Shown here: one piece after another, positions 1 to 64,000 of the stretch
How positions within the stretch are numbered: position 1 is the stretch's first letter
Layout: each line of letters opens with the position of its first letter
Assembly: GCA_964558455.1 (NCBI GenBank)
Contig: CAZLEE010000001.1
Location: forward strand, 4,228 to 68,227
From: an uncultured Verrucomicrobiota bacterium
GTDB taxonomy: Bacteria; Verrucomicrobiota; Verrucomicrobiia; Limisphaerales; Palsa-1400
Direction of reading: 5' to 3'
Length of the DNA: 64,000 bases
Position numbers and translations under genes: made by a program
The notes under the pieces: model-generated
Database searches by the model: none
The model's input: the letters and a program-made list of their open reading frames with translations, nothing else
What the model was told of the DNA's origin: nothing

Positions 1-735
1 CAGGATTTGCAGAGTTTGTTTTACGCTCACAACCGTTACGCGCTGCTGGTGGTGATCCAGGCGATGGACGCCGCAGGCAAGGATAGCATTATCAAGCACG
101 TCATGTCCGGGGTCAATCCGCAGGGGTGCCAGGTGTCCGGTTTCAAGCGTCCGAGCACGGAGGAATTGGAGCATGATTTTTTATGGCGGGCAACGTGCCG
201 CCTGCCGGAGCGGGGGAACATCGGGATTTTTAACCGGTCCTATTACGAGGAGGTGCTGGTGGTGAGGGTTCACCCGGAATTGTTGCAGCGGCAGGGATTG
301 CCCGAGGAGTTGGTCGCGGACAAGGATGTCTGGAAGCAACGGTTCGCCTCCATCACCAACTTGGAGGAGCACCTTTACCGCAATGGCACGCGCATCATAA
401 AATTTTTCCTTCACCTGTCCAAGGACGAGCAGCGCAAGCGGTTTCTGCGGCGGATCGACGAGCCGGAGAAGAACTGGAAGTTTGAGATGGAGGACGTGAA
501 GGAGCGGGGATATTGGAAGGAATACAAGAGCGCCTACGAGGAGTGCCTGGGAGCGACGAGCCTCGCGCACGCGCCGTGGTACGCGATCCCGGCGGATGAC
601 AAAAAAAACGCCCGCCTCATCGTTTCCCAGGCGATTGTCAACACCCTCCGGTCCCTCAAAATGAGTTCCCTTGAACCGGACCCGGGCCGCCAGCGTGAAT
701 TAAAGGCCCTGCGAAAAACGCTGGTCACGGAATGA
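1..735 (+). CDS. Polyphosphate kinase 2 (PPK2) family protein, 5' end cut by window edge
   Basis: The frame is open to base 1. The translation has [22 protein letters not shown] (PPK2 P-loop-like region) and a DFLWR motif, with PPK2-like length and composition. Confidence 0.8.
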
Positions 736-1721
736 CAGCCGCCGGTTCCACTTTCCCATGCCGGCCTTCCCTGGCTCCCGTTCTTTTGGCCGGCTTGCTC
801 GGATTCGCTTTTATGTCATCCGCATACGGACAAAATCCGCCCCCCGATTCGTGGCGCGCGCCGCCGTCGGCGTCGCTGCAACAAACGCTGGACGCCGCCG
901 TGCAGGGCGTCCTGGCTGAATTCGCGTTTCAAAAACTCCGGCCGGACGAACTGGCCGCGACGGTCATCGACCTGCGCGATCCGCAACATCCCGCCTGCGC
1001 CGGTTATCGCGGTGAGGCGCCGGTTTATCCGGCCAGCGTGGTCAAACTTTTCTACCTGGCCGCCGCCCATCGCTGGTTGGAGGACGGGAAGATCGCGGAC
1101 ACCCCCGAATTGCGCCGGGCCATGCGCGACATGATTGTTGACTCATTGAATGAGGCCACCGGATATATTGTTGACCTCCTTACCGGCACCACCAGCGGAC
1201 CGGAGTTGCCGCAAGGGGAAATTGAGCAATGGCGGGAAAAGCGCGATGCGGTCAACCGTTATTTCACGACACTGGGGTATGCCAATATCAACGTGAATAA
1301 AAAACCGTGGAGCGAAGGGCCTTACGGGCGCGAAACGCAGGCCATCCGGTTGTTTCAGCCAACGCGCAACCAGCTCACAACCGACGCCACGGCCCGGCTC
1401 ATGGCAGAGATTGCGACGGGCCGGGCGGTGACGCCGGCGCGTTGCCGGGAAATGATGGAGTTGCTCCGGCGCGACCCGTTCGACACCACGAAAAATGCCA
1501 ATGACCAGGCCCGGGATTTCACCGGTCTGGCTGTTCCGCCGGGGACGAAGCTTTGGTCCAAGGCCGGTTGGACGAGCGAGACGCGGCACGACTGCGCTTA
1601 TCTCGAATTGCCGGATGGCCGCCGTCTGGTTCTGGTTGTTTTCACGGTCAACCACGCCGGGGAACGACAAATCATCCCCGCTCTTGCCCGGACCATTATT
1701 GCGCGCCTGCCTAAAAACTAA
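732..1721 (+). CDS. Secreted serine hydrolase related to class A beta-lactamases
   Basis: It has a hydrophobic N-terminal signal ([20 protein letters not shown]), an SxxK motif (SVVK) and a KTG-like KAG (SKAGWT). There is a 4-nt ATGA overlap with the upstream gene. Confidence 0.6.
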
Positions 1722-1727
1722 GGGCCT

Positions 1728-2432
1728 TTATTTGGCCGGACGTCCGTAAACCTCAATCTCGGTGTACTCGTTGATGTGGCTCTCGGTGCTGCCGCGCGAA
1801 TAGAGCCGGACGTAGCGCGCCTTGGCTCCCTTGCCCTCTATCAGCTTGCCTTCGTTGGTCTCAAAATATTCGCGGTTGGTTCCCGCTCCCAATCCGTCGC
1901 CATTATCCTGGTCGTTGTTGAACAGGGTGCGGACGTTTTGGGTGAAAGCGGCGTCATCCGCGATCTGGGCCACGACCCCGTGATAGACCTTGGGGGCGTC
2001 GTGCGCGTGCCAGACCACGATGGCGTAAATTTCCTGCGTGCCGCCCAGATCAACTTGCACCCATTGCACCCCTTTGCGGATCAGGACGACGCTTTGCTCG
2101 CTTGATTCCTTGTCGCCGTCGGTGATTTTGGCCAATTGATCCGGCAGCGTGTTGGTGGCGCTGCTGGTCACGGTTTTGCCGCGGGCGACGTTGGACACGC
2201 CGGGGGGCACCATCAAAGGCGGACGGGGTTTGCCGGAGGGCTTTTCCACATTCGGCGCCACAGGACCTTCGGAGGGCGTGCCCAGAAAAGCGGGCGCGGG
2301 CAGTTTGATTTGCAGCGGCACGAGATTCTCAGCGGCAGCGGAGAAAGCAAAGCCGGCGCAGGCGAGGCCGGCCAGAAAAGTCGTTGCCAGCGATTTGAAT
2401 TTTCCTTGATTCAATACTCTTAAATTAGACAT
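1728..2432 (-). CDS. Secreted discoidin (F5/8 type C, galactose-binding-like) domain protein
   Basis: The C-terminal half reads VQVDLGGTQEIYAIVVWHAHD...ARYVRLYSRGSTESHINEYTEIEVYGRP, which is typical of discoidin domains. The ATG at 2432 gives a signal peptide; the ORF is open back to 2483. Confidence 0.65.
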   Translation of the reverse strand: MSNLRVLNQGKFKSLATTFLAGLACAGFAFSAAAENLVPLQIKLPAPAFLGTPSEGPVAPNVEKPSGKPRPPLMVPPGVSNVARGKTVTSSATNTLPDQLAKITDGDKESSEQSVVLIRKGVQWVQVDLGGTQEIYAIVVWHAHDAPKVYHGVVAQIADDAAFTQNVRTLFNNDQDNGDGLGAGTNREYFETNEGKLIEGKGAKARYVRLYSRGSTESHINEYTEIEVYGRPAK

Positions 2433-2542
2433 GCGCCTACAAATAGCCGGAATCGCGAAAGAGCGCACGAAAAAATTTTCCAACCCGCCGCCGCCGCGGA
2501 ACGTGACCGCGCCGCCCGAAAACGGGGCGGGGCGCGGCCCGC

Positions 2543-4072
2543 TTATTTGTTGCCGCCGTCCTCCTTGAAGGGTTTCCCGTCGAGGGTTTCGCGGACGACC
2601 TGGGCCAGCCTGACCGGCGGGTAGGGCTTGGCCAGAAAATTGAAACCTTCGAGAAGGGCGATATCCTTGCCCGCCATGCCGGGGCTGTAACCGCTGGTGT
2701 AAACAACCTTGAGTTTGGGGTTGTCCTGCTGAAGACGTTCGGCGAGCTGGCGGCCTGACATGCCGCCGGGCATCACCATGTCGGTCAACAATAATTTAAT
2801 CTCCCCGCTGTGTTCCTTCCATATCTTGACCGCGGTCGGGCCGGAGTCGGCCTGATAGATGCGGTAACCGCAGAATTCGAGGATGCTGACCACCAGTTCG
2901 CGCAGGATCGGCTCGTCTTCGGCCACGAGGATGGTTTCGTGGCCGGCAGCCATGTTTTGGCGGGTGATGAACCGGGTGTTGCCCTGTTCCGCGGGCGCGG
3001 CCGGGCCTTTGCCCGCGTCGGGCAGGAAAATGGTGAAGGTGGAACCGGCGTTGATCTTGCTTTCGACGATGATCCAGCCGTCATGCTGTTTGACGATGCC
3101 GTAAATGGTGGCCAGTCCGAGACCGGCGCCTTTGCCTACGTCCTTGGTGGTGAAAAAAGGTTCAAAAATGTGGCCGAGGGTTTCAGAATCCATGCCGCAG
3201 CCGGTGTCGGACACTGTCAAACAAACGAACTGGCCGGGACGGGCCTTGGGATTGAGGACCACCGCGACGGGTTCGAGGGTTTGGAGGGAGGTGCGGATGG
3301 TGAATTTCCCGCCGGAAGGCATGGCGTCGCGGGCGTTGAGGGCAAGGTTGAGCAGGACCTGCTCGATCATGCTGATGTCGAGATAGAGGGCGGGAAGGTT
3401 GGCGGCGGGGATGAATTGGAGGGTGATGCTTTCGCCAAGAAGTCCCTGCAACATGGGAATGACGTTGCCGATGATTTCGTTCAGGTTGAGATGGCGGGGT
3501 TGCATGACCTGCTTGCGGCTGAACATGAGCAACTGCCGGATGAGTTTGCCGGCCCGCTGGGCGGCGGAAGAAATCTGGTGGACCGATTTTTCGTTGGCGG
3601 GGAGCAGGACGTGGGATTGCAGGAGCAGATCGGCGTGGCCTTGGATGATGGTGAGAATGTTGTTGAAATCATGGGCGACGCCGGCGGCAAGCTGGCCCAC
3701 CGCCTCCATTTTGACGGAATGACGCAGTTGGGCTTCGAGTTCCAGGCGTTCGGTTATATCGTTGACATAGCAATGGATGGTGTTGGTGTCGGCGATGGGG
3801 ATGAAGGACCAGGAAAGGGTGCGTTTGAGGTGGGAGGTTTGCAAGTTGGTCTTGCTCTCGCCGGTCAAAAGACATTGCAGAACGATGGTGCGCGAATCAG
3901 GCGGCAGAATGGCGGCAACGGAGTCGCAGCCCAGGTTGGCGGCCAGGCGGCGGGCGGCGGCGTTGTAATAGGCCATGGTGCCGTCGGCGGAGAATTCGAG
4001 GAGCGGATTGGGGCTGTTGCGGGTGAAGGCAGCCAGTCTTTGTGTTGGATCCTCGGTGTTCATTGGGGGCAT
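2543..4072 (-). CDS. Cytoplasmic hybrid sensor histidine kinase/response regulator (PAS-HisKA-HATPase_c-REC)
   Basis: H-box AAGVAHDFNNILTII, N/G boxes (LNLALNARDAM, DTGCGM, GKGAGLGLA), and a C-terminal receiver (ILVAEDE...LLLTDMVMPG...KP). Confidence 0.85.
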   Translation of the reverse strand: MPPMNTEDPTQRLAAFTRNSPNPLLEFSADGTMAYYNAAARRLAANLGCDSVAAILPPDSRTIVLQCLLTGESKTNLQTSHLKRTLSWSFIPIADTNTIHCYVNDITERLELEAQLRHSVKMEAVGQLAAGVAHDFNNILTIIQGHADLLLQSHVLLPANEKSVHQISSAAQRAGKLIRQLLMFSRKQVMQPRHLNLNEIIGNVIPMLQGLLGESITLQFIPAANLPALYLDISMIEQVLLNLALNARDAMPSGGKFTIRTSLQTLEPVAVVLNPKARPGQFVCLTVSDTGCGMDSETLGHIFEPFFTTKDVGKGAGLGLATIYGIVKQHDGWIIVESKINAGSTFTIFLPDAGKGPAAPAEQGNTRFITRQNMAAGHETILVAEDEPILRELVVSILEFCGYRIYQADSGPTAVKIWKEHSGEIKLLLTDMVMPGGMSGRQLAERLQQDNPKLKVVYTSGYSPGMAGKDIALLEGFNFLAKPYPPVRLAQVVRETLDGKPFKEDGGNK

Positions 4073-5553
4073 GTTGAGTTGGGCGCGGGGGCGGAGATTC
4101 TGGCCCCGGCGGCTTGGGCCAGGGCGGAGCGGACGGCTCGGGCCAAATCGTCCGGTTCGTAGGGCTTGGCCAGAAAGAGGCGCTGAGGGTTGTCTTGTTC
4201 CGGCAGAAAACCGCTGCTGAAAATGATGGGCAGGCCAGGCCGGTCCGCGAGCAATTTGAGGGCAAGGTCGTTGCCGGACATGCCGTCGGGCATGGACATA
4301 TCTGTCAATACCAGGTTCACGCTGTCTTTGTGGGTTTCCCAGAGTTGCAACGCCTCCTGGCCGCTGGCGGCGGCCAGGACGCGGTAATGGAGGGACTCGA
4401 GAATTTCGCGCACGAGATTGCGCAGGACTTCCTCGTCATCGACCACCAGGATGGTTTCGCTGGCGGCCGGCGCGGGCGCGGGCGCGGGTTTGGGTGCGGG
4501 CTGGTTGGCGGCCACGGGGAAATAAATGCGGAAGGTCGTGCCTTCGCCCAGCATGCTGTCCACTTCGATCCAGCCGGCGTTTTGTTTTATCATGCCATAG
4601 GCGGTGGCAAGCCCCAGGCCGGTGCCTTTGCCAATTTCTTTGGTGGTGAAGAAAGGCTCGAAAAGCCGGGTCAGAACGGAAGGGGCAATGCCGGGGCCGG
4701 TGTCGGCCACGCTTAATCGGATGAAGGATCCGGCGCGGCGGTCGGATATGCCGGCCAGATCGGCCTGGTCGAACTTGATTTCATCGGCCGAAATATGTAA
4801 TTGGCCGCCATCCAGCATGACGTCGCGGGCGTTGACGGCGAGATTGGCGATGATTTGCTGAAGCATTTCGGGATCGACCGTGACGGAGGCGAGGTCGGGG
4901 CGGATGTCGAAGGTCAGGGCGATGTGGGCTCCGAGCAGGCGGCGCAGCATGTCGGCAAATTCGTTCATGCTTTCCTTGATGTTGACAACCCTTTGTTGCA
5001 TGACCTGTTTGCGGCTGAAGGCAAGCATTTGTTTGACAAGTGTGGTGATGCGCTCCACCCCCTCGCAGATGTGGGTGACGGATTTGCGCGAGTCGTTGCT
5101 CAGGCCCGGCTCTTCCATCAACAGGACGGCATGACCCTGGATGATGGTGAGGATGTTGTTGAATTCATGGGCCAGGCCGGCGGCCAATTGGCCGACGGCG
5201 GCGAGGCGTTCCTGGCGCAAGGTCAGTTCATGGCTGTTTTGCAAGGCTTGTTGCGCTTCCTTTCGCCGGGCCACTTCCTCCTGAAGACTCTTGGTCCAAA
5301 TGTTGATGAGATTGAATATTTCCTCGTCGCGCTGGCGCAGGACGCGGGCGCGCCAGCGGCGGGCGAACCGCCATGCGGCGAAAATCAGGGCGAGGAGAAA
5401 GGCGGCGACGGCAATAAAAAGAAAAGGGTTCCGGTAAAAGTGGCGGACGCCGTTGTCTTCGGCGGCGGTGGCGGCAGGTCCGCCGAAAGCGATAAGTAGC
5501 AACGTCCCCCAGAGAAACAGGGACTTCGCTGACGGCGCAAAACAATTCTTCAT
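4060..5553 (-). CDS. Membrane-anchored hybrid sensor histidine kinase/response regulator
   Basis: Two N-terminal TM segments, H-box AAGLAHEFNNILTII, an HATPase_c (DTGPGI, GKGTGLGLA) and a receiver (ILVVDDE...LVLTDMSMPDG...KP). There is a 13-nt overlap with the downstream kinase. Confidence 0.85.
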   Translation of the reverse strand: MKNCFAPSAKSLFLWGTLLLIAFGGPAATAAEDNGVRHFYRNPFLFIAVAAFLLALIFAAWRFARRWRARVLRQRDEEIFNLINIWTKSLQEEVARRKEAQQALQNSHELTLRQERLAAVGQLAAGLAHEFNNILTIIQGHAVLLMEEPGLSNDSRKSVTHICEGVERITTLVKQMLAFSRKQVMQQRVVNIKESMNEFADMLRRLLGAHIALTFDIRPDLASVTVDPEMLQQIIANLAVNARDVMLDGGQLHISADEIKFDQADLAGISDRRAGSFIRLSVADTGPGIAPSVLTRLFEPFFTTKEIGKGTGLGLATAYGMIKQNAGWIEVDSMLGEGTTFRIYFPVAANQPAPKPAPAPAPAASETILVVDDEEVLRNLVREILESLHYRVLAAASGQEALQLWETHKDSVNLVLTDMSMPDGMSGNDLALKLLADRPGLPIIFSSGFLPEQDNPQRLFLAKPYEPDDLARAVRSALAQAAGARISAPAPNSTCPQ

Positions 5554-5772
5554 GCGTGGCTTGCCGCCGGTTCAATCGGCGACGATCAAAGAAAACCAGA
5601 CAGAAACTGTAACAAAAGCGTGACTCATTCAATCACAATCGCATTGCAATTGTGCCGACGCGCGCCAGACGCGGCGCGATTCAACAGACGGGCGGTTCCG
5701 CCAAAGGGAGTTAAGGGGGATGTCCGGAGTTATTGAATTGCTGTTTTGGGCCGGAGGAGTTAACACAGGGTG

Positions 5773-7200
5773 ATGAAACTCAGTATGAATCGACGCTCAT
5801 TCATTAAAAGCGCTGCCGGAACGGCGACGTTCCTCACTTTTCCCCATGTCGTTCGCGCGGCCGTGGGCAAGTCTCTTAATAAACTCAATTGCGTGCAGGT
5901 TGGTTGTGGCGGCCGCGCCGACACCCACCTCGAACAGGCCATCTATCATTACGGCCAAAACCTCGTCGCCATCGTCGATCCCGTCGAAAAACGGCACGGA
6001 CACGTTTCGTCTTATCTCAAGGGAAAGGGCATTGATACGAGCCACCTTCAAGCTTTTACTGATTACCGCGTGATGTTTGACAAAATGGGACGGAACATCG
6101 ACGCCGTTTTCGTCGCCACACCCAATCATCATCATGCCACGGTGGCGATGATGGCCATGGAGCGGGGCATCAATGTTTATTGCGAAAAGCCGCTTTGCCA
6201 CGACATCGCCGAAGCGCGGGCGTTGCGTCAGGCCGCCAGTCGTTACAGCAAAGTCGCGACCCAGATGGGCAACCAGGGCCATTGCATGGAAGGATACCGC
6301 CGTCTGTGCGAATACATCTGGTCGGGAGCCATCGGGAAAGTCACCGAGACCCATAGTTGGACCAACCGGGCCAACGGCGGGGTGGGGCCGCGTCCGCCTG
6401 TCCAGCCGGTGCCGGCGGGAATGAATTGGGATTCCTGGATCGGGCCGGCGCCTTACCGGGATTTTCATGCCGATCTGCATCCGCACGAATGGCATGGGTG
6501 GTATGATTTTGGCAACGGTTCCATCGGCAACATGGGTTGTCATGTGCTGGACGGTCTTTTTTGGTCGCTCAAGATTGAACATCCCGAAAGCATCGAAGCC
6601 GAATTCATCCGGGGCGGCAGCGACGAGCGTTATCCGACCGGCAGCCGGGTGCGTTGGGATGTTCCCGCCCGCGCCGACATGCCGCCGCTCAAGGTTTATT
6701 GGTACGAAGGGTTGAACCCGACCACCACCCAACAAACCGGCGCCAACGACGCGGCCCAAGGTGGTGCGCGCAATCTGCCGCCGCTCCTGGTTGAATTGAA
6801 GAAGAAATACCCGGACGAAGCGGACGAACTCGACAACGGGGACAGCGGCACACTCTATGTGGGGGAGAAGGGAGTTATTGCCACGCAGACTTACGGGAAG
6901 TTCATGCACATTGTGCCGGAAGACAAAATGGACTCAACGCCGAAGCCGCCCGTCACGCTGCCGCGGCCCAAGGATATTTTCCGGGATTTCCTGGATGCTT
7001 GCCATGCGGGAAGTAACAAGACATCGGTGCCGTTCGAATATGGCGCGCGTCTGACGGAATTTGCCATTTTGGGGAATCTGGCCCAGCATGCCGGGGTTAA
7101 TAACAAGGTGCAATGGGATGGACCGAACATGAAGGTGACCAACATCCCCGAATTGAACCAATGGGTCAAACGCCCGTGTCGCAAAGGCTGGGAAGCGTAG
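5773..7200 (+). CDS. Gfo/Idh/MocA family oxidoreductase with twin-arginine (TAT) signal
   Basis: N-terminus MNRRSFIKSAAGTATFLTFPHVVRA. Rossmann segment VQVGCGGRADTH and EKPL motif (VYCEKPLCH). Confidence 0.8.
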   Translation: MKLSMNRRSFIKSAAGTATFLTFPHVVRAAVGKSLNKLNCVQVGCGGRADTHLEQAIYHYGQNLVAIVDPVEKRHGHVSSYLKGKGIDTSHLQAFTDYRVMFDKMGRNIDAVFVATPNHHHATVAMMAMERGINVYCEKPLCHDIAEARALRQAASRYSKVATQMGNQGHCMEGYRRLCEYIWSGAIGKVTETHSWTNRANGGVGPRPPVQPVPAGMNWDSWIGPAPYRDFHADLHPHEWHGWYDFGNGSIGNMGCHVLDGLFWSLKIEHPESIEAEFIRGGSDERYPTGSRVRWDVPARADMPPLKVYWYEGLNPTTTQQTGANDAAQGGARNLPPLLVELKKKYPDEADELDNGDSGTLYVGEKGVIATQTYGKFMHIVPEDKMDSTPKPPVTLPRPKDIFRDFLDACHAGSNKTSVPFEYGARLTEFAILGNLAQHAGVNNKVQWDGPNMKVTNIPELNQWVKRPCRKGWEA

Positions 7201-7207
7201 GCGGTGC

Positions 7208-7222
7208 CCCGCCTCGGGCGGG
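7208..7222 (+). terminator. Weak hairpin after the oxidoreductase gene
   Basis: CCCGCC-tcg-GGCGGG lies 8 nt after the stop. The downstream T-tract is poor. Confidence 0.25.
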
Positions 7223-7277
7223 AGAAGTCTATTTCAGGGCGCGGCGGGATTTGCCGATTAAAAGATAAAAGAAAAGG

Positions 7278-7306
7278 TTGACATAAACCGGTTATCTTGG
7301 TGGAAT
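7278..7306 (+). promoter_or_regulatory. Putative sigma70 promoter of rplU-rpmA
   Basis: TTGACA (7278-7283), a 17-nt spacer, then TGGAAT preceded by TGg (extended -10-like). It is about 28 nt upstream of the rplU ATG. Confidence 0.35.
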
Positions 7307-7333
7307 TGCTAACTATTTTTGGAATGAGTTATT

Positions 7334-7651
7334 ATGTATGCTATAATTGAAACCGGTAACAAGCAGTATCGCGTCAGCGCGGGCGACACCATTGAAGTTG
7401 AACGTCTCCCAGTTGAAGCGGGTCAAACATTCAAGTTCGACCGGGTGCTGATTTGCAATAATGAAGGAAAAACGACCATCGGTTCGCCGGTCGTCAAGGA
7501 TGCGGCTGTTACGGCGGATGTGGTGAAACACATCCGGGGCGTGAAGACGGTTGCGTTTAAAATGAAGCGGCGCAAGGGCTACCATCACAAGGTGGGCCAT
7601 CGCCAGGAACTGACAGTGCTCAAGATTAAAGAAGTGAATTTCAAAGGATAG
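7334..7651 (+). CDS. rplU: 50S ribosomal protein L21
   Basis: MYAIIETGNKQYRVSAGDTIEVERL... is the canonical L21 N-terminus. Length is 105 aa. Confidence 0.95.
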   Translation: MYAIIETGNKQYRVSAGDTIEVERLPVEAGQTFKFDRVLICNNEGKTTIGSPVVKDAAVTADVVKHIRGVKTVAFKMKRRKGYHHKVGHRQELTVLKIKEVNFKG

Positions 7652-7654
7652 TTT

Positions 7655-7930
7655 ATGGCACATAAAAAAGGACAAGGCAGCGTTCGTAATGGCCGCGACA
7701 GCGCCAGCAAAAGACTTGGCGTCAAAGAGTTCGGCGGCCATGAAGTGACGGCAGGCAGCATCTTGGTTCGTCAACGCGGTTCCAAGTTCGTTGCAGGCGA
7801 AAACGTCGGCACGGGCCGCGACTGGACATTGTTTGCCTTGGTGGGCGGACGGGTTGTGTTCGATAAACAGAGCCGTCGCATCAATGTGCAACCAGCGCCG
7901 TCTGCGCAACCCGAAGTTGAAAAAAATTAG
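7655..7930 (+). CDS. rpmA: 50S ribosomal protein L27
   Basis: [28 protein letters not shown]... is the canonical L27 sequence. Confidence 0.95.
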
Positions 7931-7951
7931 TATTTCCAGCGCAGTGTGCCT

Positions 7952-7978
7952 GGCGAGGTCCTCGGCCTCGCCTTTTTT
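7952..7978 (+). terminator. Rho-independent terminator/attenuator between rpmA and obg
   Basis: GGCGAGG-7 nt-CCTCGCC followed by TTTTTT. Confidence 0.7.
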
Positions 7979-8015
7979 GTTTGCACTGCCTCGTTCCATG
8001 CGAATTATCTGACTC

Positions 8016-9191
8016 ATGTTTGTTGATCAAGTAAAAGTCCACGGGCGCGCCGGGCATGGCGGCAAGGGCTGCGTGGCTTTTCTGCGCGAAACTTTCCGTC
8101 CCAAAGGCGGCCCCAGCGGCGGCAATGGCGGCCATGGCGGCAACGTCATCCTTCAGGCCGACCATGATCTGAACAATCTGGTCGCCCAATTCTTTACCCC
8201 CCGCTTGATCGCGGAAGATGGCAACCCCGGCCTGGGCAAAGGCATGGACGGCCCGGCGGGAAAAGATTTAATCATCAAAGTACCCTGCGGAACGCTGGTG
8301 TGGCGGCTGCCGCCGGCGCCAATGTCCCCGGAGGAAGAGGAAGAAGCCAGGGAGGAGGAAGAGGAATCCGCGGAGCGCGCCCCCATGCGGGCCAGCGCCA
8401 GCCGACGGACGATGATCCGTCATGCCGGCTTGGAACGGGCGGTGGAATTTGAAGAGGAAGAAGACAACGATCCGGTGGAAAGGGACGAGGCCGGGAAGGA
8501 GCGGGTGGCGGATTTGACGGTGCATGGCCAGCAATTCGTTTTGTGCAAAGGCGGCCGGGGTGGATTGGGCAACCGGAATTTTGCCACGGCCCGCCGTCAG
8601 ACGCCGCGTTTTGCCCAACCGGGCGAAGTGGGTGACGAAGGGGATTTCCTGTTTGAATTGCGCACCATTGCGGACGTCGGCCTGGTCGGTTTCCCCAATG
8701 CGGGGAAGTCCACCCTCCTGACTGCGGTTTCAAGGGCGCGCCCCAAAGTGGCTTCTTATCCTTTTACCACGCTGCATCCGCAGGTGGGGATCATGGAATT
8801 TACGGATTATTCGAGGCTGACGGTGTGCGACGTGCCCGGACTGATTGATGGCGCGCATCTCAACGTCGGTTTGGGGCACGAATTTTTACGGCACATCAAA
8901 CGATGCAAGTTGCTGGTCCTCCTGCTCGACATGGCGGGGACGGACGGACGCAAGCCGTGGGATGATTACAAGCAATTGCTGCGGGAACTGGAATTATACG
9001 ACCCGGAATTGCTGGACAAACCGCGCCTGGTGGTAGCCAATAAGATGGATGAAGCGGCGTCGGCAGACCTCTTAAAGAAGTTCAAACGACACGTCCCGAA
9101 AGTTCCGATGCTGACCATGGCGGCGGCGTTCGACCAGGGAACGGATGATTTCAAGATAGCCGTCCGCAAGGTGGTTCCCGCCAGTCAATAA
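8016..9191 (+). CDS. obg: GTPase Obg/CgtA with an acidic insertion in the Obg fold
   Basis: MFVDQVKVHGRAGHGGKGCVAF, glycine-rich Obg fold, and G domain GFPNAGKSTLL / DVPGLI / NKMD. Roughly 60 extra residues rich in Glu fall at about aa 97-163. Confidence 0.9.
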   Translation: MFVDQVKVHGRAGHGGKGCVAFLRETFRPKGGPSGGNGGHGGNVILQADHDLNNLVAQFFTPRLIAEDGNPGLGKGMDGPAGKDLIIKVPCGTLVWRLPPAPMSPEEEEEAREEEEESAERAPMRASASRRTMIRHAGLERAVEFEEEEDNDPVERDEAGKERVADLTVHGQQFVLCKGGRGGLGNRNFATARRQTPRFAQPGEVGDEGDFLFELRTIADVGLVGFPNAGKSTLLTAVSRARPKVASYPFTTLHPQVGIMEFTDYSRLTVCDVPGLIDGAHLNVGLGHEFLRHIKRCKLLVLLLDMAGTDGRKPWDDYKQLLRELELYDPELLDKPRLVVANKMDEAASADLLKKFKRHVPKVPMLTMAAAFDQGTDDFKIAVRKVVPASQ

Positions 9192-9211
9192 TCAGAGATC
9201 AGGAAGAATCT

Positions 9212-10315
9212 ATGCTCAGAGCAGGAATTGTAGGATTGCCCAACGTTGGCAAAAGCACGCTCTTCAACGCCGTCACCCGCACCCACAAAGCCGAAGCGGC
9301 CAATTATCCCTTCTGCACCATCGACCCCAATATCGGTGTCGTTATGGTGCCGGATGACCGGTTGGCTGTCTTGGCCAAAATCGCCAAAACAAACGTACTC
9401 ATCCCGGCGGCTGTCGAATTCGTCGATATTGCCGGCTTGGTCAAAGGAGCGTCGCAAGGGGAGGGGTTGGGCAACAAGTTCCTCAGCCACATCCGGGAAG
9501 TGGACGCCTTGGTGCAAGTGGTCCGTTGCTTTGACGACCCCGACATCCATCATGTGGCCGGATCGACCGATCCCCGCCGCGATATCGAAATCATTACCAC
9601 GGAATTGGTCCTGGCGGATTTGGAGGCGGTGCAAAAACGGTTGGACAAAGGCGCCAAAGACGCAAAACGCGGAGACAAAGTCGCGGTCGCAGAGGCTGAG
9701 GTGTTGAAAAAATTAAAAACCCACTTTGATGCCGGCAACCCAGCCCTGACCTTGGAATTGACTTCCGAAGAAAAGGCCATTTCAAAGGGATTCTACCTTT
9801 TGACCGATAAACCGACCATTTACGCCGCTAACGTTAAAGAATCAGATTTGGCGACGGCAGACTCCAACCAGTACGTTATGCAGGTGCGGGACTACGTGAA
9901 AGAGCATCATTCTTGTGAAACAGTGGTCATCAGCGCCCAAATCGAGAGCGATCTGGTGGACCTCTCCCCGGAAGAGGCGAAGGATTTCCTGAAGGAACTC
10001 GGTGTGACGGAGTCCGGGGTGGGCGCGTTAATCCGCAGCACCTACCATTTGCTGGGTCTCAGAACCTATTTTACGGCTGGCGAAAAAGAGGCGAAGGCTT
10101 GGACGATTCATGCCGGCGATACGGCGCCGAAAGCGGCGGGGGTCATCCACAGTGATTTTGAACGCGGCTTTATCAAGGCCGAAACGGTGGCGTACACTGA
10201 CTTGGTGCAGTGCGGATCGGTGGCGGTTGCGCGCGAAAAGGGGCTGTATCGGATGGAAGGGAAGGAATATGTGGTGGCGGACGGGGACGTGCTGCTGTTC
10301 AAATTCAATGTTTAG
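9212..10315 (+). CDS. ychF: Redox-regulated ATPase YchF
   Basis: [34 protein letters not shown], and the C-terminal TGS-like [10 protein letters not shown]. Confidence 0.95.
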
Positions 10316-10345
10316 CGTCGAATTTGAGCGAAAACCGCGTGTTTT

Positions 10346-10370
10346 TTTCACGCAACACGCGTGAAATTTT
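10346..10370 (+). terminator. Dyad TTTCACGC-N5-GCGTGAAA plus TTTT; ychF terminator and/or upstream activator site
   Basis: A perfect 8-bp inverted repeat followed by T4. A competing hairpin CGCGTGTT (10336-10343) / AACACGCG (10354-10361) overlaps it. Its centre is about 93 bp upstream of the sigma54 -24 element at 10448. Confidence 0.45.
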
Positions 10371-10447
10371 AGCGCATAGGTGGTTTTTGGGGTGAAAAAG
10401 AATGATTTGAAGGACTGATAGCCGGGTAAGGGGATTTTTTCACTTCT

Positions 10448-10463
10448 TGGCATCATCTTTGCT
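10448..10463 (+). promoter_or_regulatory. Sigma54 (-24/-12) promoter upstream of the prepilin-like gene
   Basis: TGGCAT-catct-TTGCT versus the consensus TGGCAC-N5-TTGCW. The GG/GC spacing is exact. Confidence 0.7.
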
Positions 10464-10541
10464 AAAGTTAGCCAAAATCGAGTTAACACTGCTGGAGTTA
10501 TTAAAACAGTGGATGCTCTATTGGTAATTCAACTTAATACT

Positions 10542-11450
<909 letters not shown>

Positions 11451-11488
11451 TCCGGTGTCAGTCTGAGATCATTCAAATTTAATCAATC

Positions 11489-11514
11489 AAGGCGCCCGAA
11501 AGGGCGCCTTTTTT
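11489..11514. terminator. Bidirectional rho-independent terminator between convergent genes
   Basis: AAGGCGCCC-GAAA-GGGCGCCTT followed by TTTT, and A-rich on the other side. Confidence 0.8.
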
Positions 11515-11522
11515 GTTGGGTT

Positions 11523-12497
11523 TTATTGGAAGGACGCGGCGGTTTTTTCCACGATTTGGCGCAGGGATGTGGCTGGCCGGAAACCGGCGTATTTCGCCAG
11601 TTTGTCCACCAAGGGTTTGCGCCGCCGCATGTCTTGAAAACCGGGCGCGTAGGCCGTTTCGTAGGGAACGTATTCCATCGCCGATGCGGACCCCACCGCG
11701 CTGATGACCAACTGTGCCAATGTGCCGATGCTGATTTCTTCCACCCCCCCGACGTTGAAAACCTGGCCCTTGGCGGCGGCGCAATTTTGCAACCGCACCA
11801 GCGCCTCGACGGTGTCATCCACGTAGCAAAAACACCGGCTTTGCCGGCCATCGCCAAATATTTTGAGCGGCTGCCCTTTTTTGGCCGCTTGAATGAAGCG
11901 CGGCAGGACCATTCCGTATTGGCCGGTCTGGCGGGGACCGACGGTGTTGAACAACCGCGCGATGACCACGGGTGTGTTGCGCTCCCGGGCGTGGGCCAGC
12001 GCGAGAAATTCGTCCATCAGTTTTGAACACGCGTAACTCCAACGGCTCAACTGCGGCGGGCCGATGAGCAAATCATCTTCTTCCGAAAATGCCGTCTTGG
12101 CGCTTTTACCGTAAACTTCCGAAGTTGAAGTCAACAGAATCGGGATGCCGCCCAGGCTGGCCGCGTCCAGAACCGCCCTGGTTTCCCATAAATTGTTCTC
12201 AATGGTTTGGATCGCCGAACGCATCACCAGGTCCACTCCCACGGCAGCGGCCAGATGATAAACCGCCGTGCTGGTCCGGACCAATTCGGCGAGGTCGTCG
12301 CACTGGGAAATCTTCGTTTGAATCAGGCGCAGGCCGGAATGTCCCCGCACGGCGGCCAGGTTCTCCAGCCGTCCCGTCGAGCAATCATCTATGACCGTGA
12401 CTGAATTGCCTTCCGCGAGCAACCGTTCCACCAGATGGGAACCGATAAATCCCGCCCCGCCGGTTACCAGAATGTGTCCGCCGCGATTTGTCATCAA
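11523..12497 (-). CDS. NAD-dependent sugar nucleotide epimerase/dehydratase (extended SDR)
   Basis: TGGAGFIGSHLVERL (GxxGxxG) and YACSK (YxxxK). Confidence 0.8.
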   Translation of the reverse strand: MMTNRGGHILVTGGAGFIGSHLVERLLAEGNSVTVIDDCSTGRLENLAAVRGHSGLRLIQTKISQCDDLAELVRTSTAVYHLAAAVGVDLVMRSAIQTIENNLWETRAVLDAASLGGIPILLTSTSEVYGKSAKTAFSEEDDLLIGPPQLSRWSYACSKLMDEFLALAHARERNTPVVIARLFNTVGPRQTGQYGMVLPRFIQAAKKGQPLKIFGDGRQSRCFCYVDDTVEALVRLQNCAAAKGQVFNVGGVEEISIGTLAQLVISAVGSASAMEYVPYETAYAPGFQDMRRRKPLVDKLAKYAGFRPATSLRQIVEKTAASFQ

Positions 12498-12663
12498 TCC
12501 ATCTTGCGGCAGAATAAGCGTGACTCAAGCCGGAATGAATGGGTGCTGCCGGTGAATAATTCCGCAAGACCTGCAAGGGCCGGGGTGAGGGCGGCCCCCA
12601 ACCCGGCTTTGAAAAAAGTCATGACAGGGAAAATACCGGGGCGCAGCCGGCATCCGCGCGGAG

Positions 12664-15600
12664 TTACTGGGTCGCGGTGCGATAGTAGCGGCCGCTGTAA
12701 TTCGTCGCGTCCGTGTCAATGAATTCGAAGTCTCCGTTGGTATCGGCCGCATTGGTGTCCAATGTCGTCCAAGAAATGGGCGGGGTTAAATCCGGCGCGG
12801 CCTCAATCAAGTAAACATAACCGGGCGTCCCGTTGCAGTCCAACTGTATCGTGCCGTCATCCAGCAGGACGATATTGGTGATGGTCACCGGTATGGTATT
12901 GGGGGGCAGGGTCACGGTCAGGGTGTTGGTGATATAGGCGATGTTGTAGTTGCCCGGCGCGAACGTCCCGCCTGTCGCCTGGCTGGGCGTGATGATGTAA
13001 GTCCCCACCGGCGCGTTGGTCTGGTCGCCACCGTTGCTGACGGTCAGCGTGACGGAGCCGATGGTCTCGCCGTTTTGCAATCCAACGCTGGTAAATTGCG
13101 TGCAGCCGCTGCCAAACGTCAACGAAACGCCGTAAGTCGTGCTCTGCGCGTTGGCCGTGACGCTTAACGCCGCCGCGTTGACCTGCTGGGTCGAGGCGCC
13201 GCCCGTGGAACTGGCCGCATAGCCGCTGACTCCGCTGTAGGAAGCCGTGATGGGGTGGTTTCCAACCGCAAGCAGGCTGGTGGCGTAGGAAGCTGTTCCG
13301 CCGCTGACCGCGACCGGGCCGCCCAGTGCCACCGCGTTGTCGTAGAATTGAACGGTCCCGCCGGACGGCGCCGGAACAACGCTGGCCGTGAAGGTGACCG
13401 ATTGCCCGTAGGTGGATGGGGTCAGGGTATTCAGCGTGGTCGCGGTTGTGTCGGTAATGGTCAGGATCACGCTTCCGCCGCTGACCGAGATGGCGGCGGT
13501 AGTGCCTGCCGCCCCAACGGCGGTCCCGGCAACCGTGAAGGAACCGGTGCCCGATATATTGCCGCTCGCTTGCTGGATCAGGGTATAGCTGCCGGGGGTC
13601 GTCGGTTGTGTTCCATTGACAGTGAAGGCGTTGCCGTTCAGAACCAATGTTCCCTTGGAAATGCCGAGCGCCGGATCCGAACCGTCATAGGTCAGCGTGA
13701 CGGGTCTTGATCCAAAATTGACCGTCGTGCCGCCTTTGATCGTGGCTGCGTTTGTCGTGCCGCTGGCGGTGACGGTGTTATTCGCGCTCAGGGCATACGC
13801 GCTGATGGCGGACACGTCAAACGCCGCCCCGGCGGCAATGGAGATGGTTGAGGAATTGTTGATCGAACCGGAGCTGCCCAAGGCCAGTGTGCCCACGCTG
13901 ATCGTTGTATAGCCGGTGTAGGTATTGGCTCCGCTTAGGGTCGCCGTGGTCGATGTGGTCTTGGTCACCGCCTTGGAACCCGCCAGAATCGCGCTGATTG
14001 TGCCGCCTTGGACGGCGTAGGAACCGGCTGTCAGTGTCCCGTCTTGCAGTGTGCCGCCCGTGATCGTCAGCGACCCCGCCGTGTGGCTGGCCCCGCCCAA
14101 ATCCAGAACGCCGCCGTTTACGGTCAAGGCGGCGGAGGTTGACCCCAAAGTGCCCGCCGTGTTAGCCTTCAGCGTTCCGGGACCTTTGACTATGGTGCCG
14201 CCGCTGTAATTGTTGCCGGTGTCGGTCAGGGTCAGGACGTAGCCGCTGACGCCGGTGGTGGTCAGACTGCCTGAGCCGGTGATGTAATTCGACATCGTCA
14301 GGCTGGCATTTGGATTGTCGAATATCCCGCCGCCCGATAACAAGGCAATGGCGCAACCGGTCAGCAAAAATTGGTCGCCTGCGGTGGTGTCGTTGTTTTG
14401 ATAGATGCCGCCATTCTCCAGATTAAGCGTGACGCCATCGTTTCCGGTGTCGTGATCGGACATGACGACCAGCGTGGTGTTGGGGCCGTTGACGGTTTCG
14501 GCGCTGAGGCTGCTGCCGGAATAATTATTGGTGTTGTTCAGCACCAATATGCCTCCGCCCGAGAGGGTGTAACCCACGCCGCCCAGTATGCATTGAAGGT
14601 AGGTGGCGCTGCCGGCAGGAATGCTGATGGTTCCGGGGCTGTTCAAGGTGAGCGTTGCGCTCGTTCCGGTCACATCATAACCCGCCGTATCAAACGTGAC
14701 GCTGCCAGCCGTCGCGGAGGTGGCCAAAGTCACCGTTCCAGCCGTGCCGGCAAAAACCGGGTTGTCGCCGCCCGTGGAAAAGGCAACATTCGAGCTTCCG
14801 CTATACCACCAGTTGGTGGTGCCGGTGTCCCAATAGCCGGTGCCGCCGGTGCCCGGAGAGGCAAAAGTCTTGGCGGCGGGATTCCAATAGACCGCCGCCC
14901 CCGCCGGCGCGCTCGGCGTTGGCGCGTTGGTGTTGCCGACGAGGAAAAGTTGCAGGAACTGATTCGTGCTGCCGTTGAACACGTCCGCATCGCCTCCCGA
15001 CCAATTCGTGTCGCCATACTGCCAGATGTCCCAAGTGGTCCATGGATAGATGTCGGAAGGGGCGCTCGTTTGCGGGGTGGGGCTGCCGCAGGCGCTGCCT
15101 GTGCAGGAGGGGTAATCGGATAGCCACGAGGGCCAATTGGTCACGGTCGTGTTCAGGCCCGGATAGGTCCCTGGCGCGGAAAACCAGGAGCCGGTATAAA
15201 TCACCGGTTTGATGGTGACGCCGGCGGCGTGGGCGTAATTGGACACGTCGTTGCACCATTCATTGGCCCACTGCGACAGCTTGGCTGCGGTGAAGTTGAG
15301 ACCGGCATTGGTGACATACACATCCTCCCAATCCAGCATCGGCACAAGATAACCCCCGCCCGCCACGACGTAGCCGCCGGCGAAGTTCCAAAAATATTGT
15401 GCCTCGGTGTCCGCGCTGTTGGCCCCAGTGATATTCGGGTCGTCGCTCGGTCGCGCAAAATGATACGCGCCAATCATCACGCCCGCCGCCTTGGCGTGGC
15501 TTTCATTAATGGCAAAATCGGCATCCTCATAATACGTTCCCTCCGTCGCCTTGGTCCACGCAAAGGAGATGCCGTCATTCCTGATATTCGTCCAGTTGAG

Positions 15601-15735
15601 GCTGCCTCCCTGGTAGCTGGAGACATCCGTGCCCATGGGCCGTGTCCCGGCGGCGGCATCCTTTGCCCCCATCGCCAGCCCCAGGAGAAAGATGGAAACG
15701 GTTTGCTCGAAAGAGAAAGAGGCGGAGAAGTTCAT
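12664..15735 (-). CDS. Secreted GH25 muramidase fused to autotransporter-associated beta-strand repeats, an Ig-like domain and an MBG domain
   Basis: After the N-terminal signal comes GTDVSSYQG...KATEG...AYHFARP (GH25). The central region repeats the G.LTL.G.N.YTG.T.I..GTL pattern (e.g. ATLSGANTYTGYTTISVGTLALG). Further on are QSVTFTASV...VQFYDN (Ig-like) and LSVTANAQSTTYG...VGTYIITPS...NYNIAYITNTLTVT (MBG). Confidence 0.8.
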   Translation of the reverse strand: MNFSASFSFEQTVSIFLLGLAMGAKDAAAGTRPMGTDVSSYQGGSLNWTNIRNDGISFAWTKATEGTYYEDADFAINESHAKAAGVMIGAYHFARPSDDPNITGANSADTEAQYFWNFAGGYVVAGGGYLVPMLDWEDVYVTNAGLNFTAAKLSQWANEWCNDVSNYAHAAGVTIKPVIYTGSWFSAPGTYPGLNTTVTNWPSWLSDYPSCTGSACGSPTPQTSAPSDIYPWTTWDIWQYGDTNWSGGDADVFNGSTNQFLQLFLVGNTNAPTPSAPAGAAVYWNPAAKTFASPGTGGTGYWDTGTTNWWYSGSSNVAFSTGGDNPVFAGTAGTVTLATSATAGSVTFDTAGYDVTGTSATLTLNSPGTISIPAGSATYLQCILGGVGYTLSGGGILVLNNTNNYSGSSLSAETVNGPNTTLVVMSDHDTGNDGVTLNLENGGIYQNNDTTAGDQFLLTGCAIALLSGGGIFDNPNASLTMSNYITGSGSLTTTGVSGYVLTLTDTGNNYSGGTIVKGPGTLKANTAGTLGSTSAALTVNGGVLDLGGASHTAGSLTITGGTLQDGTLTAGSYAVQGGTISAILAGSKAVTKTTSTTATLSGANTYTGYTTISVGTLALGSSGSINNSSTISIAAGAAFDVSAISAYALSANNTVTASGTTNAATIKGGTTVNFGSRPVTLTYDGSDPALGISKGTLVLNGNAFTVNGTQPTTPGSYTLIQQASGNISGTGSFTVAGTAVGAAGTTAAISVSGGSVILTITDTTATTLNTLTPSTYGQSVTFTASVVPAPSGGTVQFYDNAVALGGPVAVSGGTASYATSLLAVGNHPITASYSGVSGYAASSTGGASTQQVNAAALSVTANAQSTTYGVSLTFGSGCTQFTSVGLQNGETIGSVTLTVSNGGDQTNAPVGTYIITPSQATGGTFAPGNYNIAYITNTLTVTLPPNTIPVTITNIVLLDDGTIQLDCNGTPGYVYLIEAAPDLTPPISWTTLDTNAADTNGDFEFIDTDATNYSGRYYRTATQ

Positions 15736-15798
15736 GCGCTCAGAAAAAAAGTGCTGAAATAAAAAATTTCACCAGGATTCAGGGTTTTGCTTTTTCCT

Positions 15799-15827
15799 GT
15801 TATAACACAAAGCGGCGCAATGAGCAA
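15799..15827 (-). promoter_or_regulatory. Putative sigma70 promoter of the GH25 gene
   Basis: The minus strand reads TTGCTC-17 nt-TATAAC, about 65 nt upstream of the ATG at 15735. Confidence 0.3.
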
Positions 15828-15932
15828 GCTTAACTCCAGGTTTTTGGGGGCTTTTTTTGAATCGCCCCTAAAAGTTTCTCTGGGGGAAAATAAGGTTTGT
15901 TTCCGGGCGCGTCTTTCCCCACGCTTGGCCTG

Positions 15933-16346
15933 ATGGCCAGACAAGCATTGGGTCGGAATTTAGGAACACTCCTGGGCGGCAACGCCCCGGCGACGGGCGG
16001 CGGCGCGCCCGTCGCAGACGCGCCGGTCGCGGGTGCGGGCACGCCGGCGCGGACGGAACCGTCCGGACTGAGCCTGGGCGTCCGTTCCCTGGCGCGCGGC
16101 CATCAAACCGCGCCCCCTCCGCCGCCTGTGCCCGTCTGGTATCTGTTCGGCGGGGATATTTTATTGACAGCTTTGGCGTTGACCGTGATCTGCCTGAGCC
16201 GGCATCCGGTGTCGTGGCCGAGGGAGGTTTTTTGCGCGGCGGCGGTGACTTTGGGCGGGTGTCTGGGGGTCGCGGCGCTTTTTTTGAGTGACGAGCCGTC
16301 AGGCGCTGGCACTGGTGTAGTGCCGCATGGAAAAACGCCAGAATAG
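15933..16346 (+). CDS. Hypothetical membrane protein (Pro/Ala/Gly-rich N-terminus, two predicted TM helices)
   Basis: MARQALGRNLGTLLGG..., then WYLFGGDILLTALALTVICL and FCAAAVTLGGCLGVAALFL. No recognisable family. Its 3' end overlaps the convergent permease by 48 nt. Confidence 0.35.
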   Translation: MARQALGRNLGTLLGGNAPATGGGAPVADAPVAGAGTPARTEPSGLSLGVRSLARGHQTAPPPPPVPVWYLFGGDILLTALALTVICLSRHPVSWPREVFCAAAVTLGGCLGVAALFLSDEPSGAGTGVVPHGKTPE

Positions 16347-17123
16347 TTCGGAGACGGCAAAGCACACCACCGCCAATCCCGGCAGCAAGACCATTTCCCA
16401 GGGCGAACTCAGGCAGTTGAGCAGCAGTTTGACCGGCACATTGACCACCAGCAGCATCGGCACCGCGAAGGTGAAAAAGGCGCGGAAAAATCCCTGAAAC
16501 GCCGCGTCGGGATAACGCGCGATGTTGAACAGGTTGTAGTAGCCCCACACGATTCCTTGCGCGCGCACGGTCCAGAACGCGACACTGCTCAACAGGAACA
16601 TTAACGAGTAATGGATCAGGATGCCCGCCACGCATAACAGGAAAAATCCCGCGATCCGGACCGGGTCGGGCGCCAGATGCATTTGCCGCGCCGCGTAACC
16701 CATGACCGCCAGCGCGGAGGCCGCGTTGACAAATCCGCCCAAATCCACCTGGCGCAATGAAACCAGAAATCGCGAGTTGACCGGCAGCAGCAGCATGAAA
16801 TCCAGCCGCCCGGTCCGGATCAACTCGGAAAGTTGCGTGCAGTTCGTGAGGAAGAACGCCTGGAAAATCTGCTGGATGAAGTGGCTCGCCCCCACCAGCA
16901 GGATCACCTGCCATTTGCTCCAGCTTGCTATGTGGTCGGTATGAAGATAGATCACGCCGATGAAACCGATTTGCAGCGCGAACCAGAGCAGTTCAACCAC
17001 GATCCAAAGCAGGAAATTGCTCTTGAAACTCATCTCCCGCGCCACGGAATTCCGCCAAAGCGCCGCGTAAATCAAGGCGTGATGCCGTGCCACTGCGTAG
17101 AGGTTGCGAAGGGATATTTTCAT
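16299..17123 (-). CDS. ABC-2 type transporter permease (DUF990-like)
   Basis: Six or seven hydrophobic segments, and a paralogous pairing with the upstream permease typical of ABC-2 exporters. Confidence 0.65.
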   Translation of the reverse strand: MKISLRNLYAVARHHALIYAALWRNSVAREMSFKSNFLLWIVVELLWFALQIGFIGVIYLHTDHIASWSKWQVILLVGASHFIQQIFQAFFLTNCTQLSELIRTGRLDFMLLLPVNSRFLVSLRQVDLGGFVNAASALAVMGYAARQMHLAPDPVRIAGFFLLCVAGILIHYSLMFLLSSVAFWTVRAQGIVWGYYNLFNIARYPDAAFQGFFRAFFTFAVPMLLVVNVPVKLLLNCLSSPWEMVLLPGLAVVCFAVSELFWRFSMRHYTSASA

Positions 17124-17126
17124 GGG

Positions 17127-17948
17127 TCAACCGCCTGCCGCCGAATATTTCCGGATGCCGCGCCGCCATATCACCACCGACAGCCCGTAAAAAAACAGCA
17201 CCCAGCCGGTTTGGATCAACATCCCGCGCGCCAGCGCCGCCCCCTTGATCTGGCCCAGGTAAATGCCCGCCGGAAAATAGAGTTGATACGGGAACGGCGT
17301 GTAGTCCAAAAAGCGCGCCACCGCCGCCGGCAGGATGTTCAGCGGAAACAAATGGCCGCCGGCAATGTATTCCACCGCAAAAAACATGAAGATGATGGTC
17401 GAAACTTCCAGCAGCCAGAACGAGAGCAGCGCCAGGGTGAACGATATGAAAAATTGCAGCAGCCCGGTCATTACGGTGGAGATCAAAAACATTCCCAGGG
17501 CCGCCCCGCTGTCCGGCCCGACAAAATATTGGCGCCACCAATATATGAACATCCCCACCGGCAGAATCGAAATGGACGCAAACATGATCCGCCCGGAAAA
17601 AAACAGGCACAGCCGGTAGCCCAGGTAATTGATGGGCTTGAGCATGAATTGGCTGATGTTCCCATCCTTGATGTCCGCCGCGATCTGCCAGTCGTCCTCC
17701 GCCACCGCCGTGAGCGTGTCAACAATCGTGATGATCAGGTAATACGAAATCATCCCGGCCAGACCGTAGCCTCCCACGTCCTTGTTTTGTCCGTGATAAA
17801 CGGCGCGCCACAGATAAATCGTCGCCAGCAACGGAACCAGCCCGAACACGGCGCGGAAGAAAAAATTGAAGCGATAGACCAGGGTGTTGGCAAAACCGAT
17901 TTTTATGACGTGCCAGTATTTTTGCATCGCGCTGTTTTCCCCGGACAA
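17127..17948 (-). CDS. ABC-2 type transporter permease (DUF990-like)
   Basis: A polytopic membrane protein separated by 3 nt from the downstream paralogue. Confidence 0.65.
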   Translation of the reverse strand: MSGENSAMQKYWHVIKIGFANTLVYRFNFFFRAVFGLVPLLATIYLWRAVYHGQNKDVGGYGLAGMISYYLIITIVDTLTAVAEDDWQIAADIKDGNISQFMLKPINYLGYRLCLFFSGRIMFASISILPVGMFIYWWRQYFVGPDSGAALGMFLISTVMTGLLQFFISFTLALLSFWLLEVSTIIFMFFAVEYIAGGHLFPLNILPAAVARFLDYTPFPYQLYFPAGIYLGQIKGAALARGMLIQTGWVLFFYGLSVVIWRRGIRKYSAAGG

Positions 17949-18000
17949 CCGGGCCGGGTTGGGTGTTGCATTGACAGGCTCCGGCCTTCAGGCCGGGAGT

Positions 18001-18600
18001 TTAGGCGCGGCCCGCCGGCGGGTGAATTCCGAACTTTGCCAGTTCCGCTTGCAGCCGCTCCATCGGCAGTCCCGCCACGTTGCTGCGCGAGCCGGCTATC
18101 GATTCCACCACCGTCACGCCCTTTTCTTGAATCCCGTACGCCCCCGCCTTGTCCAGCGGGTTCACTTTGGCATGATATTGCCGCACTTGGGCCGGGGTCA
18201 TCTTCCGAAAGGTCACGTCGGTCTGCTCGTAAAAAAGCCTCTGGTGGCGCGATTGCAAATGGATCAGGCAGACTCCGGTCACGACTTGGTGCGTTTGCCC
18301 TTGCAAGGCCATCACCATTCTCTCCGCATCGGCGGCGTCGGCCGGCTTGCCGAAAACTTCCCGGCCGAAAACCACCACCGTGTCCACTCCCAGAACCACG
18401 GCGTCCGGATGTTTTTTTGAGACGGCCTGCGCCTTGCGAAAAGCGTTCAATCGCGCCAGTTCGCCCGCGCTCAAATTTTTGAAGTTAATTTCCTCCGCCC
18501 CGCTCGGCACGACGCTGAATTCATACTTGAACTCCCGCAATAGATCGGCGCGGCGAGGTGAAATTGAAGCCAAAATGAGGCTGGACACGTTCATGACCAT
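18001..18600 (-). CDS. maf: Maf-like nucleoside triphosphate pyrophosphatase
   Basis: LILASISPRRADLL, VVLGVDTVV, GAYGIQE. Confidence 0.85.
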   Translation of the reverse strand: MVMNVSSLILASISPRRADLLREFKYEFSVVPSGAEEINFKNLSAGELARLNAFRKAQAVSKKHPDAVVLGVDTVVVFGREVFGKPADAADAERMVMALQGQTHQVVTGVCLIHLQSRHQRLFYEQTDVTFRKMTPAQVRQYHAKVNPLDKAGAYGIQEKGVTVVESIAGSRSNVAGLPMERLQAELAKFGIHPPAGRA

Positions 18601-18637
18601 AATAAGCTATATCCGTTTGGGGCCGGGCGCGAACTTT

Positions 18638-19939
18638 TCAGCGCCGGGCTTTCAAGCGCAATTCGGCCGATCTGCCGTGCGCGTCAAGCCCTTCCAGCTC
18701 GGCGAACTTTTTCACGGTTTTCATCGCTTTTTTCAGCGCCGGCCTGGTGTAGGACACCAAACTCGTCCGCCGTTGAAATTGATCCACGGTCAACCCGGCG
18801 AAGGATGCGCCCGTCCCGCCTGCCGGCAGGGTATGGCTCGGCCCGGCCACGTAATCGCCCAGCACGGTCGGCGACCAGACTCCGAGGAACAGGGCGCCGG
18901 CTGTCGTCAGTTTTTGCGCCACCCTGGCCGCGTTTTTCGTCACGATTTCCAAATGTTCGGGCGCGAGCCGGTTGGCCAGATCGATCCCTTGCGCCAGATC
19001 GGCGACTTCGATCAACCAGGTGTTGCGCTCCAGCACCGGCTTGATCAATCCCGCGCGCCCGGCCAAGGGTGATTGCCGCGCAATCTCCTTCTTCACCGCG
19101 TTCAGGAGCTTGCCCGATGTCGTCAAAAACCAGACCCGTTCAAGGCCGGAACCGTGTTCCGCCTGCGCCAGAAGATCGGCCGCAATGCAGACCGCGTCGC
19201 CGCTGTCATCCGCCAAAACCAGCAATTCGCTCGGTCCCGGCAGCAAATCAATCGCGGCATAACCGAACAACAACCGCTTGGCCGCCACCACATAGGCGTT
19301 GCCCGGCCCAAAAATCTTGTTGACCTTCGTGATGGCCGGCGTTCCCAGCGCCATGGCTGCAATCGCCTGCGCGCCGCCGATGCGGTAAATCTCCGTCGCC
19401 CCGGCGAGCTTGGCCGCATACAACACCGCCGGATTGATCCGTCCGGCGCGGTCGCACGGCGTGCAAACCACGATTTCCCGGCACCCGGCCGCGCGGGCCA
19501 GCGGTATGGTCATCAACGCCGTCGAAACCAGGGGCGCCATCCCGCCCGGAATATACATTCCAACCCGGCCGAAGGGGTCAAACTTTTCGCCAACCATCGC
19601 GCCGTGGCTGTTGTGCATGGACCAATCTTTGCGTAGCGAGCGTTTGGCGAAGGCGGTCACGTTCTTGTGCGTCTCCGCCACCGCTGCGCGCAATTCGGGA
19701 TCGGCTTGCACCGCCGCCGCCAGACATTCCGCCTGCGAGACGGCAAAGTTGTCCGGCGAAAGTTTTGGCCCGTGAAACCGTTCCGTCAATTCCGCCAGCG
19801 CCGCGTCGCCCCGCGTCCGCACCGCATCAATAATGCTTTGCGTCTGCCGTTCAATCGCCGGATCGAACAAGCTGGATGGCGCAAGCAGACGGTTGATTTG
19901 GTCGTCAAAATCCTGGTCGCGATGCGAGAACACGTTCAT
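18638..19939 (-). CDS. hisD: Histidinol dehydrogenase
   Basis: YIPGG..PL.ST, GAQAIAAMALGT, AEHGS and the LAPEHLEI motifs. Confidence 0.95.
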   Translation of the reverse strand: MNVFSHRDQDFDDQINRLLAPSSLFDPAIERQTQSIIDAVRTRGDAALAELTERFHGPKLSPDNFAVSQAECLAAAVQADPELRAAVAETHKNVTAFAKRSLRKDWSMHNSHGAMVGEKFDPFGRVGMYIPGGMAPLVSTALMTIPLARAAGCREIVVCTPCDRAGRINPAVLYAAKLAGATEIYRIGGAQAIAAMALGTPAITKVNKIFGPGNAYVVAAKRLLFGYAAIDLLPGPSELLVLADDSGDAVCIAADLLAQAEHGSGLERVWFLTTSGKLLNAVKKEIARQSPLAGRAGLIKPVLERNTWLIEVADLAQGIDLANRLAPEHLEIVTKNAARVAQKLTTAGALFLGVWSPTVLGDYVAGPSHTLPAGGTGASFAGLTVDQFQRRTSLVSYTRPALKKAMKTVKKFAELEGLDAHGRSAELRLKARR

Positions 19940-19948
19940 GCGGCTGAC

Positions 19949-19977
19949 AGACTAGGGGAATCCGCCCCGAAAGTCAA
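19949..19977 (-). promoter_or_regulatory. Putative sigma70 promoter of hisD (near-leaderless)
   Basis: The minus strand reads TTGACT-17 nt-TAGTCT, ending 10 nt before the ATG. Confidence 0.3.
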
Positions 19978-20042
19978 AAGGGAGGAAAGTTGTATCCTCA
20001 TGGTTGTTGATACCGTCCTGCTTATTGAATACGTTACACAAG

Positions 20043-22307
20043 ATGTTCTTCACAAAACGGAATCAACTCAAAGCCGCCGCCTTTTTTGTCGCCGGTTGCG
20101 TATGCTTTGCCTGTCTGCCTGGAATGGCCCAAAACGCCCCCGGCGGGTTGCTTTGCAATCTTTTGACCCACCCCGAAAAAAGCCTGATCACCGATCCCAA
20201 ACCGGACTTCGGCTGGATTGTCAATTCCAGCCAGCCGGACGAGATGCAGTCGGCCTGCCAAATCCTGGTCGCGTCCAGCCTTGAAAATCTGGCCGGGGAC
20301 AAGGGCGACTTGTGGGATTCCGGGAAAATCGCATCCAGCCAGTCGATCAATGTGAATTATGGGGGGGCGTCTCTCCACCCCTCGACTTCTTACTGGTGGA
20401 AAGTCCGGACGTGGGACAGCGCCGACCGGCCTTCTCCTTTTAGCCAGCCGCAACGCTTCAATACCGGCGAATTTAACCGGCACCGTTCCTGGCCGGGCGA
20501 AAGCCGGTGGGTCCAAATCCCCGATGAGTCGGGAAAATTGACGTGGACGTTTGAAGACCGGTCTCCCGTGGCTTATCACCCCATGGCCCCGGAGAAAATA
20601 ACGCCGAATCCGGACGGCTCAACCTTCATTGATTTCGGACGGGCAGCCTTCGCCGCGCTCGACCTGACCCTGACCTGGCAACCGCGCGATCCCGCCACAA
20701 ACCAGTGTGTCGTCAATATCGCCGTCGGTGAAAAAAACCGGGGCAGTGCCGTGGAGCAAAAGCCTGGCGGCGGCATTATTCACGCCGTGTTTCCTCTGAC
20801 TCTCCGGCCCGGCAAACATGCCTATTCGGTTCCCATCCCGCGTTTCGTGCCTCACTACCCGTATAGCCAGGCCCTGCCGCGCCAAATGCCGGAAGTCATC
20901 CCTTACCGCTACTGCCAGGTTCTTCCCGGCTCGGAAAAAGTCGCGGTGAACGATGCGCAACAGCTTCGCTTGAACATTGAGTTTGATGATTCGTCCTCCT
21001 CCTTCGTCTCCTCCAGCGCGGCGCTCGATCAGGTTTACGACCTTTGCAAATATTCGATCAAGGTCAACACCTTCAACGGCGATTATGCCGGCAGCGAGCG
21101 CGAGCGGATGCTTTACGAGGCGGATACCTATATCCAGCAGATCAGCCATTACGCCATTGACCGCGAATTTGCCATCGCCCGTTACAGCGCCGAAAACATG
21201 ATCTACCACACCAGTTGGCCGACGGAATGGTCTCCGCATTGCGTCTTCATGGCCTACGCCGATTATCTTTACACCGGCAATACCAAGTTCATCTCCGATT
21301 ATTTCAACGAACTGAAACCCAAAACCCTGCTCGCCCTGACTGGACACGACGGACTGGTCAGCACCCGGACCGGACGGCTGACCCCCGCCTTCAAAAAGGC
21401 CGACCACCTCAACGTGCCGATGAGGGATATTGTTGACTGGCCGCCCGGCGAGAACGACGGCTTTGTCTTCTGCGATGTCAACTCGGTTGTGAACGCCTTC
21501 CATTACCGCGCCATGGTCTTGATGGGAAAAATCGCATCCGCCCTCAACAAACCGGACGACGCCGCCTTTTGTCAGAAAGAGACCGAACGGTTCAAAAAGG
21601 CGTTTAACGAGAAATTTTTCGACCCGTCACGCGGCATTTATATTGACGGCATCGGAACCAGCCACGCTTCATTCCATGCCAGTCTTTTTGCCCTTGCCTT
21701 TGGCCTTGTGCCGGACGAACACCGCGCCTCCGTGATCAAATTCCTCAAATCCCGCGGCATGGCTTGCAGCGTTTATCCGTCCATCTACCTGCTGGAAAGT
21801 CTCTACGACGCCGGCGAAGACCAATACGCGCTGGACCTGATGACCTCCGACAGCGACCGCAGTTGGCTCAACATGATCCGGGCCGGTTCCACCGTCACGA
21901 CCGAAGCCTGGGATGTCAAATACAAGCAAAACGAAGGCTGGACTCACGCCTGGAGCACCGCCCCGGTGCAGATCATCCCCCGCAAACTGATGGGCATTGA
22001 GCCATTGCAACCCGGTTTCGGCAAGGTTCTCATCGAACCCCGTCCCGGCAATCTGGAACAAGCCAAAGTCCTGCTCCCCACCATCCGGGGACCCATCGCC
22101 GTCTCCTTCGACCGCGGTCCTGCCCGGAGTTATTTTCACCTGACTGTGTCGATCCCGGCCAACACGACCGCCGAAGTGGTCCTGCCATCCCTGGGCAACC
22201 CGTCCGCCCCCGTCACCTGTGACGGCCACCCCGTCAAAGCCCGCGTTGAAGGCGACCACATCTACCTTGATCAAATCGGCTCCGGAACCCACACCTTCGC
22301 CAGATAG
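20043..22307 (+). CDS. Secreted alpha-L-rhamnosidase (GH78 family)
   Basis: Signal peptide (AAFFVAGCVCFACLPGMAQ), the N-terminal rhamnosidase pattern PDFGWIV...SACQILVASS...YWWKVRTWD, and a six-hairpin catalytic region ending TTEAWD...GWTHAWS. Confidence 0.8.
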   Translation: MFFTKRNQLKAAAFFVAGCVCFACLPGMAQNAPGGLLCNLLTHPEKSLITDPKPDFGWIVNSSQPDEMQSACQILVASSLENLAGDKGDLWDSGKIASSQSINVNYGGASLHPSTSYWWKVRTWDSADRPSPFSQPQRFNTGEFNRHRSWPGESRWVQIPDESGKLTWTFEDRSPVAYHPMAPEKITPNPDGSTFIDFGRAAFAALDLTLTWQPRDPATNQCVVNIAVGEKNRGSAVEQKPGGGIIHAVFPLTLRPGKHAYSVPIPRFVPHYPYSQALPRQMPEVIPYRYCQVLPGSEKVAVNDAQQLRLNIEFDDSSSSFVSSSAALDQVYDLCKYSIKVNTFNGDYAGSERERMLYEADTYIQQISHYAIDREFAIARYSAENMIYHTSWPTEWSPHCVFMAYADYLYTGNTKFISDYFNELKPKTLLALTGHDGLVSTRTGRLTPAFKKADHLNVPMRDIVDWPPGENDGFVFCDVNSVVNAFHYRAMVLMGKIASALNKPDDAAFCQKETERFKKAFNEKFFDPSRGIYIDGIGTSHASFHASLFALAFGLVPDEHRASVIKFLKSRGMACSVYPSIYLLESLYDAGEDQYALDLMTSDSDRSWLNMIRAGSTVTTEAWDVKYKQNEGWTHAWSTAPVQIIPRKLMGIEPLQPGFGKVLIEPRPGNLEQAKVLLPTIRGPIAVSFDRGPARSYFHLTVSIPANTTAEVVLPSLGNPSAPVTCDGHPVKARVEGDHIYLDQIGSGTHTFAR

Positions 22308-22502
22308 GGGAAGAGTGGCCCACGCCCCGGCAGGCTGCCAAATCATCCCGGTAGATGGGGAGACGGCCTTCTGCCGTTTCGGAAGTTGCATCTCTGTCGA
22401 GCCGTAACTCGATCTGTTTCTGTTTTCTACCGTCCCAATTTCTACCTTTGCTTTCGACTCCCGCGCTTGCCCCGTGGCCGGTTTTTCTGTCACATTCCAC
22501 CT

Positions 22503-22652
22503 ATGGCAGAACGCAACGAGATCCCGGCGGCGGCTCAAAACCCGCTCACCGTCGCGCGGATGAAACTCGTTTGGGAGGACATCCTTGGCAATGACATGGA
22601 CAAAACGGTGAAAGTGAATACTGACTTCTTGCCGGACTTTCGATCGAGTTAG
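22503..22652 (+). pseudogene. Possible truncated acyl/peptidyl carrier protein remnant
   Basis: This 49-aa ORF, ...ARMKLVWEDILGNDMDKTVKVNTDFLPDFRSS*, resembles the first half of a carrier domain (xxIWxxVLGxxxVxxxDxFxxLGxDS). It stops right after the position of the phosphopantetheine Ser. Confidence 0.2.
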
Positions 22653-22761
22653 GGTTCTGCGGAGCATCACTGCCGCACCTTCAAACCCCCAGCCCGTTTT
22701 TATTTGTTGTCAATGGCAGGGCAATCAGAGTCTTCTTACGGCGGCTTTGTGCTAATTTGAA

Positions 22762-24330
22762 ATGTCGCAGATGTTGAAATCATCGGGGAGTATCGGGGCG
22801 GCCACACTGACCAGCCGTATTCTCGGGCTGGTTCGGGAACAGGTCTATACCGCGTTCATGGGCACCGGCCTGGTTTACGGCGCGTTCACTTATGCCTTTT
22901 CGATGCCGAATCTGTTCCGACGCCTGCTGGGGGAGGGGGCCTTGACGGCCGCGTTCATCCCCGTTTTCAAGGCGCGTGAAAAAAATGAGGGCGAAGCCGC
23001 CATGTGGCGCGCCGCCAACGCCGTCCTTTCCGCCCTCCTTCTCGTGTCGGGCGCCGTGGTTCTGCTGGTGATGGGCGTTGTTTCCCTCTTGTTGCTCTGG
23101 GGCTCATGGAAACCCGAAACCCGCCTCATGCTCGAATTGCTGCGCTTCATGTTTCCGTACATGATCGCGGCTTGCGTCGGCGCGGTTTTGATCGGCATGT
23201 GCAACGCGCGCGGCCATTTTTTTATCCCGGCCCTGGGCGCGGCTATTTTGAACGTTGTCATGATCGCCTCCGTCGTGCTGCTCGCTCCCCACATGGGGCA
23301 AAGGCTGGAGACGCAGATTTTTGCCCTGGCCATCGGCGTGCTGGTGGCGGGGGTGATCCAGGCCGTCTTTCAATTGCCGGTCTTGCACAGGGAAGGCTTC
23401 CGCTATCATTGGGTCACGCCGTGGCACGAACCCGTCGTCCGCGAAGTCATCGCCAAAATGATTCCCGGCATCGTCGGCGTGGCCGCCTATCAAATCAATA
23501 TCTACCTCACCCAAACCCTCGCCTTTGGCCAGAGTGCGCGCATCGTCGGCCAATTCTTCGTGGCCGCGCGTTTGATGGAACTGCCCCAGGGTGTCTTTGG
23601 CTTATCGCTCGCCACCTTCCTTTTGCCCACCCTGGCCGGGATGGCGATGGAGAAGAATTTCGTCCAATTCCGCGCCACCCTCCGGCAAGGGGCCGCTCAT
23701 CTGGTGTTTGTCAATCTCCTCGCGTCCGTTTTGCTGCTCACCCTTGCCGAACCGATTGTCCGCCTCCTGTTCGAACGCGGCAAATTCGACGCCTATTCCA
23801 CCCAGCAAGTCAGTTTCGCCCTCGTCTTCCTTGTGCCCGGCCTGATTGCGTTTTCGCTCGTCAATATTTATGCGCGGGCCTTCTACGCCTTGGGCGACAT
23901 CAAAACGCCGATGCGGATCAGCGTTTTTTGCCTGGTGATGAACCTGCTTTTCACGGTGTTTTTCCTATATGGATTGAAGCTTGGCCCGGGCGCGCTCGGT
24001 CTGGCCAACAGCCTTAGCGCCACCTGCAACTTCTGCCTGCTTGTCTATGCCTTGCGCAAAAAATTGCGGACGCTGGATATGGCGGAACTGGTGCGGCAAC
24101 TGCCCCGTCTCGCCCTGGCCGCCTTGGTGGCCGCCTTGCTGGCTTGGGGGGGACGCCAGGTTTGGGACGCCTATTTTGGCCACGCCACGCTGCCCCGGAA
24201 ATTGGGCGAGGTCTTCCTGCCCATGACCGCAGCCTCCATTGCCTACATGGCGCTGGGCTGGCTGCTCAAAATTCCTTCCGCCCGCGAATTATTCAACACG
24301 CTGTGCCGCAAAGGCGCCGCCCCTGCCTGA
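22762..24330 (+). CDS. murJ: Lipid II flippase MurJ (MviN)
   Basis: LTSRILGLVREQVYTAFMGTG...AFSMPNLFRRLLGEGAL..AFIPVF, and 14 TM-like segments. Confidence 0.9.
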   Translation: MSQMLKSSGSIGAATLTSRILGLVREQVYTAFMGTGLVYGAFTYAFSMPNLFRRLLGEGALTAAFIPVFKAREKNEGEAAMWRAANAVLSALLLVSGAVVLLVMGVVSLLLLWGSWKPETRLMLELLRFMFPYMIAACVGAVLIGMCNARGHFFIPALGAAILNVVMIASVVLLAPHMGQRLETQIFALAIGVLVAGVIQAVFQLPVLHREGFRYHWVTPWHEPVVREVIAKMIPGIVGVAAYQINIYLTQTLAFGQSARIVGQFFVAARLMELPQGVFGLSLATFLLPTLAGMAMEKNFVQFRATLRQGAAHLVFVNLLASVLLLTLAEPIVRLLFERGKFDAYSTQQVSFALVFLVPGLIAFSLVNIYARAFYALGDIKTPMRISVFCLVMNLLFTVFFLYGLKLGPGALGLANSLSATCNFCLLVYALRKKLRTLDMAELVRQLPRLALAALVAALLAWGGRQVWDAYFGHATLPRKLGEVFLPMTAASIAYMALGWLLKIPSARELFNTLCRKGAAPA

Positions 24331-25196
24331 GCCGTCCCATTTTTTAACGACTGCCGTTTTAAAACCACGCCGCAAAAACGCCATTTTTTGCGAAATTCGT
24401 CGTGAGTCATCCTGTCCAAGCCGTTCAGCGGATCGCCCACGATCACTTCGGCGTCCGTGACCTCAAGCACCGCGACAAAATGGTCAACCAGAAAATCGAA
24501 TTTGACCACCGCAAGGGTCAGCCCGGCCTGCCTTAACTCCGACAGATCCTTGAAAGCCCGGTATTCGACCGTTAAACCGTCCTTCCGATATTCCTTTTGC
24601 AACACCTCGGCCAGAATGTCCGGCTCGGTTCCCGTGGTCGAACTCGTATGGGAAAGAAGGGCAAGTTTCCCCTCGTCGGCCGGCAGGCCGAGTTTGCGCA
24701 AAGCAGTCACGGCCGCAGCCGGCCCGCAGGTGTAATCGGTGGTTTGCCGGCAAACCCCGTCTGAGCTGACGCGCGTTTGGAGATGCGCCAATTGCTGGTG
24801 GTTGGCCAGGGGCGCAAGGAAAGGCCACACTGACTTGACAGCAACGAACACCGCCATGAGCAGGCCGACCAGGAGGCGATCCCGTTTCCGCGGCAACCGC
24901 GAAAGCGGCGCGGTCAAAACCATGGTCGCAACGAAACCGAGCAGGGCGAATTTCCGCAATCCAATCATCATCCACGAAGCTGGCGGCAAAAAAGCCAAAG
25001 CCGGACAGAAAAGGGCGACGCGGTAAATCAAAATCAGGCTGAGCGGGATGAAATAACCGAGCATCCAGTAGGGTTTGGGGAGGCGCGAGAACAAATATCC
25101 GAGCAACGCGCCCGTGGCGGCGAACAATGCCGCAAGGATCGCTTCAAGCCACAGGTTCATCCGGCGGATGTTGAAGGAATTTTGCGGCCGACCCAA
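24243..25196 (-). CDS. Membrane protein with a C-terminal C39-like cysteine peptidase domain
   Basis: Four N-terminal TM helices, then QTTDYTCGPAAAVTAL (catalytic Cys context), VDHFVAVL (His) and GDP. An alternative start lies at 25160. Confidence 0.6.
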   Translation of the reverse strand: MGRPQNSFNIRRMNLWLEAILAALFAATGALLGYLFSRLPKPYWMLGYFIPLSLILIYRVALFCPALAFLPPASWMMIGLRKFALLGFVATMVLTAPLSRLPRKRDRLLVGLLMAVFVAVKSVWPFLAPLANHQQLAHLQTRVSSDGVCRQTTDYTCGPAAAVTALRKLGLPADEGKLALLSHTSSTTGTEPDILAEVLQKEYRKDGLTVEYRAFKDLSELRQAGLTLAVVKFDFLVDHFVAVLEVTDAEVIVGDPLNGLDRMTHDEFRKKWRFCGVVLKRQSLKNGTAQAGAAPLRHSVLNNSRAEGILSSQPSAM

Positions 25197-25329
25197 GCGA
25201 AAAAGGTTCCCTCGACGTTTTCAGCGGAATGGGTCATTCCTGCCTGCCGTTTTTTCGATTGTTGGCAATAATTTCCCCACCTCATCGCCCGGAAGCGGTT
25301 AAACGACCGTTTTTGGCCCTTTTTGGCGC

Positions 25330-25345
25330 TGGCACGGCCTCTGCT
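25330..25345 (+). promoter_or_regulatory. Sigma54 promoter of the flgB-led flagellar operon
   Basis: TGGCAC-ggcct-CTGCT, with the -12 GC 24 nt before the flgB ATG. Confidence 0.65.
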
Positions 25346-25367
25346 AAAAGTTGGAAGAATTTTGGGT

Positions 25368-25748
25368 ATGATTGATGCGATTTTCAGTGATCCGTATTAC
25401 ATGGCGGCCAAAAAGATGCTGGACGTTTCCGCCCTGCGTCAGGAGGCCATTGCCAGCAATATCGCGAACGTGGAAACGCCCAATTATAAGCGATTGGATG
25501 TTTCCAAGTCCTTTGAAACCGAGTTGAGCCAAGCGGTGGCGGGCAAGGATATGGCGCAACTGAGCGCGTTGCAGCCGCAATTGTCGGTTGATACCCAGGC
25601 GGTTTCGGGGCGCGCCGATGGCAACACGGTTCAATTGGAAACAGAGATGCTGAAAATGAACCAAAACGTGGTGGAACACTCGATGGAAACGTTGCTGGTC
25701 AGCAACGCGCTTTCCAAGATGAACATGGCGATAACCGGCAAAGATTAA
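25368..25748 (+). CDS. flgB: Flagellar basal-body rod protein FlgB
   Basis: MIDAIF...ALRQEAIASNIANVETPNYKR. Confidence 0.9.
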   Translation: MIDAIFSDPYYMAAKKMLDVSALRQEAIASNIANVETPNYKRLDVSKSFETELSQAVAGKDMAQLSALQPQLSVDTQAVSGRADGNTVQLETEMLKMNQNVVEHSMETLLVSNALSKMNMAITGKD

Positions 25749-25755
25749 TTAATTT

Positions 25756-26184
25756 ATGATCTCCTTACTTTCCGGAGTTGACAGCACGGCGTCCGCCTTG
25801 AACGCCGAGCAGACCCGCATGGACATAATTTCGGAAAACATTGCCAACGTCAACACCACCAAGGGACTGGACGGAAAGCCTTATCAACGCCAGCAGGTGG
25901 TTTTTGAATCCGTCTTGAAGGCGCAGCAGGATGCCAGCGCCGGCGCCGTGCCGCAGACCACGCAAATCGTTCGCATTGCCAAGGATACCAGTCCGCCTCG
26001 CATGGTCTATAACCCCACCCATCCCGAAGCCAATGCCCAGGGGATGGTGGCGATGCCCAATATAGATATTCACGAGGAGATGGTGGATATGATTGCCAGT
26101 TCGCGTTCTTACGAGGCCAATCTGGCCGTGATCAAGAATGCCCGTTCCATGGCCATGCAGGATTTATCCATAGGCAAGCATTGA
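25756..26184 (+). CDS. flgC: Flagellar basal-body rod protein FlgC
   Basis: SALNAEQTRMDIISENIANVNTT...MPNIDIHEEMVDMIASSRSYEANL. Confidence 0.95.
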   Translation: MISLLSGVDSTASALNAEQTRMDIISENIANVNTTKGLDGKPYQRQQVVFESVLKAQQDASAGAVPQTTQIVRIAKDTSPPRMVYNPTHPEANAQGMVAMPNIDIHEEMVDMIASSRSYEANLAVIKNARSMAMQDLSIGKH

Positions 26185-26202
26185 TAGAAATTTTATTTCC
26201 AC

Positions 26203-26604
26203 ATGGACGCACTCTCAGCATTGAAAATGATGGCGGGCGGCCCGTTGACCGACCCGTCAGCCACGCTGACGAAGTCCGCCACGGCGCTGTCCGGCTCCGC
26301 CGCGCCGTCCATCTCCCCGGCGGAGTTGCAGACGCTCAGTTCCGATGCGCCGCAATCGGTCACGGGCGCAAGCGCTTCGTCTGCCGGCAATTTTCAAAAT
26401 TTGCTGGACGATTTTGTCGGCGAGGTCAACGACAAGCAAATTGCGGCTCAAAATGCCCTGACCGGCATGATGAGCGGGCAAGGAGTCTCCCTGCACCAGG
26501 CCATGATCTCGATGGAGGAAGCCAACGTTTCCTTCCAGATGATGATCGAGGTGCGCAACAAAGTTTTGGATTCGTATCAGGAATTGATGCGCATGCAAAT
26601 ATGA
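26203..26604 (+). CDS. fliE: Flagellar hook-basal body complex protein FliE
   Basis: FQNLLDDFVGEVNDKQ...SLHQAMISMEEANVSFQMMIEVRNKVLDSYQELMRMQI. Confidence 0.9.
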   Translation: MDALSALKMMAGGPLTDPSATLTKSATALSGSAAPSISPAELQTLSSDAPQSVTGASASSAGNFQNLLDDFVGEVNDKQIAAQNALTGMMSGQGVSLHQAMISMEEANVSFQMMIEVRNKVLDSYQELMRMQI

Positions 26605-26665
26605 TCAACCACCACCCAACCATTCATTTCCCTTTTCCGGCGGTTGACGCCGGCGCTTTCATTTC

Positions 26666-28282
26666 ATGAAACACAACCTTTCGCAGACTTTGCGCCAGTT
26701 GGCGGGCATATGGCAGCAGCTCGGCTTCAATCAACGCGTCAGCGTCATCATGGCGACGATTATTGTGTTGGGCGGCCTGGGCGCGGTGGCCTTTTTTTCC
26801 AGCCGGGTTGATTACTCCCTTCTTTACGGCAAATTGGACGAAGGCGAGGCGGCCAAGGTGATTGCCGCGCTGGATGAAGCCAAGGTGCCTTACCAGATCG
26901 GACGCGGCGGCAACGCCATCATGGTGCCGGCGGACAAGGTCTATCAACTCCGCATGCAGATGGCCAGCAAAGGCATCCCTCGCGGCGAAGGCGTCGGGTT
27001 TGAAATTTTTGACAAGGCCAGTTTTGGTCTTTCCGATTTTGTTCAGCGCGCCAATTACGCCCGCGCCATCCAGGGGGAATTGGCCCGCACCATCAGCCAG
27101 CTTGACCAGGTCGAGTCCGCGCGCGTGATGATTGTCATGCCCGAAAACCGGCTCCTGACCGATAATCTCCGCAAACCCACCGCGTCGGTTTTTGTCCGGG
27201 TGAAGGGCAATGCGCAGTTGCCGCCGCCCGCAGTCAGCTCGATCCAGTTTTTGGTGGCCAACAGCGTGGAGGGACTCCAGGCCAACAATGTTTCCGTGGT
27301 GGACAACCAGGGCAACGTCCTTTCCGAGAATCAGGAAAACGATTCCATTGCCGGCATGTCCGGCAACCAGCTCGCGGCGCGCCGCAATTATGAGCAGTAC
27401 CTGACCAAGAAGGCTGAGGGCATGTTGGAAAAGGTGCTTGGCCCCGGCCAGGCGGTGGTGCGCGTTGCCGTCGATCTCAATTGGGATTCGATGACCCGGA
27501 CGGAGGAAAAGTTTGATCCGGACAGCCAGGTGGCGCGTTCCAGCACGATCAACGATGAGACTTCGGACACCGACACCGCGAACGCCGGCGGATCGCCGGG
27601 CCTTGCCGCCAACAGCCCGGAAGGAAACACCAATTCGTCCAGCCAGCCTGTCAACAATTCCCACACCCATAAGAAAGTCACGACCAGCACGTTCGAGATA
27701 GACAAAATTACCAGCAACATGCTTCAAACCGCCGGCGGAGTGAAACGCATCTCCAGCGCGGTTTTCATCGCGCAAAAAGTGGAAGGCGCCGGCGCGAACC
27801 GCAAACCGGTGAAGCGTTCCGCCGAGGAACTGGACAAGCTCAAAAGCATCGTGCGCAGCGCGCTCGGCATCCAGGAAGCCGATCCGGCGCGCAAAGATGA
27901 AATCACCCTGGAAGAGATGCCGTTCAGCGATCAGGGCGCGGCTGAAATCACCCAGCAGTTGGAACAGCAGGACAAACATCAATTCCTGATGGATCTCGTG
28001 CCCAAGGTCGTTTACATCGGGCTGGCCATCGGGGTGATCGTCATGTTCCTGCGCCTGCTCAAAAGCGCCAAGACGGATGACATCCCCATCGGCGTGCCTC
28101 TGGGTAACGGCCATGGCGGCGCCAACGGGAACGGCGGCGCCAATGGCAACGGCAACGGTTTCGGCAATGGCAGGGGCGGAGTGGTCACGGTCGAGGTGCT
28201 GAACCAATTGATCCGCGAAAATCCGGCGAACATGGGTCAAGCCGTCCGCACCTGGATGACCCGCGGCAAATCCAATAACTAA
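26666..28282 (+). CDS. fliF: Flagellar MS-ring protein FliF
   Basis: LYGKLDEGEAAKVIAALDEAKVPYQI, MQMASKGIP, ARAIQGELARTI. It has a C-terminal TM, a GN-rich linker (GNGHGGANGNGGANGNGNGFGNG) and a conserved tail. Confidence 0.95.
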   Translation: MKHNLSQTLRQLAGIWQQLGFNQRVSVIMATIIVLGGLGAVAFFSSRVDYSLLYGKLDEGEAAKVIAALDEAKVPYQIGRGGNAIMVPADKVYQLRMQMASKGIPRGEGVGFEIFDKASFGLSDFVQRANYARAIQGELARTISQLDQVESARVMIVMPENRLLTDNLRKPTASVFVRVKGNAQLPPPAVSSIQFLVANSVEGLQANNVSVVDNQGNVLSENQENDSIAGMSGNQLAARRNYEQYLTKKAEGMLEKVLGPGQAVVRVAVDLNWDSMTRTEEKFDPDSQVARSSTINDETSDTDTANAGGSPGLAANSPEGNTNSSSQPVNNSHTHKKVTTSTFEIDKITSNMLQTAGGVKRISSAVFIAQKVEGAGANRKPVKRSAEELDKLKSIVRSALGIQEADPARKDEITLEEMPFSDQGAAEITQQLEQQDKHQFLMDLVPKVVYIGLAIGVIVMFLRLLKSAKTDDIPIGVPLGNGHGGANGNGGANGNGNGFGNGRGGVVTVEVLNQLIRENPANMGQAVRTWMTRGKSNN

Positions 28283-28356
28283 AACCCTTTTATGAAACTG
28301 GATAGCGCGATGCTCCTGCTGGCCGGCCCGGGCTGTCTGCGGGCGCGGAGGATGTC

Positions 28357-28953
28357 ATGGCGATGAACCCCTGGTCTCAACAGATTCATTTGCAAGCGCC
28401 CTTGCGCGATGTTCGCCTGGCCGGTCCCGAGACGTCGGCGCAGGCCGCCGAATCCGAGCGGCAGCGGGTCTGGCAGGAGGGATACGACAAGGGACGGATC
28501 GATGGCGAGAAATTGGTGAGCGAGCAATTGCTGAAACAACGCGGGGAATTGCAGGAAGTGTTGCAAGGCGTGCTTAACTCGATGCGCGGCGCCGTCCCGC
28601 AAGTGGTGCGCGACACCGAAGACACGGTCATTTCCCTCGCCATGGAAGTGGCCCGGAAACTCGTTTCCGACATGCCCATTTCCGCCCCCATGGTCGAAGC
28701 CGCCGTGCGCGACGCGCTGGGCCACGTGGAAGGTTCGACCCAGATCACGGTGCGTTTGCATCCGGCCGACTTGGAACTGGTGCAAAGCGCCGGTTCGGCT
28801 TTGCTGACCTCACCCAACGCCAAGCGTGATTTCCGTTTCCTCAGTTCGACCGAAGTCAGCCGCGGCGGCTGCCTGGTTGAGACCCGTTTTGGCACGGTGG
28901 ACAGCCGGCGCGAAACAAAATTTGATCTCTTGAAAAAATCCCTCCTCGCATGA
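28357..28953 (+). CDS. fliH: Flagellar assembly protein FliH
   Basis: EGYDKGRIDGEK..., RLHPADLELV, SRGGCLVETRFGTVDSR. GGAGG lies 6 nt before the ATG, and the gene overlaps fliI by 4 nt. Confidence 0.8.
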   Translation: MAMNPWSQQIHLQAPLRDVRLAGPETSAQAAESERQRVWQEGYDKGRIDGEKLVSEQLLKQRGELQEVLQGVLNSMRGAVPQVVRDTEDTVISLAMEVARKLVSDMPISAPMVEAAVRDALGHVEGSTQITVRLHPADLELVQSAGSALLTSPNAKRDFRFLSSTEVSRGGCLVETRFGTVDSRRETKFDLLKKSLLA

Positions 28954-30335
28954 GCGCATCCTGCCTGACCGATTCTGTCAACCGCATTGAAGGCCTTCTC
29001 CGCCGCGCCCAGACCACGCGGGTGGTGCGCAGTCACGGCCGGGTCGTCCAGCTTATCGGTTTGGTCATTGAGTCCGAAGGCCCCCTCGCCTCTGTCGGGG
29101 AGATTTGCCGGATCGAATCCGCCCGCCACGACGGTTACACGCTGGCCGAGGTTGTAGGTTTCAAGGATCACCACGTATTACTCATGCCGCTGGGCGAGGT
29201 GAATGGCATTCATCCGGGCAGCGAAGTCATTGCCTTGGGCACCACCCTGCAAGTGCCGGTGGGCGAGACGCTGAAAGGCCGCGTCATCGACGGTTTGGGC
29301 GAACCTTTGGATGACAAAGGCCCGATTGAAGAGGATGCGTCGGTCAACTTGAATCAGCCCCCGCCGCACCCGCTGAAACGGCAACGCATCGGTCAGCCTT
29401 TTCGCACCGGAATCAAGGCGATTGACGCTTTCACCCCGTGCGGACGGGGCCAGCGTCTTGGTATTTTTGCGGGCAGCGGCGTGGGCAAATCGACCCTCCT
29501 GGGCATGATCGCCAGCCAGGCCGAGGCGGACGTCAACGTCATCGCCTTGATCGGGGAACGCGGTCGCGAAGTGCGCGAGTTTTTGGAAAAGGATTTGGAC
29601 GAAGCGGGCCGCCGCAAATCGGTTGTGGTGGTGGCCACCTCCAACCAGCCGGCCATTGCGCGTTTGAAGGGGGCGTTCGTGGCCATGGCCATTGCCGAAC
29701 ATTTTCGTGACGCCGGCCAGAATGTTTTGTTGATGATGGATTCGGTGACCCGTTTTGCCATGGCGCAACGCGAAATCGGGCTGGCGGTGGGCGAACCGCC
29801 CGCCACGCGCGGTTACACGCCGTCCGTTTTTTCGCTCCTGCCCCGCTTGTTGGAGCGCGCCGGAGCGGGGGAGACAGGCTCAATCACGGGTTTGTTCACC
29901 GTCCTGGTCGAAGCCGACGACATGAACGATCCCATTGCCGATGCGGTTCGCTCCATTCTTGACGGTCACATTGTGTTGACTCGCGAGTTGGCCACGCAAA
30001 ACCATTATCCGGCCATTGATGTGCTGGAAAGCGTCAGCCGTTTGACCCGGGATTTGGCCACCGCCCAACAACAGCAATTGCTTTCCCGCGCCCGTCAGGC
30101 CATGGCCACGTATCGCAAGAATCAGGATTTGATCAACATTGGCGCCTATCCCGCCGGAACCAATCCGGTGATTGATCAGAGCATCCATCTGCACGAGCCG
30201 TTGAAAACATTTTTGAACCAGGCGGTGGAAGACGGATTCTCCATCCCGCAGACCTGGTCGCTGTTGGAGAAGACGCTGGCGACGCCCCTGCCTTCTCCCA
30301 AGCCTGTGATGGCCGGCGGACGGAAAACAATTTAA
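28950..30335 (+). CDS. fliI: Flagellum-specific ATPase FliI
   Basis: Walker A GIFAGSGVGKSTLLGMI, Walker B VLLMMDSVTRFA, and TVLVEADDMNDPI. Confidence 0.95.
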   Translation: MSASCLTDSVNRIEGLLRRAQTTRVVRSHGRVVQLIGLVIESEGPLASVGEICRIESARHDGYTLAEVVGFKDHHVLLMPLGEVNGIHPGSEVIALGTTLQVPVGETLKGRVIDGLGEPLDDKGPIEEDASVNLNQPPPHPLKRQRIGQPFRTGIKAIDAFTPCGRGQRLGIFAGSGVGKSTLLGMIASQAEADVNVIALIGERGREVREFLEKDLDEAGRRKSVVVVATSNQPAIARLKGAFVAMAIAEHFRDAGQNVLLMMDSVTRFAMAQREIGLAVGEPPATRGYTPSVFSLLPRLLERAGAGETGSITGLFTVLVEADDMNDPIADAVRSILDGHIVLTRELATQNHYPAIDVLESVSRLTRDLATAQQQQLLSRARQAMATYRKNQDLINIGAYPAGTNPVIDQSIHLHEPLKTFLNQAVEDGFSIPQTWSLLEKTLATPLPSPKPVMAGGRKTI

Positions 30336-30341
30336 GCGCGC

Positions 30342-30812
30342 ATGAAACCTTTTCACTTCACCTTGGAATCCGTGGCCACCTTGCGCCGGCGGCAGGAGCA
30401 GAGGGCCATGGAAAAATATGCGCAAAGCCTGCTCGCCCGCCATCAGGCGGTGGAAAATCTCGAACGGGTCGGCCGGGATTTGAGCGCGTGCCGGGAGATG
30501 TTGCGCGGCCAGATGTCCGGCGGTTGCACGGCGGCGAAGGCCGTCCAAACCCGGGTTTATGAAAGTTCGCTGATGCAACGCCGCGACGAATGCGCGCGCG
30601 CGCTGGAAAACGCGGAACGCCGGGTGAACGCGGAGCTGCATGTCATGTTGCAGGCGCGCCAGCAACGGGAGATTGTGGATAAATTTTTTGACAAACAAAA
30701 GGCCGGTTACGAGCACGAGCAGGCGCGCGCCGAACAGAAGAACCTGGATGAGATGGCCGGGCGCAGGAGCAAATCCATCTTCGCCTGGAAACAAGCGGAA
30801 AATTCCCTATGA
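30342..30812 (+). CDS. fliJ: Flagellar export chaperone/stalk protein FliJ
   Basis: 156-aa coiled-coil protein (MKPFHFTLESVATLRRRQEQRAMEKYAQSL...) directly after fliI. Confidence 0.7.
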   Translation: MKPFHFTLESVATLRRRQEQRAMEKYAQSLLARHQAVENLERVGRDLSACREMLRGQMSGGCTAAKAVQTRVYESSLMQRRDECARALENAERRVNAELHVMLQARQQREIVDKFFDKQKAGYEHEQARAEQKNLDEMAGRRSKSIFAWKQAENSL

Positions 30813-31405
30813 TCAAACTGCTTACCACCCCTTGGATGACATCGCTGGTCAGCGTCCTCATTTACCTGGGCGCCATGGTGATGTTCTGGAAAACCCCGCC
30901 GCTGCCCAAGCCCGCGCCCGAGGTTGTTTCGACCGGAAAACGCCTGGGGCCTTCATGGGATTTTATCAACCCGGAAGCGGATCAACTCATGGCCGAACTG
31001 AAGACGGAAAAAGCCGCGCTCTCCAAAAAAGAGCAGGACCTCAGCGACCTCGCCGTCCGGTTGCAGGCGGAGCAGGCGGAAATGAATCTGGTCACGCAGT
31101 CCGTCCGGCAATTGCAGGTGGATTTTGATCAAAATGTGTTGCGCATCGGAGTGGAGGAAACGGCCAATTTGAAAAAATTGGCCAAGGTTTATGCGAACAT
31201 GGACCCGGCCAGCGCGGCCAAGATTATCCAGGAAATGGATGATGTGGGGATAATCAAAATAATGGTTTTTATGAAGGACACGGAAACAGCCGTCGTTTTG
31301 GAAGCCATGGCCAAGATGGGCCAGACTCAAGCCAAACGCGCCGCTGCTCTCTCCGACCGGCTTCGCCTGGCTTCATTCCGCAACTCCACCCCCTCTCCCA
31401 AATGA
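30809..31405 (+). CDS. Membrane-anchored MgtE_N/FlbB(MotE)-like flagellar protein
   Basis: N-terminal TM, a coiled coil, then LAKVYANMDPASAAKIIQEMDDVGIIKIMVFMKDTETAVVLEAM (an MgtE-N/FliG-like helical repeat). Confidence 0.5.
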   Translation: MIKLLTTPWMTSLVSVLIYLGAMVMFWKTPPLPKPAPEVVSTGKRLGPSWDFINPEADQLMAELKTEKAALSKKEQDLSDLAVRLQAEQAEMNLVTQSVRQLQVDFDQNVLRIGVEETANLKKLAKVYANMDPASAAKIIQEMDDVGIIKIMVFMKDTETAVVLEAMAKMGQTQAKRAAALSDRLRLASFRNSTPSPK

Positions 31406-34400
31406 TGGATCATTCCTCTGTGGGCGGCGCGACGACCTCGCCGGCCTTGGCGGGAGGTGTCTTCGCCTTGATTGCGGTAACGCCCGCAGCGGCGGCTGCG
31501 GCCTTGGAGGATTTTTTGAGCGTGATGTCGCATGCGACTCGCGATGATTTGGCAAAATCAACCGGTGGCGCAACAGTTTCCCCGGATGTGTCATCGTCCG
31601 GCCAGGATGCGTCGCCATCCATTGTGGCGCAGCCAATCGCGGGAGGCGTGACGGGCCGGGCGGCATTTTATCGGCAGAATATTTTCAATCCGCCATCTTC
31701 CGCCGCCGCCACTTCCAAAAACGCAACCGTTGCGGGCGCGCCTGCGGCTTTGCGGACAACATCCGCATCTCCAAAAAAACTGGCGCAATCGAAGGTTGCC
31801 ACCGTGTCCGCTGTTCAACAGGGCAACTTGGCGAACAAATCCATTTCTATTGCGCCTGCCGTTCAACAGAGTGAGTTGACGGGTAAATCCACCGCACTTG
31901 CCGCTGTGGAGCAGGGGCAGAGCGGGTTGGTGAATGAATCCATTGCGTCCGTCGTTCAACCATGCGAGTCAGCGGGCGAATCCGTTTCCATCACGCCCGC
32001 CGTCCAACAGGGCAAGTCAGCGAGTAAATCCACCACGCCCGCTGTTCAACAAGGACAGGGTGAATTGACGGGCAAACCCGTTGCGCCCGCGATTCAACAG
32101 AACGAGTTGGTGAATGAATCCATCGTGTCTGTCGTTCAACAAGACGGGTTGGCGGGCAAACCCATTTCCATTACGACAACCGCCCAACAAGGCGGATCAG
32201 CGGATAAACCTGTTGCGTCCGCTGCTCAACAGGGACAAGGCGAATTGGCAGATAGACCTGCCGCACCTGTGGTTCAGCAAGACGGGTTGGCGGGTAAATC
32301 CATTGCTATTACGACCATCGTCCAACAGGGTGGGTCAGCAAATGAACCCGCTACGTTTGTTGTTCAGCAGGACGGGCCGGTCAGTAAATCCATTTCCACT
32401 GCGACCGTCATCCAGCAGGGCGAGTCGGCGGGCAAACCTGCCGTGACCGTCGTGCAACAGGAACCGGTCGGGTTGGCCGGCAAACCGGCTGCGCCCGCCG
32501 AGCAAGACGAACTGGTGAACGAATCCACCGCGTCTGTTGCTCAACAAGGCGAGTCGGTGAGCAAATCCATTTTTATTACGACCACCGTCCAACAGGACGG
32601 ATCAGCAAACAAACCCGCCGCGCCTGCCGTTCAGCAAGACGAGTTGGCGAGTAAATCCATTTCCACTGCGACCGTCGTCCAACAGAGCGAGTCAGCAAGC
32701 AAACCTGCCGTGACCGTCGTGCAACAGGAACCGGTCGGGTTGGCCGGCAAACCGGCTGCGCCCGCCGAGCAAGACGAATTGGTGAATGAATCCACCGCGT
32801 CTGTTGCTCAACAAGACGAGTTGGTGAGCAAACCCATATCCATTACGACAACCGTCCAACAGGACGGATCGGCAGATCAACCTGTTGTATCCGCTGCTCA
32901 GCAGGGGCAAGGCGAATTGGCAGATAAACCTGCCGCGCCTGCCGTTCAGCAAGACGGGGCGGTCAGTAAATCCATTTCCACTGCGACCATCGTCCAGCGG
33001 GACGAGTCAGCGGGCAAACCTGCCGTGGCCGTCGTGCAACAGGAACCGGTCGGGTTGGCCGGCAAACCGGTTGCGCCCGCCGAGCAAGACAAATTGGTGG
33101 ACGAATCCACCGCGTCTGTTGCTCAACAAGGCGAGTTGGTGAGCAAACCCATTTCCATTACGACAACCGTTCAACAGGGCGCGTTGGCGAACGAACCTGC
33201 CGCATCCGCTATTCGGCAGGGACAGAATGAATCGACAGACAAACCTGTTGCGCCTGATGTTCAGCAAGACGAGGTTGCGAGCGAATCCATTTCCATCACG
33301 CCCCCCGTCCGGCAGGACGAGTCAGCGAGCAAACCTGCCGTGACCGTCGTGCAACAGGAACAGGTCGGGTTGGCCGGCAAACCCAGTGCGCCCGCCGTTC
33401 AGCAAGACGAGTCGGCGGATTCTCCGTCCGCGCCGGTGGTGGCCGAAATTGCCGACAATGCTCCGCTTCCGGCGCAAACACCAACGCCGTCACTTAATTT
33501 GCCGGGCGATGCGGCGGGGTCCGATGTTCTTGCGGCGGCGGTTTCCGCGCCTGTCCCCGCTCAACCGTCGTTGGTTTCCAATGCGGCCATGACCAAAACA
33601 ACCGTATCCGGGCGCGAAGTCCAGGCGAGCCGATCCCAATCCACGCGGAGCGATGCGGATGTCGCGGGCAAGATGGCCAATCCGCCGCGCGTCACGGACG
33701 ATTCGGAAGTTAAACCTGCCGCCAAAGTGGCGCCGGCTGCATCCCTGCCTGCACAGGGGAAGGCAAAGGAAACCAGCGCAGTGGCAGGAGGAACGGATCA
33801 CGCGAACGGTCAGGCGGCATCGCCGGAGGTAACAACGACATCTTTGCCGCAGGCGCCAGCGGCGGATCTTTCCATCACACCGGCGATGGCCGGCGTTGAG
33901 ATTGATGGCACGGTGAGTGCTTTAAATGGCCAACAGATGAAATCGACGCCAGAAAAGGACGAAATTGCCGGGCTTGCCGCGCAAAAAATGCCGGGGGCAC
34001 CCTGGCTGGCTGGCGTTTCTGTCAAAGCGTCGGATAATTTGGCCGTCGATTCCGATTCTGGTCCGTCAACCTCCGGGAATGTGATATCGGCGTCGTCCGT
34101 TGTCATCAACATGGCGGCCAAAACGGCGGAGACCACTTTGGGGGCGGTTGCAACAGCCGTCCCGGCTTCTTCCGCCGATCACGCCGCGGCGCAGGTGGAG
34201 CGTCTGGGAAATTGGGTGACTCAACAAGTTGTCATGGTGCAACAGTCCGGGATCAATAACATTGCGGTTTCGCTCAAACCCAATGCGGAGACCGAGCTGA
34301 GTTTGCAATTGACAAGTCACAACGGGCGGATTGAGGCAACCCTGAGTTTGGAACGGGGGGCCATGCCCGGGCTGGAGAGTCACTGGAAAGATTTGCAGGA

Positions 34401-34626
34401 ATCCCTCAGCCGGCAAAACGTGCAACTGCTTCCGCTGGAAAATAAAACGGCGGCCAGGACGTCCGCTTTGAATTCGTCCTTCGACAGTTCGTCACAAAAC
34501 TCCCGGCGGCAGAGCCGGGATACAGAACAAGAGTGGGTGCCGGCAGGGGAGATGGCGGCGCCGCTCGCAACCGGTAAAACAAAAGCCACGGCGACTTCCC
34601 GGCGGGGATGGGAATCCTGGGCCTGA
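31402..34626 (+). CDS. fliK: Giant flagellar hook-length control protein FliK (1074 aa) with a repetitive ruler region
   Basis: It sits between fliJ and flgD-flgE. The C-terminal Flg_hook-like domain reads AAQVERLGNWVTQQVVMVQQSGINNIAVSLKPNAETELSLQLTSHNGRIEATLSLE, and the centre is about 546 aa of tandem repeats. Confidence 0.8.
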   Translation: MMDHSSVGGATTSPALAGGVFALIAVTPAAAAAALEDFLSVMSHATRDDLAKSTGGATVSPDVSSSGQDASPSIVAQPIAGGVTGRAAFYRQNIFNPPSSAAATSKNATVAGAPAALRTTSASPKKLAQSKVATVSAVQQGNLANKSISIAPAVQQSELTGKSTALAAVEQGQSGLVNESIASVVQPCESAGESVSITPAVQQGKSASKSTTPAVQQGQGELTGKPVAPAIQQNELVNESIVSVVQQDGLAGKPISITTTAQQGGSADKPVASAAQQGQGELADRPAAPVVQQDGLAGKSIAITTIVQQGGSANEPATFVVQQDGPVSKSISTATVIQQGESAGKPAVTVVQQEPVGLAGKPAAPAEQDELVNESTASVAQQGESVSKSIFITTTVQQDGSANKPAAPAVQQDELASKSISTATVVQQSESASKPAVTVVQQEPVGLAGKPAAPAEQDELVNESTASVAQQDELVSKPISITTTVQQDGSADQPVVSAAQQGQGELADKPAAPAVQQDGAVSKSISTATIVQRDESAGKPAVAVVQQEPVGLAGKPVAPAEQDKLVDESTASVAQQGELVSKPISITTTVQQGALANEPAASAIRQGQNESTDKPVAPDVQQDEVASESISITPPVRQDESASKPAVTVVQQEQVGLAGKPSAPAVQQDESADSPSAPVVAEIADNAPLPAQTPTPSLNLPGDAAGSDVLAAAVSAPVPAQPSLVSNAAMTKTTVSGREVQASRSQSTRSDADVAGKMANPPRVTDDSEVKPAAKVAPAASLPAQGKAKETSAVAGGTDHANGQAASPEVTTTSLPQAPAADLSITPAMAGVEIDGTVSALNGQQMKSTPEKDEIAGLAAQKMPGAPWLAGVSVKASDNLAVDSDSGPSTSGNVISASSVVINMAAKTAETTLGAVATAVPASSADHAAAQVERLGNWVTQQVVMVQQSGINNIAVSLKPNAETELSLQLTSHNGRIEATLSLERGAMPGLESHWKDLQESLSRQNVQLLPLENKTAARTSALNSSFDSSSQNSRRQSRDTEQEWVPAGEMAAPLATGKTKATATSRRGWESWA
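31804..33441 (+). repeat. In-frame tandem repeat array inside fliK
   Basis: About 36 units (manual count) of 13-17 aa of the type [AV]VQQ[DGE]x[LSV][AV]xK[PS].... Higher-order DNA copies start at 32434, 32701, 33016 and 33331 (periods 267, 315 and 315 bp). The first 78 nt of copies 1 and 2 are identical. Confidence 0.95.
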
Positions 34627-34633
34627 AATATTT

Positions 34634-35053
34634 ATGTCAACCACCGCAATTAATTCCAATACAAACAGCGCGGCCGCCAGTTCCAGTCAGACGTTGAACC
34701 AGGCGGACTTTTTGAAATTGCTGGTCACACAAATGACCTCGCAAGATCCGCTGAACCCGCAGAGCGACACCGATTTTGCCGCGCAACTGGCGCAATTCAG
34801 CTCGTTGCAGGAAACCACCAACATGGCCGGCTACATGCAAACCCTGCAAGCCGATTCAATGATTGGCATGAATGTGAATGTGGCTTCCGCCGCCAACAGC
34901 GCCCAACAGGTCAGCGGCGTGGTGAGCGGAGTGGACATATCGTCCGGCACGCCGGAAATTTCAGTGAATGGGGAGGATTATTCATTAAGCCAGGTGTCCT
35001 CCATCACTCCCGCGACGACCCAAACAGCCGCCAGTTCCGGCGCATCCCAGTAA
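34634..35053 (+). CDS. flgD: Flagellar hook capping/assembly protein FlgD (short form)
   Basis: LNQADFLKLLVTQMTSQDPLNPQSDTDFAAQLAQFSSLQ. Confidence 0.9.
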   Translation: MSTTAINSNTNSAAASSSQTLNQADFLKLLVTQMTSQDPLNPQSDTDFAAQLAQFSSLQETTNMAGYMQTLQADSMIGMNVNVASAANSAQQVSGVVSGVDISSGTPEISVNGEDYSLSQVSSITPATTQTAASSGASQ

Positions 35054-35113
35054 TCCATGAATCCAGTCAAGTAACTCGTAAACCCAGTCGATAACCCCTA
35101 ACACAAAAAATAT

Positions 35114-35941
35114 ATGCTTAGTTCTTTAAGTTCAGGCCTCAGTGGTCTCGACAACTTCCAGGAGCAAATGAACGTGATTGGCAACAATATCGCCAACATC
35201 AACACCACCGGTTTCAAAGACGGTGAGGTTAGTTTTGCCGACACGTTCTGCAACACCGTCCAGGGCGGTTCTTCCACCATCCCGGCCATGCAGGTCGGCA
35301 CGGGTGTTGAGATAACTGCCACGGGCAGCAATTGGTCGCAAGGATCGCTGACTACCACGGGTGTGGCGAGCAATCTGGCCGTGTCCGGCGCCGGTTTTTT
35401 CACGGTGGTTGATCCGACCACAGGCAGCTCGTATGTCACACAGGACGGTTCATTTACAGTGAACTCGACCGGCCAGTTGGTCACGGCCAACGGGGACATC
35501 GTGCAGGGCTACAACAGCAGCAGTTTGTCCACCATTGGCAACCTGACTCTCAATATCACCGGTTCCACCAGCACCTCGCCCATCTCCTCCTACGCCATTA
35601 ACAAACAGGGTCAAATCACCGTGACTCAAAGCGACGGCACGAACTTTGTCTGCGGCCAGGTCCTGCTGCAGAACTTCCAGGATCCGAACATGCTGACCAA
35701 CGTGGGCAACAACCTGTATTCCAACACCGCGAATGCGGGGCCGACCACGCCTACGGCGGTCGCGCCGGGAAGCAACGGTTTGGGCACCATCGAATCAGGC
35801 GAACTGGAAGGTTCCAACGTGGATCTTTCGACCGAGATGACAAACCTGATCACCGCCCAACGCGCTTTTGAGGCAAACTCAAAGATCATCACCACCAGCA
35901 ACGAATTGCTCCAAACCGTGGTGAATCTGCAACAAGGTTAA
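35114..35941 (+). CDS. flgE: Flagellar hook protein FlgE (short, 275 aa)
   Basis: SSGLSGLDNFQEQMNVIGNNIANINTTGFK at the N-terminus and LEGSNVDLSTEMTNLITAQRAFEANSKII at the C-terminus. Confidence 0.85.
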   Translation: MLSSLSSGLSGLDNFQEQMNVIGNNIANINTTGFKDGEVSFADTFCNTVQGGSSTIPAMQVGTGVEITATGSNWSQGSLTTTGVASNLAVSGAGFFTVVDPTTGSSYVTQDGSFTVNSTGQLVTANGDIVQGYNSSSLSTIGNLTLNITGSTSTSPISSYAINKQGQITVTQSDGTNFVCGQVLLQNFQDPNMLTNVGNNLYSNTANAGPTTPTAVAPGSNGLGTIESGELEGSNVDLSTEMTNLITAQRAFEANSKIITTSNELLQTVVNLQQG

Positions 35942-35954
35942 GGGCTAAACCCAT

Positions 35955-36575
35955 ATGGCCAGCACACCAAACGAGCAACCGCGGACGCGGGAGGAAGCGA
36001 AAGCTTCGGACAGCGGCAAGGCAGGCGCCGCCGACGCCAAGGGCGAAGGCAAGGCGGCAGTTTCCGCGCCGGGCGGCGGTCTCAAACCGTGGCTGCCGCT
36101 GATTGTCGCCGTGGTGTGCATGCCGATGCTGGCCTTTGCCACCATGCGTCTTGTCTTGCTGCCAAAGCTGGAACGCGCCGTGAACCAGACCAAGCCCGGC
36201 GCAGCGGTCTCCAACGCGTCAGCCGAAACGGCGGGGTCCGAAAAGGAAGGGGAAAAGGCGGGTGGCGACAAAGCCAAAGTGACCGTGGCGTTGAGCAAAA
36301 TGCTGGTGAACGTGGCGGGCACGATGGGGACGCGTTACCTGATGACCAGCGTGACGCTGGTTGGGAACACCCCGGACTTTAAAAGCAAGGTGGACGAGAA
36401 CAAGGATCAACTCATGGATCTGGCGACCAGCACGCTTAGCAGCAAGACCATTGCCGATCTGGAAAAGCCCGGTGCGCGCAACGTCATCCGGGCGGAGTTG
36501 ATGACTGTGTTCAATGAAGCGCTGGGCGCGCCTTTGGTGCAGGAAATTTACATCACCGAATTGGCTATCCAATAA
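35955..36575 (+). CDS. fliL: Flagellar basal body-associated protein FliL
   Basis: Single TM, then VALSKMLVNVAGTMGTRYLMTSVTLVG...IRAELMTVFNEALG...EIYITELAIQ. Confidence 0.85.
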   Translation: MASTPNEQPRTREEAKASDSGKAGAADAKGEGKAAVSAPGGGLKPWLPLIVAVVCMPMLAFATMRLVLLPKLERAVNQTKPGAAVSNASAETAGSEKEGEKAGGDKAKVTVALSKMLVNVAGTMGTRYLMTSVTLVGNTPDFKSKVDENKDQLMDLATSTLSSKTIADLEKPGARNVIRAELMTVFNEALGAPLVQEIYITELAIQ

Positions 36576-36584
36576 ATTCCGCCC

Positions 36585-37601
36585 ATGAACGAAGACACCG
36601 CCCGCCTTGAGCAGTCCGAGCCGACCCCTTCCATTTTTGAAGGCGGAGGCAACGTGGGCCTGGCGTTGGCGGAAGGCGAAGCGCCCCGGCAAGGGACATT
36701 GCGCTGCCATGACTTCCGGAATCCATTGCTCCTGTCGTCGCTGGAATCGCACAAATTGCGCTTGCGGCAGGAGGAAATCATGCGGCAGGTGGCGGCGCGG
36801 ATTTCGGTTCATTTGCATCTGGAATTTTCGTTGAAAATTGTCAGCTTGCAGACCCTCACTTACCAAAGTCTGGCGGAAAGCTGGAAAGTTCCGTCCCATT
36901 TCAATTTGTTCAAGATGGAACCCTTGCGCGGGGTGTCCATTCTTGACATATCGAGCGAGCTTGGTTTTTGCCTGATGGACCGTTTGATGGGCGGCCCGGG
37001 CCACGGCTGCGGACCGGGGCAGGAGATCAGCGACATCGAGAAGGTGTTGCTGGAGCAAACAGTGCAAGTCTTCATGGAGGAATGGTGCCGCCATTGGGCC
37101 GCGATCAAGGAATTGAAACCCGTCGTACTGGGCTACGAAAACAAGGGTGATTACATTCAGGCGGCATCGGGCGAAACGGTCATGCTGGTCATCACCATGG
37201 AAGGCGGATTGGCCGGGCGGACCGGACAAATCCAGATGAGCGTGCCTTACGCGGCCCTGGAGCCGTTGATCAAACGGATCTGCCAGGGGGCAGACACGCC
37301 CGCAATCCCTGCAACTCCGGCCGTTCCAGCGCCGCCGCGCGCGCCGGCCGCTCCTGCGCCGGTGTTGAAATGGAACAACTGCTTTAATGACGTTTGCGTT
37401 CCGGTCACGGCGGAATGGGAGGGGCTGGAACTGACCGCGCGCCAGATCCTGGCGCTGAAAGTCGGCGACGTTCTGCCGCTGGCTGCGCAGCATCTGCAAC
37501 GTATTAACGTGCGTGTGGCTGACACTCTTAAATTTTACGGGCGCCCCGGAGCGCAATCGGGGCAATGGGCGGTGGAACTGACCCAAGTGATCAAATCGTA
37601 A
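36585..37601 (+). CDS. fliM: Flagellar motor switch protein FliM
   Basis: HDFRNPLLLSS...LRLRQEEIMRQVAARIS..., and a C-terminal SpoA-like LKVGDVLPL... Confidence 0.9.
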   Translation: MNEDTARLEQSEPTPSIFEGGGNVGLALAEGEAPRQGTLRCHDFRNPLLLSSLESHKLRLRQEEIMRQVAARISVHLHLEFSLKIVSLQTLTYQSLAESWKVPSHFNLFKMEPLRGVSILDISSELGFCLMDRLMGGPGHGCGPGQEISDIEKVLLEQTVQVFMEEWCRHWAAIKELKPVVLGYENKGDYIQAASGETVMLVITMEGGLAGRTGQIQMSVPYAALEPLIKRICQGADTPAIPATPAVPAPPRAPAAPAPVLKWNNCFNDVCVPVTAEWEGLELTARQILALKVGDVLPLAAQHLQRINVRVADTLKFYGRPGAQSGQWAVELTQVIKS

Positions 37602-37610
37602 GCGAGCATT

Positions 37611-37874
37611 ATGGAACCAACCGAAAAAAACTCTCCAGGCCTCGAAGTGTTGCTGGGCGTCAAAGTCAAACTGACCGCGGAACTTGGCTCGTGCCAGTTG
37701 CCCATGCGCGATGTCCTGCAATTTAATGTCAGTTCCATAGTCAAACTGGACAAGACAACGCAGGCGCCGGTGGACCTCTACGCCAACCAGACCCGCATCG
37801 CGCGGGGCGAAGTGGTGGTGGTGGACGATTCTTACGGCATCAAAATCACCGAGATATTTGGAGTCAATCCATGA
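37611..37874 (+). CDS. fliN: Flagellar motor switch protein FliN (SpoA domain only, 87 aa)
   Basis: VKVKLTAELGSCQLPMRDVLQFNVSSIVKLD...VDLYANQTRIARGEVVVVDDSYGIKITEI. Confidence 0.9.
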   Translation: MEPTEKNSPGLEVLLGVKVKLTAELGSCQLPMRDVLQFNVSSIVKLDKTTQAPVDLYANQTRIARGEVVVVDDSYGIKITEIFGVNP

Positions 37875-38326
37875 CCGGCTGTTCCCGCAAAACAGGGACG
37901 CGGATGGCGGCAGGACTGTTCCTCCTCAGTTCGACAGTCCTGAACGCGGCCGGGGAGACGCCCGGAGCTGCCCAGGCCGCGACCTTGCCCGATGCGGGGG
38001 CGTCGGTCGTGCGGGTATGCGGGGCGTTTTGCCTGGTGGTGGCGTTGTTTTTGGCCGGAGTCTGGCTGTTCCGCAACTGGCAGAAATTTGCCATTCGCAA
38101 AAACGGCGGGGCAAAACTGGCTTTGCTGGAAGCGAAATCGCTGGGACAGCGGCAGGCCATTTACGTGGTGGGTTATCAACAACAACGCCTGTTGCTGGCG
38201 ACGTCGCCGGCGGGGGTGACCCTGATCAGCCATCTGCCGGATGCGGACGAAGAGGAACCGAAACCCGGCGGCACGAGCGTGGGTTTCACCGAGGTTTTGC
38301 AACACGTCTTGAGCAGGAAGCAATGA
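37871..38326 (+). CDS. fliO: Flagellar biosynthesis protein FliO-like
   Basis: A single TM (VCGAFCLVVALFLAGVWLF) and then LLEAKSLGQRQAIYVVGYQQQRLLLATSPAGVTLI. ATGA overlaps occur on both sides. Confidence 0.55.
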   Translation: MTGCSRKTGTRMAAGLFLLSSTVLNAAGETPGAAQAATLPDAGASVVRVCGAFCLVVALFLAGVWLFRNWQKFAIRKNGGAKLALLEAKSLGQRQAIYVVGYQQQRLLLATSPAGVTLISHLPDADEEEPKPGGTSVGFTEVLQHVLSRKQ

Positions 38327-39144
38327 ACCCGCCCGATTCCAATTTTTGCCCGTCCCTCCGCCGCTGCCTGCGGGGCGGGGTCTGGTTGCGCCGGGGATTG
38401 CTGCTGGGGCAGTTGCTTTTTTGCGCGGGCGCCCATGCGCAGTCCGCCACCAACGCCCTCGCCAATACCAATGCCTTCAATTTGAGCCTGAGCCTGAACA
38501 GCGGGGCGCAGGGCGGGGATGTGGACGGAGCCATCAAGATCATGATCATCATGACCTTGCTCACCCTGGCGCCGTCGATCATTCTATTGACAACCTGTTT
38601 TACGCGCATCGTGATTGTGCTCTCCTTCGTGCGCTCGGCCCTTTCCCTGCAAGGAACGCCGTCCAGCCAGATCATCATCGGGCTGTCCTTGTTCCTGACG
38701 TATTTCATCATGGAGCCGGTTTGGACAAAAGTGGACCGCGATGCGCTGGAGCCGTACCGGGCCGGGCAAATTACGAGCGCCGTGGCCTTGGACAGGGCGA
38801 CGGTACCGTTGCGGGCTTTCATGCTCAAGCAAACGCGGCCAAAGGATGTGGAACTGTTTGTGGCCCTGGCCAAGACCGGGCCGATGGCGCCTGACAAACT
38901 GCCGCTGAAGATCGTGATCCCGAGTTTCATCATCAGCGAGTTGCGCACCGCCTTTCAGATGGGTTTTCTGCTTTTCGTGCCATTTGTCCTGATTGACCTG
39001 GTGGTGGCGACCGTGCTGATGAGCATGGGGATGATGATGATGCCGCCCATGACCATTTCGATGCCCTTGAAAATCCTTTTGTTTGTTTTGGTGGACGGCT
39101 GGCATTTGGTGGTCAGCTCCATCATCCAAAGTTTCGGAACCTGA
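38323..39144 (+). CDS. fliP: Flagellar export apparatus protein FliP
   Basis: TLAPSIILLTTCFTRIVIVLSFVRSALSLQGTPSSQIIIGLSLFLTYFIMEPV. The in-frame upstream extension to 37858 in the ORF track is not coding for FliP. Confidence 0.95.
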   Translation: MNPPDSNFCPSLRRCLRGGVWLRRGLLLGQLLFCAGAHAQSATNALANTNAFNLSLSLNSGAQGGDVDGAIKIMIIMTLLTLAPSIILLTTCFTRIVIVLSFVRSALSLQGTPSSQIIIGLSLFLTYFIMEPVWTKVDRDALEPYRAGQITSAVALDRATVPLRAFMLKQTRPKDVELFVALAKTGPMAPDKLPLKIVIPSFIISELRTAFQMGFLLFVPFVLIDLVVATVLMSMGMMMMPPMTISMPLKILLFVLVDGWHLVVSSIIQSFGT

Positions 39145-39148
39145 TGCC

Positions 39149-39418
39149 ATGAACCCTGAATTTGCCACGGAATTGCTCAAGAACCTGATGTTTGTCGCGG
39201 TGACCCTGGCCGCGCCGGTATTATTGACAGCGTTGGTGGTGGGACTGGCCATCAGCATTTTCCAATCCGTCACGTCGATTCAGGAGCAGACGCTGACCTT
39301 TGTGCCGAAGGCGCTGGCGATCGTGGCCTTGCTGGTGGTGATGATGCCGTGGATGTTGCGCACTCTGATTGAGTTCACGACCTCGGTCATTCAAAAAATG
39401 CCGCAAATGGTGCAGTAA
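39149..39418 (+). CDS. fliQ: Flagellar export apparatus protein FliQ
   Basis: 89 aa, APVLLTALVVGLAISIFQSVTSIQEQTLTFVPK. Confidence 0.9.
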   Translation: MNPEFATELLKNLMFVAVTLAAPVLLTALVVGLAISIFQSVTSIQEQTLTFVPKALAIVALLVVMMPWMLRTLIEFTTSVIQKMPQMVQ

Positions 39419-39426
39419 GGGGCAAC

Positions 39427-40188
39427 ATGAGCGAGTTGATGTATGGCATGATGGTCTTCCTGAGGGTGAGTGCCTTGCTGGCGGTTTTCCCGGTTTTTTC
39501 AACGGCCAATTTTCCCGTGCAACTGCGTCTGGCGCTCGGGGTGTTGCTGGCCGTGCTGATCGTTCCCTCCCTCCCCCAAGGCATGGCGGAACCGCGGGAT
39601 GTGTGGGGATGGATGGGACTGATGACAATGGAAGTGGGGGTGGGTTTGTTGTTTGGATTTATCAGCCGGATGGTTTTTTACGCGTTGGACATGGCAGGGG
39701 CGATCATCACGTCGGAGATGGGATTGCAACTGCCTTCGAGCATGAATCCGATGAGCGGGTCGGAAGTGACGACGCCCGGGTTGATGCTGTATTACCTCGC
39801 GGCGATGCTGTGGTTGAGCCTCGACCTGCATCACTGGCTGCTGGTTGCGCTGGTGAAAACCTATCAATGGCTGCCCATCGGCGGGGCGCATTTGAACGCG
39901 ATGGGGCTGGCCGATGTGCTGGCGCGGACCAGCCAGATTTTTGTGATTGCGCTGCAAGTGGCGGCGCCGGTGATGGCGGTGTCATTCATCGTCTCGCTCG
40001 TTTTCTCGGTGCTGGGTCGGGCGGTGCCGCAGATGAACGTTTTCCAGGAAAGCTTTGCCGTGCGCATTCTGGCCGGGTTGAGCGTTTTCGGGCTGACGCT
40101 GCAATTAATGTCGCAGCACATCATCAACAATTTAAGGCGGTTGCCTGAGGACGTGCTAAACGTGGCCCAAATTTTTGGAGCGCACTAG
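39427..40188 (+). CDS. fliR: Flagellar export apparatus protein FliR
   Basis: Polytopic 253-aa protein after fliQ, with LRVSALLAVFPVFS...MAGAIITSEMGLQ. Confidence 0.85.
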   Translation: MSELMYGMMVFLRVSALLAVFPVFSTANFPVQLRLALGVLLAVLIVPSLPQGMAEPRDVWGWMGLMTMEVGVGLLFGFISRMVFYALDMAGAIITSEMGLQLPSSMNPMSGSEVTTPGLMLYYLAAMLWLSLDLHHWLLVALVKTYQWLPIGGAHLNAMGLADVLARTSQIFVIALQVAAPVMAVSFIVSLVFSVLGRAVPQMNVFQESFAVRILAGLSVFGLTLQLMSQHIINNLRRLPEDVLNVAQIFGAH

Positions 40189-40199
40189 AACGGAATCAA

Positions 40200-41285
40200 G
40201 TGAGCGAACACAGCGGCGAAAAAACAGAGCAGGCCACACCGAAGCGGCTGGAGGAGGCCTATAACAAGGGCCAAATCGCGCGCAGCCGCGAGGTGCAGAC
40301 GGCTTTTGTATTGGTCGCTGCCTTGGTGGCCCTGGCTTTTTCGGGCGGCGAAATGTGGCGGATTTTGACTCATACCCAGGTGTCGATCCTGGGCCATCTG
40401 CACGACATTCCCCTGTCTGTCGGCACCATTCAGGCCTATGCCATCCAAAGCTCCCTCGTCTTCGGAACCTGTGTCTGGCCGATCCTGACCGCGACGGTGC
40501 TGGCGGGTTTGCTGGCCGGGGGCATCCAAACGCGTTTCCGCACCACGCCGGAGGCCCTGAGCATCAATTGGGAGCGGCTCAATCCGGTGGAAGGGTTCCA
40601 TCGCCTCTTTTCCTTCCGGTCGGCGGTGCCCACGTTGATCAACATCATCAAACTCGGGGTCATCATTATATTGACCTATAACGTGATCCGCGACGTCCTG
40701 GCGGACCCGATTTTCTACACATCAGTCGATATAGCAAGAATTGCCGGATTCATGGCGGAATCTTCCTTTCGCATCATCATCCGGGTCTCCGCCGTGCTGG
40801 TGATTTTGGCTGCGGCCGACTATGCGTATCAATTTTGGCAAAATAATCAGGACATGAAGATGACCAAGGAAGAGGTCAAGGAAGAGACCAAAAACACCGA
40901 AGGCAACCCGCAGATAAAAACGCAGCGCCGCCGCCGGGCGCTATCGGCCGCCAAACGCAAGATGCTTGCGGAAATCCCTAAGGCGGATGTGGTTGTGGTT
41001 AATCCAACCCATATCGCGGTTGCATTGCGTTATGACCGGAAGACGATGCGAGCGCCCAAAATTGTGGCCAAGGGAAGCCGTTTAAACGCCCTGCGCATCC
41101 GCGAAATTGCGCAGGAACACCAGGTGCCAATTGTGGAAAATGTGCCGTTGGCCCGGCTGATGTTTAAGTACGGCCGGGTGGGTGGCGAGATTCCTGCTGA
41201 ACTGTACGCCGCAGTCGCTGAAGTGTTGGCGTGGGTCTATCGCGTCAATGCCTATCGGTATTACCGGGAAGCGGCGAATAACTGA
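40200..41285 (+). CDS. flhB: Flagellar export switch protein FlhB
   Basis: EKTEQATPKRLEEAYNKGQIARSREV and the NPTH autocleavage site (VVVNPTHIAVALRY). GTG start. Confidence 0.95.
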   Translation: MSEHSGEKTEQATPKRLEEAYNKGQIARSREVQTAFVLVAALVALAFSGGEMWRILTHTQVSILGHLHDIPLSVGTIQAYAIQSSLVFGTCVWPILTATVLAGLLAGGIQTRFRTTPEALSINWERLNPVEGFHRLFSFRSAVPTLINIIKLGVIIILTYNVIRDVLADPIFYTSVDIARIAGFMAESSFRIIIRVSAVLVILAAADYAYQFWQNNQDMKMTKEEVKEETKNTEGNPQIKTQRRRRALSAAKRKMLAEIPKADVVVVNPTHIAVALRYDRKTMRAPKIVAKGSRLNALRIREIAQEHQVPIVENVPLARLMFKYGRVGGEIPAELYAAVAEVLAWVYRVNAYRYYREAANN

Positions 41286-41299
41286 GGCAAAGAAGTAAA

Positions 41300-43405
41300 A
41301 TGGTGCAACCGAACGCTAAGAAATCGAATATAGTGGGGTTATTCAAGAATGGCGACGTCCTGCTGGTGGGGGCGTTGTTTGTCACCATTCTGTTGATGAT
41401 CCTTCCCATTCATCCCCTTTTATTGGACGGGTTTCTGGCCATCAGCATCGCCTTGTCCCTGCTCGTTTTGCTTTCGATCCTCTATGTGAAGGAGCCGGCC
41501 GACTTCACCAGTTTCCCGACCATGCTTCTGTTCATCACCCTGTTCCGGCTTTCTTTGAACATCGCCTCGACGCGCCTGATTTTGCTGGATGGATACGCGG
41601 GCCATATCATTGAAGCCTTCGGCAATTTCGTGGTGCGGGGGAATTACGTGGTTGGGCTGGTCATCTTTTTGATCCTGGTCCTGATTAATTTCATCGTCAT
41701 CACGAAGGGCGCGGGGCGCATCGCGGAAGTGGCGGCGCGGTTCACCTTGGACGCGATGCCGGGCAAGCAAATGGCGGTTGACGCGGAATTGAACGCGGGC
41801 CTGATCAACGAGGTCGAGGCGCGGCGACGCCGGCGGAAAGTGGAGCAGGAGGCGGATTTTTACGGGGCGATGGACGGCGCGAGCAAATTCGTGCGCGGGG
41901 ACGCCATTGCGGCGATTCTGATTACTTTAATCAACGTGTTGGGCGGATTCGCCATCGGCATCATGCAAAAGGGGATGACGGTAAGCGAATCATTGCAACG
42001 ATTCACACTGCTCTCAATCGGGGACGGCCTGGTTTCGCAGATTCCGGCCCTGATCACTTCGACGGCGGCGGGTATTTTGGTGACACGGGCGGCGGCCAAG
42101 GAGGAACTGGGTTCGGAACTAACCAAGCAACTGCTGGGGTATCCGCGGGTCCTGGCCATCCTGACTGTCATGCTGGTGGTGTTTGGCATCGTGCCGGGGC
42201 TGCCGATGATTCCGTTTTTCTTCCTGGCCGGCATTACCGGGTTTCTGGCCTACAACCTGCGCGGGGCGGAAGCCTTGGTCAAAACGGCGGGCGGCGCGGA
42301 TGTTAAAGGAGACGCAAAAGGGGAGGCGGGAGGCACGGGCAAGGCGGCGGGCGCGACGGGCGAAAAACTCGAATCCCTTCTTACCTTGGACGCGCTTCAG
42401 ATCGAATTAGGATTCCGTCTGGTCAACCTGGCGGATGTGCGCAAAGGAGGGGATCTGCTGGAGCGGGTGACAGGAGTGCGAAAGACTTTTGCCCAGGAAA
42501 TGGGCGTGATCGTGCCGCCCATCCGCTTGCGGGATAATTTGCAATTGGAGCCGAATCAATATCGTTTTCTGCTCAAGGGAAATTGCGTGGCGCAGGGGGA
42601 ACTGATGCCGGATCACTGGCTGGCCATGAACGCCACCAACAGCAAGACCGTGCTGAAAGGCGTGCCAACGGTGGAGCCGGTCTTCAAGCTGCCGGCCACC
42701 TGGGTGACGGATGTGGAGCGCAAAAACGCCGAGATTAGCGGTTACACCGTGGTGGACGCCTCGTCCGTGCTCGTGACGCATTTGTCCGAAACCGTGAAAC
42801 GGAACTGCCACAACATATTGACCCGCCAGGATGTGCAGAACCTTTTGGACAATTTGAAACAGACCCATCCGACCGTGGTGACGGAATTGATCCCGGCGCA
42901 ATTGAACGTGGGCCAGGTGCAGCGGATTTTGCAGAATCTTCTGGCCGAGGGAATATCGATTCGCAATCTGGCGGGGATTTTGGAAAAGGTGAGCGATTAC
43001 GCGGCGATGACCAAAAACCCGGATGAATTGTCCGAATACGCGCGGCGGGCCTTGGGACCGCAGATCATCAAACCGTATCAAGCCGACAACGGGAGCTTGC
43101 AGGCCATCACCCTCGACCCGCGGCTGGAGCAGCAGATCGCGCAGGGCATGAGCAAGACGCCGACGGAAATCAGTCTGATGATGGAACCGAAACTGGCGCA
43201 GCATGTGGTGGAGACGCTTTCACAAAAAATTCAACAACTGCTGACTGCGGGACAGGCTCCGGTGGTCATGTGCGCCCCGCAAATCCGGCTGGCTTTCCGC
43301 CGGTTTTTTGAAACGACGTTCGCGGATTTGACCGTGTTGTCCTACGCGGAGGTGCCGTCGCGGGTGCAAATACAAAACGCCGGCATCGTGACTTCGTTGG
43401 AATAA
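41300..43405 (+). CDS. flhA: Flagellar export gate protein FlhA
   Basis: TMLLFITLFRLSLNIASTRLIL, RFTLDAMPGKQMAVDAELNAG, FYGAMDGASKFVRGDAIA. Confidence 0.95.
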   Translation: MVQPNAKKSNIVGLFKNGDVLLVGALFVTILLMILPIHPLLLDGFLAISIALSLLVLLSILYVKEPADFTSFPTMLLFITLFRLSLNIASTRLILLDGYAGHIIEAFGNFVVRGNYVVGLVIFLILVLINFIVITKGAGRIAEVAARFTLDAMPGKQMAVDAELNAGLINEVEARRRRRKVEQEADFYGAMDGASKFVRGDAIAAILITLINVLGGFAIGIMQKGMTVSESLQRFTLLSIGDGLVSQIPALITSTAAGILVTRAAAKEELGSELTKQLLGYPRVLAILTVMLVVFGIVPGLPMIPFFFLAGITGFLAYNLRGAEALVKTAGGADVKGDAKGEAGGTGKAAGATGEKLESLLTLDALQIELGFRLVNLADVRKGGDLLERVTGVRKTFAQEMGVIVPPIRLRDNLQLEPNQYRFLLKGNCVAQGELMPDHWLAMNATNSKTVLKGVPTVEPVFKLPATWVTDVERKNAEISGYTVVDASSVLVTHLSETVKRNCHNILTRQDVQNLLDNLKQTHPTVVTELIPAQLNVGQVQRILQNLLAEGISIRNLAGILEKVSDYAAMTKNPDELSEYARRALGPQIIKPYQADNGSLQAITLDPRLEQQIAQGMSKTPTEISLMMEPKLAQHVVETLSQKIQQLLTAGQAPVVMCAPQIRLAFRRFFETTFADLTVLSYAEVPSRVQIQNAGIVTSLE

Positions 43406-43411
43406 ATTTTT

Positions 43412-44518
43412 ATGGAACCGACCTCATTCACCGCCGCGTCCGCGGAAGAAGCCGTGGCCCAAATCCGGGAGAAACTCGGGCCGCAGGCGGTGGTGTTGAG
43501 CGTGAGACGTCTGCCGCCGAACGGTCTGGCGCGTCTCTGGCAGAGGCCGATGATGGAAGTGATGGCGTGCAAGCCGGAGGAACCGGCCGGGGAACAAGGG
43601 GAACACGGGGAACAAGGATTATTTTCTGATGCGCTGGCCGAATTCCGGCAGCAACTGGAGGAGATCAAGCAACAAGTGGCAAGCCGCCCGGCCTCGGAAA
43701 CGGCGCTGGCGGAGGAACCCGAGGAAGACGGGAGCCAGTGGCGGGTGGGGGCGATGTTGCGCAAAAGCGGTTTGCTTTCCCTCCACGCCCAGCAGGTGGT
43801 GGACCGGTTGCAAACGCAATTCGGGGAAATCCCGCCCTCCAACCTGGGCCGGGAGATCGAATGTGCGCGGGAGGTGCTGGAAGCTTTGTGGCGCAAGGCG
43901 CCGCCGGTGGAGGCGAACTCGATTCATGTCCTGATTGGCCCGCCGGGATGCGGCAAGACGACCTATTTGAGCAAATGGTTGACACAGGCGGTTTTGGTGG
44001 ATGGACGGCTGGCGCGGGTCTGGCGGCTGGACGGGGCGACGGCCAACATGGCGGAATCGCTCAGCGTCTATAGTGAAATTTTGGGTGTGCCCGCCGAGCG
44101 GACGTGGCAGGCGGGAATGGGGCCTTTGAGCGAGGACATCGGATTCATCGACTTGCCGGGAGTGGACTGGAAGAAACCGGCGGCGGTGCGGGAACTGGCC
44201 GCTCAAGTCAGGCGATTCGGCCCGGTGCGGGTTCATCTGGTGTTGAACGGGGCCTACGATGTTTCAATTTTGCTCGCGCAAATCCGGGCGTTTTCGGAAC
44301 TGGCCATCGCCGATTTGGTGGTGACGCATCTGGATGAAGAATCTTCCTGGGGAAAGATTTGGAATCTGGTATTGGGAACAAATTGCTCCATCCGCCACTT
44401 CAGCGCCGGGCAAAATGTTCCGGGGGATTTGTGCGAAGCGTCGGCCAGGATGATTTTTGCCCGGCAATTCCCCGTAAAACAAACTGGCAACGGATTTGCT
44501 CACCAACCGACGGGGTAA
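43412..44518 (+). CDS. flhF: Flagellar SRP-type GTPase FlhF
   Basis: IGPPGCGKTT (G1), IDLPG (G3), VTHLDE (G4-like). Confidence 0.85.
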   Translation: MEPTSFTAASAEEAVAQIREKLGPQAVVLSVRRLPPNGLARLWQRPMMEVMACKPEEPAGEQGEHGEQGLFSDALAEFRQQLEEIKQQVASRPASETALAEEPEEDGSQWRVGAMLRKSGLLSLHAQQVVDRLQTQFGEIPPSNLGREIECAREVLEALWRKAPPVEANSIHVLIGPPGCGKTTYLSKWLTQAVLVDGRLARVWRLDGATANMAESLSVYSEILGVPAERTWQAGMGPLSEDIGFIDLPGVDWKKPAAVRELAAQVRRFGPVRVHLVLNGAYDVSILLAQIRAFSELAIADLVVTHLDEESSWGKIWNLVLGTNCSIRHFSAGQNVPGDLCEASARMIFARQFPVKQTGNGFAHQPTG

Positions 44519-44524
44519 TCGAAT

Positions 44525-44770
44525 ATGAAATCATTATTGTTAATGGGCGGGCTGCTTGGTTTCACCATAGGGTGGCTTTTTAGCTGGGCGGAGAACGGCT
44601 CGGAATCGGTCTGCCTGTGGCATGCCTGTCTGGCGGCTTATCTTACGGCGATGCTGATGAAGTGGTGGGGCGCCGCCTGGCGCAAGGGCCTGGTGGAGGC
44701 CATGCGCGAACGTCAAGTCACCCACCGTCCGGTCAATATTTCCACTCTCCCCAAGGCGAATAAATCATGA
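44525..44770 (+). CDS. Hypothetical 81-aa two-TM protein between flhF and fliA (at the usual flhG position)
   Basis: MKSLLLMGGLLGFTIGWLFSW...CLWHACLAAYLTAMLMKWW. It is 7 nt after flhF and shares an ATGA overlap with fliA. No recognisable family. Confidence 0.5.
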   Translation: MKSLLLMGGLLGFTIGWLFSWAENGSESVCLWHACLAAYLTAMLMKWWGAAWRKGLVEAMRERQVTHRPVNISTLPKANKS

Positions 44771-45591
44771 GCGCAACCCACCCCGAAATGGCGACGGCAA
44801 TCACGGACGAGCTTCCTGGAAATCAACGGGAGCTTTGGCTTCGTTACGCCAAGGCTGGAGCCGGCAGTGATTCCGAAAACAACCTGATCCAGCAATATCT
44901 CCCCCTCGTGAAAACGGTGGTGGGACGGCTGGCCATGACCTTGCCCGCGCATGTCAACAACGACGATTTGTATAGCGCAGGATTGGTCGGCCTGCTCAAC
45001 GCCGTGCGGCGGTTCGACCAGAAATGCGGGTGCTCGTTTGAGCATTACGCGCGCACACGCATCCGCGGGGCGATTCTGGACGAATTGCGGCGCATGGATT
45101 GGGTGCCGCGGTCAGTGCATGAAAAAGCCAAAAAAGTGGCGGTCGCCATGCAGGATTTGTCGCAGCAGCATGGATGCGTTCCTTCGGACGCCCAGATGGC
45201 CAGGGAGTTGAACATGTCCCTGGAAGATTACGAGGAATTGCTGGAGGAAATCCGGCCGGCCGCGTATGTGTGCCTCGATTCTTTGCAGGAAGAGAGCGGA
45301 GAATCCGGCGGGGCGAATTACGATATGATCGCCGACGAAGGACAGATCAACCCGCTCGATGGCGTGGCGACGCGGGAAATGGCGCAGATGATTGAAGAAC
45401 GGCTGCTGCAATTGCCGGAGATGCAACGAAAAGTGCTGGCGCTTTACTACGTGGAAGATTTGCGACTGCGGGAAATTGCCGAGGTGTTTGGCGTGACGGA
45501 ATCCCGCATCTGCCAGATTCACGCCAAGGCCATCCTGGCGCTGAAAGCGCTGCTTAAGGAGCAGGAACCCGAGGCGTTTAGCCATCCTTGA
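44767..45591 (+). CDS. fliA: Flagellar sigma factor FliA (sigma28)
   Basis: Region 2 reads YLPLVKTVVGRLA...DDLYSAGLVGLLNAVRRFD. Region 4 reads LREIAEVFGVTESRICQIHAKAI. Confidence 0.9.
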   Translation: MSATHPEMATAITDELPGNQRELWLRYAKAGAGSDSENNLIQQYLPLVKTVVGRLAMTLPAHVNNDDLYSAGLVGLLNAVRRFDQKCGCSFEHYARTRIRGAILDELRRMDWVPRSVHEKAKKVAVAMQDLSQQHGCVPSDAQMARELNMSLEDYEELLEEIRPAAYVCLDSLQEESGESGGANYDMIADEGQINPLDGVATREMAQMIEERLLQLPEMQRKVLALYYVEDLRLREIAEVFGVTESRICQIHAKAILALKALLKEQEPEAFSHP

Positions 45592-45597
45592 TTTGCC

Positions 45598-46470
45598 ATG
45601 ATTGTTCTTCTTGGCGTATTCATAGTCCTTGGCTCGGTTTGCGGCGGGTTCATCATGGCCGGCGGCCACCCGGCGGCGTTGATGCATTTGTCCGAACTGG
45701 TCATCATTGCCGGCGCGGCGCTGGGCGCCCTGGTGGTGATGTCCCCCTCCAAGGTTTTGGTTGACTTGTCCAGACAGGTGGCCGGCACGCTCAAAGGATG
45801 TCCCTACAGCAAGAAGTCCTACGAAGATTTGTTCAAGGCGCTCTACGAGTTGTTCATGATGGGACGGCGGAGCGGAATGGTGGCGCTGGAAGATCATGTC
45901 ATGAGTCCCGAATCCAGCACGATTTTCAGCAAATACCCGTCGTTCCAAAAAAATCGTCGCGCCATTGAATTTCTTTGCAACGGGTTGCGCCCGATCATTG
46001 ACGGCAAAATCAAGCCGGACCAGCTCAAACTGCTGTTGGAAATCGAGGTGGAAGCGATGGACAACGAACTCGAAAGGCCGGTGGGGGTGTTGACCAAGGC
46101 GGCGGATGCCATGCCTGGTTTCGGAATTGTGGCGGCGGTGCTCGGCATCGTTATCACGATGGCTTCCATTGCGGGTCCCATTGAACAAATCGGCACGAAG
46201 GTGGCCGCCGCGCTGGTGGGAACGTTTCTTGGTATTTTTCTGTCCTACGGATTCATGAACCCCCTGGCCGTGAACATGGAATTCGTCAACATGGCGGAAA
46301 TGGCTTACATCCGCTGCATCGCGGCCTCGGTGGTGGGCTTTGCCAACGGCATGTCGCCCATCATGGCGGTGGAAGTGGCGCGGCGGGGCTTGAGCAGTGA
46401 AGTCAAACCGACCGCCGACGCCTTGGAAACGATGCTGAAAGCATCAGTGCAGCCGGCGCCGGCCAAATAA
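45598..46470 (+). CDS. motA: Flagellar stator protein MotA
   Basis: VLGSVCGGFIMAGGHPAAL..., C-terminal TM pair with PGFGIVAAVLGIV and ALVGTFLGIFLSYG. Confidence 0.9.
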   Translation: MIVLLGVFIVLGSVCGGFIMAGGHPAALMHLSELVIIAGAALGALVVMSPSKVLVDLSRQVAGTLKGCPYSKKSYEDLFKALYELFMMGRRSGMVALEDHVMSPESSTIFSKYPSFQKNRRAIEFLCNGLRPIIDGKIKPDQLKLLLEIEVEAMDNELERPVGVLTKAADAMPGFGIVAAVLGIVITMASIAGPIEQIGTKVAAALVGTFLGIFLSYGFMNPLAVNMEFVNMAEMAYIRCIAASVVGFANGMSPIMAVEVARRGLSSEVKPTADALETMLKASVQPAPAK

Positions 46471-46475
46471 AACAA

Positions 46476-47204
46476 ATGAGCAAGAAAGGCGGTCATCATG
46501 GCGGAGCGTGGAAGGTCGCATACGCGGACTTTGTCACGGCGATGATGGCGTTGTTCATGGTGCTTTGGCTGACATCGCAGGATCAGCGGATCAAGGAAGC
46601 GGTGGAACGGGCGTTTAGAAATCCGTTCATGTCCGTGACCAAGGAATCGACGGGCGTGATCCCGGTCAAGGATACGCAGGCGCTCAAATCCCAATCGGGA
46701 AATTTTGATTCCTCCTCGGCGGTCGAACTGGCCATGTTGCGGCGGTTGAACCAGGATTTGTTAAAGTCCCTGCAAAGCCAGGAGGATAAGGACGACAGTC
46801 CGGTGCAGTTGGAAATGACGCCGGATGGGATTTCGATCAACGTTTTTGACCGGGCGCGCAAGCCCATCTTTGAGCCGCAATCCACCAAATTCACCGCCTA
46901 CGGGGACTGGGTCTTCTCGACCCTCGCGTGGGAGATTGCGCGTTACAGCAATCTGGCGGTTGAACTGGAGGGGCACACCGAAAGCGGCTGCCCGGCAATC
47001 CGCCGGGATTACGGGGAATGGGAGATTTCGACCGACCTGGCCAACGCGGTGAGGCGGAAGCTTTTGGAGCACGGGGTGGCGAGTTTGCAGGTGAAAAAAG
47101 TGGCCGGCTACGGTTCGACCAGACCCATGCCCAACGCGGACATGGCGGCGGAGATCAACCGCCGCGTCACTGTTTTGCTCAATGTCCGGTCGGCGAATTT
47201 ATAA
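46476..47204 (+). CDS. motB: Flagellar stator protein MotB (OmpA-like C-terminus)
   Basis: AWKVAYADFVTAMMALFMVLWL (conserved Asp) and the C-terminal VELEGHTE...NRRVTVLL. Confidence 0.9.
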   Translation: MSKKGGHHGGAWKVAYADFVTAMMALFMVLWLTSQDQRIKEAVERAFRNPFMSVTKESTGVIPVKDTQALKSQSGNFDSSSAVELAMLRRLNQDLLKSLQSQEDKDDSPVQLEMTPDGISINVFDRARKPIFEPQSTKFTAYGDWVFSTLAWEIARYSNLAVELEGHTESGCPAIRRDYGEWEISTDLANAVRRKLLEHGVASLQVKKVAGYGSTRPMPNADMAAEINRRVTVLLNVRSANL

Positions 47205-47222
47205 CTGTCACACAATCACGTC

Positions 47223-47462
47223 ATGAATGAAGCATTTGTTCCCTTGATATCCGTCGAAGCCGGATCGCACGAAACCCTGTTTTCCGCGCTGGCGGCAAGA
47301 ACATCAGCCCCGAACGTCAGCCCGGCCTTTCCCGCCATGTCGAGGATGGGGGATGCGTGCGGCGATCCCGTGATTACGTTGCAGCGCAACGGGCCGGTGG
47401 TTTCGCGCATCCGCATTCAATGCAGTTGCGGCAAGGTCATTGATTTGACGTGTGCCTACTAA
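47223..47462 (+). CDS. Hypothetical 79-aa protein with a C-terminal CxC...C motif
   Basis: ...DPVITLQRNGPVVSRIRIQCSCGKVIDLTCAY, 18 nt after motB. No family recognised. Confidence 0.4.
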   Translation: MNEAFVPLISVEAGSHETLFSALAARTSAPNVSPAFPAMSRMGDACGDPVITLQRNGPVVSRIRIQCSCGKVIDLTCAY

Positions 47463-47574
47463 CGGCCATGACCGGATCGCGACCGGGCATTTTTCTGCCG
47501 GGTCCGGGGGAAGGTTTTGCCGGTCATCGGTCTTTACGGCATCAATTCCCGCACAAAACGAGGCAATAACCATG

Positions 47575-47590
47575 TGGCACAGGCGTTGCT
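47575..47590 (+). promoter_or_regulatory. Sigma54 promoter upstream of flgF
   Basis: TGGCAC-aggcg-TTGCT is a perfect core match. The -12 element ends 13 nt before the flgF ATG. Confidence 0.65.
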
Positions 47591-47603
47591 TCCAGAATCC
47601 CGG

Positions 47604-48353
47604 ATGAATGTCAGTCTCTACCAGGCAGCCGCCGCACTGAAGGCCAACAGTAGTTGGCTGGATGTGATTACGGAGAATATGGCTTCCAGTTCGGTGCCGG
47701 GATTCAGAAAGCAATCCCTTACCACCGAGGCCGTCCAAGCCGGATTGATGCCGACGGGCAGCACGAGCGGCTCCGCCCCCGAACGTTTCAGCCTCCCCAA
47801 AACCAGCACCTCGGTGTGTTTCAAGAACGGGGAACTGGATTACACCGGCGACGACAAGAATGCCGCAATCGACGGCTCCGGTTTTTTTCAGGTGCAACTG
47901 GCCAACGGGATGACGGCGGTGACGCGTGACGGGGAGTTCCGGGTTGGCTCGAAAGGGCAACTGGAGACAAAGGAAGGTTACGCGGTCGTGGGGAGCAGCG
48001 GCCCAATCCAACTTGACCCGCAGAATCCCGCGCCGCTGGCCATTTCGGCCTCGGGTGATGTGCGGCAGGGGGGGGCCATAAAAGGAAAATTAAGTCTGAC
48101 GGATTATGAAAATCCGGAATTGCTCACCCAGACCAACGGCGTCTATTTCCTGGCGACCAATCCGGCTCTTCAGACAAAACCGGCGGATGGCACGATCAAG
48201 AACGGTTTTGTGGAATCGTCCAATGCGACGGCTCTGAACGAAATGGCGAACATGATGACGGCCATGCGCACTTTCGAAGCCAACCAGCACGTCATTCAAA
48301 TTCAAGATGACCGCATGAGCAAGGTCATCAGCGAATTGGGGAACCCGACATAA
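47604..48353 (+). CDS. flgF: Flagellar basal-body rod protein FlgF
   Basis: MNVSLYQAAAAL...ITENMASSSVPGFRK, and the C-terminal GFVESSNATALNEMANMMTAMRTFEANQ. Confidence 0.85.
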   Translation: MNVSLYQAAAALKANSSWLDVITENMASSSVPGFRKQSLTTEAVQAGLMPTGSTSGSAPERFSLPKTSTSVCFKNGELDYTGDDKNAAIDGSGFFQVQLANGMTAVTRDGEFRVGSKGQLETKEGYAVVGSSGPIQLDPQNPAPLAISASGDVRQGGAIKGKLSLTDYENPELLTQTNGVYFLATNPALQTKPADGTIKNGFVESSNATALNEMANMMTAMRTFEANQHVIQIQDDRMSKVISELGNPT

Positions 48354-48356
48354 TCT

Positions 48357-49142
48357 ATGTTACGCGCACTTTATTCAGCGGCGACGGGAATGGAATCCCA
48401 ACAGCTTAACCTGGATGTCATTTCCAACAATCTGGCCAACGTGAACACGACCGGATTCAAAAAGAGCAAAATCGAATTTCAAGACCTGCTCTACGAAAAC
48501 GTCCGCATGCCCGGATCGGAGCAGGGCAACGGGGCGCAGTTGCCCACCGGATTGCAAGTCGGCCACGGCACGCGCGTCGTGGCGACGGACCGGGTTTTCA
48601 CGGAGGGAGAATTGACCCAGACCGGCGAGCGGCTGGACATGGCTATTCAGGGAGACGGTTTCTTCCAGGTGACAATGCCCGACGGCACCCTGGCCTACAC
48701 CCGCGACGGTTCGCTCAAGACATCCTCGGATGGCGCGATCACGACCAGCGACGGGCTGCCGGTGCAAAACGGTTTTCAACCCATCCCCACCGGCACGACA
48801 TCAATCAATATTGCCGCCAACGGCCAGGTGACGACGACGGGCGCCAATGGGACGCAAAATTTTCAGGTGACCCTGGTTCGCTTTGCCAATCCGGCCGGCT
48901 TGCAAAGCATCGGACGCAATTTGTATTTGCAAACGCCGGCCTCCGGCACGCCTGAGACAGGCGACCCGGACGCAAATGGTTTTGGCAGCCTGCAACAAGG
49001 CTACGTGGAAATGTCCAACGTCAGTGTGGTGGAGGAAATGGTGGGCATGATCGTGGCCCAGCGGGCTTACGAAGTGAGTTCAAAAGCCGTGCAAACGGCG
49101 GATCAGATGATGCAACAAAGCGATAACCTGATACGGCCATGA
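48357..49142 (+). CDS. flgG: Flagellar distal rod protein FlgG
   Basis: MLRALYSAATGMESQQLNLDVISNNLANVNTTGFKK...GYVEMSNVSVVEEMVGMIVAQRAYEVSSK. Confidence 0.95.
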   Translation: MLRALYSAATGMESQQLNLDVISNNLANVNTTGFKKSKIEFQDLLYENVRMPGSEQGNGAQLPTGLQVGHGTRVVATDRVFTEGELTQTGERLDMAIQGDGFFQVTMPDGTLAYTRDGSLKTSSDGAITTSDGLPVQNGFQPIPTGTTSINIAANGQVTTTGANGTQNFQVTLVRFANPAGLQSIGRNLYLQTPASGTPETGDPDANGFGSLQQGYVEMSNVSVVEEMVGMIVAQRAYEVSSKAVQTADQMMQQSDNLIRP

Positions 49143-50098
49143 GTTGGTATAAGAATCTTTTTATTCTGCCGCTGGCTATCCTGGCGCAACTGGCCGGTCC
49201 GCAAACGGCGTCTGCGGATGTCTGGAGACTGCTGCCCCAGGCGCAAGTGGACGGCACGGGCATTTTCCTGGATCAAGTGGTGGCCATGCCGGGAGCCGGC
49301 CGCGCCATTCCCCATCTCCGCATTGCCGGCGCGCCCCAACCCAGCCAGCCCAGCTCGTTTTCCCGCAGTCAAATCGCCTTGCTGGCGCGTCTCGCCGGAG
49401 CGGCGCCGCTGGCGACGAATTGGGAGGGAGCAACGACAATTCATGTTTCGCGGCAGTTGCGCGCTTTTGAGGATCCCGAATTGACCCAGCTTTTGACCGC
49501 CACCCTGCAAAAAGAATACGTCAAGAATCAAGGCGAGTTGGAACTGGGCCTGACCAAGCCCTGGGCGTCGGTGCAAGTGCCGGACGAACCGCTCACCTTG
49601 AAGATAAAACAGATGCCTGCGAATGGAATCAGCCCGGCTTTCATCATGACCTTCGAGCTTTGGGACGGCTGGGAACGGGTTGGCAGTTGGCAGGTCGTTG
49701 CGCACGCCGCCGTGTGGCGCGATATTCCGGTGGCCCATTCGGCCCTGACCCGGGGCGAGACGTTGAAAGGCGCGGACCTGACCATGGAGCGGGCGGACGT
49801 GCTGGTTGAGCGGGACGCTTTTCTAAACTTTCCCATAGTCAATGATTCGCTCGAATTGAGCGAAAATATCCAGGTGGGCCATCCGATCCTCAATCGCATG
49901 GTCCGGGTCCATCCGCTCGTCCTGCGGGGGCAATTGGTGGAAGGTGTTTTTCAGGACGGCAGCCTCGGCATATCCCTCATGGTGGAAACACTGGAGGACG
50001 GCATACTCGGCCAGGTGGTGCGAGTGAGAAACCCCTTAACCAAACGCGAACTTTATGGAAAAGTTGAAAGTGAAAAATCGGTGCGGATCAATCTGTAG
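49139..50098 (+). CDS. flgA: P-ring assembly chaperone FlgA
   Basis: Signal peptide, SAF-like VAHSALTRGETLKGADL, and the C-terminal GQVVRVRNPLTKRELYGKV. Confidence 0.75.
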   Translation: MSWYKNLFILPLAILAQLAGPQTASADVWRLLPQAQVDGTGIFLDQVVAMPGAGRAIPHLRIAGAPQPSQPSSFSRSQIALLARLAGAAPLATNWEGATTIHVSRQLRAFEDPELTQLLTATLQKEYVKNQGELELGLTKPWASVQVPDEPLTLKIKQMPANGISPAFIMTFELWDGWERVGSWQVVAHAAVWRDIPVAHSALTRGETLKGADLTMERADVLVERDAFLNFPIVNDSLELSENIQVGHPILNRMVRVHPLVLRGQLVEGVFQDGSLGISLMVETLEDGILGQVVRVRNPLTKRELYGKVESEKSVRINL

Positions 50099-50705
50099 GC
50101 CGGTCGTTCTGGCGGCGGCGCTGATTCTTGCGGCTGCCGGGAGCGGCCAGGCGGATTCGTTGTGGAATCCGGTCAATTGCCGCGCCATGACGTCGGATAA
50201 GAAGGCGCAGGCGATTGGCGATATTCTGACCATTTTAATCCAGGAAAACAACGGGGCGACCCGCCAAAACAACACGACCACTTCCAAGAAAACTTCGGTG
50301 AACGCGGCGCTGGCCAGCCTGCTCTACAGTCCGGCGAGTTCGGGTTTGTTGACCAAGAAGGGGGCGTTGCCGGCGGCAAGCTGGACTTCGGACGCGGAGT
50401 TTAACGGGGGCGGTTCGATCAACAACGCGGAAACCATCACGGCCCAGATGGCGGTGCGGGTGGTGGATATTTTGCCCAACGGAAACATGGTGGTGGAGGG
50501 ACAGTTGCGCACCGACTTCTCCGGGGAGAAGCAGGACGCCGTCGTGCGCGGAACAGTTCGCCCGGACGACGTGGCGGCCAATAATACGCTTTACAGCTAC
50601 AACATCGCCGATGCCACGATTCAATTCATCTCGAAGGGAACGCTGACCGATTCGCAGCGCAGGGGCTGGCTGACGAAATTCTGGGATAAGCTGACCCCAT
50701 TCTGA
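50055..50705 (+). CDS. flgH: Flagellar L-ring protein FlgH
   Basis: KAQAIGDILTILIQEN...ITAQMAVRVVDILPNGNMVVEG...VRGTVRPDD. It has a signal peptide but no lipobox Cys, and overlaps flgA by 44 nt. Confidence 0.85.
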   Translation: MEKLKVKNRCGSICRPVVLAAALILAAAGSGQADSLWNPVNCRAMTSDKKAQAIGDILTILIQENNGATRQNNTTTSKKTSVNAALASLLYSPASSGLLTKKGALPAASWTSDAEFNGGGSINNAETITAQMAVRVVDILPNGNMVVEGQLRTDFSGEKQDAVVRGTVRPDDVAANNTLYSYNIADATIQFISKGTLTDSQRRGWLTKFWDKLTPF

Positions 50706-50714
50706 TATCATTTC

Positions 50715-51815
50715 ATGCGACATTCTCTTCAACGACTGGTGTGGCTGGCGCTGGCGGGTTTCTCCTGCGTCGCCGGCGCCACAGGGGTGCGTGTCAAAGA
50801 TATTGCCGTCGTTTCAGGCGTGCGAGACAACCAGTTGGCGGGCTACGGCCTGGTGGCGGGTCTGGCGGGCGACGGCGACAAGAACCCGGCCCAAACATTG
50901 CAGACCATCCAGAACATTTTGCAACGTTTTGGCGTGACGATTCCCGCCTCGACCTTGTCGGCCAAAAACGTGGCCATCGTCATGGTCACGACCGATATTC
51001 CGGCCTTTAAGAAATCAGGCACGCGGCTGGATGTGACGGTCGCGTCGATGGGTGACGCCAAGAGCCTGCAAGGAGGCATTTTATTGCAAACGCCGCTGCT
51101 GGGCGCGGATGGAAAAGTGTATGCGGTGGCCCAAGGCGCGTTGACTCTCGGCGGCATATCGGCGGGAGGCGAGGGCGCATCCGTGCAAAAAAACCATCCG
51201 ACCGTGGGGCAGATCGCCGATGGGGCGGTGGTGGAACGGGAAATTCCTGCGCAAATAATCAGCGATCATCATTTGGATTTGATATTGCGGGAGTCGGATT
51301 TCACCACGGCGGCGCGCCTGGCGATGGCGTTGAACGTCAAGTTCACCAACAGCTCGCTTGCGATTGATTCCTCCACCGTGCAGGTTCGCGTGCCGGACGA
51401 GTTTGAATCAACGCCGATCAATTTCGTTTCATTGCTGGAGGCGGTGGAAGTGAACACGGACATCCCGGCGCGCATCGTGATCAACGAACGCACCGGAACG
51501 ATTGTCGCGACCTCCCGCATCTGCATTTCGGCCTGCGCCGTGTCTCATGGCAACGTGACCATCAGCATTGCCACCACCATGAATGTTTCACAACCAGGCC
51601 CGATGTCCCAGGGCGGAAAGACCGTGGTGACGCCGAAGACGGACGCGAAAGTTTCGGAAGAAAAAGGTTCCATGGTGACGCTGCCTGAATTGCCCACGGT
51701 GGAAAAAGTGGCCTCGGCCTTGAACGCCTTGGGCGTCACGCCGAGGGACATGATGTCCATCTTCCAGGCGATGAAAGAAGCGGGGGCGTTGCAGGCGGAA
51801 TTAATCATCCGGTGA
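50715..51815 (+). CDS. flgI: Flagellar P-ring protein FlgI
   Basis: RVKDIAVVSGVRDNQLAGYGLVAGLAGDGDK, SLQGGILLQTPLLGADGKVYAVAQG. Confidence 0.95.
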   Translation: MRHSLQRLVWLALAGFSCVAGATGVRVKDIAVVSGVRDNQLAGYGLVAGLAGDGDKNPAQTLQTIQNILQRFGVTIPASTLSAKNVAIVMVTTDIPAFKKSGTRLDVTVASMGDAKSLQGGILLQTPLLGADGKVYAVAQGALTLGGISAGGEGASVQKNHPTVGQIADGAVVEREIPAQIISDHHLDLILRESDFTTAARLAMALNVKFTNSSLAIDSSTVQVRVPDEFESTPINFVSLLEAVEVNTDIPARIVINERTGTIVATSRICISACAVSHGNVTISIATTMNVSQPGPMSQGGKTVVTPKTDAKVSEEKGSMVTLPELPTVEKVASALNALGVTPRDMMSIFQAMKEAGALQAELIIR

Positions 51816-51818
51816 CGT

Positions 51819-52196
51819 ATGGACATAACCGCTCTTCAACCCCACCTGAAAGCCTCCTCGGTGCCGCTGGATCAACTGGCGGGAAACCCCAACGTCACGC
51901 AGAGCGACAAGGTCAAGGAAGCGTGCCGCCAGTTTGAGGCGGTTTTGTTGCGGCAGATTTTGAAAGACGCGCGCAAGCCGGTCGGTCCGGACGGGCAGGA
52001 GGATGAGTCGGCCGCCACTGGAATTTATAATGACATGATCAATAACCAGATGGCTGATTGCATCAGTCGTTCCGGGTCTTTCGGCCTGGCCAAAAGTCTG
52101 GAAAATCAATTGGTCAACCAAGTCCTGCCCAAGGCGTTGGGCCGGGCGCAACCGGAGTCCGGCGCAAAACCCGCCGTTTCCCCAGCCAATAAATAA
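51819..52196 (+). CDS. Rod-binding protein (FlgJ N-terminal-domain type, no muramidase domain)
   Basis: ACRQFEAVLLRQILKDARK...GIYNDMINNQMAD...GLAKSLENQL. Confidence 0.65.
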   Translation: MDITALQPHLKASSVPLDQLAGNPNVTQSDKVKEACRQFEAVLLRQILKDARKPVGPDGQEDESAATGIYNDMINNQMADCISRSGSFGLAKSLENQLVNQVLPKALGRAQPESGAKPAVSPANK

Positions 52197-52199
52197 TTC

Positions 52200-52697
52200 A
52201 TGACCGAAAACATTTCCATTTTAGTGGACGCCCTGCGGCAGGAACTGGAACAGTACGGCGAGATGCTCGCCCTGCTGGAGCGCCAACAACAACAAATCGT
52301 GGCGCGTTCGGCCGATGAGGTTTACCAATCCATTGCCCCCATCAAGTCGCAGGGGGTTGCGATCCAGCAGGCCCGCGTCCGGCGCGAGGAATGCCGCGCC
52401 AAACTGGCTCAGTCGATGAACTGTCCGGATAATGCGACTTTTGCCCAGTTGATCCCGCTGGTGGCGGAGGAGTGCCGTCCCTTGCTGCGCGCATTGGTGG
52501 AGGAGAACAACGAGTTGCTGGCCCGCGTGCGGCAGCGCGCCCGCCAAAACCATTTGCGTCTGAGCCGTTCGATTGAATTGATGCAAGGGTTGATCAACTC
52601 CCTTTTCCCGGCGCGCCAGCCGCGCGTTTACAACGGTCAGGGAAACATGAAGCTGCGCCGTCCCACCCCGCAGGCGATCTATAATGCCGTGGGCTGA
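52200..52697 (+). CDS. flgN: FlgN-like flagellar export chaperone (tentative)
   Basis: 165-aa helical protein before flgK-flgL, with LVDALRQELEQYGEMLALLERQQQQIV. Confidence 0.5.
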   Translation: MTENISILVDALRQELEQYGEMLALLERQQQQIVARSADEVYQSIAPIKSQGVAIQQARVRREECRAKLAQSMNCPDNATFAQLIPLVAEECRPLLRALVEENNELLARVRQRARQNHLRLSRSIELMQGLINSLFPARQPRVYNGQGNMKLRRPTPQAIYNAVG

Positions 52698-52709
52698 TTT
52701 GTTTGTTTT

Positions 52710-54119
52710 ATGTTGTCACTATTTGGCGTCTTGAACATGGCCGGGCAGTCGCTCTCGGTGGAGACCCAGGCGACGGCTGTGGCGGGGCAGAATCTGGCCA
52801 ATGTCAGTAATCCGGCCTATGCCGACGAGCAATTGCAGGTTCAGGCGGCGCCGTCGTTGGACACCACGTCCGGGGACGAGGGCACGGGGGTGCAGGCGAC
52901 CAAGATCACCCAGCTTTGGGATTCGCTCCTGAATTCGCAAATTGTCGCGGAGGACAGCGTCAGCGGGTCGCTCAATTCGCAGCAGAGCGCGTTGCAGCAG
53001 ACCGAGGCTTATTTGAACGAACAACTGAGCAGTTCCTCCAGCACCGGCACCTCCAGCTCGAACGGATTGGCGGCGGACTTGTCCGGTCTGTTCAATTCGT
53101 TGCAAACCCTTTCCACCGATCCCACCAGCATCCCGGACCGTCAAGCCGTGGCGCAAAGCGCGCAGCAGTTGACCCAGCAGTTCAACTCGGTTTCCTCCGG
53201 TCTGACCACCGTGGCCTCGGACTTGAACACTTCCATCCAAAACGGCGTCACTTCCAGCAACAACGACCTGAGTCAAATTGCCGCGTTAAACGAGCAGATC
53301 ATCAACGCCCAGGCCGACGGCGGCACGGACAATAATTTGATTGATCAACGGGAGAAGACAATTGAAGACCTGGCCGGTTACGCGAATATAACCACCTCCG
53401 CGCAGTCGAACGGGGCGGTCAATGTCAGCATCGGCGGCGTGACCATGGTGGCCGACGGCGCGACGCCGGATAGTTTGCAGACTTACACCAATTCCAGCGG
53501 CCAGTTGATGATTCAGGCCCAAAACGCCGGCACCCCGCTGACCCTGACGGGCGGCAGCATCGAGGGCAGCATCACCGCGCGCGATGGCCAGGTGGCAACC
53601 CTGCAAAATTCCATCAACACCCTGGCCTCAACCCTGATCACCCAGTTCAATTCGGTTTATTCCGGCGGTTACGATTTGAACAACAACAACAGCACACAGG
53701 ATTTCTTCACCGGTTCGGACGCGGCATCCATCGGGGTGAACAGCACCGTGGTGAATGATCCCACCACCTTTCAAGCCAGCGGCACATCGGGCGACACGGG
53801 TGACAACACGGTGGTGCTGTCCCTGGCGAACCTGGCCAGCCAGTCGCTCTCAAGTTTGAGCAACCAGACTTTGAGCCAGAGTTACGCGGCCACCATCGGG
53901 GATTTCGGCTCCGCCCTGCAATCGGTCAACAGTCAAATCTCCAACAGCACGGCGGTGTCGCAAATGCTTGCCACTCAGCGCAGTTCGGAAACCGGCGTGG
54001 ATACCGACACGGAAATGACCAATCTGATGCAGTACCAAAAGGCATATGAGGCATCAGCCGAGTTGGTTACGACGGTGAATCAAATGTTGGAAACTTTGAT
54101 CGACATGAAGACAGAATGA
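52710..54119 (+). CDS. flgK: Hook-associated protein 1 FlgK
   Basis: GVLNMAGQSLSVETQATAVAGQNLANVSNPAY, and the C-terminal VDTDTEMTNLMQYQKAYEASA. Confidence 0.9.
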   Translation: MLSLFGVLNMAGQSLSVETQATAVAGQNLANVSNPAYADEQLQVQAAPSLDTTSGDEGTGVQATKITQLWDSLLNSQIVAEDSVSGSLNSQQSALQQTEAYLNEQLSSSSSTGTSSSNGLAADLSGLFNSLQTLSTDPTSIPDRQAVAQSAQQLTQQFNSVSSGLTTVASDLNTSIQNGVTSSNNDLSQIAALNEQIINAQADGGTDNNLIDQREKTIEDLAGYANITTSAQSNGAVNVSIGGVTMVADGATPDSLQTYTNSSGQLMIQAQNAGTPLTLTGGSIEGSITARDGQVATLQNSINTLASTLITQFNSVYSGGYDLNNNNSTQDFFTGSDAASIGVNSTVVNDPTTFQASGTSGDTGDNTVVLSLANLASQSLSSLSNQTLSQSYAATIGDFGSALQSVNSQISNSTAVSQMLATQRSSETGVDTDTEMTNLMQYQKAYEASAELVTTVNQMLETLIDMKTE

Positions 54120-54145
54120 GTGTTTCCTTTTGACCCATCACACAT

Positions 54146-55087
54146 ATGCGCGTATCCAGTTCAACTTTTACGGGTGGTTTTATCGGCGAGATCCAACAAT
54201 TGGAGCAACAGCAGAACACCCTGCAAGAGCAGGCCAGTTCCGGGCTTTCGGTGACGTTGCCATCAGACAATCCCTCCGTCATGTCCGAAGTGTTGAATCT
54301 GCAAACCAACGGCGCGGCCAACACCCAGTACCAAAGCAACATCACCCAATTGCAGGCCTCGGCCACAACATCCGCCACGGCCATGAACAGTTTGCAGACG
54401 ATTGTCAGCCAGGTGAATGAAATCGCCACCAACGCGTCCAGCGGGACGGCTTCTTCCACCCAACTCTCAACTTATGCGTCCGAAGTGGAAGCCTGCATCC
54501 AACAGGCCATGCAACTGGGCAACACGCAGGACGCCAACGGGAATTATATTTTCGGCGGCACCGATTCCAGCACCAAGCCGTTCGTTGCCACCACCGATGC
54601 CAACGGCAACGTCACGGGCGTCTCTTACAAGGGCAACACCAATGTGAACCAGAATGACATCGGGTTGAGTATGACCGTTGCCACCCAGGTTCCGGGCGAG
54701 AATACCACCGGCTCAGGTGCGGAAGGTCTTTTTGCGGACAGCCGCACCGGCGCGGATTTGTTCAAAGACATGGTTTCCCTGCAACAGAATCTGGCCTCGG
54801 GCGACACCAGCGCCATCAGTTCCACCAACGCGCCGGCCCTGACTAATGACGAGAATAATATCATCAACCAGATCAGCGCCAATGGCGTGGTGCAATCCGC
54901 CTTGACCGCCGCAAATACCATGGCCACCTCCCAAAATACCAATATGACCACGGAAATAACGAATGATACCAGCGCCAACATGGCCCAGACCATGACGGAA
55001 CTGGATCAGACCCAGACCGCCTACCAAGCTGCGCTGGAAAGTGGCACGATGGTGATGAGCGTATCGTTGCTCAATTACTTGCAGTAA
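54146..55087 (+). CDS. flgL: Hook-associated protein 3 FlgL
   Basis: MRVSSSTF...QEQASSGLSVTLPSDNPS, with a flagellin-like N-terminus and C-terminus (ELDQTQTAYQAALESG). Confidence 0.85.
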   Translation: MRVSSSTFTGGFIGEIQQLEQQQNTLQEQASSGLSVTLPSDNPSVMSEVLNLQTNGAANTQYQSNITQLQASATTSATAMNSLQTIVSQVNEIATNASSGTASSTQLSTYASEVEACIQQAMQLGNTQDANGNYIFGGTDSSTKPFVATTDANGNVTGVSYKGNTNVNQNDIGLSMTVATQVPGENTTGSGAEGLFADSRTGADLFKDMVSLQQNLASGDTSAISSTNAPALTNDENNIINQISANGVVQSALTAANTMATSQNTNMTTEITNDTSANMAQTMTELDQTQTAYQAALESGTMVMSVSLLNYLQ

Positions 55088-55151
55088 GTCCCCAGTAAGT
55101 CCCGTCATCGTCCGTCGCTTGCGGACGCCTCCCTCCCCGGCGCAACCCGCC

Positions 55152-56012
55152 TCAGGCGGCGCTGGGTACGGCGCTGGAAAAGAAGGCTTCTATCAACTGC
55201 ATTTGCTCGAAGGTATCCATCATCAATTGCGGGACGGACCGCTCCGTCATCTCCAGGTCGGCCAGAACTTCGGTGCGGGCGCGCTGGGCGAAGGCAACGT
55301 GACCATAGCCGTGCCCCATGAAACACGCCACCATATTGCCCATGTAAACACACGAAGCCAGACGTTGATAGACCCGGGCGTTTTTTGGGGTGTGATGAAA
55401 CGACACGGCCGCGATGATGTCCGGGGAGAAATTCCAATGTTGCAGCAATTGACCGCCCAATTCGGCGTGGTTGATCCCGAATAATTTCGTTTCGGCTTCC
55501 AGCAGGGAATGTCCGTTGCCTTCTGTCTCGGCCACGATTTTTGAGTAAGCGCCTTTCAACGAATCGGACAGGATGGTTTTTCCGATGTCATGCAGCAGGG
55601 TGGCGGTGAAGACGACGTTTTCATTTTCATTCCGCTGGCGGGCGATCAGTTGGGCGGCGGCGGCGGCGGTGACGGAATGTTTCCAGAGGTCGCCTTGTTC
55701 CATGCCGTATCCTTCCTGGGAGGCGCCCAGTATCTTGGCCCCGGTGGCGGCGGCCACAAGCTGGTAAATCTGCTGAAAACCCAGGCGGGTCACCGCATCC
55801 TGCAAATTGGATATCGGCGTGGCGGCGCCAAAATAGGCGCTGTTGCTGATGCGCAGCACGTTGGTCGTGAGCGACGGATCGTAGGAAATCAAATTGACGA
55901 TCCGGCTGCTGTCCGCATCCGGTTGGTTGATCAGCCGCATGAGTTCCGGCACCACGCGCGGAGCGGGCGGCAGATAGCGCAGGTTTCTAACGTAGTCGCT
56001 TATGGCTTGCAT
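55152..56012 (-). CDS. HDOD domain protein
   Basis: LPPAPRVVPELMRLINQPD...ISYDPSLTTNVLRISNSAYFG...ATLLHDIGKTIL. The start was chosen at MQAISDY; the ORF is open back to 56156. Confidence 0.75.
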   Translation of the reverse strand: MQAISDYVRNLRYLPPAPRVVPELMRLINQPDADSSRIVNLISYDPSLTTNVLRISNSAYFGAATPISNLQDAVTRLGFQQIYQLVAAATGAKILGASQEGYGMEQGDLWKHSVTAAAAAQLIARQRNENENVVFTATLLHDIGKTILSDSLKGAYSKIVAETEGNGHSLLEAETKLFGINHAELGGQLLQHWNFSPDIIAAVSFHHTPKNARVYQRLASCVYMGNMVACFMGHGYGHVAFAQRARTEVLADLEMTERSVPQLMMDTFEQMQLIEAFFSSAVPSAA

Positions 56013-56560
56013 AGAAATTTCGATATGATTTGACCGGAAAACCTCAATCGCACTTCCCCGGTCGCCATGGATAATTCCATGCTGCAATTGGTTCTTCCCC
56101 CCATGTTTTCCGCATTGAGGATGAAGCCCTTCTGCCGCAGAAATTCGCGGAGGCATTTCTGATTCTGCTTCCCCACATTAAGAAGGGAGATGTCATCCAT
56201 GATTTCCGCCGCGCCGGCCGCGAAGACGCGGATGCGTTCCGGAGCCGCCTTTAATTGTTGGGCGCAGGTCATCAGCGCCGCCCATCCTGTGTTCATGAAC
56301 ATCGCCGGGTGCAGGACCGCGCGCTTCTCATCCAGATCCGAGTCGGGCAACAGGCAATTCATAAGCCCGCCGACTTTTGCTTCAGCATCATAGATGGCGA
56401 TGCCGAGGCCCGCTCCCAATGGAGCCGTGTACAGCACGACCTGCGGGTCCTGGCTGAGCTTCAGCTCGGCTTGCCCGACCAGTATTCTGACAGGACGATC
56501 CGCCCGGGGGTCGGCTTGTGAGAAATTAACAGGGACGATAACTCTTTCGTCGTCAGTCAT
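56000..56560 (-). CDS. cheD: CheD-like chemoreceptor glutamine deamidase family protein
   Basis: LGAGLGIAIYDAEAKVGGLMNCLLP...FAAGAAEIM...VGKQNQKCLREFLRQKGF...NMGGRTNCSMELSMATGEV. It overlaps the HDOD gene by 13 nt. Confidence 0.7.
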   Translation of the reverse strand: MTDDERVIVPVNFSQADPRADRPVRILVGQAELKLSQDPQVVLYTAPLGAGLGIAIYDAEAKVGGLMNCLLPDSDLDEKRAVLHPAMFMNTGWAALMTCAQQLKAAPERIRVFAAGAAEIMDDISLLNVGKQNQKCLREFLRQKGFILNAENMGGRTNCSMELSMATGEVRLRFSGQIISKFLCKP

Positions 56561-56576
56561 TGTTTAGCACCGTTCT

Positions 56577-56603
56577 CCATCGGCACGAAAGCGCTTGCGC
56601 TTA
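56577..56603 (-). promoter_or_regulatory. Sigma28 (FliA)-type promoter for cheD-HDOD
   Basis: The minus strand reads TAAG-N15-GCCGATGG (consensus TAAA-N15-GCCGATAA), ending 16 nt before the cheD ATG. Confidence 0.5.
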
Positions 56604-56629
56604 ACCGTAAAATGCCGCAGTAATCACCG

Positions 56630-56643
56630 GGTTGTTTTTGCCT
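56630..56643 (+). promoter_or_regulatory. Shared upstream element GGTTGTTTTTGCCT (copy 1, 95 bp before the fliW -24 element)
   Basis: This is an exact 14-mer also found at 57512-57525. Looser relatives occur near the other sigma54 promoters. Confidence 0.4.
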
Positions 56644-56737
56644 GGTGTAGTCCGGGATGCGGCAGTTTTCTGCCTCTTTGGTGGGAAATTACCGGCGGGG
56701 TCGGTATTTCGCCGGGTGATTGGCCGGGATTGGGGCG

Positions 56738-56753
56738 TGGCACAATCTTTGCT
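56738..56753 (+). promoter_or_regulatory. Sigma54 promoter of fliW-csrA
   Basis: TGGCAC-aatct-TTGCT is a perfect core match, 27 nt before the fliW ATG. Confidence 0.7.
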
Positions 56754-56779
56754 AAACAGGGTTGGACTAGATCGAAATT

Positions 56780-57208
56780 ATGAATACCGAAACACTCTTG
56801 GAACCGCCGACACAGACTTTGGATGACCGGGCGATCATTCATCTCCCCTTTGGCCTTCTGGGGTTCGAGCAGGTCAAAAGCTATATTTTGCTGGCCGCGC
56901 CGAATGAAAAGCCCTTCATGTGGATGCAAATGATGGACGCCCCGAGGAAATCCTTTCTCATCGTCTCGCCTTTCCTGGTCATGCCGGAGTACCAGCTCGA
57001 CATTCCGGAGCGCGATGTTGAATTTCTCGATTTGACCGAGCCGACTGACGCGCTGGTCTTCAACATCTGCACCCTGCGCGGGCCGGGCAATGCCACCATC
57101 AATTTAAAAGCCCCTCTGGTCATCAATCGTTACACGTTGATCTGCAAGCAGGTCATCCCTGACAACGCCTCGCAATACGCCTTGAACCACCCTTTGCTTG
57201 TCACCTAA
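56780..57208 (+). CDS. fliW: Flagellar assembly factor FliW
   Basis: IHLPFGLLGFEQVKSYILL...PFMWMQMMD...FLIVSPFLVMPEYQLDI...ATINLKAPLVIN. Confidence 0.85.
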   Translation: MNTETLLEPPTQTLDDRAIIHLPFGLLGFEQVKSYILLAAPNEKPFMWMQMMDAPRKSFLIVSPFLVMPEYQLDIPERDVEFLDLTEPTDALVFNICTLRGPGNATINLKAPLVINRYTLICKQVIPDNASQYALNHPLLVT

Positions 57209-57228
57209 GACCGGACGGTCTGATTCCC

Positions 57229-57477
57229 ATGCTTATCCTTTCCCGCAAACCTGGCGAAAGCATCATCATTGATGGCCGCATCACCGTTCGTGTCATGCGG
57301 CTGGAAGGGGATGTGGTCAAGCTGGGCATCGACGCCCCCAGGGATGTCCCGGTCCATCGCCAGGAGGTTTACGAGGAAATTCAACGCAGTAACAAAGAGG
57401 CCGTGACGGATTCCCACCCCCCGCTGCCCCAACTCATCGTCCAGCCGCCTCCCGCTTCACCGGCTGCCAAGAAATAA
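57229..57477 (+). CDS. csrA: Carbon storage regulator CsrA (flagellar type with C-terminal extension)
   Basis: MLILSRKPGESIIIDGRITVRVMRLEGDVVKLGIDAPRDVPVHRQEVYEEI, plus a Pro-rich tail. Confidence 0.9.
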   Translation: MLILSRKPGESIIIDGRITVRVMRLEGDVVKLGIDAPRDVPVHRQEVYEEIQRSNKEAVTDSHPPLPQLIVQPPPASPAAKK

Positions 57478-57511
57478 CCCGCGCCAGCGCGTCACTGATT
57501 CGCTGCAATCT

Positions 57512-57525
57512 GGTTGTTTTTGCCT
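57512..57525 (+). promoter_or_regulatory. Shared upstream element GGTTGTTTTTGCCT (copy 2, 75 bp before the -24 element of the glycosyltransferase gene)
   Basis: Exact 14-mer match to 56630-56643. Confidence 0.4.
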
Positions 57526-57599
57526 ACCTCGGTTCGTTTTTTGACCAGGGAAGGGCTGTTTCCGACGGTTTGCCCGGCAGGGAGGTTCCCTTCAACTGG

Positions 57600-57615
57600 T
57601 GGCATATTCTTTGCT
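57600..57615 (+). promoter_or_regulatory. Sigma54 promoter of the giant glycosyltransferase gene
   Basis: TGGCAT-attct-TTGCT-TAAC, versus TGGCAC-aatct-TTGCT-AAAC at fliW. It lies 29 nt before the ATG at 57644. Confidence 0.65.
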
Positions 57616-57643
57616 TAACCTGTTCAAGGTATTCTCACATAAC

Positions 57644-60600
57644 ATGGAAATCGTCACCAATACACATCAGCCGGAAAATTTAATCAATTTGCGCAATGCG
57701 GCGCCGATGGTCTCCGCCATTATTTCCACTTATAACTCCGAGCTGTTCATGCGAAGTTGTATGGAGGATTTGATCGGCCAGACGCTGTTTGCGGCCGGGC
57801 AATTGGAAATCATCGTGGTGGATTCCTGCTCGCCCCAAAACGAAAAAGCCATTGTGGAGGAGTTTCAACAAAAATTCCCGAACATCGTTTATATCCGGAC
57901 CAAGGAGCGGGAAACAATTTTTGCGGCATGGAATCGCGCCTTGCTGGTGGCTCGCGGCCGCCTAATCACGTACGTCTGCACGGATGACCCGCACCGTCCC
58001 GATGCGTTGGAGCAGATGGCACGCGCCCTGGATGCCAATCCGCAGGCTGATGTGGTTTATGGTGACAGTTATGTGACTTGCGAACCCAACGCCGGCTGGG
58101 GTAAAGCCAGTATCAAAGGCCGGTTCTTCTGGCCGGACTTTGATGTGCGGTTGCTTTTCGATGTGTGTAACATGGGGCCGCAGCCTCTCTGGCGGCGTAG
58201 TGTGCATGACAGGTTTGGTCCCTTTGACCCCGATTACCGTTCGGCGGGCGATTATGAATACTGGCTTCGCCTGGCCGCAGCCGGCTGCAAGATGGTCCAT
58301 CTGCCGGACGTGGTGGGCCTCTATCTGGAACGACCGGATAGCGTCTCGCTTTCGGACGGAAACCTGAATTGGCGGGAATCGGAAAAAGCCCGTAACCGCT
58401 ATTGGCCGGTTGCCTGGGGGCCGCGTCCCGCAACGAAGTGGTATTCGTGTGAGAAGCCCGTGGCGAGCCTGCCCGGCGCTAAACCTTTGCGCGTATTGAT
58501 CGCTTGCGATTATTTCTGGCCCTCCGTGGGAGGAGTGGAATTGTACGTGGAGGATTTGGGAAAAAACCTCCAGGCCGCCGGCTGCGCGGTCGAGGTGGCG
58601 TGCCGGTCACTGCAGGAACGCTCCGCCACCGAACATGCCGGACTCAAAATTCACCAATTCGAGTGTGTCAATCAACACGGCTTCGCGCTCACTGACGCGG
58701 CCGCAACCCGCCTGCACAAGTTGCTGGCCGGGAAAAAATTCGACTGCGTGATCGTGCTTTCGCAGCCCAATAACTGGCTGGCAGCGTTGGTTTGGACGGC
58801 GAAAAACGCCGGCCTTAAGGTCGTCTTTCTCCCCAGCATCAATGAAACGGATTTGAACCAATGGCGCCAACAGGGTTTGATTGACAAGATGGCCGGGCTT
58901 CTCAAGGTTCCTGGCGAGTTGGTGGCGGTCACGGAGCATGGACGGGATATGCAGTTCATTAACGAGGCTGGCAGGGTTGCAACCTATATCCCGCACGCGG
59001 TGGAACAGGACGCGGACGGGCAGAATTTCCGGCGCCGCGCCGGCCTCGACCCCGATCTTCCTTTGTTGGTCATGGTGGCCAATTTCTGGCCGGTCAAGAA
59101 TCACCTGGAACTCCTCAACGTCCTCCAACGCAGTCAGGGCGACTGGCAATTGGCGATCATCGGTCATCGGATCGGCCATTTTGGCGAATACAGCGACCAA
59201 GTGGCCCGCCAGGCGGCTTTGGACCCGCGTGTCAAATTGTTGGGAGGACTCCCTCGCGCGGTGGCTGCTTCCGCCATTCGCGATGCCGACTTGCTGCTCG
59301 TGCCTTCGAAGGGCGAAAGCGCCGGACCGCTCGTGGTGTTGCAGGCCATGAGCTACGGCACTGCCTGGATCGCAACGCCCCAGTGCAATGCCGTGGCTGA
59401 TGAGGCCGGTGGCATGGTGGCGGAGCTGAACAAATTTCCCGAGGCGATTCGCGCGCTGCTGGCTGCTCCCGCCAAACGCCGTGAGCTTGGCCAGGCCGGG
59501 CATGAGCATTGGGGACGGTGTTTTACGTGGAAGCAGAGCATCCCCGCCTTCCTGTCCATATTGCGCGGCAATGGTTACGTCCCCAACCTGCGCATGCCAG
59601 CCGATTTGCGGGAAAAGAACCTTGCCATCCAAAAGGAAATCGCCGGATCAGGCGGTTGGAATGTGACCGCGACTCAGCTCCCATCTTCCCCGGCGCCGAC
59701 AGGCGGGTTGCTGGTATCGGTTGTCATCCCCACCTATAATCGAAGCGCCACGCTGATGCTATGCCTTGAAGCGCTGGCGCGCCAGACCGTGCCAGTGTCG
59801 CAGTTTGAGGTCATTGTCTCCGACGACGGTTCCACGGACGACACGGCGGCGCGGGTGGAGGCTTGCCATGCTCCCTTCGCCCTGCGCTATTTGCGCCAAA
59901 AAAATTCCGGCCCGGCGGCGGCGCGGAACCGCGCCATCGAGCAGGCGCGCGGCCATTATCTCTTTATTCTGAACGACGACGCCGTCCTGGAACCGGATGC
60001 GATGGCGCTGCATCTGGCGACACATCAAAACCATCTCGGAGAAAAGATTGCGGTGTTGGGCCGCTTCTCCTTCCCCTCAACCTTGACAGCGGCCCCGTTT
60101 GGATACGCGTTGGAACATTCTGATCTGCTCTTTACTTATGTGCATTTGAAAGCGGGCGGGAAACATGATTACAACTCCTTCTTCACCTGCAATATTTCAC
60201 TCCCCCGGCAGGCCGTATTGGACGCGGGCCTGTTTGATGAAATATTCACCGGACCCGCAGCCGAGGATATTGAACTGGGCTACCGGTTATTCCAGCGCGG
60301 TTACGAGGTGGTTTACGAGCCGCGGTGCGTGGCCTGGCATCATCATGACATGACGCCGGAAGGGTTTTGCCGCGTCCACCATACCCGTGGCGAAGGGGCG
60401 ATCACGCTGATGCTCAAACAGCCGGACGCGCCATTGTACCGCGGCACGGATTTCGCCGCTCTGCCAGCGTCTCTCGACAACCTCAAAAAGAAGTTCCCGT
60501 CCGTGAAGTCCGTTGTTTCGCTGTTGAACAAGGTAAATGCCGATGCGGTTCCAGACGCCAAAACGTTGAACGACCGTGCCGAACAAATGGTGCAATTGCT

Positions 60601-63600
60601 GCGTTTTTTGCAATGTTACCACGAACTGGAAGGGATGCTTGCCAGTCCGCGACTTCCGGAACTGATTGAACTCCGCCGGAAACGACAACAGAAGATTAGC
60701 GACGCATCCCCGGCGCCGATCGTGTCCGTGATCATCCCCTGTTACAATTACGCCCACCTTTTGACCGAGGCGGTGGAGAGCGTGCTGCAACAGACTTTCC
60801 AAGGCTTTGAAATTATTATTGTCAACGACGGCAGCCCCGATGACACGGTCGAGGTGGCCAACCATTTGATCCGGCGGGATGCCGGCAATCACCGCATAAA
60901 GCTGATCTCTCAGGCCAATTCCGGCCAGCCCGCCGCCGCCCGCAATACAGGCATCAAGGCCGCTGTCGGTGAATACATTCTTCCGCTGGATGCCGATGAC
61001 AAGATCGCGCCGGATTTTCTGGAAAAAACCGTGGCCGTCCTGCGGTCTTCGCCCGAAATTGGCGTGGCCTACACCCATATCCAGCATTTTGGCGCGATCC
61101 AGAGTGTTTACACTTGCGGACCCTTTGAAGCTGCAGTCTTGGCGCAGGACAATGTCCTGCCTTATTGCGCGCTTTATCGCCGCCGCCTTTGGGAGAAAGT
61201 GGGTGGCTATCCCCTGATGGGATATGAGGACTGGGATTTTTGGTTGACTCTGGCCGAGCGCGGCTGCCAGGGCCGGCTCGTGCCGGAACCGCTTTTCTGC
61301 TACCGGAAACACGAACGGGGCATGCTTAGTCAGTTCAACCAAAAAAGGCAGCGGTTGCTGGCGCAAATAATCCGCAACCATCCCAAACTTTATGCCGGGG
61401 CCGGTCAGAAAACCGTTCAGGAATTGCCCCAAAAAACTCCCGCCGGTTCCACGCGCGTGCCCCTGCGCGTCACTTATCTGATTACAAGCATCCTGGGCGT
61501 GACCGGGGGCAATCAAACCCTCCTGCGCCAGGCGGAGGAAATGCGTCGGCGCGGCCATGACGTGACGATTGTCACTTACACTCCCAAGCCGGATTGGTTC
61601 CGGTTTCAAATGCGCGTCATTCAGGCGCCGCCCGGACAGCCGCTCGCCGGCTATGTTCCACCAAGCGATGTCGTCGTGGCCACCTATTTCGTCAATGCGC
61701 CGGAACTCATGGCCGTCAAGGCGCCGGTCAAAATATATTACGCGCAAGGCGACCAGTTCATTTTCAATGACACGACCATGGCCGACACGGCGGAGAACCG
61801 CCAATGGCGCAAGCTTTCCCGCGCTTCCTACGAACTGCCCGGCATCCGTTTTGTGCCTAATTCGCGCAATCTCGCCCAGGCGGTGCAAGCCCTTTGCGGA
61901 CGGCGTCCCGACGCCATCCTGCCGGTCTGCACGGACCAGACCATTTTCCGCCCGTTGCGCAAATCAGCCCCGGGATCGAGATGCCGCATCTTGATTGTCG
62001 GCCCGGACGCGCGCGGCACGGCGATTGAGCCGCTTTTGTTCAAGGGCATCGCCGACATCCACGACGGGTTGCAAATCCTGGCGCGCCAATATCCGCATTT
62101 TACCGCCGTGCGCATGTCTTCCGGGCCGCCCGATATTTTTGCGCGTTTCCCCTGCGAGTATTACATCGCACCCGATGATGAGACCAAGACGGCCTTGTTC
62201 GGCTTGGCGGACATCCTGGTTTACGCCTCTCATTATGACTCCTGTCCGCGTCCGCCGCAGGAGGCGATGGCGGCGGGATGCGCCGTCATTTGCACCGCCA
62301 CAGCCGGCGCGCTGGAGTATTGCCGCGACGGCGAAAACGCCCTGCTTATTCCGGTCAAATCGCCCGAGGCCATTGCCGGGGCGGTGGAACGACTCGTCCG
62401 TGATCCCGCCTTGCGCGAAAAATTGGCCGCCGGCGGCCTGGCCACCGCGCGCGAATATCCCCGCGAGCGCGAATGGAACGAGTGGGAGAATATACTTTAC
62501 AAATTCATGGGCGAAGCGGCTGGCTCCGTCCCGGCCAAACCGGCCAAATCCGCCGCGGGCATTGTGCTGCCGCCCTGCGCGCTGGAGGGACATCTGGGGC
62601 CTGCGCGCGAATTGTTGAACAAGAAAAATCTTCGCGCCGTCTGCGAATCCGCCTGCGCGGCTCTCAAAGTCCGTCCCTTCCATCCGGAAGCCTGGCTTTT
62701 AATCGGTAAAGCGGCGCAAGCGGCGGGCGATTCCGTCTCTGCGCGCCAATGCGGACAGCGCGCCGCGCAATTCGCCCCCGATTGGAAACCGGCCCGCCAA
62801 TTTCTTAAAACGATCCGTCCCGGCAACAGCAAGGCCGCATGGCTGGCGCTTCCGCCGGGCGTCTCGGAGAATACGCCCCCGCGTCTGACCGTTTGTTTGA
62901 TTGTAAAAAACGAGGAGCGGTTCCTGGCCCGGTGCCTGCGCTCGGTGCGCGACATTGCGCGGCAGATTATTGTGGTTGATACCGGTTCCACCGACAAGAC
63001 CGTGGCCATTGCCCGGGAATTCAAGGCGGAGGTTTATTCATTCGCCTGGAACGACGACTTCAGCGCGGCGCGGAACGAGGCCTTGCGCCATGCCACGGGC
63101 GATTGGATTCTGAGTCTGGATGCGGACGAGGAATTGCTGCCGGAGCATCAGCAGACCATTTTGCAGGAAATGCAGTCGGCCAAGGTGATTGGCTACCGGC
63201 TGCCGATTCTGAACGAAGGCTTGGAAGCGGAGGGTTGCAGCTACGTGCCGCGCCTGTTCCGCAATGCGCCCGGACTTTTCTTTGTCGGGCGGGTTCACGA
63301 GCAGGTTTTCAGCAGCATCGAGGTGCGGGCGAGGGAATGGGGTTTGGAACATTGTTTGGGCCGGTCGGTTTTGCTCCACCACGGTTACACCAGCGAAATG
63401 GTGGCAAGCCGGGACAAGGTGGCGCGCAACTTGCGCCTGCTGAAACTGGCCACCGAAGAATTGCCGGACGAACCCAACCTGGTGATGAACCTGGGGCTGG
63501 AGACGATCCGTTCGGGTCGCTTGGTGGAGGGGTTGGGTTATTACCGCGAAGCCTTGCGGCTCATGGCCGCCTTGCCGCCCAAACAGATCATGCCGGAATT

Positions 63601-64000
63601 GCGCGAAACCTTGTTGACACAACTGACCACCAGTTTGCTCGGGGCGCGCCGCCATGCCGAAATCGAGGAGCTTTGGCGGGAGCCTTACGTGAAATCCTTT
63701 GAGATGACGGCGTCGCAGCATTTCATGCTCGGACTGGCCTGCATGGAATTAAAACAGCCCGCGGCGGCGGCCGAACACATGCGCGCCTGCCTGGCCAATC
63801 GCGCAAAGCCCGCCCTCTCGCCTGTCAATAAACAGATTCTCACCGCCGCCCCCGGCCATTGCCTGGCCCTTTCCCTGGTGGCGCTGCAGCAGGGCGCGAA
63901 GGCGGAGCAGGCCTTTCGCGAGGCGCTGGCGGAGGATCCGAAATCGCGTCCGGCGCGTTTTGATTTTGCCCGGTTCCTCTTTCAACAAGGCCGTCCGCTC
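57644..64000 (+). CDS. Giant multi-module glycosyltransferase (4 GT-A/GT2-like and 2 GT-B/GT4-like modules plus TPR regions), 3' end beyond the window
   Basis: I translated this frame codon by codon from 57644 to 64000 and found 2119 sense codons with no stop. It is absent from the ORF track because there is no stop in the window, and no other ORF is listed in this frame. Module starts are as follows. GT2-a starts about 57707 (MVSAIISTYN; VVDSCS; TDD). GT-B-1 starts about 58487 (LRVLIACDYFWPSVGG...ESAGPLVVLQAMSYG). GT2-b starts about 59708 (VSVVIPTYNRS; SDDGSTD; LNDD). GT2-c starts about 60719 (VSVIIPCYN; VNDGSPD; LDADD). GT-B-2 starts about 61463 (LRVTYLITS...PPQEAMAAGCAVICT..GALEY). A TPR-like region spans about 62580-62810. 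GT2-d starts about 62882 (LTVCLIVKNEE; VDTGSTD; LDADEEL). A second TPR region runs from about 63420 to 64000. Confidence 0.85.
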   Translation, partial: MEIVTNTHQPENLINLRNAAPMVSAIISTYNSELFMRSCMEDLIGQTLFAAGQLEIIVVDSCSPQNEKAIVEEFQQKFPNIVYIRTKERETIFAAWNRALLVARGRLITYVCTDDPHRPDALEQMARALDANPQADVVYGDSYVTCEPNAGWGKASIKGRFFWPDFDVRLLFDVCNMGPQPLWRRSVHDRFGPFDPDYRSAGDYEYWLRLAAAGCKMVHLPDVVGLYLERPDSVSLSDGNLNWRESEKARNRYWPVAWGPRPATKWYSCEKPVASLPGAKPLRVLIACDYFWPSVGGVELYVEDLGKNLQAAGCAVEVACRSLQERSATEHAGLKIHQFECVNQHGFALTDAAATRLHKLLAGKKFDCVIVLSQPNNWLAALVWTAKNAGLKVVFLPSINETDLNQWRQQGLIDKMAGLLKVPGELVAVTEHGRDMQFINEAGRVATYIPHAVEQDADGQNFRRRAGLDPDLPLLVMVANFWPVKNHLELLNVLQRSQGDWQLAIIGHRIGHFGEYSDQVARQAALDPRVKLLGGLPRAVAASAIRDADLLLVPSKGESAGPLVVLQAMSYGTAWIATPQCNAVADEAGGMVAELNKFPEAIRALLAAPAKRRELGQAGHEHWGRCFTWKQSIPAFLSILRGNGYVPNLRMPADLREKNLAIQKEIAGSGGWNVTATQLPSSPAPTGGLLVSVVIPTYNRSATLMLCLEALARQTVPVSQFEVIVSDDGSTDDTAARVEACHAPFALRYLRQKNSGPAAARNRAIEQARGHYLFILNDDAVLEPDAMALHLATHQNHLGEKIAVLGRFSFPSTLTAAPFGYALEHSDLLFTYVHLKAGGKHDYNSFFTCNISLPRQAVLDAGLFDEIFTGPAAEDIELGYRLFQRGYEVVYEPRCVAWHHHDMTPEGFCRVHHTRGEGAITLMLKQPDAPLYRGTDFAALPASLDNLKKKFPSVKSVVSLLNKVNADAVPDAKTLNDRAEQMVQLLRFLQCYHELEGMLASPRLPELIELRRKRQQKISDASPAPIVSVIIPCYNYAHLLTEAVESVLQQTFQGFEIIIVNDGSPDDTVEVANHLIRRDAGNHRIKLISQANSGQPAAARNTGIKAAVGEYILPLDADDKIAPDFLEKTVAVLRSSPEIGVAYTHIQHFGAIQSVYTCGPFEAAVLAQDNVLPYCALYRRRLWEKVGGYPLMGYEDWDFWLTLAERGCQGRLVPEPLFCYRKHERGMLSQFNQKRQRLLAQIIRNHPKLYAGAGQKTVQELPQKTPAGSTRVPLRVTYLITSILGVTGGNQTLLRQAEEMRRRGHDVTIVTYTPKPDWFRFQMRVIQAPPGQPLAGYVPPSDVVVATYFVNAPELMAVKAPVKIYYAQGDQFIFNDTTMADTAENRQWRKLSRASYELPGIRFVPNSRNLAQAVQALCGRRPDAILPVCTDQTIFRPLRKSAPGSRCRILIVGPDARGTAIEPLLFKGIADIHDGLQILARQYPHFTAVRMSSGPPDIFARFPCEYYIAPDDETKTALFGLADILVYASHYDSCPRPPQEAMAAGCAVICTATAGALEYCRDGENALLIPVKSPEAIAGAVERLVRDPALREKLAAGGLATAREYPREREWNEWENILYKFMGEAAGSVPAKPAKSAAGIVLPPCALEGHLGPARELLNKKNLRAVCESACAALKVRPFHPEAWLLIGKAAQAAGDSVSARQCGQRAAQFAPDWKPARQFLKTIRPGNSKAAWLALPPGVSENTPPRLTVCLIVKNEERFLARCLRSVRDIARQIIVVDTGSTDKTVAIAREFKAEVYSFAWNDDFSAARNEALRHATGDWILSLDADEELLPEHQQTILQEMQSAKVIGYRLPILNEGLEAEGCSYVPRLFRNAPGLFFVGRVHEQVFSSIEVRAREWGLEHCLGRSVLLHHGYTSEMVASRDKVARNLRLLKLATEELPDEPNLVMNLGLETIRSGRLVEGLGYYREALRLMAALPPKQIMPELRETLLTQLTTSLLGARRHAEIEELWREPYVKSFEMTASQHFMLGLACMELKQPAAAAEHMRACLANRAKPALSPVNKQILTAAPGHCLALSLVALQQGAKAEQAFREALAEDPKSRPARFDFARFLFQQGRPL

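Follow-up and report, generated by a model that had tools for sequence, protein, structure and literature searches.

Conserved sigma-54-type motifs as putative promoters in the flagellar gene region of an uncultured Verrucomicrobiota bacterium

The flagellar gene region of an uncultured Verrucomicrobiota bacterium (Limisphaerales-like) very probably has at least five transcription start points, set by functional sigma-54 (RpoN) -24/-12 promoters that divide it, as judged from motifs in a 64 kb stretch of its DNA (the window) and from their conservation in relatives. The proposed start points lie ahead of flgB (25330), within fliK (33906), ahead of ORF81-fliA-motAB (44485), ahead of flgF-flgL (47575), and ahead of fliW-csrA (56738). 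Two further promoters would serve a giant glycosyltransferase gene (57600) and a prepilin-like gene (10448). Transcription from the motifs is presumably sigma-54 dependent in this host: sigma-54 RNA polymerase would sit on them as a closed complex, to be opened by an enhancer-binding protein likely of the NtrC family, with a receiver domain, an AAA+ domain carrying GAFTGA, and an HTH_8 domain. This activator would be encoded outside the window and would bind conserved TTGCC-containing boxes 65-110 nt upstream.

Sigma-54-type motifs and the genes that follow them

The initial annotation listed four sigma-54 sites with exact GG-N10-GC spacing, each 13-29 nt before a start codon. All four are present as described: TGGCACGGCCTCTGCT (25330..25345), TGGCACAGGCGTTGCT (47575..47590), TGGCACAATCTTTGCT (56738..56753), and TGGCATATTCTTTGCT (57600..57615). 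Each is an exact pattern match on the + strand, intergenic and 5' of a + strand gene, and the spacing holds throughout. The measured gaps from motif end to start codon are 22 nt for flgB (ATG 25368), 13 nt for flgF (ATG 47604), 26 nt for fliW (ATG 56780), and 28 nt for the glycosyltransferase (ATG 57644), a range of 13-28 nt. Pfam upheld the names flgB, flgF, and fliW-csrA and the assignment of the last gene as a multi-domain glycosyltransferase. The count of four proved incomplete, however. The window contains seven matches, at least six of them conserved or intergenic; the sites at 10448, 33906, and 44485 had been missed, and two of the seven are hidden in coding sequence (33906 in fliK and 44485 at the end of flhF). 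The reading of these elements as sigma-54 promoters is strengthened by their position and spacing, which are kept 5' of orthologues in dozens of Verrucomicrobiota. By sequence comparison, conservation of the motif is phylum-wide in the Verrucomicrobiota.

The genes 3' of the flgB motif are tightly packed on the + strand (25368..33905) and comprise flgB, flgC, fliE (26203-26604), fliF, fliH, fliI, fliJ, a FlbB-like gene, and the 5' part of fliK, as identified with Pfam and NCBIfam; fliG was absent among them in the same searches. A high-scoring flgB motif is found in 58/59 metagenome relatives, where it begins 31-50 nt (mostly 38-39 nt) 5' of the conserved MIDALF start. The flgF motif precedes flgF, flgG, flgA, flgH, flgI, flgJ (rod-binding domain only), flgN, flgK, and flgL (47604..55087, + strand; Pfam). 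It is high-scoring in 63/65 genome loci, 11-17 nt 5' of the flgF start codon, whose position was verified, in 14 loci also through in-frame stops. No motif was found in related loci at the control gene starts of flgG, flgK, flgL, motA, motB, flgI, and csrA. The flgF-flgL block is kept in 80 loci and in many of these is not preceded by motB, and the flgF operon is therefore an independent unit.

The fliW motif precedes fliW and csrA (56780..57477, + strand; Pfam). All nine relatives with a FliW at least 46% identical carry it; three Chthoniobacter-like loci have a weaker version, and it is missing in relatives in which fliW lies directly 3' of flgL. The glycosyltransferase gene (57644..64000, + strand) encodes at least 2119 aa and continues past the window edge; Pfam identifies four GT2 domains, two GT4/GT1 domains, and TPR. 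Its arrangement is not common to the relatives compared, and the 57600 site is known from one genome only. Likewise known from this genome only is the intergenic motif TGGCATCATCTTTGCT (10448..10463, + strand; exact pattern match), located 78 nt 5' of ATG 10542 in ORF 10509-11450, whose product has an N_methyl/prepilin-type N-terminal domain.

Because the motifs lie 13-28 nt before start codons, the predicted leaders are only ~3-18 nt long, with transcription start positions placed by prediction. Such short leaders fit the near absence of Shine-Dalgarno sequences from this genome; within the window, few genes are preceded by one. The ~3 nt leader predicted for flgF is nevertheless unusual; it is atypical of described sigma-54 promoters and counts against the proposal, as does GTG as the flgF start codon in 28 of 62 relatives.

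Motifs within coding sequence and competing explanations

The two motifs in coding sequence bear directly on a further claim, that one 30-kb transcription unit holds both fliA and the early genes. One of them, TGGCAACGGATTTGCT (44485..44500, + strand), is a pattern match kept in relatives; it lies within the last codons of flhF and 24 nt 5' of ORF81 (44525-44770), which encodes a small membrane protein without a family. ORF81 is followed by fliA (sigma-28), motA, and motB (44525..47204 in all, + strand; Pfam, NCBIfam, and the ORF81 translation). The other, TGGCACGGTGAGTGCT (33906..33921, + strand), is a TGGCA-N7-TGCT match inside the fliK-like ORF (31402-34626), 15 nt 5' of an in-frame ATG at 33937 and 712 nt 5' of flgD. 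The most interesting detail of the region is this putative nested promoter, 15 nt from a conserved in-frame Met. From there it would serve the FliK C-terminal module, flgD, flgE, fliL, the switch genes fliM and fliN, the export genes fliO, fliP, fliQ, fliR, flhB, and flhA, and flhF (33937..44518, + strand; Pfam), with translation likely beginning at the fliK-internal Met.

Alternatively, the stretch from flgB to motB could be one long operon read from the flgB promoter alone, with the 33906 and 44485 matches as coding coincidences devoid of promoter activity. The genes are indeed tightly packed on one strand, and terminator-like sites do not exceed chance. In every relative, moreover, the fliK frame runs through the internal motif without a stop; the peptide encoded there (G-T-x-x-A-L) is partly conserved, and the conserved Met may be no more than a residue within the protein. 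Yet the motifs show constraint at the DNA level. In fliK, the motif occupies the same place in 8/8 relatives, each time 15 nt before the conserved Met, and the third-codon bases that it requires are invariant where the amino acids change (D/G/S at one codon, S/G/V/A at another). The gene callers in two relatives (L164 and L171) independently begin genes at this Met. The module that follows it, 229 aa from Met 846 in the window, measures 221-238 aa across all the relatives; the N-terminal part of FliK, by contrast, ranges from 210 to 898 open codons. For the 44485 motif, TGGCA[AG]N5YTGCT occurs in all 13 relatives that have ORF81; it lies outside any long ORF in 9 of the 14 sequences (13 relatives and the window) and in three different reading frames in the remainder. 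A single operon is thus unlikely. As conserved motifs are found at both 33906 and 44485, the picture of fliA as one gene within a single 30-kb unit is too simple, and the flgB-to-motB stretch would have at least three sigma-54 start points.

Two broader alternatives question the identity of the motif itself. Chance occurrence in a GC-rich genome, to which we assign a negligible probability, might be suggested by the mild excess of the short core TGGC-N8-TGC in the window (29 vs 19 expected). The full pattern behaves differently: TGGCAYN5YTGCT has five matches in the window, every one on the + strand, vs 0.13 expected, and none of 100 shuffles reached five. The looser TGGCA-N7-TGCT has seven, again all on the + strand, vs 0.63 expected. 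In 1.29 Mb of DNA from related loci, 59 matches to the strict pattern were found, 57 on the gene strand, of which 55 lie directly 5' of flgF (three labelled flgG by blastx) or fliW. The matches are thus one-stranded, 5' of genes, and kept at orthologous positions in many genomes; the window statistics and the conservation at flgF and flgB refute a chance origin. It is also very unlikely that TGGCA-N7-TGCT is not a sigma-54 promoter but the target of a different regulator that binds DNA or RNA, such as a translational operator in a longer leader. The element does lie very near start codons (11-17 nt at flgF), where translational operators sit, and csrA is encoded in the region. Against this, more than 130 instances show the textbook -24/-12 consensus with invariant GG/GC spacing and a free N5, and the element is unlike the GGA motif of CsrA. 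Rfam gave no matches in the window, the DNA upstream of flgB yielded no consensus RNA structure, and relatives encode, beside these operons, GAFTGA-type activators that act only on sigma-54.

Candidate activator and upstream boxes

Neither rpoN nor an enhancer-binding protein is encoded in the window, as had been claimed from the sequence; Pfam analysis of the main ORFs, six-frame searches for GAFTGA, Walker-A, and RpoN-box motifs, and tblastn with a relative's activator all agree, and no FlgM family match was found. RpoN was present in all Verrucomicrobia genomes of a 2011 survey (PMC3372290, Table 1), and sigma-54 is broadly tied to flagella and to cell-surface polysaccharide genes (PMC3162934). 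That the activator is encoded elsewhere fits the presence of an NtrC-type activator beside flgB or fliW-csrA in several relatives. REC-Sigma54_activat-HTH_8 proteins with GAFTGA are encoded directly 5' of flgB in seven loci (L136, L140, L151, L144, L111, L130, and L170) and near fliW-csrA in two (L076 and L077). With the FlbD, AtoC, NtrC, and ZraR models the relatives' activator obtains similar scores, and it falls below all NCBIfam equivalog cut-offs (399 bits vs 750 for FlbD).

Sequences resembling activator sites lie upstream of the motifs. The candidate flgB enhancer (25232..25276, + strand) consists of box 1, GGTCATTCCTGCC (25232-25244), and box 2, GGCAATAATTTCC (25264-25276), ~98 and ~66 nt 5' of the flgB motif. 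Both boxes are conserved at a fixed distance in ~40 relatives, with a variable spacer between them; their 8-mers are enriched 20- to 35-fold, and box 2 is GGCA-N5-TGCC with one mismatch. The activator would likely bind here. The candidate flgF enhancer (47486..47521, + strand) contains GGCATTTTTCTGCC (47486-47499) and GGAAGGTTTTGCC (47509-47521). A perfect GGCA-N5/6-TGCC occurs in 28 of 64 flgF upstream regions (0.9% of control windows) and one with at most one mismatch in 56 of 64 (14% of control windows); relative to the flgF motif, occurrences are most frequent at -61 to -70 and -81 to -100. The candidate fliW enhancer (56630..56674, + strand) contains a perfect palindrome and comprises GGTTGTTTTTGCCT (56630-56643) and GGCAGTTTTCTGCC (56661-56674); by eye, most of the nine fliW relatives with 200 nt upstream have TTTGCC(T/C) boxes similarly far from the motif. 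The 14-mer GGTTGTTTTTGCCT recurs exactly at 57512..57525 (+ strand), 88 nt 5' of the glycosyltransferase motif, where no shared copy is expected; outside it the fliW and glycosyltransferase upstream regions show no likeness. GGCA-N5/6-TGCC is not promoter-specific in the window, two of its seven perfect copies being at promoters. Together with the TTGCCTA boxes, the copies ~65-110 nt upstream of the motifs look like enhancers. Boxes of one kind are found at the flgB (early), flgF (middle), and fliW (late-type) promoters, which may point to a single activator in place of two tiers.

Comparison with known sigma-54 systems

In Vibrio, fliA is itself sigma-54 dependent. The region resembles the four-tier hierarchies of Vibrio cholerae (FlrA, FlrBC) and Pseudomonas aeruginosa (FleQ, FleSR) in the likely involvement of NtrC-family activators, in the presence of FlhF, in putative sigma-54 promoters ahead of both the early genes (MS ring, export apparatus) and those for rod and hook, and in a fliA (sigma-28) encoded within the flagellar cluster (PMC3930126, PMC7064773). 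It differs in that a FleQ/FlrA-type master regulator was not identified, the usual flhG position is taken by an 81-aa membrane ORF, and no sigma-28 consensus was found in the window. In Campylobacter jejuni and Helicobacter pylori (FlgS-FlgR), the rod and hook genes (flgB, flgF/G, flgD/E, fliK) are likewise sigma-54 dependent and the activator is an NtrC-type response regulator (PMC7064773, PMC3930126). Their export-apparatus genes are sigma-70 dependent, whereas flhA, flhB, and fliPQR here lie 3' of putative sigma-54 promoters; their FlgR lacks a DNA-binding domain, whereas the activator in the window's relatives keeps HTH_8.

The combination of an NtrC-type activator with conserved upstream elements recalls Caulobacter crescentus, in which FlbD (REC-AAA+-HTH) binds ftr elements that lie ~100 bp ahead of the sigma-54 promoters of flagellar genes (PMC3930126). 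The Caulobacter partner protein is FliX, a role that may here belong to a TPR protein encoded beside the relatives' activator. The enterobacterial glnAp2 and nifH promoters have a TGGCAC-N5-TTGCW core with GG and GC in a 10-nt register and upstream activator sites. They also have an A/T-rich or IHF-like stretch between activator sites and core, to which T-tracts and a CAAACCCTTGATT-like stretch correspond here; in contrast to them, the predicted leaders are extremely short and two promoters would be embedded in coding sequence. The mechanism is not new: this is a known style of flagellar gene control, found in a little-studied phylum.

Promoter motifs in the flagellar region

The flagellar genes of the window, assigned with Pfam and NCBIfam, are arranged in this order: flgB, flgC, fliE, fliF, fliH, fliI, fliJ and a weak FlbB-like gene; a 1074-aa FliK-like ORF, flgD, flgE, fliL, fliM, fliN, fliO, fliP, fliQ, fliR, flhB, flhA and flhF; an 81-aa ORF (ORF81), fliA, motA, motB and a 79-aa ORF; flgF, flgG, flgA, flgH, flgI, flgJ, flgN, flgK and flgL; and fliW, csrA and a glycosyltransferase gene (GT) of at least 2119 codons. 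The initial annotation placed this region under four sigma-54 promoters, at 25330 (flgB), 47575 (flgF), 56738 (fliW) and 57600 (GT), with fliA embedded in a single 30-kb transcription unit. That reading is supported in part, and the four sequences are present exactly as written there; the number of sites and the single transcription unit do not stand. The strict pattern TGGCAYN5YTGCT matches five times, all in intergenic DNA of the + strand, where 0.13 matches would be expected by chance (none of 100 shuffles reaches five). The fifth, TGGCATCATCTTTGCT at 10448 (+ strand), lies upstream of a prepilin-like gene. Relaxing two positions to TGGCA-N7-TGCT gives seven matches against 0.63 expected, again on the + strand only, adding TGGCAACGGATTTGCT at 44485 (+) in the final codons of flhF and TGGCACGGTGAGTGCT at 33906 (+) within fliK. 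The fliA-motAB genes therefore have an upstream motif of their own, and a further motif interrupts the proposed unit in fliK. All seven sites precede + strand starts in the same orientation, and in each the GG and GC of the -24/-12 element are exactly 10 nt apart, as in the reference consensus TGGCAC-N5-TTGCW.

From the end of the motif to the start codon there are 22 nt for flgB, 13 nt for flgF, 26 nt for fliW and 28 nt for GT. A sigma-54 start is expected about 11-13 nt after the GC; with the C of GC at -12, transcription would begin approximately 11 nt past the motif end. The predicted leaders are accordingly short: about 3 nt for flgF (1-7 nt across relatives), 5 nt for the C-terminal module of FliK counted to its conserved Met, 12 nt for flgB, 14 nt for ORF81, 16 nt for fliW and 18 nt for GT. 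Shine-Dalgarno-like motifs are rare before the start codons of the window, the sequence preceding ATG being typically A/T-rich, and initiation without a Shine-Dalgarno motif appears to be normal here; the short predicted leaders pose no problem. The start codon of flgF is GTG in 28 of 62 relatives. Among other signals, the sigma-28 pattern TAAA-N13-17-GCCGATA, considered as a promoter of late genes, has no match in the window, and in 43-58 kb the sites that fit the sigma-70 consensus are fewer than expected by chance. No excess of terminators was found, and no known RNA family reaches its gathering threshold in the window.

Several neighbouring genes are of uncertain assignment. The gene after fliJ (30809-31405) encodes a protein that weakly resembles FlbB, the flagellar collar protein of spirochaetes, and MgtE_N (36.9 bits, the cut-off being 110), and it is kept at this position in relatives. 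fliG is not found between fliF and fliH (28282-28357), and tblastn with the FliG of a relative returns nothing across the 64 kb. This 8-nt junction of fliF and fliH is shared by the closest metagenome relatives (L082, L083 and L086); in 23 other relatives the gap is 1.03-1.55 kb, and in one of these (L100) it was confirmed to hold fliG. The 79-aa ORF (47223-47462, ending in IQCSCGKVIDLTCAY) lies between motB and the candidate enhancer region of flgF and belongs to no Pfam or NCBIfam family. Many relatives, Chthoniobacter-like and Opitutales-like loci among them, have a similar C-terminal coding sequence at this position (CxCG..I.L.C.Y-stop). HDOD-domain and CheD-like genes (55152-56560, - strand) are divergent from fliW, and their pairing beside fliW is seen again in several relatives. 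Finally, GT (57644-64000) is a single ORF that runs off the window and lies directly after fliW-csrA with its own sigma-54 motif; it encodes four GT2, two GT4/GT1 and TPR domains and may be an enzyme of flagellin or surface glycosylation.

Conservation of the motifs and the putative promoter within fliK

The FlgI protein of the window has its best matches in Verrucomicrobiae and Limisphaerales metagenome-assembled genomes (82% and 75% identity), which places the window in Verrucomicrobiota; its FlgD has an identical counterpart encoded on JGI metagenome contigs. Two sets of relatives were compared: 80 genome loci around flgI (1.29 Mb) and 80 metagenome loci around flgC, 59 of which have enough upstream DNA for flgB. 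Scoring took the best site within 100 nt upstream of each gene start, and the pattern itself was not used for selection. The strict pattern occurs 59 times in the flgI-centred loci, 57 times on the gene strand, and 55 of those 57 are directly upstream of flgF (three labelled flgG by blastx) or fliW. A high-scoring site lies 11-17 nt ahead of the flgF start codon in 63 of 65 loci. This start is secure, with a conserved MNVSLYQ N-terminus and, in 14 loci, an in-frame stop between motif and start. By the same scoring, no high-scoring site precedes the starts of flgG, flgK, flgL, motA, motB, flgI or csrA. The flgB motif is present in 58 of the 59 metagenome loci, mostly starting 38-39 nt before a conserved MIDALF start. 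Upstream of fliW, all nine relatives with a FliW identity of at least 46% have the motif. Three Chthoniobacter-like loci have a weaker form of it, and it is absent in Opitutales-like loci, where flgL directly precedes fliW. The csrA-GT arrangement is not common to the relatives, in which GT has matches at the domain level only. The two closest genome relatives also have a sigma-54-like match within flgN, at 11698 in L001 (TGGCACAAACGTTGCA) and 11673 in L002 (TGGCGCAAACGTTGCA); the equivalent place in the window has no site scoring 12 or more.

The motif at 44485 lies 24 nt upstream of ORF81 (44525-44770), which precedes fliA-motAB and follows the FlhF-like gene identified by profile scans (43412-44518). 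ORF81 encodes a predicted membrane protein (MKSLLLMGGLLGF..., with a KWWG motif) at the usual position of flhG between flhF and fliA, is kept in at least 13 relatives, and matches no family in Pfam or NCBIfam scans. No MinD/ParA-type gene follows flhF, so the flhF-flhG order of polar flagellates is not seen here. TGGCA[AG]N5YTGCT is present in 13 of 13 relatives that possess ORF81. In nine of 14 sequences (the 13 relatives and the window) it is outside any long ORF, and in the other five it is spread over three different reading frames; the motif is thus no by-product of the FlhF protein sequence. By the motif map, fliA would be under its own sigma-54 promoter, which points to a sigma-54-to-sigma-28 cascade like that of Vibrio, reached in a distant lineage.

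For the site within fliK, eight relatives were obtained via FlgD homologues. In all eight, TGGCAC-N5-NTGCT is found at the same place in fliK, 730-750 nt before flgD and always 15 nt upstream of a conserved in-frame Met. Codon usage at the motif is informative. The codon giving the first T of the motif encodes D, G or S and always has T at its third base; the T of TGC comes from a codon for S, G, V or A, again always with a third-base T. The Gly codon of the motif is GGC and its Ala codon GCT in nine of nine sequences, whereas adjoining third positions vary freely. Because the third bases required by the motif are fixed while the amino acids differ and the neighbouring third positions are free, this codon pattern shows that selection is acting on the DNA motif within fliK. 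Orthologous-position footprints are found for five of the seven window sites, namely those of flgB, flgF, ORF81, fliW and the interior of fliK. Roughly 130 sites were collected in the whole comparison.

Counted from the conserved Met, the C-terminal module of FliK has a length of 221-238 aa in all relatives; between 210 and 898 open codons precede it. Two public gene calls start exactly at this Met. The FliK-like protein of the window (31402-34626) is unusually long at 1074 aa, and among relatives (L164-L171) the total length varies strongly, between about 430 and 1130 open codons. An mRNA from the internal site would be nearly leaderless, beginning approximately 5 nt ahead of the conserved Met, and the short form of FliK would be of constant length (221-238 aa) and devoid of the variable-length N-terminal 'ruler'. 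We tentatively propose, while considering it rather doubtful, that the fliK promoter, selected at the DNA level across Verrucomicrobiota, restarts transcription of the hook, switch and export genes and yields a separate FliK C-terminal protein, and that the whole regulon, fliA included, shares one type of promoter and one type of enhancer and is expressed from near-leaderless mRNAs. If this were true, there would be two forms of the hook-length control protein, each from a different promoter.

Candidate activator sites and activator genes

Conserved boxes lie at fixed positions 65-110 nt before the motif; those upstream of flgB and flgF comprise GGCA-N5/6-TGCC and TTGCCTAG. Two boxes upstream of flgB, GGTCATTCTTGCCTAGC (about -95 from the motif start) and GGCAATAATTTCC (about -62), are conserved at a constant distance, with a spacer that varies. 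The region ahead of flgF has tandem GGCA-N5/6-TGCC palindromes; perfect copies are present in 28 of 64 such regions, compared with 0.9% of control windows, with maxima at -61 to -70 and at -81 to -100. The window has further copies of this palindrome, which is not specific to promoters. Boxes in the window itself are GGCAATAATTTCC at 25264, GGCATTTTTCTGCC at 47486 and GGCAGTTTTCTGCC at 56661. Relative to the predicted transcription start the boxes are at about -90 to -135, the usual place for sigma-54 enhancers, with upstream activator sequences taken to lie about 80-150 bp before the start. Other explanations of these elements were considered. For a structured RNA or terminator hairpin upstream of flgB, RNAalifold on 40 sequences gives no consensus pair, and the boxes are therefore read as DNA sites. 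Nor do the flgB boxes make a plausible sigma-70 -35/-10 pair, the distance from TTGCCT to the A/T-rich box (22-24 nt) being too long. The upstream regions of fliW and GT have the 14-mer GGTTGTTTTTGCCT in common; as this and the core motif are all that they share, they are not a duplicated promoter region. We read the boxes as candidate activator sites.

The initial annotation's statement that no rpoN, enhancer-binding protein or flgM is encoded in the window was borne out by domain scans, six-frame searches and tblastn. Sigma-54 and Sigma54_activat domains were found in no ORF of the window by Pfam and NCBIfam scans, and the FlgM family has no match there. GAFTGA, the activator Walker A motif and the RpoN box are missing from all six frames, and the activator of a relative, used as a tblastn query, has no match. 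RpoN is present in all Verrucomicrobia genomes of a 2011 survey (PMC3372290, Table 1). In relatives, an NtrC-family protein with a receiver domain, Sigma54_activat, a GAFTGA loop and HTH_8 adjoins the flagellar operons in at least nine loci; its gene is immediately upstream of flgB in L136, L140, L151, L144, L111, L130 and L170, and near fliW-csrA in L076 and L077. These proteins fall under every NCBIfam equivalog cut-off and so are generic members of the family, not assignable as FlbD, FlgR or NtrC orthologues. A TPR-repeat protein is repeatedly encoded beside the activator, both at flgB and at fliW-csrA (L136 725-4161; L076 16001-19340; L144, L111 and L151), with a small unassigned ORF between the two genes in L136, which suggests that it is a conserved partner of the activator. 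In place of the activator, L164 and L168 have a hybrid kinase together with a single receiver protein upstream of flgB. The window encodes two adjacent hybrid histidine kinase-receiver proteins (2543-5553, - strand; HisKA, HATPase_c and Response_reg) 20 kb upstream of flgB; neither a sensor kinase nor an NtrC-type response regulator adjoins the flagellar genes within the window.

Comparison with known flagellar systems

To our knowledge, what is understood of the control of flagellar genes comes almost wholly from Proteobacteria, Campylobacterota, Firmicutes and spirochaetes. Our literature search found no study of flagellar regulation in Verrucomicrobiota, and the main text of the sigma-54 survey of Francke et al. 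makes no mention of Verrucomicrobia. The present result is a concrete, testable flagellar promoter map for this phylum, with operon starts, a candidate enhancer sequence and, in relatives, a candidate activator gene.

Vibrio, Pseudomonas, Campylobacter, Helicobacter and Caulobacter are established cases of flagellar control by sigma-54 with NtrC-type activators (PMC3930126, PMC7064773), and sigma-54 is broadly associated with flagella and surface polysaccharides (PMC3162934). In polar flagellates the sigma-54 programme comprises FlhF/FlhG and a flagellum-associated two-component system (PMC7064773). The window resembles that programme in having rod and hook genes behind sigma-54 motifs (flgB, flgF, and the fliK C-terminal module with flgD and flgE), and its probable sigma-54 flagellar control is an instance of a scheme already known. 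It differs from the known systems in having the same promoter type, with similar upstream boxes, at early, middle and late-type operons, in the putative sigma-54 promoter of fliA itself, and in lacking flhG at the usual position. In addition, two of its putative promoters lie within coding sequence, including the one nested in fliK ahead of the conserved Met. Only this nested promoter and the very short predicted leaders go beyond the known scheme, and the fliK site is the finding that most deserves to be pursued.

Follow-up and report, generated by a model that had tools for sequence, protein, structure and literature searches.

A central repeat array in the FliK ruler of a Limisphaerales-type verrucomicrobium, probably changed by rare in-frame events between lineages

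Long direct repeats flagged by an initial annotation of a 64,000-nt stretch of DNA (the window) from an uncultured, soil-type verrucomicrobium of the Limisphaerales kind were analyzed. The repeats probably represent a central ruler array of the flagellar protein FliK, which is changed between lineages by rare in-frame gain, loss and exchange of units, with a likely effect on hook length. The evidence consists of the unit structure of the array, the comparison with a closely related sister lineage, and the agreement among independently bounded assemblies.

Gene identity and protein layout

The repeat-bearing gene (31402..34626, plus strand) encodes 1074 aa (3225 nt), and its ATG overlaps the stop codon of an upstream motE-like gene. 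It is found in the order fliF ... fliI fliJ motE-like fliK flgD flgE fliL fliM ... flhB flhA flhF, of which the part fliI-fliJ-motE-like-fliK-flgD-flgE is kept in approximately 60 related Verrucomicrobiota loci. The single window sequence matched Pfam PF02120 (Flg_hook) weakly (16.6-20.2 bits, below the 29.8-bit cut-off). PF02120 was matched by 43 of the 61 orthologues (best E 2.2e-7), and a profile of the 61 orthologous C-termini matched the C-terminal domain of Salmonella FliK (PDB 2RRL, E = 1.1e-5). Following this profile, Flg_hook in the orthologues and synteny, the gene is assigned as fliK, the name it had been given initially.

Relatives were collected along several routes. Searches with the whole FliK protein or its C-terminal part as query returned, among the matches listed, P0001 and relatives at approximately 50% identity. 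The candidate list was filled, probably by unrelated low-complexity proteins, and identical copies that it missed were found otherwise. Scans of genome and metagenome contig collections with the C-terminal 394 aa gave zero confirmed relatives, and exact look-up of the 1074-aa protein gave no record, though contig L082 encodes that protein. Further copies were reached by exact look-up of the neighbors FlgD and MotE-like and by a search with the MotE-like protein.

The product starts with a non-repeated, A/S/T-rich region (aa 1-135; 31402..31806, plus strand) that is 94% identical in nucleotides to the sister lineage described below. It carries an EDFLSVMS motif common to contigs L002-L004 and is presumed, by analogy with Salmonella FliK, to hold the export signal and the hook-cap-binding part. 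The tandem array follows and is succeeded by a non-repeated A/S/P-rich linker (approximately aa 680-923; 33439..34170, plus strand; pLDDT <50; 95% nucleotide identity to the sister lineage). The C-terminal FliK domain (Flg_hook/T3S4-type) was placed at aa 942-1009 (34225..34428, plus strand) by Pfam and the 2RRL profile match. AF2, run without an alignment, predicted a moderate-confidence alpha/beta fold at aa 924-1013, the sole such part of the protein. At the extreme C-terminus, WESWA (34609..34623, plus strand), the last W and the A occur in all of the 61 orthologues and E in at least 90%.

The array itself is A/Q/V/S/P-rich and of low complexity, with 2 aromatic residues in 545 aa, and none of the Pfam families matched it at E up to 0.01. 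Its pLDDT was <50, which, as the model was made without an alignment, is weak evidence for disorder. By comparison with known rulers, the array is probably the unfolded central "ruler/spacer" part of FliK. The other frames and the minus strand also contain short ORFs of 85-110 aa across it; these were treated as by-products of periodic sequence. RNA families were absent from an Rfam scan of the window. A non-coding or RNA reading of the repeats was dropped, as an uninterrupted ORF of 1074 codons contains them and dN/dS is <1.

Anatomy of the repeat array

The initial annotation described four near-identical long copies starting at 32434, 32701, 33016 and 33331. These starts and the periods between them were confirmed by TRF (period 267, 32267-32874, 2.3 copies, 86% matches; period 315, 32609-33397, 2.5 copies, 85% matches) and by a repeat search, which gave a family of 300 nt whose members are spaced 267, 315 and 315 nt from start to start. 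No further copies were found elsewhere in the window. All long-copy periods are multiples of 3 and fall within the single 1074-codon ORF. The extent of the array had been drawn too small. It comprises 36 units of 14-16 aa (42-48 nt; 544 aa in total) at 31807..33438 on the plus strand, with the consensus xxVQQ[DG]E[SL]A.K[SP]... Position 3 is V/A/I in 36/36 units and position 5 is Q in 34/36; VQQ and K[SP] are kept across all 36 units, old ones included.

The proximal units A1-A14 (31807..32445, plus strand) are older and more degenerate, with 60-73% identity to a reference unit pair, and are collinear with the sister lineage. The youngest layer consists of the long copies, three of which are complete, all on the plus strand: H1 (32446..32712; 267 nt; units a b c d f g), H2 (32713..33027; 315 nt; units a b c d e f g) and H3 (33028..33342; 315 nt), whose units d-e-f share only 71-75% identity with their counterparts in H2. 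The 267-nt copy corresponds to a 315-nt copy minus one 48-nt (16-aa) unit, unit e. What had been counted as a fourth copy, at 33331, is one more unit of a-type plus a degenerate terminal unit (33343..33438, plus strand).

Copies 1 and 2 share the identical 78-nt opening that had been reported, and the exact repeat in fact measures 80 nt (32432-32511 and 32699-32778, plus strand), with a third copy of only 33 nt (33329-33361). In 100 shuffles of 31700-33600, no exact repeat exceeded 14 nt, so that the 80 nt observed lie well above chance. The two mismatches reported for some 120 nt were found within the first 100 nt, and there are three in the first 120. Near-identity is confined to approximately the first 115-130 nt of each long copy. 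Ungapped whole-copy identity was 77.5% for copies 1 and 2 and 84.1% for copies 2 and 3. Placing the 48-nt indel gave 88.8%, 86.1% and 84.1% (H2 being 88.8% identical to H1 and 84.1% to H3), so that whole copies, at 84-89%, do not merit the term near-identical. With 11-16% differences elsewhere in the copies, a tract of 80 identical nucleotides is non-random (run-length P ~2e-4) and points to past exchange between copies. Between the long copies, dS was 0.23-0.26 and dN/dS 0.4-0.6.

Differences between lineages and agreement among assemblies

In a sister lineage with flanks 97.8% identical to the window, the array is organized differently and FliK has 1111 aa versus 1074 aa (3336 versus 3225 nt). 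Global alignment with MAFFT gave 89-100% identity up to gene nt 1347, 91-98% from nt 2044 and 47-74% between. The corresponding lineage-specific segment (32749..33444, plus strand; net +111 nt in the sister lineage) is the sole part of fliK and its flanks that is unalignable, and it is located inside the region flagged earlier. Outside it, gene nt 406-1098 are 97% identical in nucleotides, and the six-unit 267-nt form is present in the sister lineage as well (units B5-B10). The dS between the two lineages was 0.05-0.10. Every indel, whether inside the array or between relatives, preserves the reading frame (multiples of 3 nt), and most comprise whole units, in line with the in-frame gain and loss that had been proposed.

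Units of the divergent segment match only 65-94% between the lineages and each lineage has private units. This match is lower than simple reshuffling would leave after a split at dS 0.05-0.10, and in-situ slippage alone is therefore insufficient to explain the difference. Some units that correspond in position between the lineages resemble other units more than each other, a sequence signature of conversion. According to the explanation we favor, units of 14-16 aa would have been duplicated singly and in six- or seven-unit blocks (267 and 315 nt), and the array would change as units are gained, lost or exchanged in frame between misaligned copies. This might proceed by unequal recombination, by gene conversion or by replication slippage, acting on identity tracts of 30-80 nt, and allele exchange between lineages may be a further contributor. 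Such events would be rare, becoming visible between strains or lineages of one species and between species, and would not amount to rapid switching.

The difference between the lineages might instead stem mainly from a divergent fliK middle imported by homologous recombination with another strain, and not from slippage in place; the array would in that case be a mosaic cassette and no self-generated hotspot. We consider this possible but doubtful as the main cause; it is compatible with the favored explanation. The sharp borders at gene nt 1347 and 2044, the private units of each lineage, and unit matches of at best 65-94%, a divergence far greater than the flanking dS of 0.05-0.10 allows, argue for import. 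A donor allele was, however, not found in protein searches, among the matches listed, or in the scans of genome and metagenome contigs, and conversion between diverged units inside the array also yields clustered differences. Moreover, a clean difference of two units between contigs L002 and L003, of two related species, needs no import. The flanks of these two contigs are 90-93% identical and their fliK genes differ in length by 342 nt, which is exactly two 171-nt units of a FliK array unrelated to that of the window.

A sequence-specific job of the repeats, for instance as binding sites for hook, cap or export-gate proteins, with length of secondary importance, was judged unlikely. Conservation of VQQ and K[SP] in every unit and a dN/dS of 0.4-0.6 rather than 1 speak for it and count against a pure spacer: with VQQ..K kept even in old units, the array is under some sequence constraint, which a pure spacer might lack. 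The non-repeated parts of FliK, however, have the same dN/dS (0.47-0.62), the array is without a Pfam match at the threshold given above, and related lineages have unrelated repeat sequences, or none, at the equivalent position.

Within a lineage, the assemblies that cover the array agree. The complete 3225-nt gene occurs at 100% identity on L082, a differently bounded 34-kb JGI contig, and L083, a k=31 (Logan) contig that begins at 33332, is also 100% identical to the window. L087, L088 and L091, from one lineage, match one another exactly, and JGI contig L001, which ends inside the array, overlaps L088 for 1003 nt with 2 SNPs. The sole exception is L090, another k=31 contig, whose 856-aa form lacks 765 nt in frame, the ends of the deletion falling exactly on two 42-nt exact repeats. 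This junction coincides with the only exact repeat of at least 31 nt in that gene, a second k=31 contig ends there, and the deletion is indistinguishable from a mis-join. Altogether, three k=31 contigs (L083, L091 and L090) break or mis-join at 33-42-nt exact repeats of the array.

These data bear on the proposal that the repeats are a hotspot at which ruler and hook length could vary between cells or strains. It stands at the scale of strains to species, as indicated by the 1111- and 1074-aa proteins between 97.8% identical flanks and by the two-unit difference between L002 and L003, and is unsupported at the scale of cells. A high-frequency contingency locus, in which frequent recombination or slippage between copies would make FliK and hook length differ between the cells of a population, is very improbable. 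In its favor, RecA-dependent exchange in E. coli has a minimum of roughly 25-30 nt, which is exceeded by the 80-nt exact repeat 267 nt apart and by its 33-nt third copy, and L090 carries the deletion described above. Against it, these two tracts are the only exact ones in copies that are otherwise 84-89% identical, the copies are old (dS between copies above that between lineages, 0.23-0.26 versus 0.05-0.10), both lineages have the 267-nt form, L082 and L083 equal the window, L087, L088, L091 and L001 agree bar the 2 SNPs, and L090 is a k=31 assembly with its junction on the one exact repeat of at least 31 nt in that gene.

The warning of the initial annotation about collapse in short-read assemblies is justified for k=31 contigs, which break or mis-join in such genes, and FliK lengths taken from short-k assemblies are untrustworthy. 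In the window itself, collapse is unlikely, given the identical 3225-nt gene on the differently bounded 34-kb contig. That the copy number of the window was collapsed or expanded and the architecture described is unreal is highly unlikely: k=31 contigs are broken at 33332 (L083) or, for the sister lineage, broken or mis-joined (L091, L090), and L001 ends within the array, but the longest exact repeat, 80 nt, falls below both ordinary read length and the highest k that common metagenome assemblers use, the gene recurs exactly on L082, and the reading frame is open through 1074 codons.

Known rulers and FliK length in relatives

Engineered FliK variants of 363-785 aa in Salmonella gave hooks of 42-135 nm, in a linear relation of 0.2 nm per residue (PMC6126814). 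Salmonella enterica FliK (405 aa) resembles that of the window in that its gene adjoins flgD-flgE, and its C-terminal domain (2RRL) is homologous by profile. Its N-terminal and central part is unstructured, as that of the window protein may be, to judge from composition and weak AF2 evidence. The window protein is approximately 2.6 times as long, half of it being tandem array, and its single sequence remains below the Pfam cut-off. Salmonella FliK has been studied experimentally, whereas that of the window is known here from sequence alone.

The closest precedent for a repeat number that sets length is YscP of Yersinia, a T3SS ruler with tandem motifs in its middle part, in which natural variation in the number of 14/25/46-aa repeats gives proteins of 452-538 aa (PMC3469391). 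Its length is linear with needle length, as summarized in PMC3469391 citing Wagner 2009. YscP belongs to an injectisome, not a flagellum, and its repeat sequences are unrelated to those of the window. For YscP, strain polymorphism and phenotype are documented, whereas for the window FliK there is one within-species comparison of sequences. In-frame repeat differences of the YscP kind between close relatives were found in the sister lineage and in L002/L003, and the 48-nt unit e is variably present among the long copies. In tested T3SS rulers, the length of the secreted ruler sets that of the structure. By analogy with those of Salmonella and Yersinia, each change of the array should therefore shift hook length; at 0.2 nm per residue, a short unit would account for approximately 3 nm and a long copy for 18-21 nm.

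In phage tail tape-measure proteins, protein length likewise sets tube length, and internal duplications or deletions change tail length; these proteins are non-homologous to FliK and act in another assembly system, so that the analogy is one of principle. The streptococcal alpha C protein, of the VNTR/contingency type, has in-frame coding repeats of hundreds of nucleotides that are gained and lost by recombination. Repeats of that type are nearly 100% identical and vary within populations; the window copies, at 84-89% identity and stable across the assemblies compared, are unlike them.

FliK orthologues in approximately 60 related species were 381-1813 aa long (median approximately 537), and length correlated with the number of repeat-covered residues (r=0.70). 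Internal repeats were scored by BLASTP with 40-aa window queries, as whole-protein self-BLASTP gave the diagonal only. The arrays of different lineages had periods of 78, 114/228, 165, 171 and 237 nt, and BLASTP of these proteins against the repeat region of the window gave zero matches.

FliK is a textbook molecular ruler that is exported while the hook is assembled and changes export specificity by way of FlhB; polyhooks form when it is lost. The evidence linking its length to the hook comes from engineered Salmonella variants. No report of natural repeat-driven FliK length variation was found in the literature searched, in which matches on Brucella, Dickeya, Burkholderia and Campylobacter were unrelated to natural FliK repeat polymorphism. 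Here, the array of a flagellar ruler differs both between lineages of a single species, by 37 aa in FliK length, and between sister species, and unrelated arrays occupy the same position in relatives. Tentatively, hook length in the Limisphaerales might be a fast-evolving, lineage-specific trait, tuned by repeated independent expansion of repeats in the FliK ruler. If 0.2 nm per residue holds, hooks would range from approximately 45 nm to well over 300 nm; if this scaling fails, the ruler model would have to be revised where FliK is very long. In both cases, the clade would be a natural test set for the ruler model beyond enterobacteria. Should hooks track FliK lengths, it would provide a natural allelic series, with which the question of why hook length varies in soil and peat bacteria could be approached.

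Identity of the repeat-bearing gene

The repeats lie in a 1074-aa ORF (31402-34626, forward strand) of a large flagellar operon, in which fliF ... fliI, fliJ, a 198-aa MotE-like gene, the ORF itself, flgD, a 275-aa flgE, fliL, fliM and fliN are followed by fliO-R, flhB, flhA, flhF, a sigma factor, motA and motB. A FliI scan retrieved 80 Verrucomicrobiota / Limisphaerales / Pedosphaera-type loci (FliI identity up to 88%), about 60 of which keep the window's gene order. In the ORF product, Pfam Flg_hook was found at aa 942-1009 with 16.6 bits, below the cut-off of 29.8; 43 of 61 orthologues matched it individually, and a profile built from the C-terminal 180 aa of these 61 sequences matched the Salmonella FliK C-terminal domain (PDB 2RRL, E=1.1e-5). 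Synteny and both domain matches confirmed the initial annotation of the gene as fliK.

Nine MAGs carrying a Verrucomicrobia-type flagellar locus (FliI 76-86% identical; L006, L008, L029, L030, L043, L054, L063, L071 and L075) are titled Saccharimonadales, Baltobacteraceae, Klebsiella, Bifidobacterium/Bifidobacteriaceae or Akkermansia muciniphila and are probably mislabelled or contaminated bins. The MotE-like gene (30809-31405) overlaps each neighbour by 4 nt and is kept between fliJ and fliK in all related loci; it has a weak MgtE_N match and is named MotE (MotC chaperone) by JGI and MotE family protein by NCBI. The hook-protein gene 3' of flgD (35114-35941) encodes just 275 aa, compared with roughly 400 aa for enterobacterial FlgE; its product has Flg_bb_rod, FlgE/F/G D1 and C-terminal domains. 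A small hook subunit accompanies a very long ruler here. In an alignment of the C-termini of the 61 orthologues, the terminal WESWA (34609-34623, aa 1070-1074) was the most conserved FliK feature of the clade, with the final W and A invariant, the E conserved in at least 90% and the remaining tail variable. The motif may be the contact that the export switch requires.

Organization of the array

The array (aa 136-679; 31807-33438) consists of 36 units of 14-16 aa with the consensus xxVQQ[DG]E[SL]A.K[SP]... and Q at unit position 5 in 34 of them. Fourteen older units precede three long copies, H1 (32446-32712; short units a b c d f g), H2 (32713-33027; a b c d e f g) and H3 (33028-33342; a b c d e f g), and two end units follow. 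Its composition is net acidic and rich in A, Q, V, S and P, and aromatic residues number 2 in 545 aa. AlphaFold without an alignment, which is weak evidence, gave pLDDT below 50 throughout FliK except aa 924-1013; these low values would be compatible with an unfolded chain. ORFs of 85-110 aa in alternative frames and on the opposite strand (32114-33267) share the period of the array and seem to be by-products of its periodic, GC-rich sequence rather than genes.

At the DNA level, TRF reported two overlapping arrays, of period 267 nt (32267-32874, 2.3 copies, 86% matches) and 315 nt (32609-33397, 2.5 copies, 85% matches), and a gap-free repeat finder returned a 300-nt family spaced by 267, 315 and 315 nt. 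The copy starts read by eye (32434, 32701, 33016 and 33331) were present, as was the 78-nt identical opening ascribed to copies 1 and 2, the longest exact repeat being 80 nt (32432-32511 = 32699-32778). Exact repeats in shuffled sequence reached at most 14 nt, so the repeat observation is correct and not due to chance. Where 2 mismatches had been claimed over about 120 nt, the count from the copy start was 2 over 100 nt and 3 over 120 nt. "Near-identical" was too strong a description: once a 48-nt gap was placed, the long copies were 88.8%, 86.1% and 84.1% identical, the 267-nt copy being a 315-nt copy without one 48-nt unit. Their first three short units were 88-100% alike and units d, e and f 71-90%; the supposed fourth copy at 33331 amounts to a single unit. 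A 33-nt exact repeat occurs three times.

Comparison with related assemblies

Within the window's own lineage, L082, a 34-kb JGI contig reached through exact matches to the FlgD and MotE-like proteins encoded next to fliK, was 100% identical to 30770-41053, entire fliK included. The Logan contig L083 was 100% identical to 33332-35130 and starts exactly at the 33-nt triple repeat. Searching with the MotE-like protein yielded six contigs of a sister lineage that encode a homologue 98% identical to it. The sister fliK (3336 nt, 1111 aa) was a composite of L088, spanning fliK nt 1-1874, and L001, with 2 SNPs in the 1003-nt overlap. Flanking operon DNA was 97.8% identical to the window over 10.0 + 5.7 kb, a species-level similarity. 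Within fliK, identity was 89-100% at nt 1-1347 (one 3-nt indel) and 91-98% at nt 2044-3225, whereas nt 1348-2043 (32749-33444), comprising the greater part of H2 together with the whole of H3 and both end units, were unalignable, with 47-74% identity and a net gain of 111 nt in the sister lineage. The most divergent stretch within about 19 kb thus lies inside the region initially flagged. By units, the sister array contains H1, one H2-like block elsewhere in the order and private units.

The initial annotation had warned of assembly collapse, which held for short k. Logan assemblies use k=31, and L083, L090 and L091 break at, or join over, exact fliK repeats 33-42 nt long. The sister fliK has a single exact repeat of at least 31 nt, a 42-mer present at nt 977 and again at nt 1742; JGI contigs pass through this region uninterrupted. 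L091 (1668-2669) ends within the 42-mer, and L090 (1856-4426) joins its two copies into an apparently intact 856-aa FliK without 765 nt, for which a mis-join is a simpler reading than a real deletion allele. Repeat-bearing protein lengths from k=31 assemblies are therefore unreliable. Collapse of the window's own array is unlikely, since it has no exact repeat above 80 nt and was reproduced on L082.

Across the clade, FliK orthologues measured 381-1813 aa (median about 537), the window's ranking fifth longest among 62, and length correlated with the number of residues covered by repeats (r=0.70). Different lineages carried arrays of period 78, 114/228, 165, 171 and 237 nt, and BLASTP found no similarity to the window's repeat region among the clade's other FliK proteins. 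The sister species L002 and L003 (flanks 90-93% identical) carry a 171-nt (57-aa) array at the same FliK position, unrelated to the window's, and the 342-nt difference between their fliK genes equals two units exactly. In several MAGs (L002, 12423-15051; L028; L051; L054) fliK occupies two frames; that of L002, a 3-Mb contig, encodes 580 + 329 aa and is 1 nt off register relative to L003, which makes it a pseudogene or the product of an indel error in the assembly. FliK is about 1800 aa in both L071 (12542-17983) and L026 (12426-17753), with 978/1813 residues in internal repeats in the former and 291/1775 in the latter, where the bulk of the extra length is not recognisably repetitive.

Timescale of variation and possible implications for the ruler

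Because dS between long copies (0.23-0.26) exceeds that between the window and sister lineages (0.05-0.10), the long copies are old. dN/dS was similar between long copies (0.40-0.60) and in non-repeated parts compared between lineages (0.47-0.62). An 80-nt identical run amid 46 mismatches in 357 aligned nt (P about 2e-4) indicates that long copies interact, and some positional-orthologue units were closer to other units than to their own partner in the other lineage. The divergent segment could also be a divergent allele imported by recombination; the low best matches of its units (65-94%) fit such an import, which is compatible with copy exchange. Old copies, a six-unit H1 common to both lineages, same-lineage assemblies that all agree across the array, and copy exchange together mark the array as a length-variation hotspot at the strain-to-species scale; variation between cells, the other half of the original proposal, was unsupported. 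The repeat was real and the gene correctly identified, and the interpretation was partly right.

Salmonella FliK consists of N- and C-terminal domains with a flexible linker (PMC6972891). Across variants 363-785 aa long, its hooks measure 42-135 nm, a gain of 0.2 nm for each residue (PMC6126814). At this rate each short unit would add about 3 nm and each long copy 18-21 nm, the 37-aa difference between lineages would correspond to about 7 nm, and extrapolation of the Salmonella line would give a hook of roughly 190 nm for 1074 aa. A literature search of incomplete coverage, hence no proof of absence, yielded no account of FliK varying naturally in its tandem repeats. Yersinia strains vary in the count of 14/25/46-aa repeats in YscP (452-538 aa), and needle length changes linearly with that of YscP (PMC3469391). 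YscP represents natural repeat-number variation in a T3SS ruler, and the window's FliK is likewise repeat-built. Backed by comparative data, the fliK array appears to be a further case of an established principle, the repeat-built T3SS ruler.

Follow-up and report, generated by a model that had tools for sequence, protein, structure and literature searches.

A giant gene with six fused glycosyltransferase modules and a GmaR-like end in a flagellar gene cluster of an uncultured Verrucomicrobiota bacterium: a candidate flagellin-glycosylating megaenzyme

RESULTS

Our window, a stretch of 64,000 nucleotides (nt) of contig CAZLEE010000001.1 from an uncultured Verrucomicrobiota bacterium, carries toward its end fliW (56780..57208; Pfam FliW, E = 3.6e-32) and csrA (57229..57477; Pfam CsrA, E = 5.4e-24) and, directly behind these, a giant glycosyltransferase (GT) gene (57644..64000); all features given here with coordinates lie on the + strand. 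The genes flgK and flgL are located ~2.6 to 5 kb upstream of the giant gene. No flagellin gene is present within the window, no nucleotide-sugar biosynthesis genes adjoin the giant gene, and no priming phosphoglycosyltransferase, flippase, polymerase, or ABC exporter gene lies beside it.

Translation of the window revealed that the frame from ATG 57644 to base 64000 comprises 2,119 codons without a stop, an outcome with a chance of ~6e-34 given the base composition of the window. The gene is missing from the ORF list that accompanied the sequence because it has no stop within the window. Its locus is also present on six other metagenome contigs (L001 to L006), of which L001, L003, and L005 match the window locus at 100% DNA identity and L002, L004, and L006 at ~98%. 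Two of these contigs from different samples (L002 and L003) each span the whole gene, which, called from ATG 57644, has 2,285 uninterrupted codons; the stop codon lies 498 nt past the window end, and the genes downstream are HDOD, RmuC, and others. Over its full length, the L002 strain variant differs from the giant gene by 88 substitutions (49 synonymous and 39 nonsynonymous; dN/dS 0.25), with no indels, frameshift, or stop, and the L002 and window proteins show 34 residue differences across 2,119 codons in a gap-free alignment. An identical protein (P0001) is held in public collections. Because L002 and L003 carry the gene intact, the five module junctions are not assembly or frameshift artefacts. 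Likewise, the same eight-part order occurs within a single ORF in five orthologues (56 to 68% identity), so that a merger of several ordinary GT genes through assembly or sequencing errors, for which we found no supporting evidence, is exceedingly improbable. We conclude that the giant gene is genuine and evolves under constraint. Overlapping ORFs in other frames or on the opposite strand gave zero Pfam family matches, and zero Rfam hits were obtained. Thus, what the first-pass annotation had claimed of this gene, namely, a frame open from ATG 57644 to the window end, in-frame junctions, and absence from the ORF list, was confirmed, and the 3' end that it had sought was found, with the above-mentioned genes behind it.

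The Pfam order along the protein is GT2, GT4, GT2, GT2, GT4, weak TPR, GT2, and TPR, with four GT2 and two GT-B modules above threshold. Module 1 (57704..58393; ~aa 21-250) is a GT2 (GT-A) module matching PF00535 (E = 9.3e-24, aa 24-157), with motifs VVDSCS and TDD. Module 2 (58490..59563; ~aa 283-640), a GT4-type GT-B, matches PF13579/PF13439 and PF00534/PF13692 (~aa 295-620). Two further GT2 modules matching PF00535 follow, i.e., module 3 (59711..60433; ~aa 690-930; E = 2.4e-26, ~aa 692-910; motifs DDGSTDD and NDD) and module 4 (60707..61363; ~aa 1022-1240; E = 1.1e-34, aa 1028-1235; motifs NDGSPDD and DADD). The closest solved relative of module 4 is a GT2 domain of the chondroitin polymerase K4CP (PDB 2z86, E = 7.5e-34). 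Module 5 (61466..62473; ~aa 1275-1610) is again a GT4-type GT-B (~aa 1287-1600), in which the C-terminal half matches PF00534 above threshold (E = 7.8e-18) and the N-terminal half is weak and below it. A helical linker, TPRa (62534..62863; aa 1631-1740), with weak TPR_16/TPR_2 matches below threshold (~aa 1673-1714), leads to module 6 (62876..63445; aa 1745-1934), a GmaR/SunS-type GT2 (Pfam match aa 1749-1850; motifs DTGSTD and DADEE) that we propose as the protein-priming module. The all-helical TPR-type domain TPRb (63446..64000, running past the window; aa 1935-2285), a proposed substrate binder, shows Pfam TPR_2, TPR_14, and TPR_19 matches from ~aa 2020 to ~aa 2170, followed by a helical tail. 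Translation and Pfam thus fully support the earlier description, in which a single ORF combines four modules of the GT-A type and two of the GT-B type with two regions of helical repeats.

Comparison of six orthologues (56 to 68% identity) revealed that catalytic-type motifs (DxD-type and E-x7-E-type) are kept in all six modules, which thus look functional. More specifically, module 2 carries GESAGPLVVLQAM (E-x7-Q, with Q replacing the second E) and module 5 carries YDSCPRPPQEAM (D-x7-E instead of the canonical E-x7-E), and both variants are invariant in the six orthologues. Invariant positions make up 39 to 50% of each module versus 17 to 18% of the helical parts. Pairwise identity among the five upstream modules is only 24 to 36%. 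The protein has no membrane segment (highest Kyte-Doolittle 19-residue mean, 1.35), and its top NCBIfam matches are to exopolysaccharide, teichuronic acid, and PNAG enzymes, all of them below the cut-offs.

A pattern scan for sigma54-type -24/-12 promoters (TGGCAY-N5-TTGCW) yielded 4 matches in the window versus 0.29 expected, all on the + strand and each immediately 5' of a gene. The genes behind such matches include flgF, fliW, and the giant gene, and a pilin-like gene in the window has the same type of match. The match TGGCACAATCTTTGCT (56738..56753) ends 27 nt before the fliW ATG, and TGGCATATTCTTTGCT (57600..57615) lies upstream of the giant gene; the two promoter stretches are identical at 17 of 20 positions. 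The 14-nt element GGTTGTTTTTGCCT has only two exact copies in the window, one (56630..56643) located 108 nt upstream of the fliW promoter and the other (57512..57525) located 88 nt upstream of the giant-gene match. The near-identical promoters and the shared element described in the first-pass annotation were both recovered. Sigma70-like, sigma28-like, and terminator-like sites are all absent from the csrA-giant gap. The predicted sigma54 promoter of the giant gene thus matches the consensus strongly in sequence; however, it is not conserved, no match being present upstream of the giant genes in five relatives (L036, L007, L035, L038, and L039). In the window ORFs that we scanned with Pfam, neither rpoN nor a gene for an enhancer-binding protein was identified.

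Module 6 matched the GT domain of Listeria GmaR (PDB 22ao) with an E value of 7.5e-32 and 39% identity over 183 residues, and SunS (PDB 7msp) with an E value of 1.6e-17 in a sequence search. Outside the GT domain, zero similarity to the GmaR linker/antirepressor regions was detected in the giant protein. An AF2 model of the C-terminal unit (mean pLDDT 88, pTM 0.83) shows helical repeats behind a GT-A domain, with helices spanning model residues 188 to 549. The top Foldseek matches for this model were SunS and ThuS (PDB 7msp, 7msn, and 7msk; E = 4e-15 to 6e-14), and lower matches were TPR superhelices, including those of OGT and SPINDLY. SunS and ThuS are glycocin S-glycosyltransferases acting on peptides, SunS S-linking the sugar to Cys. 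As modeled, the last GT2 and its helical tail have the SunS/ThuS-like peptide glycosyltransferase fold, and homology and model together place the end piece in the protein/peptide-glycosylating GmaR/SunS type.

The giant protein is a typical member of a large family rather than a one-off. Its architecture, which the first-pass annotation did not recognize as described, is not unique: among the 150 best database clusters with a GmaR-like end piece, 66 are of at least 2,000 residues, and databases name the family only generically. We found no publication on the family in the literature library searched. Six detected GT modules is the upper limit in clusters carrying the end piece, and the closest orthologues are even larger. 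TPRa was recovered as a unit in most homologues and directly precedes the GmaR-like module in most relatives examined, some relatives also having methyltransferase or sulfotransferase domains.

A flagellin gene lies no more than 10 kb away in 6 of 10 distinct relatives examined. Orthologues with 58 to 63% identity have the order fliW, csrA, flagellin, giant; this is the order in P0003, and in P0005 it is preceded by flgF to flgL. In P0038, genes for flagellin, a TPR protein, and a 2,321-residue protein precede the giant in this order; in P0033, both flagellin and fliS lie no farther than 5 kb away; and Geomonas terrae P0110 adjoins flaF, flbT, and flagellin. Behind fliW-csrA in Sulfopaludibacter (L007) comes a 1,631-residue GT ending in a GmaR-like unit, with flagellin 5 kb off. 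The flagellin beside relatives' giants carries both Flagellin_N and Flagellin_C and is not flgK or flgL. An unfused version occurs in an Acidobacteriota locus (L040), in which a 3,193-residue protein containing the cassette of modules 1 to 4 is followed by a 492-residue TPR/GT9 gene and then by a stand-alone 532-residue GmaR-like GT2-TPR protein, immediately behind which lie three flagellin genes and fliS, fliD, fliT, and flaG. Another protein, of 1,635 residues, has the cassette but no GmaR-like end; it is encoded beside ABC-2 transporter pairs and further GT2 genes, in a polysaccharide-type locus with no flagellar genes nearby. For the orthologue P0004 (59% identity), flagellar genes are absent from the available 10 kb upstream and ~2 kb downstream. 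Flavobacteriales and other Bacteroidota, which to our knowledge lack flagella, have partial homologues. Accordingly, the extender modules are glycan builders of a generic kind, which are not diagnostic of flagellin.

DISCUSSION

The nearest characterized relative is GmaR of Listeria monocytogenes (637 aa), a flagellin O-GlcNAc transferase, the GT domain of which transfers GlcNAc to flagellin and which moonlights as an antirepressor of MogR (PMC9638930). In both proteins, a GT-A domain of ~190 residues directly precedes a helical TPR-type domain and the gene lies with flagellar genes, and stand-alone relatives of the unit (560 to 720 residues) are GmaR-sized. The giant protein differs in having five extra GT modules (~1,630 residues) and TPRa in front, and whereas GmaR adds a single GlcNAc, its own product would be a multi-sugar one. 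In Clostridioides difficile, the type B flagellin glycan is built stepwise by GT1, GT2, and GT3 (PMC5207246). The proposed logic is the same, i.e., a cytoplasmic initiator followed by stepwise extenders (PMC5207246, PMC5207245). The GT genes lie beside flagellin there, as in relatives of the giant, and the methylated and sulfonated glycan (PMC5207246, PMC5207245) parallels their methyltransferase and sulfotransferase domains; in contrast, GT1, GT2, and GT3 are separate proteins and the six modules form one chain. Caulobacter crescentus FlmG, in which an N-terminal TPR binds flagellin and a C-terminal GT-B-like domain transfers pseudaminic acid (PMC7591256), had been cited as precedent in the first-pass annotation. 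It stands as an analogy, being a modular cytoplasmic flagellin GT with TPR binding and GT modification, the principle invoked there, but not as family: domain order and GT fold differ, since in the giant a GT-A, the candidate priming domain, precedes the TPR. By homology, the precedent is GmaR instead. Among the window ORFs scanned, we found no nonulosonic-acid genes.

SunS and ThuS share the GT-A plus helical C-terminal domain and act on a polypeptide, the acceptor type predicted for the giant protein; however, the latter reaches just 103.5 bits with the NCBIfam SunS-family equivalog, for which the cut-off is 350, and no glycocin precursor gene lies near its gene. Like Escherichia coli K4CP, it places several Leloir GT domains on one polypeptide, and because they share one chain, successive transfers may proceed without release. 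Other multidomain glycan polymerases include WbbB, WbdA, and Bcs3-type capsule polymerases; K4CP-like polymerases have two or three catalytic domains and make repeating polymers on lipid or oligosaccharide primers. The giant protein, in contrast, has six different modules, a protein-targeting end piece, and no nearby export machinery.

That comparison bears on whether the acceptor might be a lipid or free molecule, with the protein making an O-antigen, exopolysaccharide, or capsule-like chain and its flagellar position being incidental. The nonflagellar cassette locus, the K4CP resemblance of module 4, the best, though subthreshold, NCBIfam matches, and the setting of P0004 all point that way. 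We nevertheless regard this reading as rather unlikely, given a protein without a membrane segment, neighbors (fliW, csrA, HDOD, and RmuC) that include none of the lipid-linked or export functions looked for, an end piece of GmaR/SunS type, and flagellin synteny that recurs among relatives. It is likewise unlikely, if marginally less so, that the enzyme glycosylates a protein other than flagellin (FlgK, FlgL, hook, a type IV pilin-like protein, or, as OGT does, many cytoplasmic proteins), as relatives' giants adjoin true flagellin genes and the characterized homologue acts on flagellin (PMC9638930). In its favor are the lack of an adjoining flagellin gene here, the nearby flgK and flgL, the promoter match shared with the pilin-like gene, and the generic protein-binding nature of TPRs, of which those of OGT and SPINDLY were matched in the fold search.

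Very unlikely, in our estimate, is a partly noncatalytic chain with degenerate scaffolds or a regulatory tail, adding one or two sugars or serving mainly in regulation within the FliW-CsrA circuit. The antirepressor role of GmaR (PMC9638930), the variant motifs of modules 2 and 5, and the location directly 3' of csrA would be consistent with it; however, those variants are invariant in the orthologues, the modules are far richer in invariant positions than the helical parts, and the similarity to GmaR is confined to its GT domain.

We therefore favor, as the probable reading, a megaenzyme that binds flagellin and primes it through the GmaR-like end, the glycan then being extended by the five fused modules. 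The first-pass idea of a flagellin assembly line is strengthened by the GmaR homology and SunS/ThuS-like fold of the end piece, the flagellin synteny of relatives, and the unfused version, and weakened by a window without a flagellin gene. The giant gene is part of the late flagellar cluster, where a sigma54-type promoter of its own would drive it and read-through from fliW-csrA probably contributes as well. Its product, a single 2,285-residue protein that is soluble and cytoplasmic, would represent a pathway of flagellin O-glycosylation fused into one chain: the C-terminal unit (TPRa linker, GmaR/SunS-type GT-A, and helical TPR domain of ~350 residues) would hold flagellin before export and put the first sugar on Ser or Thr, and modules 1 to 5 (GT2, GT4, GT2, GT2, and GT4), each a distinct enzyme, would extend it with sugars from ordinary nucleotide-sugar pools. 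Because five sugar-adding enzymes are joined to a GmaR-related end piece, multi-sugar decoration of flagellin is the most likely outcome, and flagellin kept on a single polypeptide may thereby acquire an oligosaccharide with as many as about six sugars.

An intact gene of 2,285 codons

Translation of the window showed that the frame of the giant glycosyltransferase (GT) gene, opening at ATG 57644 (+ strand), runs to base 64000 over 2,119 codons with zero stops, a stretch whose probability at the window's base composition is ~6e-34. As the first-pass annotation had stated, the gene is absent from the ORF list, and this is only because it runs off the window. By looking up the adjacent CsrA protein, we found six further metagenome contigs with the locus, three being 100% identical to the window at the DNA level and three representing strain variants (~98%). 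Two of these contigs (L002 and L003), both spanning the gene and called from ATG 57644, supplied the 3′ end that had been sought beyond the window, i.e., a stop 498 nt past it and a full gene of 2,285 codons. The gene call in L001 starts at a GTG 45 nt upstream of ATG 57644 and overlaps the promoter match.

The L002 protein differs from that of the window at 34 amino acids over 2,119 codons, with zero gaps, and the full genes are separated by 49 synonymous and 39 non-synonymous changes (dN/dS, 0.25). Since the spanning contigs give one 2,285-codon frame and the strain variant is gap-free at this dN/dS, the five module junctions, which had been read as in frame at about 58.35-58.49, 59.58-59.71, 60.41-60.72, 61.39-61.46 and 62.51-62.88 kb, are genuine, with no stop or frameshift, and these coordinates agree with the Pfam module boundaries. 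No Pfam family was found in the six ORFs overlapping the gene in other frames or on the opposite strand, and Rfam returned zero hits across 55000-64000. Module 4 (60644-61423) carries 27 of the 88 window-versus-L002 substitutions in 11% of the gene (binomial p 9.5e-7), and its dS is 0.073 versus 0.014-0.049 in those of the other segments that show synonymous changes at all, which suggests a recombined or faster-evolving module.

Six glycosyltransferase modules with conserved catalytic motifs

Pfam scans of the whole giant protein and of eight in-frame segments resolved, in order, a GT2 module (aa 24-157), a GT4-type GT-B module (~aa 295-620), two further GT2 modules (~aa 692-910 and aa 1028-1235), a second GT-B module (~aa 1287-1600), a weak TPR-like linker below Pfam thresholds (~aa 1673-1714; TPRa), a fourth GT2 module (aa 1749-1850), and TPR repeats (~aa 2020 to ~2170) followed by a helical tail to aa 2285. 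This order confirms the four GT-A modules, two GT-B modules and two TPR-like regions read by hand translation, the first TPR-like region being the sub-threshold one. Pairwise identity among the four GT2 modules is only 24-36%, and thus they represent different enzymes rather than recent duplicates. The protein lacks any hydrophobic segment, and solubility is predicted for it. In an alignment of six orthologues sharing the whole core (56-68% identity), the nucleotide-binding Asp and the DxD-type motifs are conserved in all four GT-A modules with one exception, an N at the nucleotide-binding Asp of module 1 in a single orthologue. Likewise, the GT-B E-x7-E-type motifs (E-x7-Q and D-x7-E in the giant protein) are invariant, and invariant positions make up 39-50% of each catalytic module versus 17-18% of the helical parts. 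All NCBIfam equivalog matches fell below their cut-offs, and so no NCBIfam name could be transferred.

A GmaR/SunS-type unit at the C-terminus

In a phmmer search against PDB sequences, aa 1745-1934 matched the GT domain of GmaR (22ao chain residues 8-196) with an E-value of 7.5e-32 and 39% identity, with further matches to the glycocin S-glycosyltransferases SunS and ThuS. The DTGSTD and DADEE motifs of module 6 align with the same GmaR residues and are invariant in 14 relatives. Module 6 thus shares with GmaR a homologous GT-A domain, the DxD-type motif and nucleotide-binding Asp, and a TPR region directly after the GT domain (Pfam TPR_2, TPR_14 and TPR_19). In GmaR, the N-terminal domain transfers GlcNAc to flagellin, and the TPR domain that follows has been proposed to recognize flagellin (PMC9638930). 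An AlphaFold (AF2) model of aa 1736-2285, with the 14 relatives as input (pLDDT, 88; pTM, 0.83), consists of a GT-A domain and, after it, an uninterrupted helical-repeat domain, all-helical over model residues 188-549. Foldseek placed SunS and ThuS as the best PDB matches of this model, followed by TPR superhelices including O-GlcNAc transferase. The giant protein matched the GT-domain chain of GmaR alone in the PDB sequence search, and the top 50 fold matches contain no structure of the GmaR C-terminus (antirepressor domain, MogR-binding). On these alignments and the predicted fold, the C-terminal 550 residues are best described as a putative GmaR/SunS-type glycosyltransferase acting on polypeptides.

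The first-pass annotation had offered Caulobacter FlmG as a precedent, and this comparison did not hold. FlmG has an N-terminal TPR and a C-terminal GT-B domain (PMC7591256), whereas the priming candidate in the giant protein is a GT-A domain followed by TPR, i.e., the opposite order; FlmG is therefore an analogy and not a relative, and GmaR is the homologous precedent. Membership of the FlmG family was rejected because domain order and content differ (PMC7591256). The two GT-B modules of the giant protein are internal, without TPR before them, and no pseudaminic or legionaminic acid biosynthesis genes were found among the window genes scanned. Membership of the Maf family was also rejected, as PF01973 is missing from the Pfam hits of the giant protein and, among the precomputed Pfam lists of the relatives, is present only in that of a distant relative (P0018, Desulfobacterota). 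The SunS-family equivalog TIGR04195 scored 103.5 bits against a cut-off of 350 and was not assigned, although SunS remains the best fold resemblance in the PDB.

Five orthologues share the core, and several relatives lie near flagellin genes

A protein identical to the giant protein is already in public collections, and where members of its cluster have a name, it is just 'glycosyltransferase involved in cell wall biosynthesis'. In five orthologues (56-68% identity; 2,788-3,660 aa), the eight parts of the core recur in unchanged order, and each of these proteins carries an additional 500-1,350 N-terminal residues with sulfotransferase, methyltransferase or GT9 domains, making the giant protein the shortest of its orthologous group. 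The order fliW, csrA, flagellin, giant gene was found for the relative P0003 and, preceded by flgF to flgL, for P0005; P0002 follows csrA and two small genes. In Sulfopaludibacter (L007), flgI to flgL, fliW and csrA precede a gene for a 1,631-aa GT ending in a TPRa-GmaR-like-TPR unit, with flagellin 5 kb away. Among further relatives, P0038 follows flagellin, a TPR protein and a 2,321-aa protein, P0033 has flagellin and fliS within 5 kb, and P0110 of Geomonas terrae (3,935 aa) lies beside flaF, flbT and flagellin. For P0004 (59% identity), no flagellar neighbours were found within the available flanking sequence. The Ser/Thr content of the relatives' flagellins (~0.2) was not informative.

The most telling context is that of an Acidobacteriota locus (L040). 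Here, a 3,193-aa protein consists of the M1-M4 cassette (modules 1-4) without the end piece, and its gene is followed by a 492-aa TPR/GT9 gene and then by a gene for a separate 532-aa GmaR-like GT2-TPR protein, directly upstream of three tandem flagellin genes, after which come fliS, fliD, fliT and flaG. This is the same system in unfused form. The M1-M4 cassette also occurs alone, forming a protein of 1,635 residues whose gene lies next to ABC-2 transporter genes in a polysaccharide-type locus (L041), indicating that the extender modules are generic glycan builders which, in the giant protein, are coupled to a protein-targeting unit. In P0018, the precomputed Pfam list shows the cassette fused to a Maf-type domain (PF01973); together with L041, this suggests reuse of the cassette alongside varying targeting or export partners.

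Several observations concern individual lineages. In P0003 and P0005, the flagellin gene between csrA and the giant gene encodes 267-277 residues and their own giant proteins have an extra N-terminal methyltransferase or GT9 region; the window has only a 166-nt csrA-giant gap (57477-57644) and is missing both, and its lineage may have lost or moved them. The Geomonas terrae locus L037 (GCA_004791675.1, 1-31808), the flagellin locus of a cultured organism, encodes giant TPR/GT proteins of 3,935, 1,229 (GT41-type), 985 and >1,448 residues and could serve as an experimental model for the family. In a genome scan with the giant protein, the best match had 49% identity over part of the protein. Matches in Paenibacillus, Cohnella, Brocadia and Bacteroidota were dropped as evidence for function, as they comprise partial modules in loci without flagellin, fliW or csrA.

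A large family built on the same end piece

A profile of the C-terminal unit (TPRa linker, GmaR-like module 6 and the following TPR) was searched against 1.84 billion representative proteins and gave 9,764 hits at E≤1e-30, with the end piece carried by at least 150 clusters at 50% identity. Among the best 150 of the 9,764 hits, the unit was matched over approximately its full length at the extreme C-terminus in nearly all, and lengths ranged from 420 to 5,089 aa (median, 1,845), with 66 proteins of at least 2,000 aa and 46 at least as long as the giant protein. GT-module counts in these 150, which are lower bounds, were one in 59 proteins, two in 44, three in 25, four in 14, five in 5 and six in 3; six modules are thus the top of the detected range and not unique. 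Different members carry different enzyme chains on the same GmaR-like end piece, and those with a named source or locus belong to Verrucomicrobiota, Acidobacteriota and Desulfobacterota. Genome annotation labels them just 'glycosyltransferase' or 'FkbM family methyltransferase', and we found no description of this family in the searched literature on giant or multidomain flagellin glycosyltransferases. The architecture had initially not been recognised as described; judged by the best 150 of the 9,764 hits, it is not singular but that of a typical member of a large, undescribed family.

Flagellar neighbourhood and promoter

The window's flagellar cluster comprises fliF, fliI, a rod/hook-type gene, fliL, fliM, fliP, fliR, flhB, flhA, an flhF-like gene, a fliA-type sigma factor, motA and motB, followed by rod genes from ~47604, flgI, an flgJ-like gene, flgN, flgK and flgL; fliW, csrA and the giant gene close it, the last lying directly after fliW-csrA as had been noted. 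No flagellin gene was found within the window. FlhA shares 84-89% identity with proteins under the labels Limisphaerales, Verrucomicrobiota, Verrucomicrobiae and Pedosphaera, which places the host, an uncultured Verrucomicrobium, in the Limisphaerales/Pedosphaera group. The stretch separating fliI from the rod/hook gene contains ORFs of 198 (30809-31405) and 1,074 residues (31402-34626), neither with a Pfam match and the longer also without an NCBIfam match; they may represent a highly divergent fliK/fliJ pair or else flagellar proteins specific to this lineage. An HDOD/HD-domain gene and cheD are inserted on the minus strand between flgL and fliW (55152-56560), and a second HDOD gene lies directly 3′ of the giant gene (L001 17386-17964, minus strand); among the relatives, P0003 and P0033 have HD-type response-regulator genes nearby, and P0038 is followed at ~7 kb by an HDOD/HD gene.

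Four copies of the sigma54-type pattern TGGCAY-N5-TTGCW were found in the window (0.29 expected), each on the + strand and immediately upstream of a gene, namely, a pilin-like gene (10448-10463), flgF (47575), fliW (56738) and the giant gene (57600-57615; GG at -24, GC at -12, TGGCAC-N5-TTGCW spacing). The promoter stretches of fliW and the giant gene are identical at 17 of 20 positions, and the 14-mer GGTTGTTTTTGCCT, with exactly two exact copies in the window, lies 108 nt upstream of the former and 88 nt upstream of the latter, as the claim of near-identical promoters with a shared 14-nt upstream element had it. Sigma28-type patterns numbered 13 (9.1 expected), none of them upstream of the giant gene, and a scan of 56500-57800 for sigma70 sites and terminators gave no promoter-like sequence and left the csrA-giant gap empty. 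Since this gap is without sigma70-like, sigma28-like and terminator sites, the giant gene could also be reached by read-through from fliW. The scan of window genes brought up neither rpoN nor an activator gene. The proposal of a flagellar-type sigma54 promoter stands as far as the sequence match goes, but the match upstream of the giant gene is conserved only within the same species, and none was found upstream of the relatives' giant genes in five loci (L007, L035, L036, L038 and L039). Geomonas L037 has two sigma54-type matches (1728 and 5166), upstream of a GT2-TPR gene and of an epimerase gene, the latter heading the gene run that contains its giant. We regard the sigma54 promoter as well founded at the sequence level, though unproven.

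Some further features accompany these sites. The palindrome GGCA(G/T)TTTTCTGCC lies at 56661-56674, 77 nt upstream of the fliW promoter, and at 47486-47499, 89 nt upstream of the flgF promoter; with up to two mismatches it occurs four times in the window (0.75 expected), and the giant gene has none upstream. As an element common to two flagellar promoters, it may serve as a binding site for an enhancer-binding protein. The probable ATG of the flgF-type gene (47604; M-N-V-S-L-Y-Q-A-A-A) is 14 nt past the end of its match, which would imply a nearly leaderless mRNA, and the predicted leaders of fliW and the giant gene are ~16-18 nt with no clear Shine-Dalgarno. Downstream of the match at 10448-10463, the ORF 10509-11450 (313 residues) has a prepilin-type N-terminal methylation motif and a weak 'Verru_Chthon cassette protein D' match.

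A proposed flagellin O-glycosylation megaenzyme

To our knowledge, characterised flagellin glycosylation systems rely on a single transferase or on a small number of separate ones. We propose that the giant protein is probably a cytoplasmic flagellin O-glycosylation megaenzyme, in which the helical domains of the end piece would hold flagellin before export, the GmaR-like module 6 would attach the first sugar, presumably to flagellin Ser/Thr as flagellin synteny in relatives suggests, and the five other modules, if all are active, would extend the glycan chain. The assembly-line interpretation advanced in the first-pass annotation is thereby supported through GmaR homology, the SunS-like fold and the flagellin synteny. 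Such a protein would be the one-polypeptide equivalent of GT1, GT2 and GT3, which act stepwise on the type B flagellin of C. difficile (PMC5207246). A review describes flagellin glycosylation as enzymatically still ill-defined (PMC12645811).

Other readings draw on parts of the same evidence. An acceptor protein other than flagellin, with which the window's content of flagellar genes other than flagellin is compatible, is unlikely given the flagellin genes that adjoin the giant gene in several relatives. We also think it improbable that the protein is a polysaccharide synthase unrelated to flagellin, a function in keeping with the cassette beside ABC-2 transporters in L041; a K4CP-like polymerase, which has two alternating GT domains, makes a repeating polymer and has an export system nearby, was rejected, as the modules are 24-36% identical and no transporter or polymerase genes flank the giant gene. 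The variant GT-B motifs E-x7-Q and D-x7-E would suit a partly non-catalytic or regulatory protein, which the invariance of these motifs across the six orthologues makes very unlikely. That the long ORF is an assembly artefact is extremely improbable in view of the contigs that span it.

The flagellin megaenzyme reading thus places a whole flagellin glycosylation pathway, fused in one soluble polypeptide, at this locus; cytoplasmic flagellin glycosylation by TPR-bearing transferases is already known, and here it is fused as a six-enzyme chain. If the model is right, one gene and one flagellin would suffice to rebuild in E. coli a defined protein O-glycan of several sugars, and single-module mutants would reveal the assembly order. 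A bolder and rather doubtful extension is that the family is a modular protein O-glycan assembly line, in which a conserved end piece that docks and primes flagellin (TPRa, GmaR-like GT, TPR) is recombined with varying extender GT, methyltransferase and sulfotransferase modules, and the module set, perhaps also its order, encodes the glycan sequence; if true, sugars would be assembled by a template-free logic resembling that of polyketide synthases, reprogrammable by module swaps. The family, modular and shuffled in its organisation, gives the finding more of its value than the single gene does; it is large and diverse, with lengths of up to 5,089 residues. Should the model hold, the shuffled modules would be parts for glycoengineering, and the diversity of flagellar glycans among uncultured bacteria of soil and water would be explained by natural shuffling of modules.
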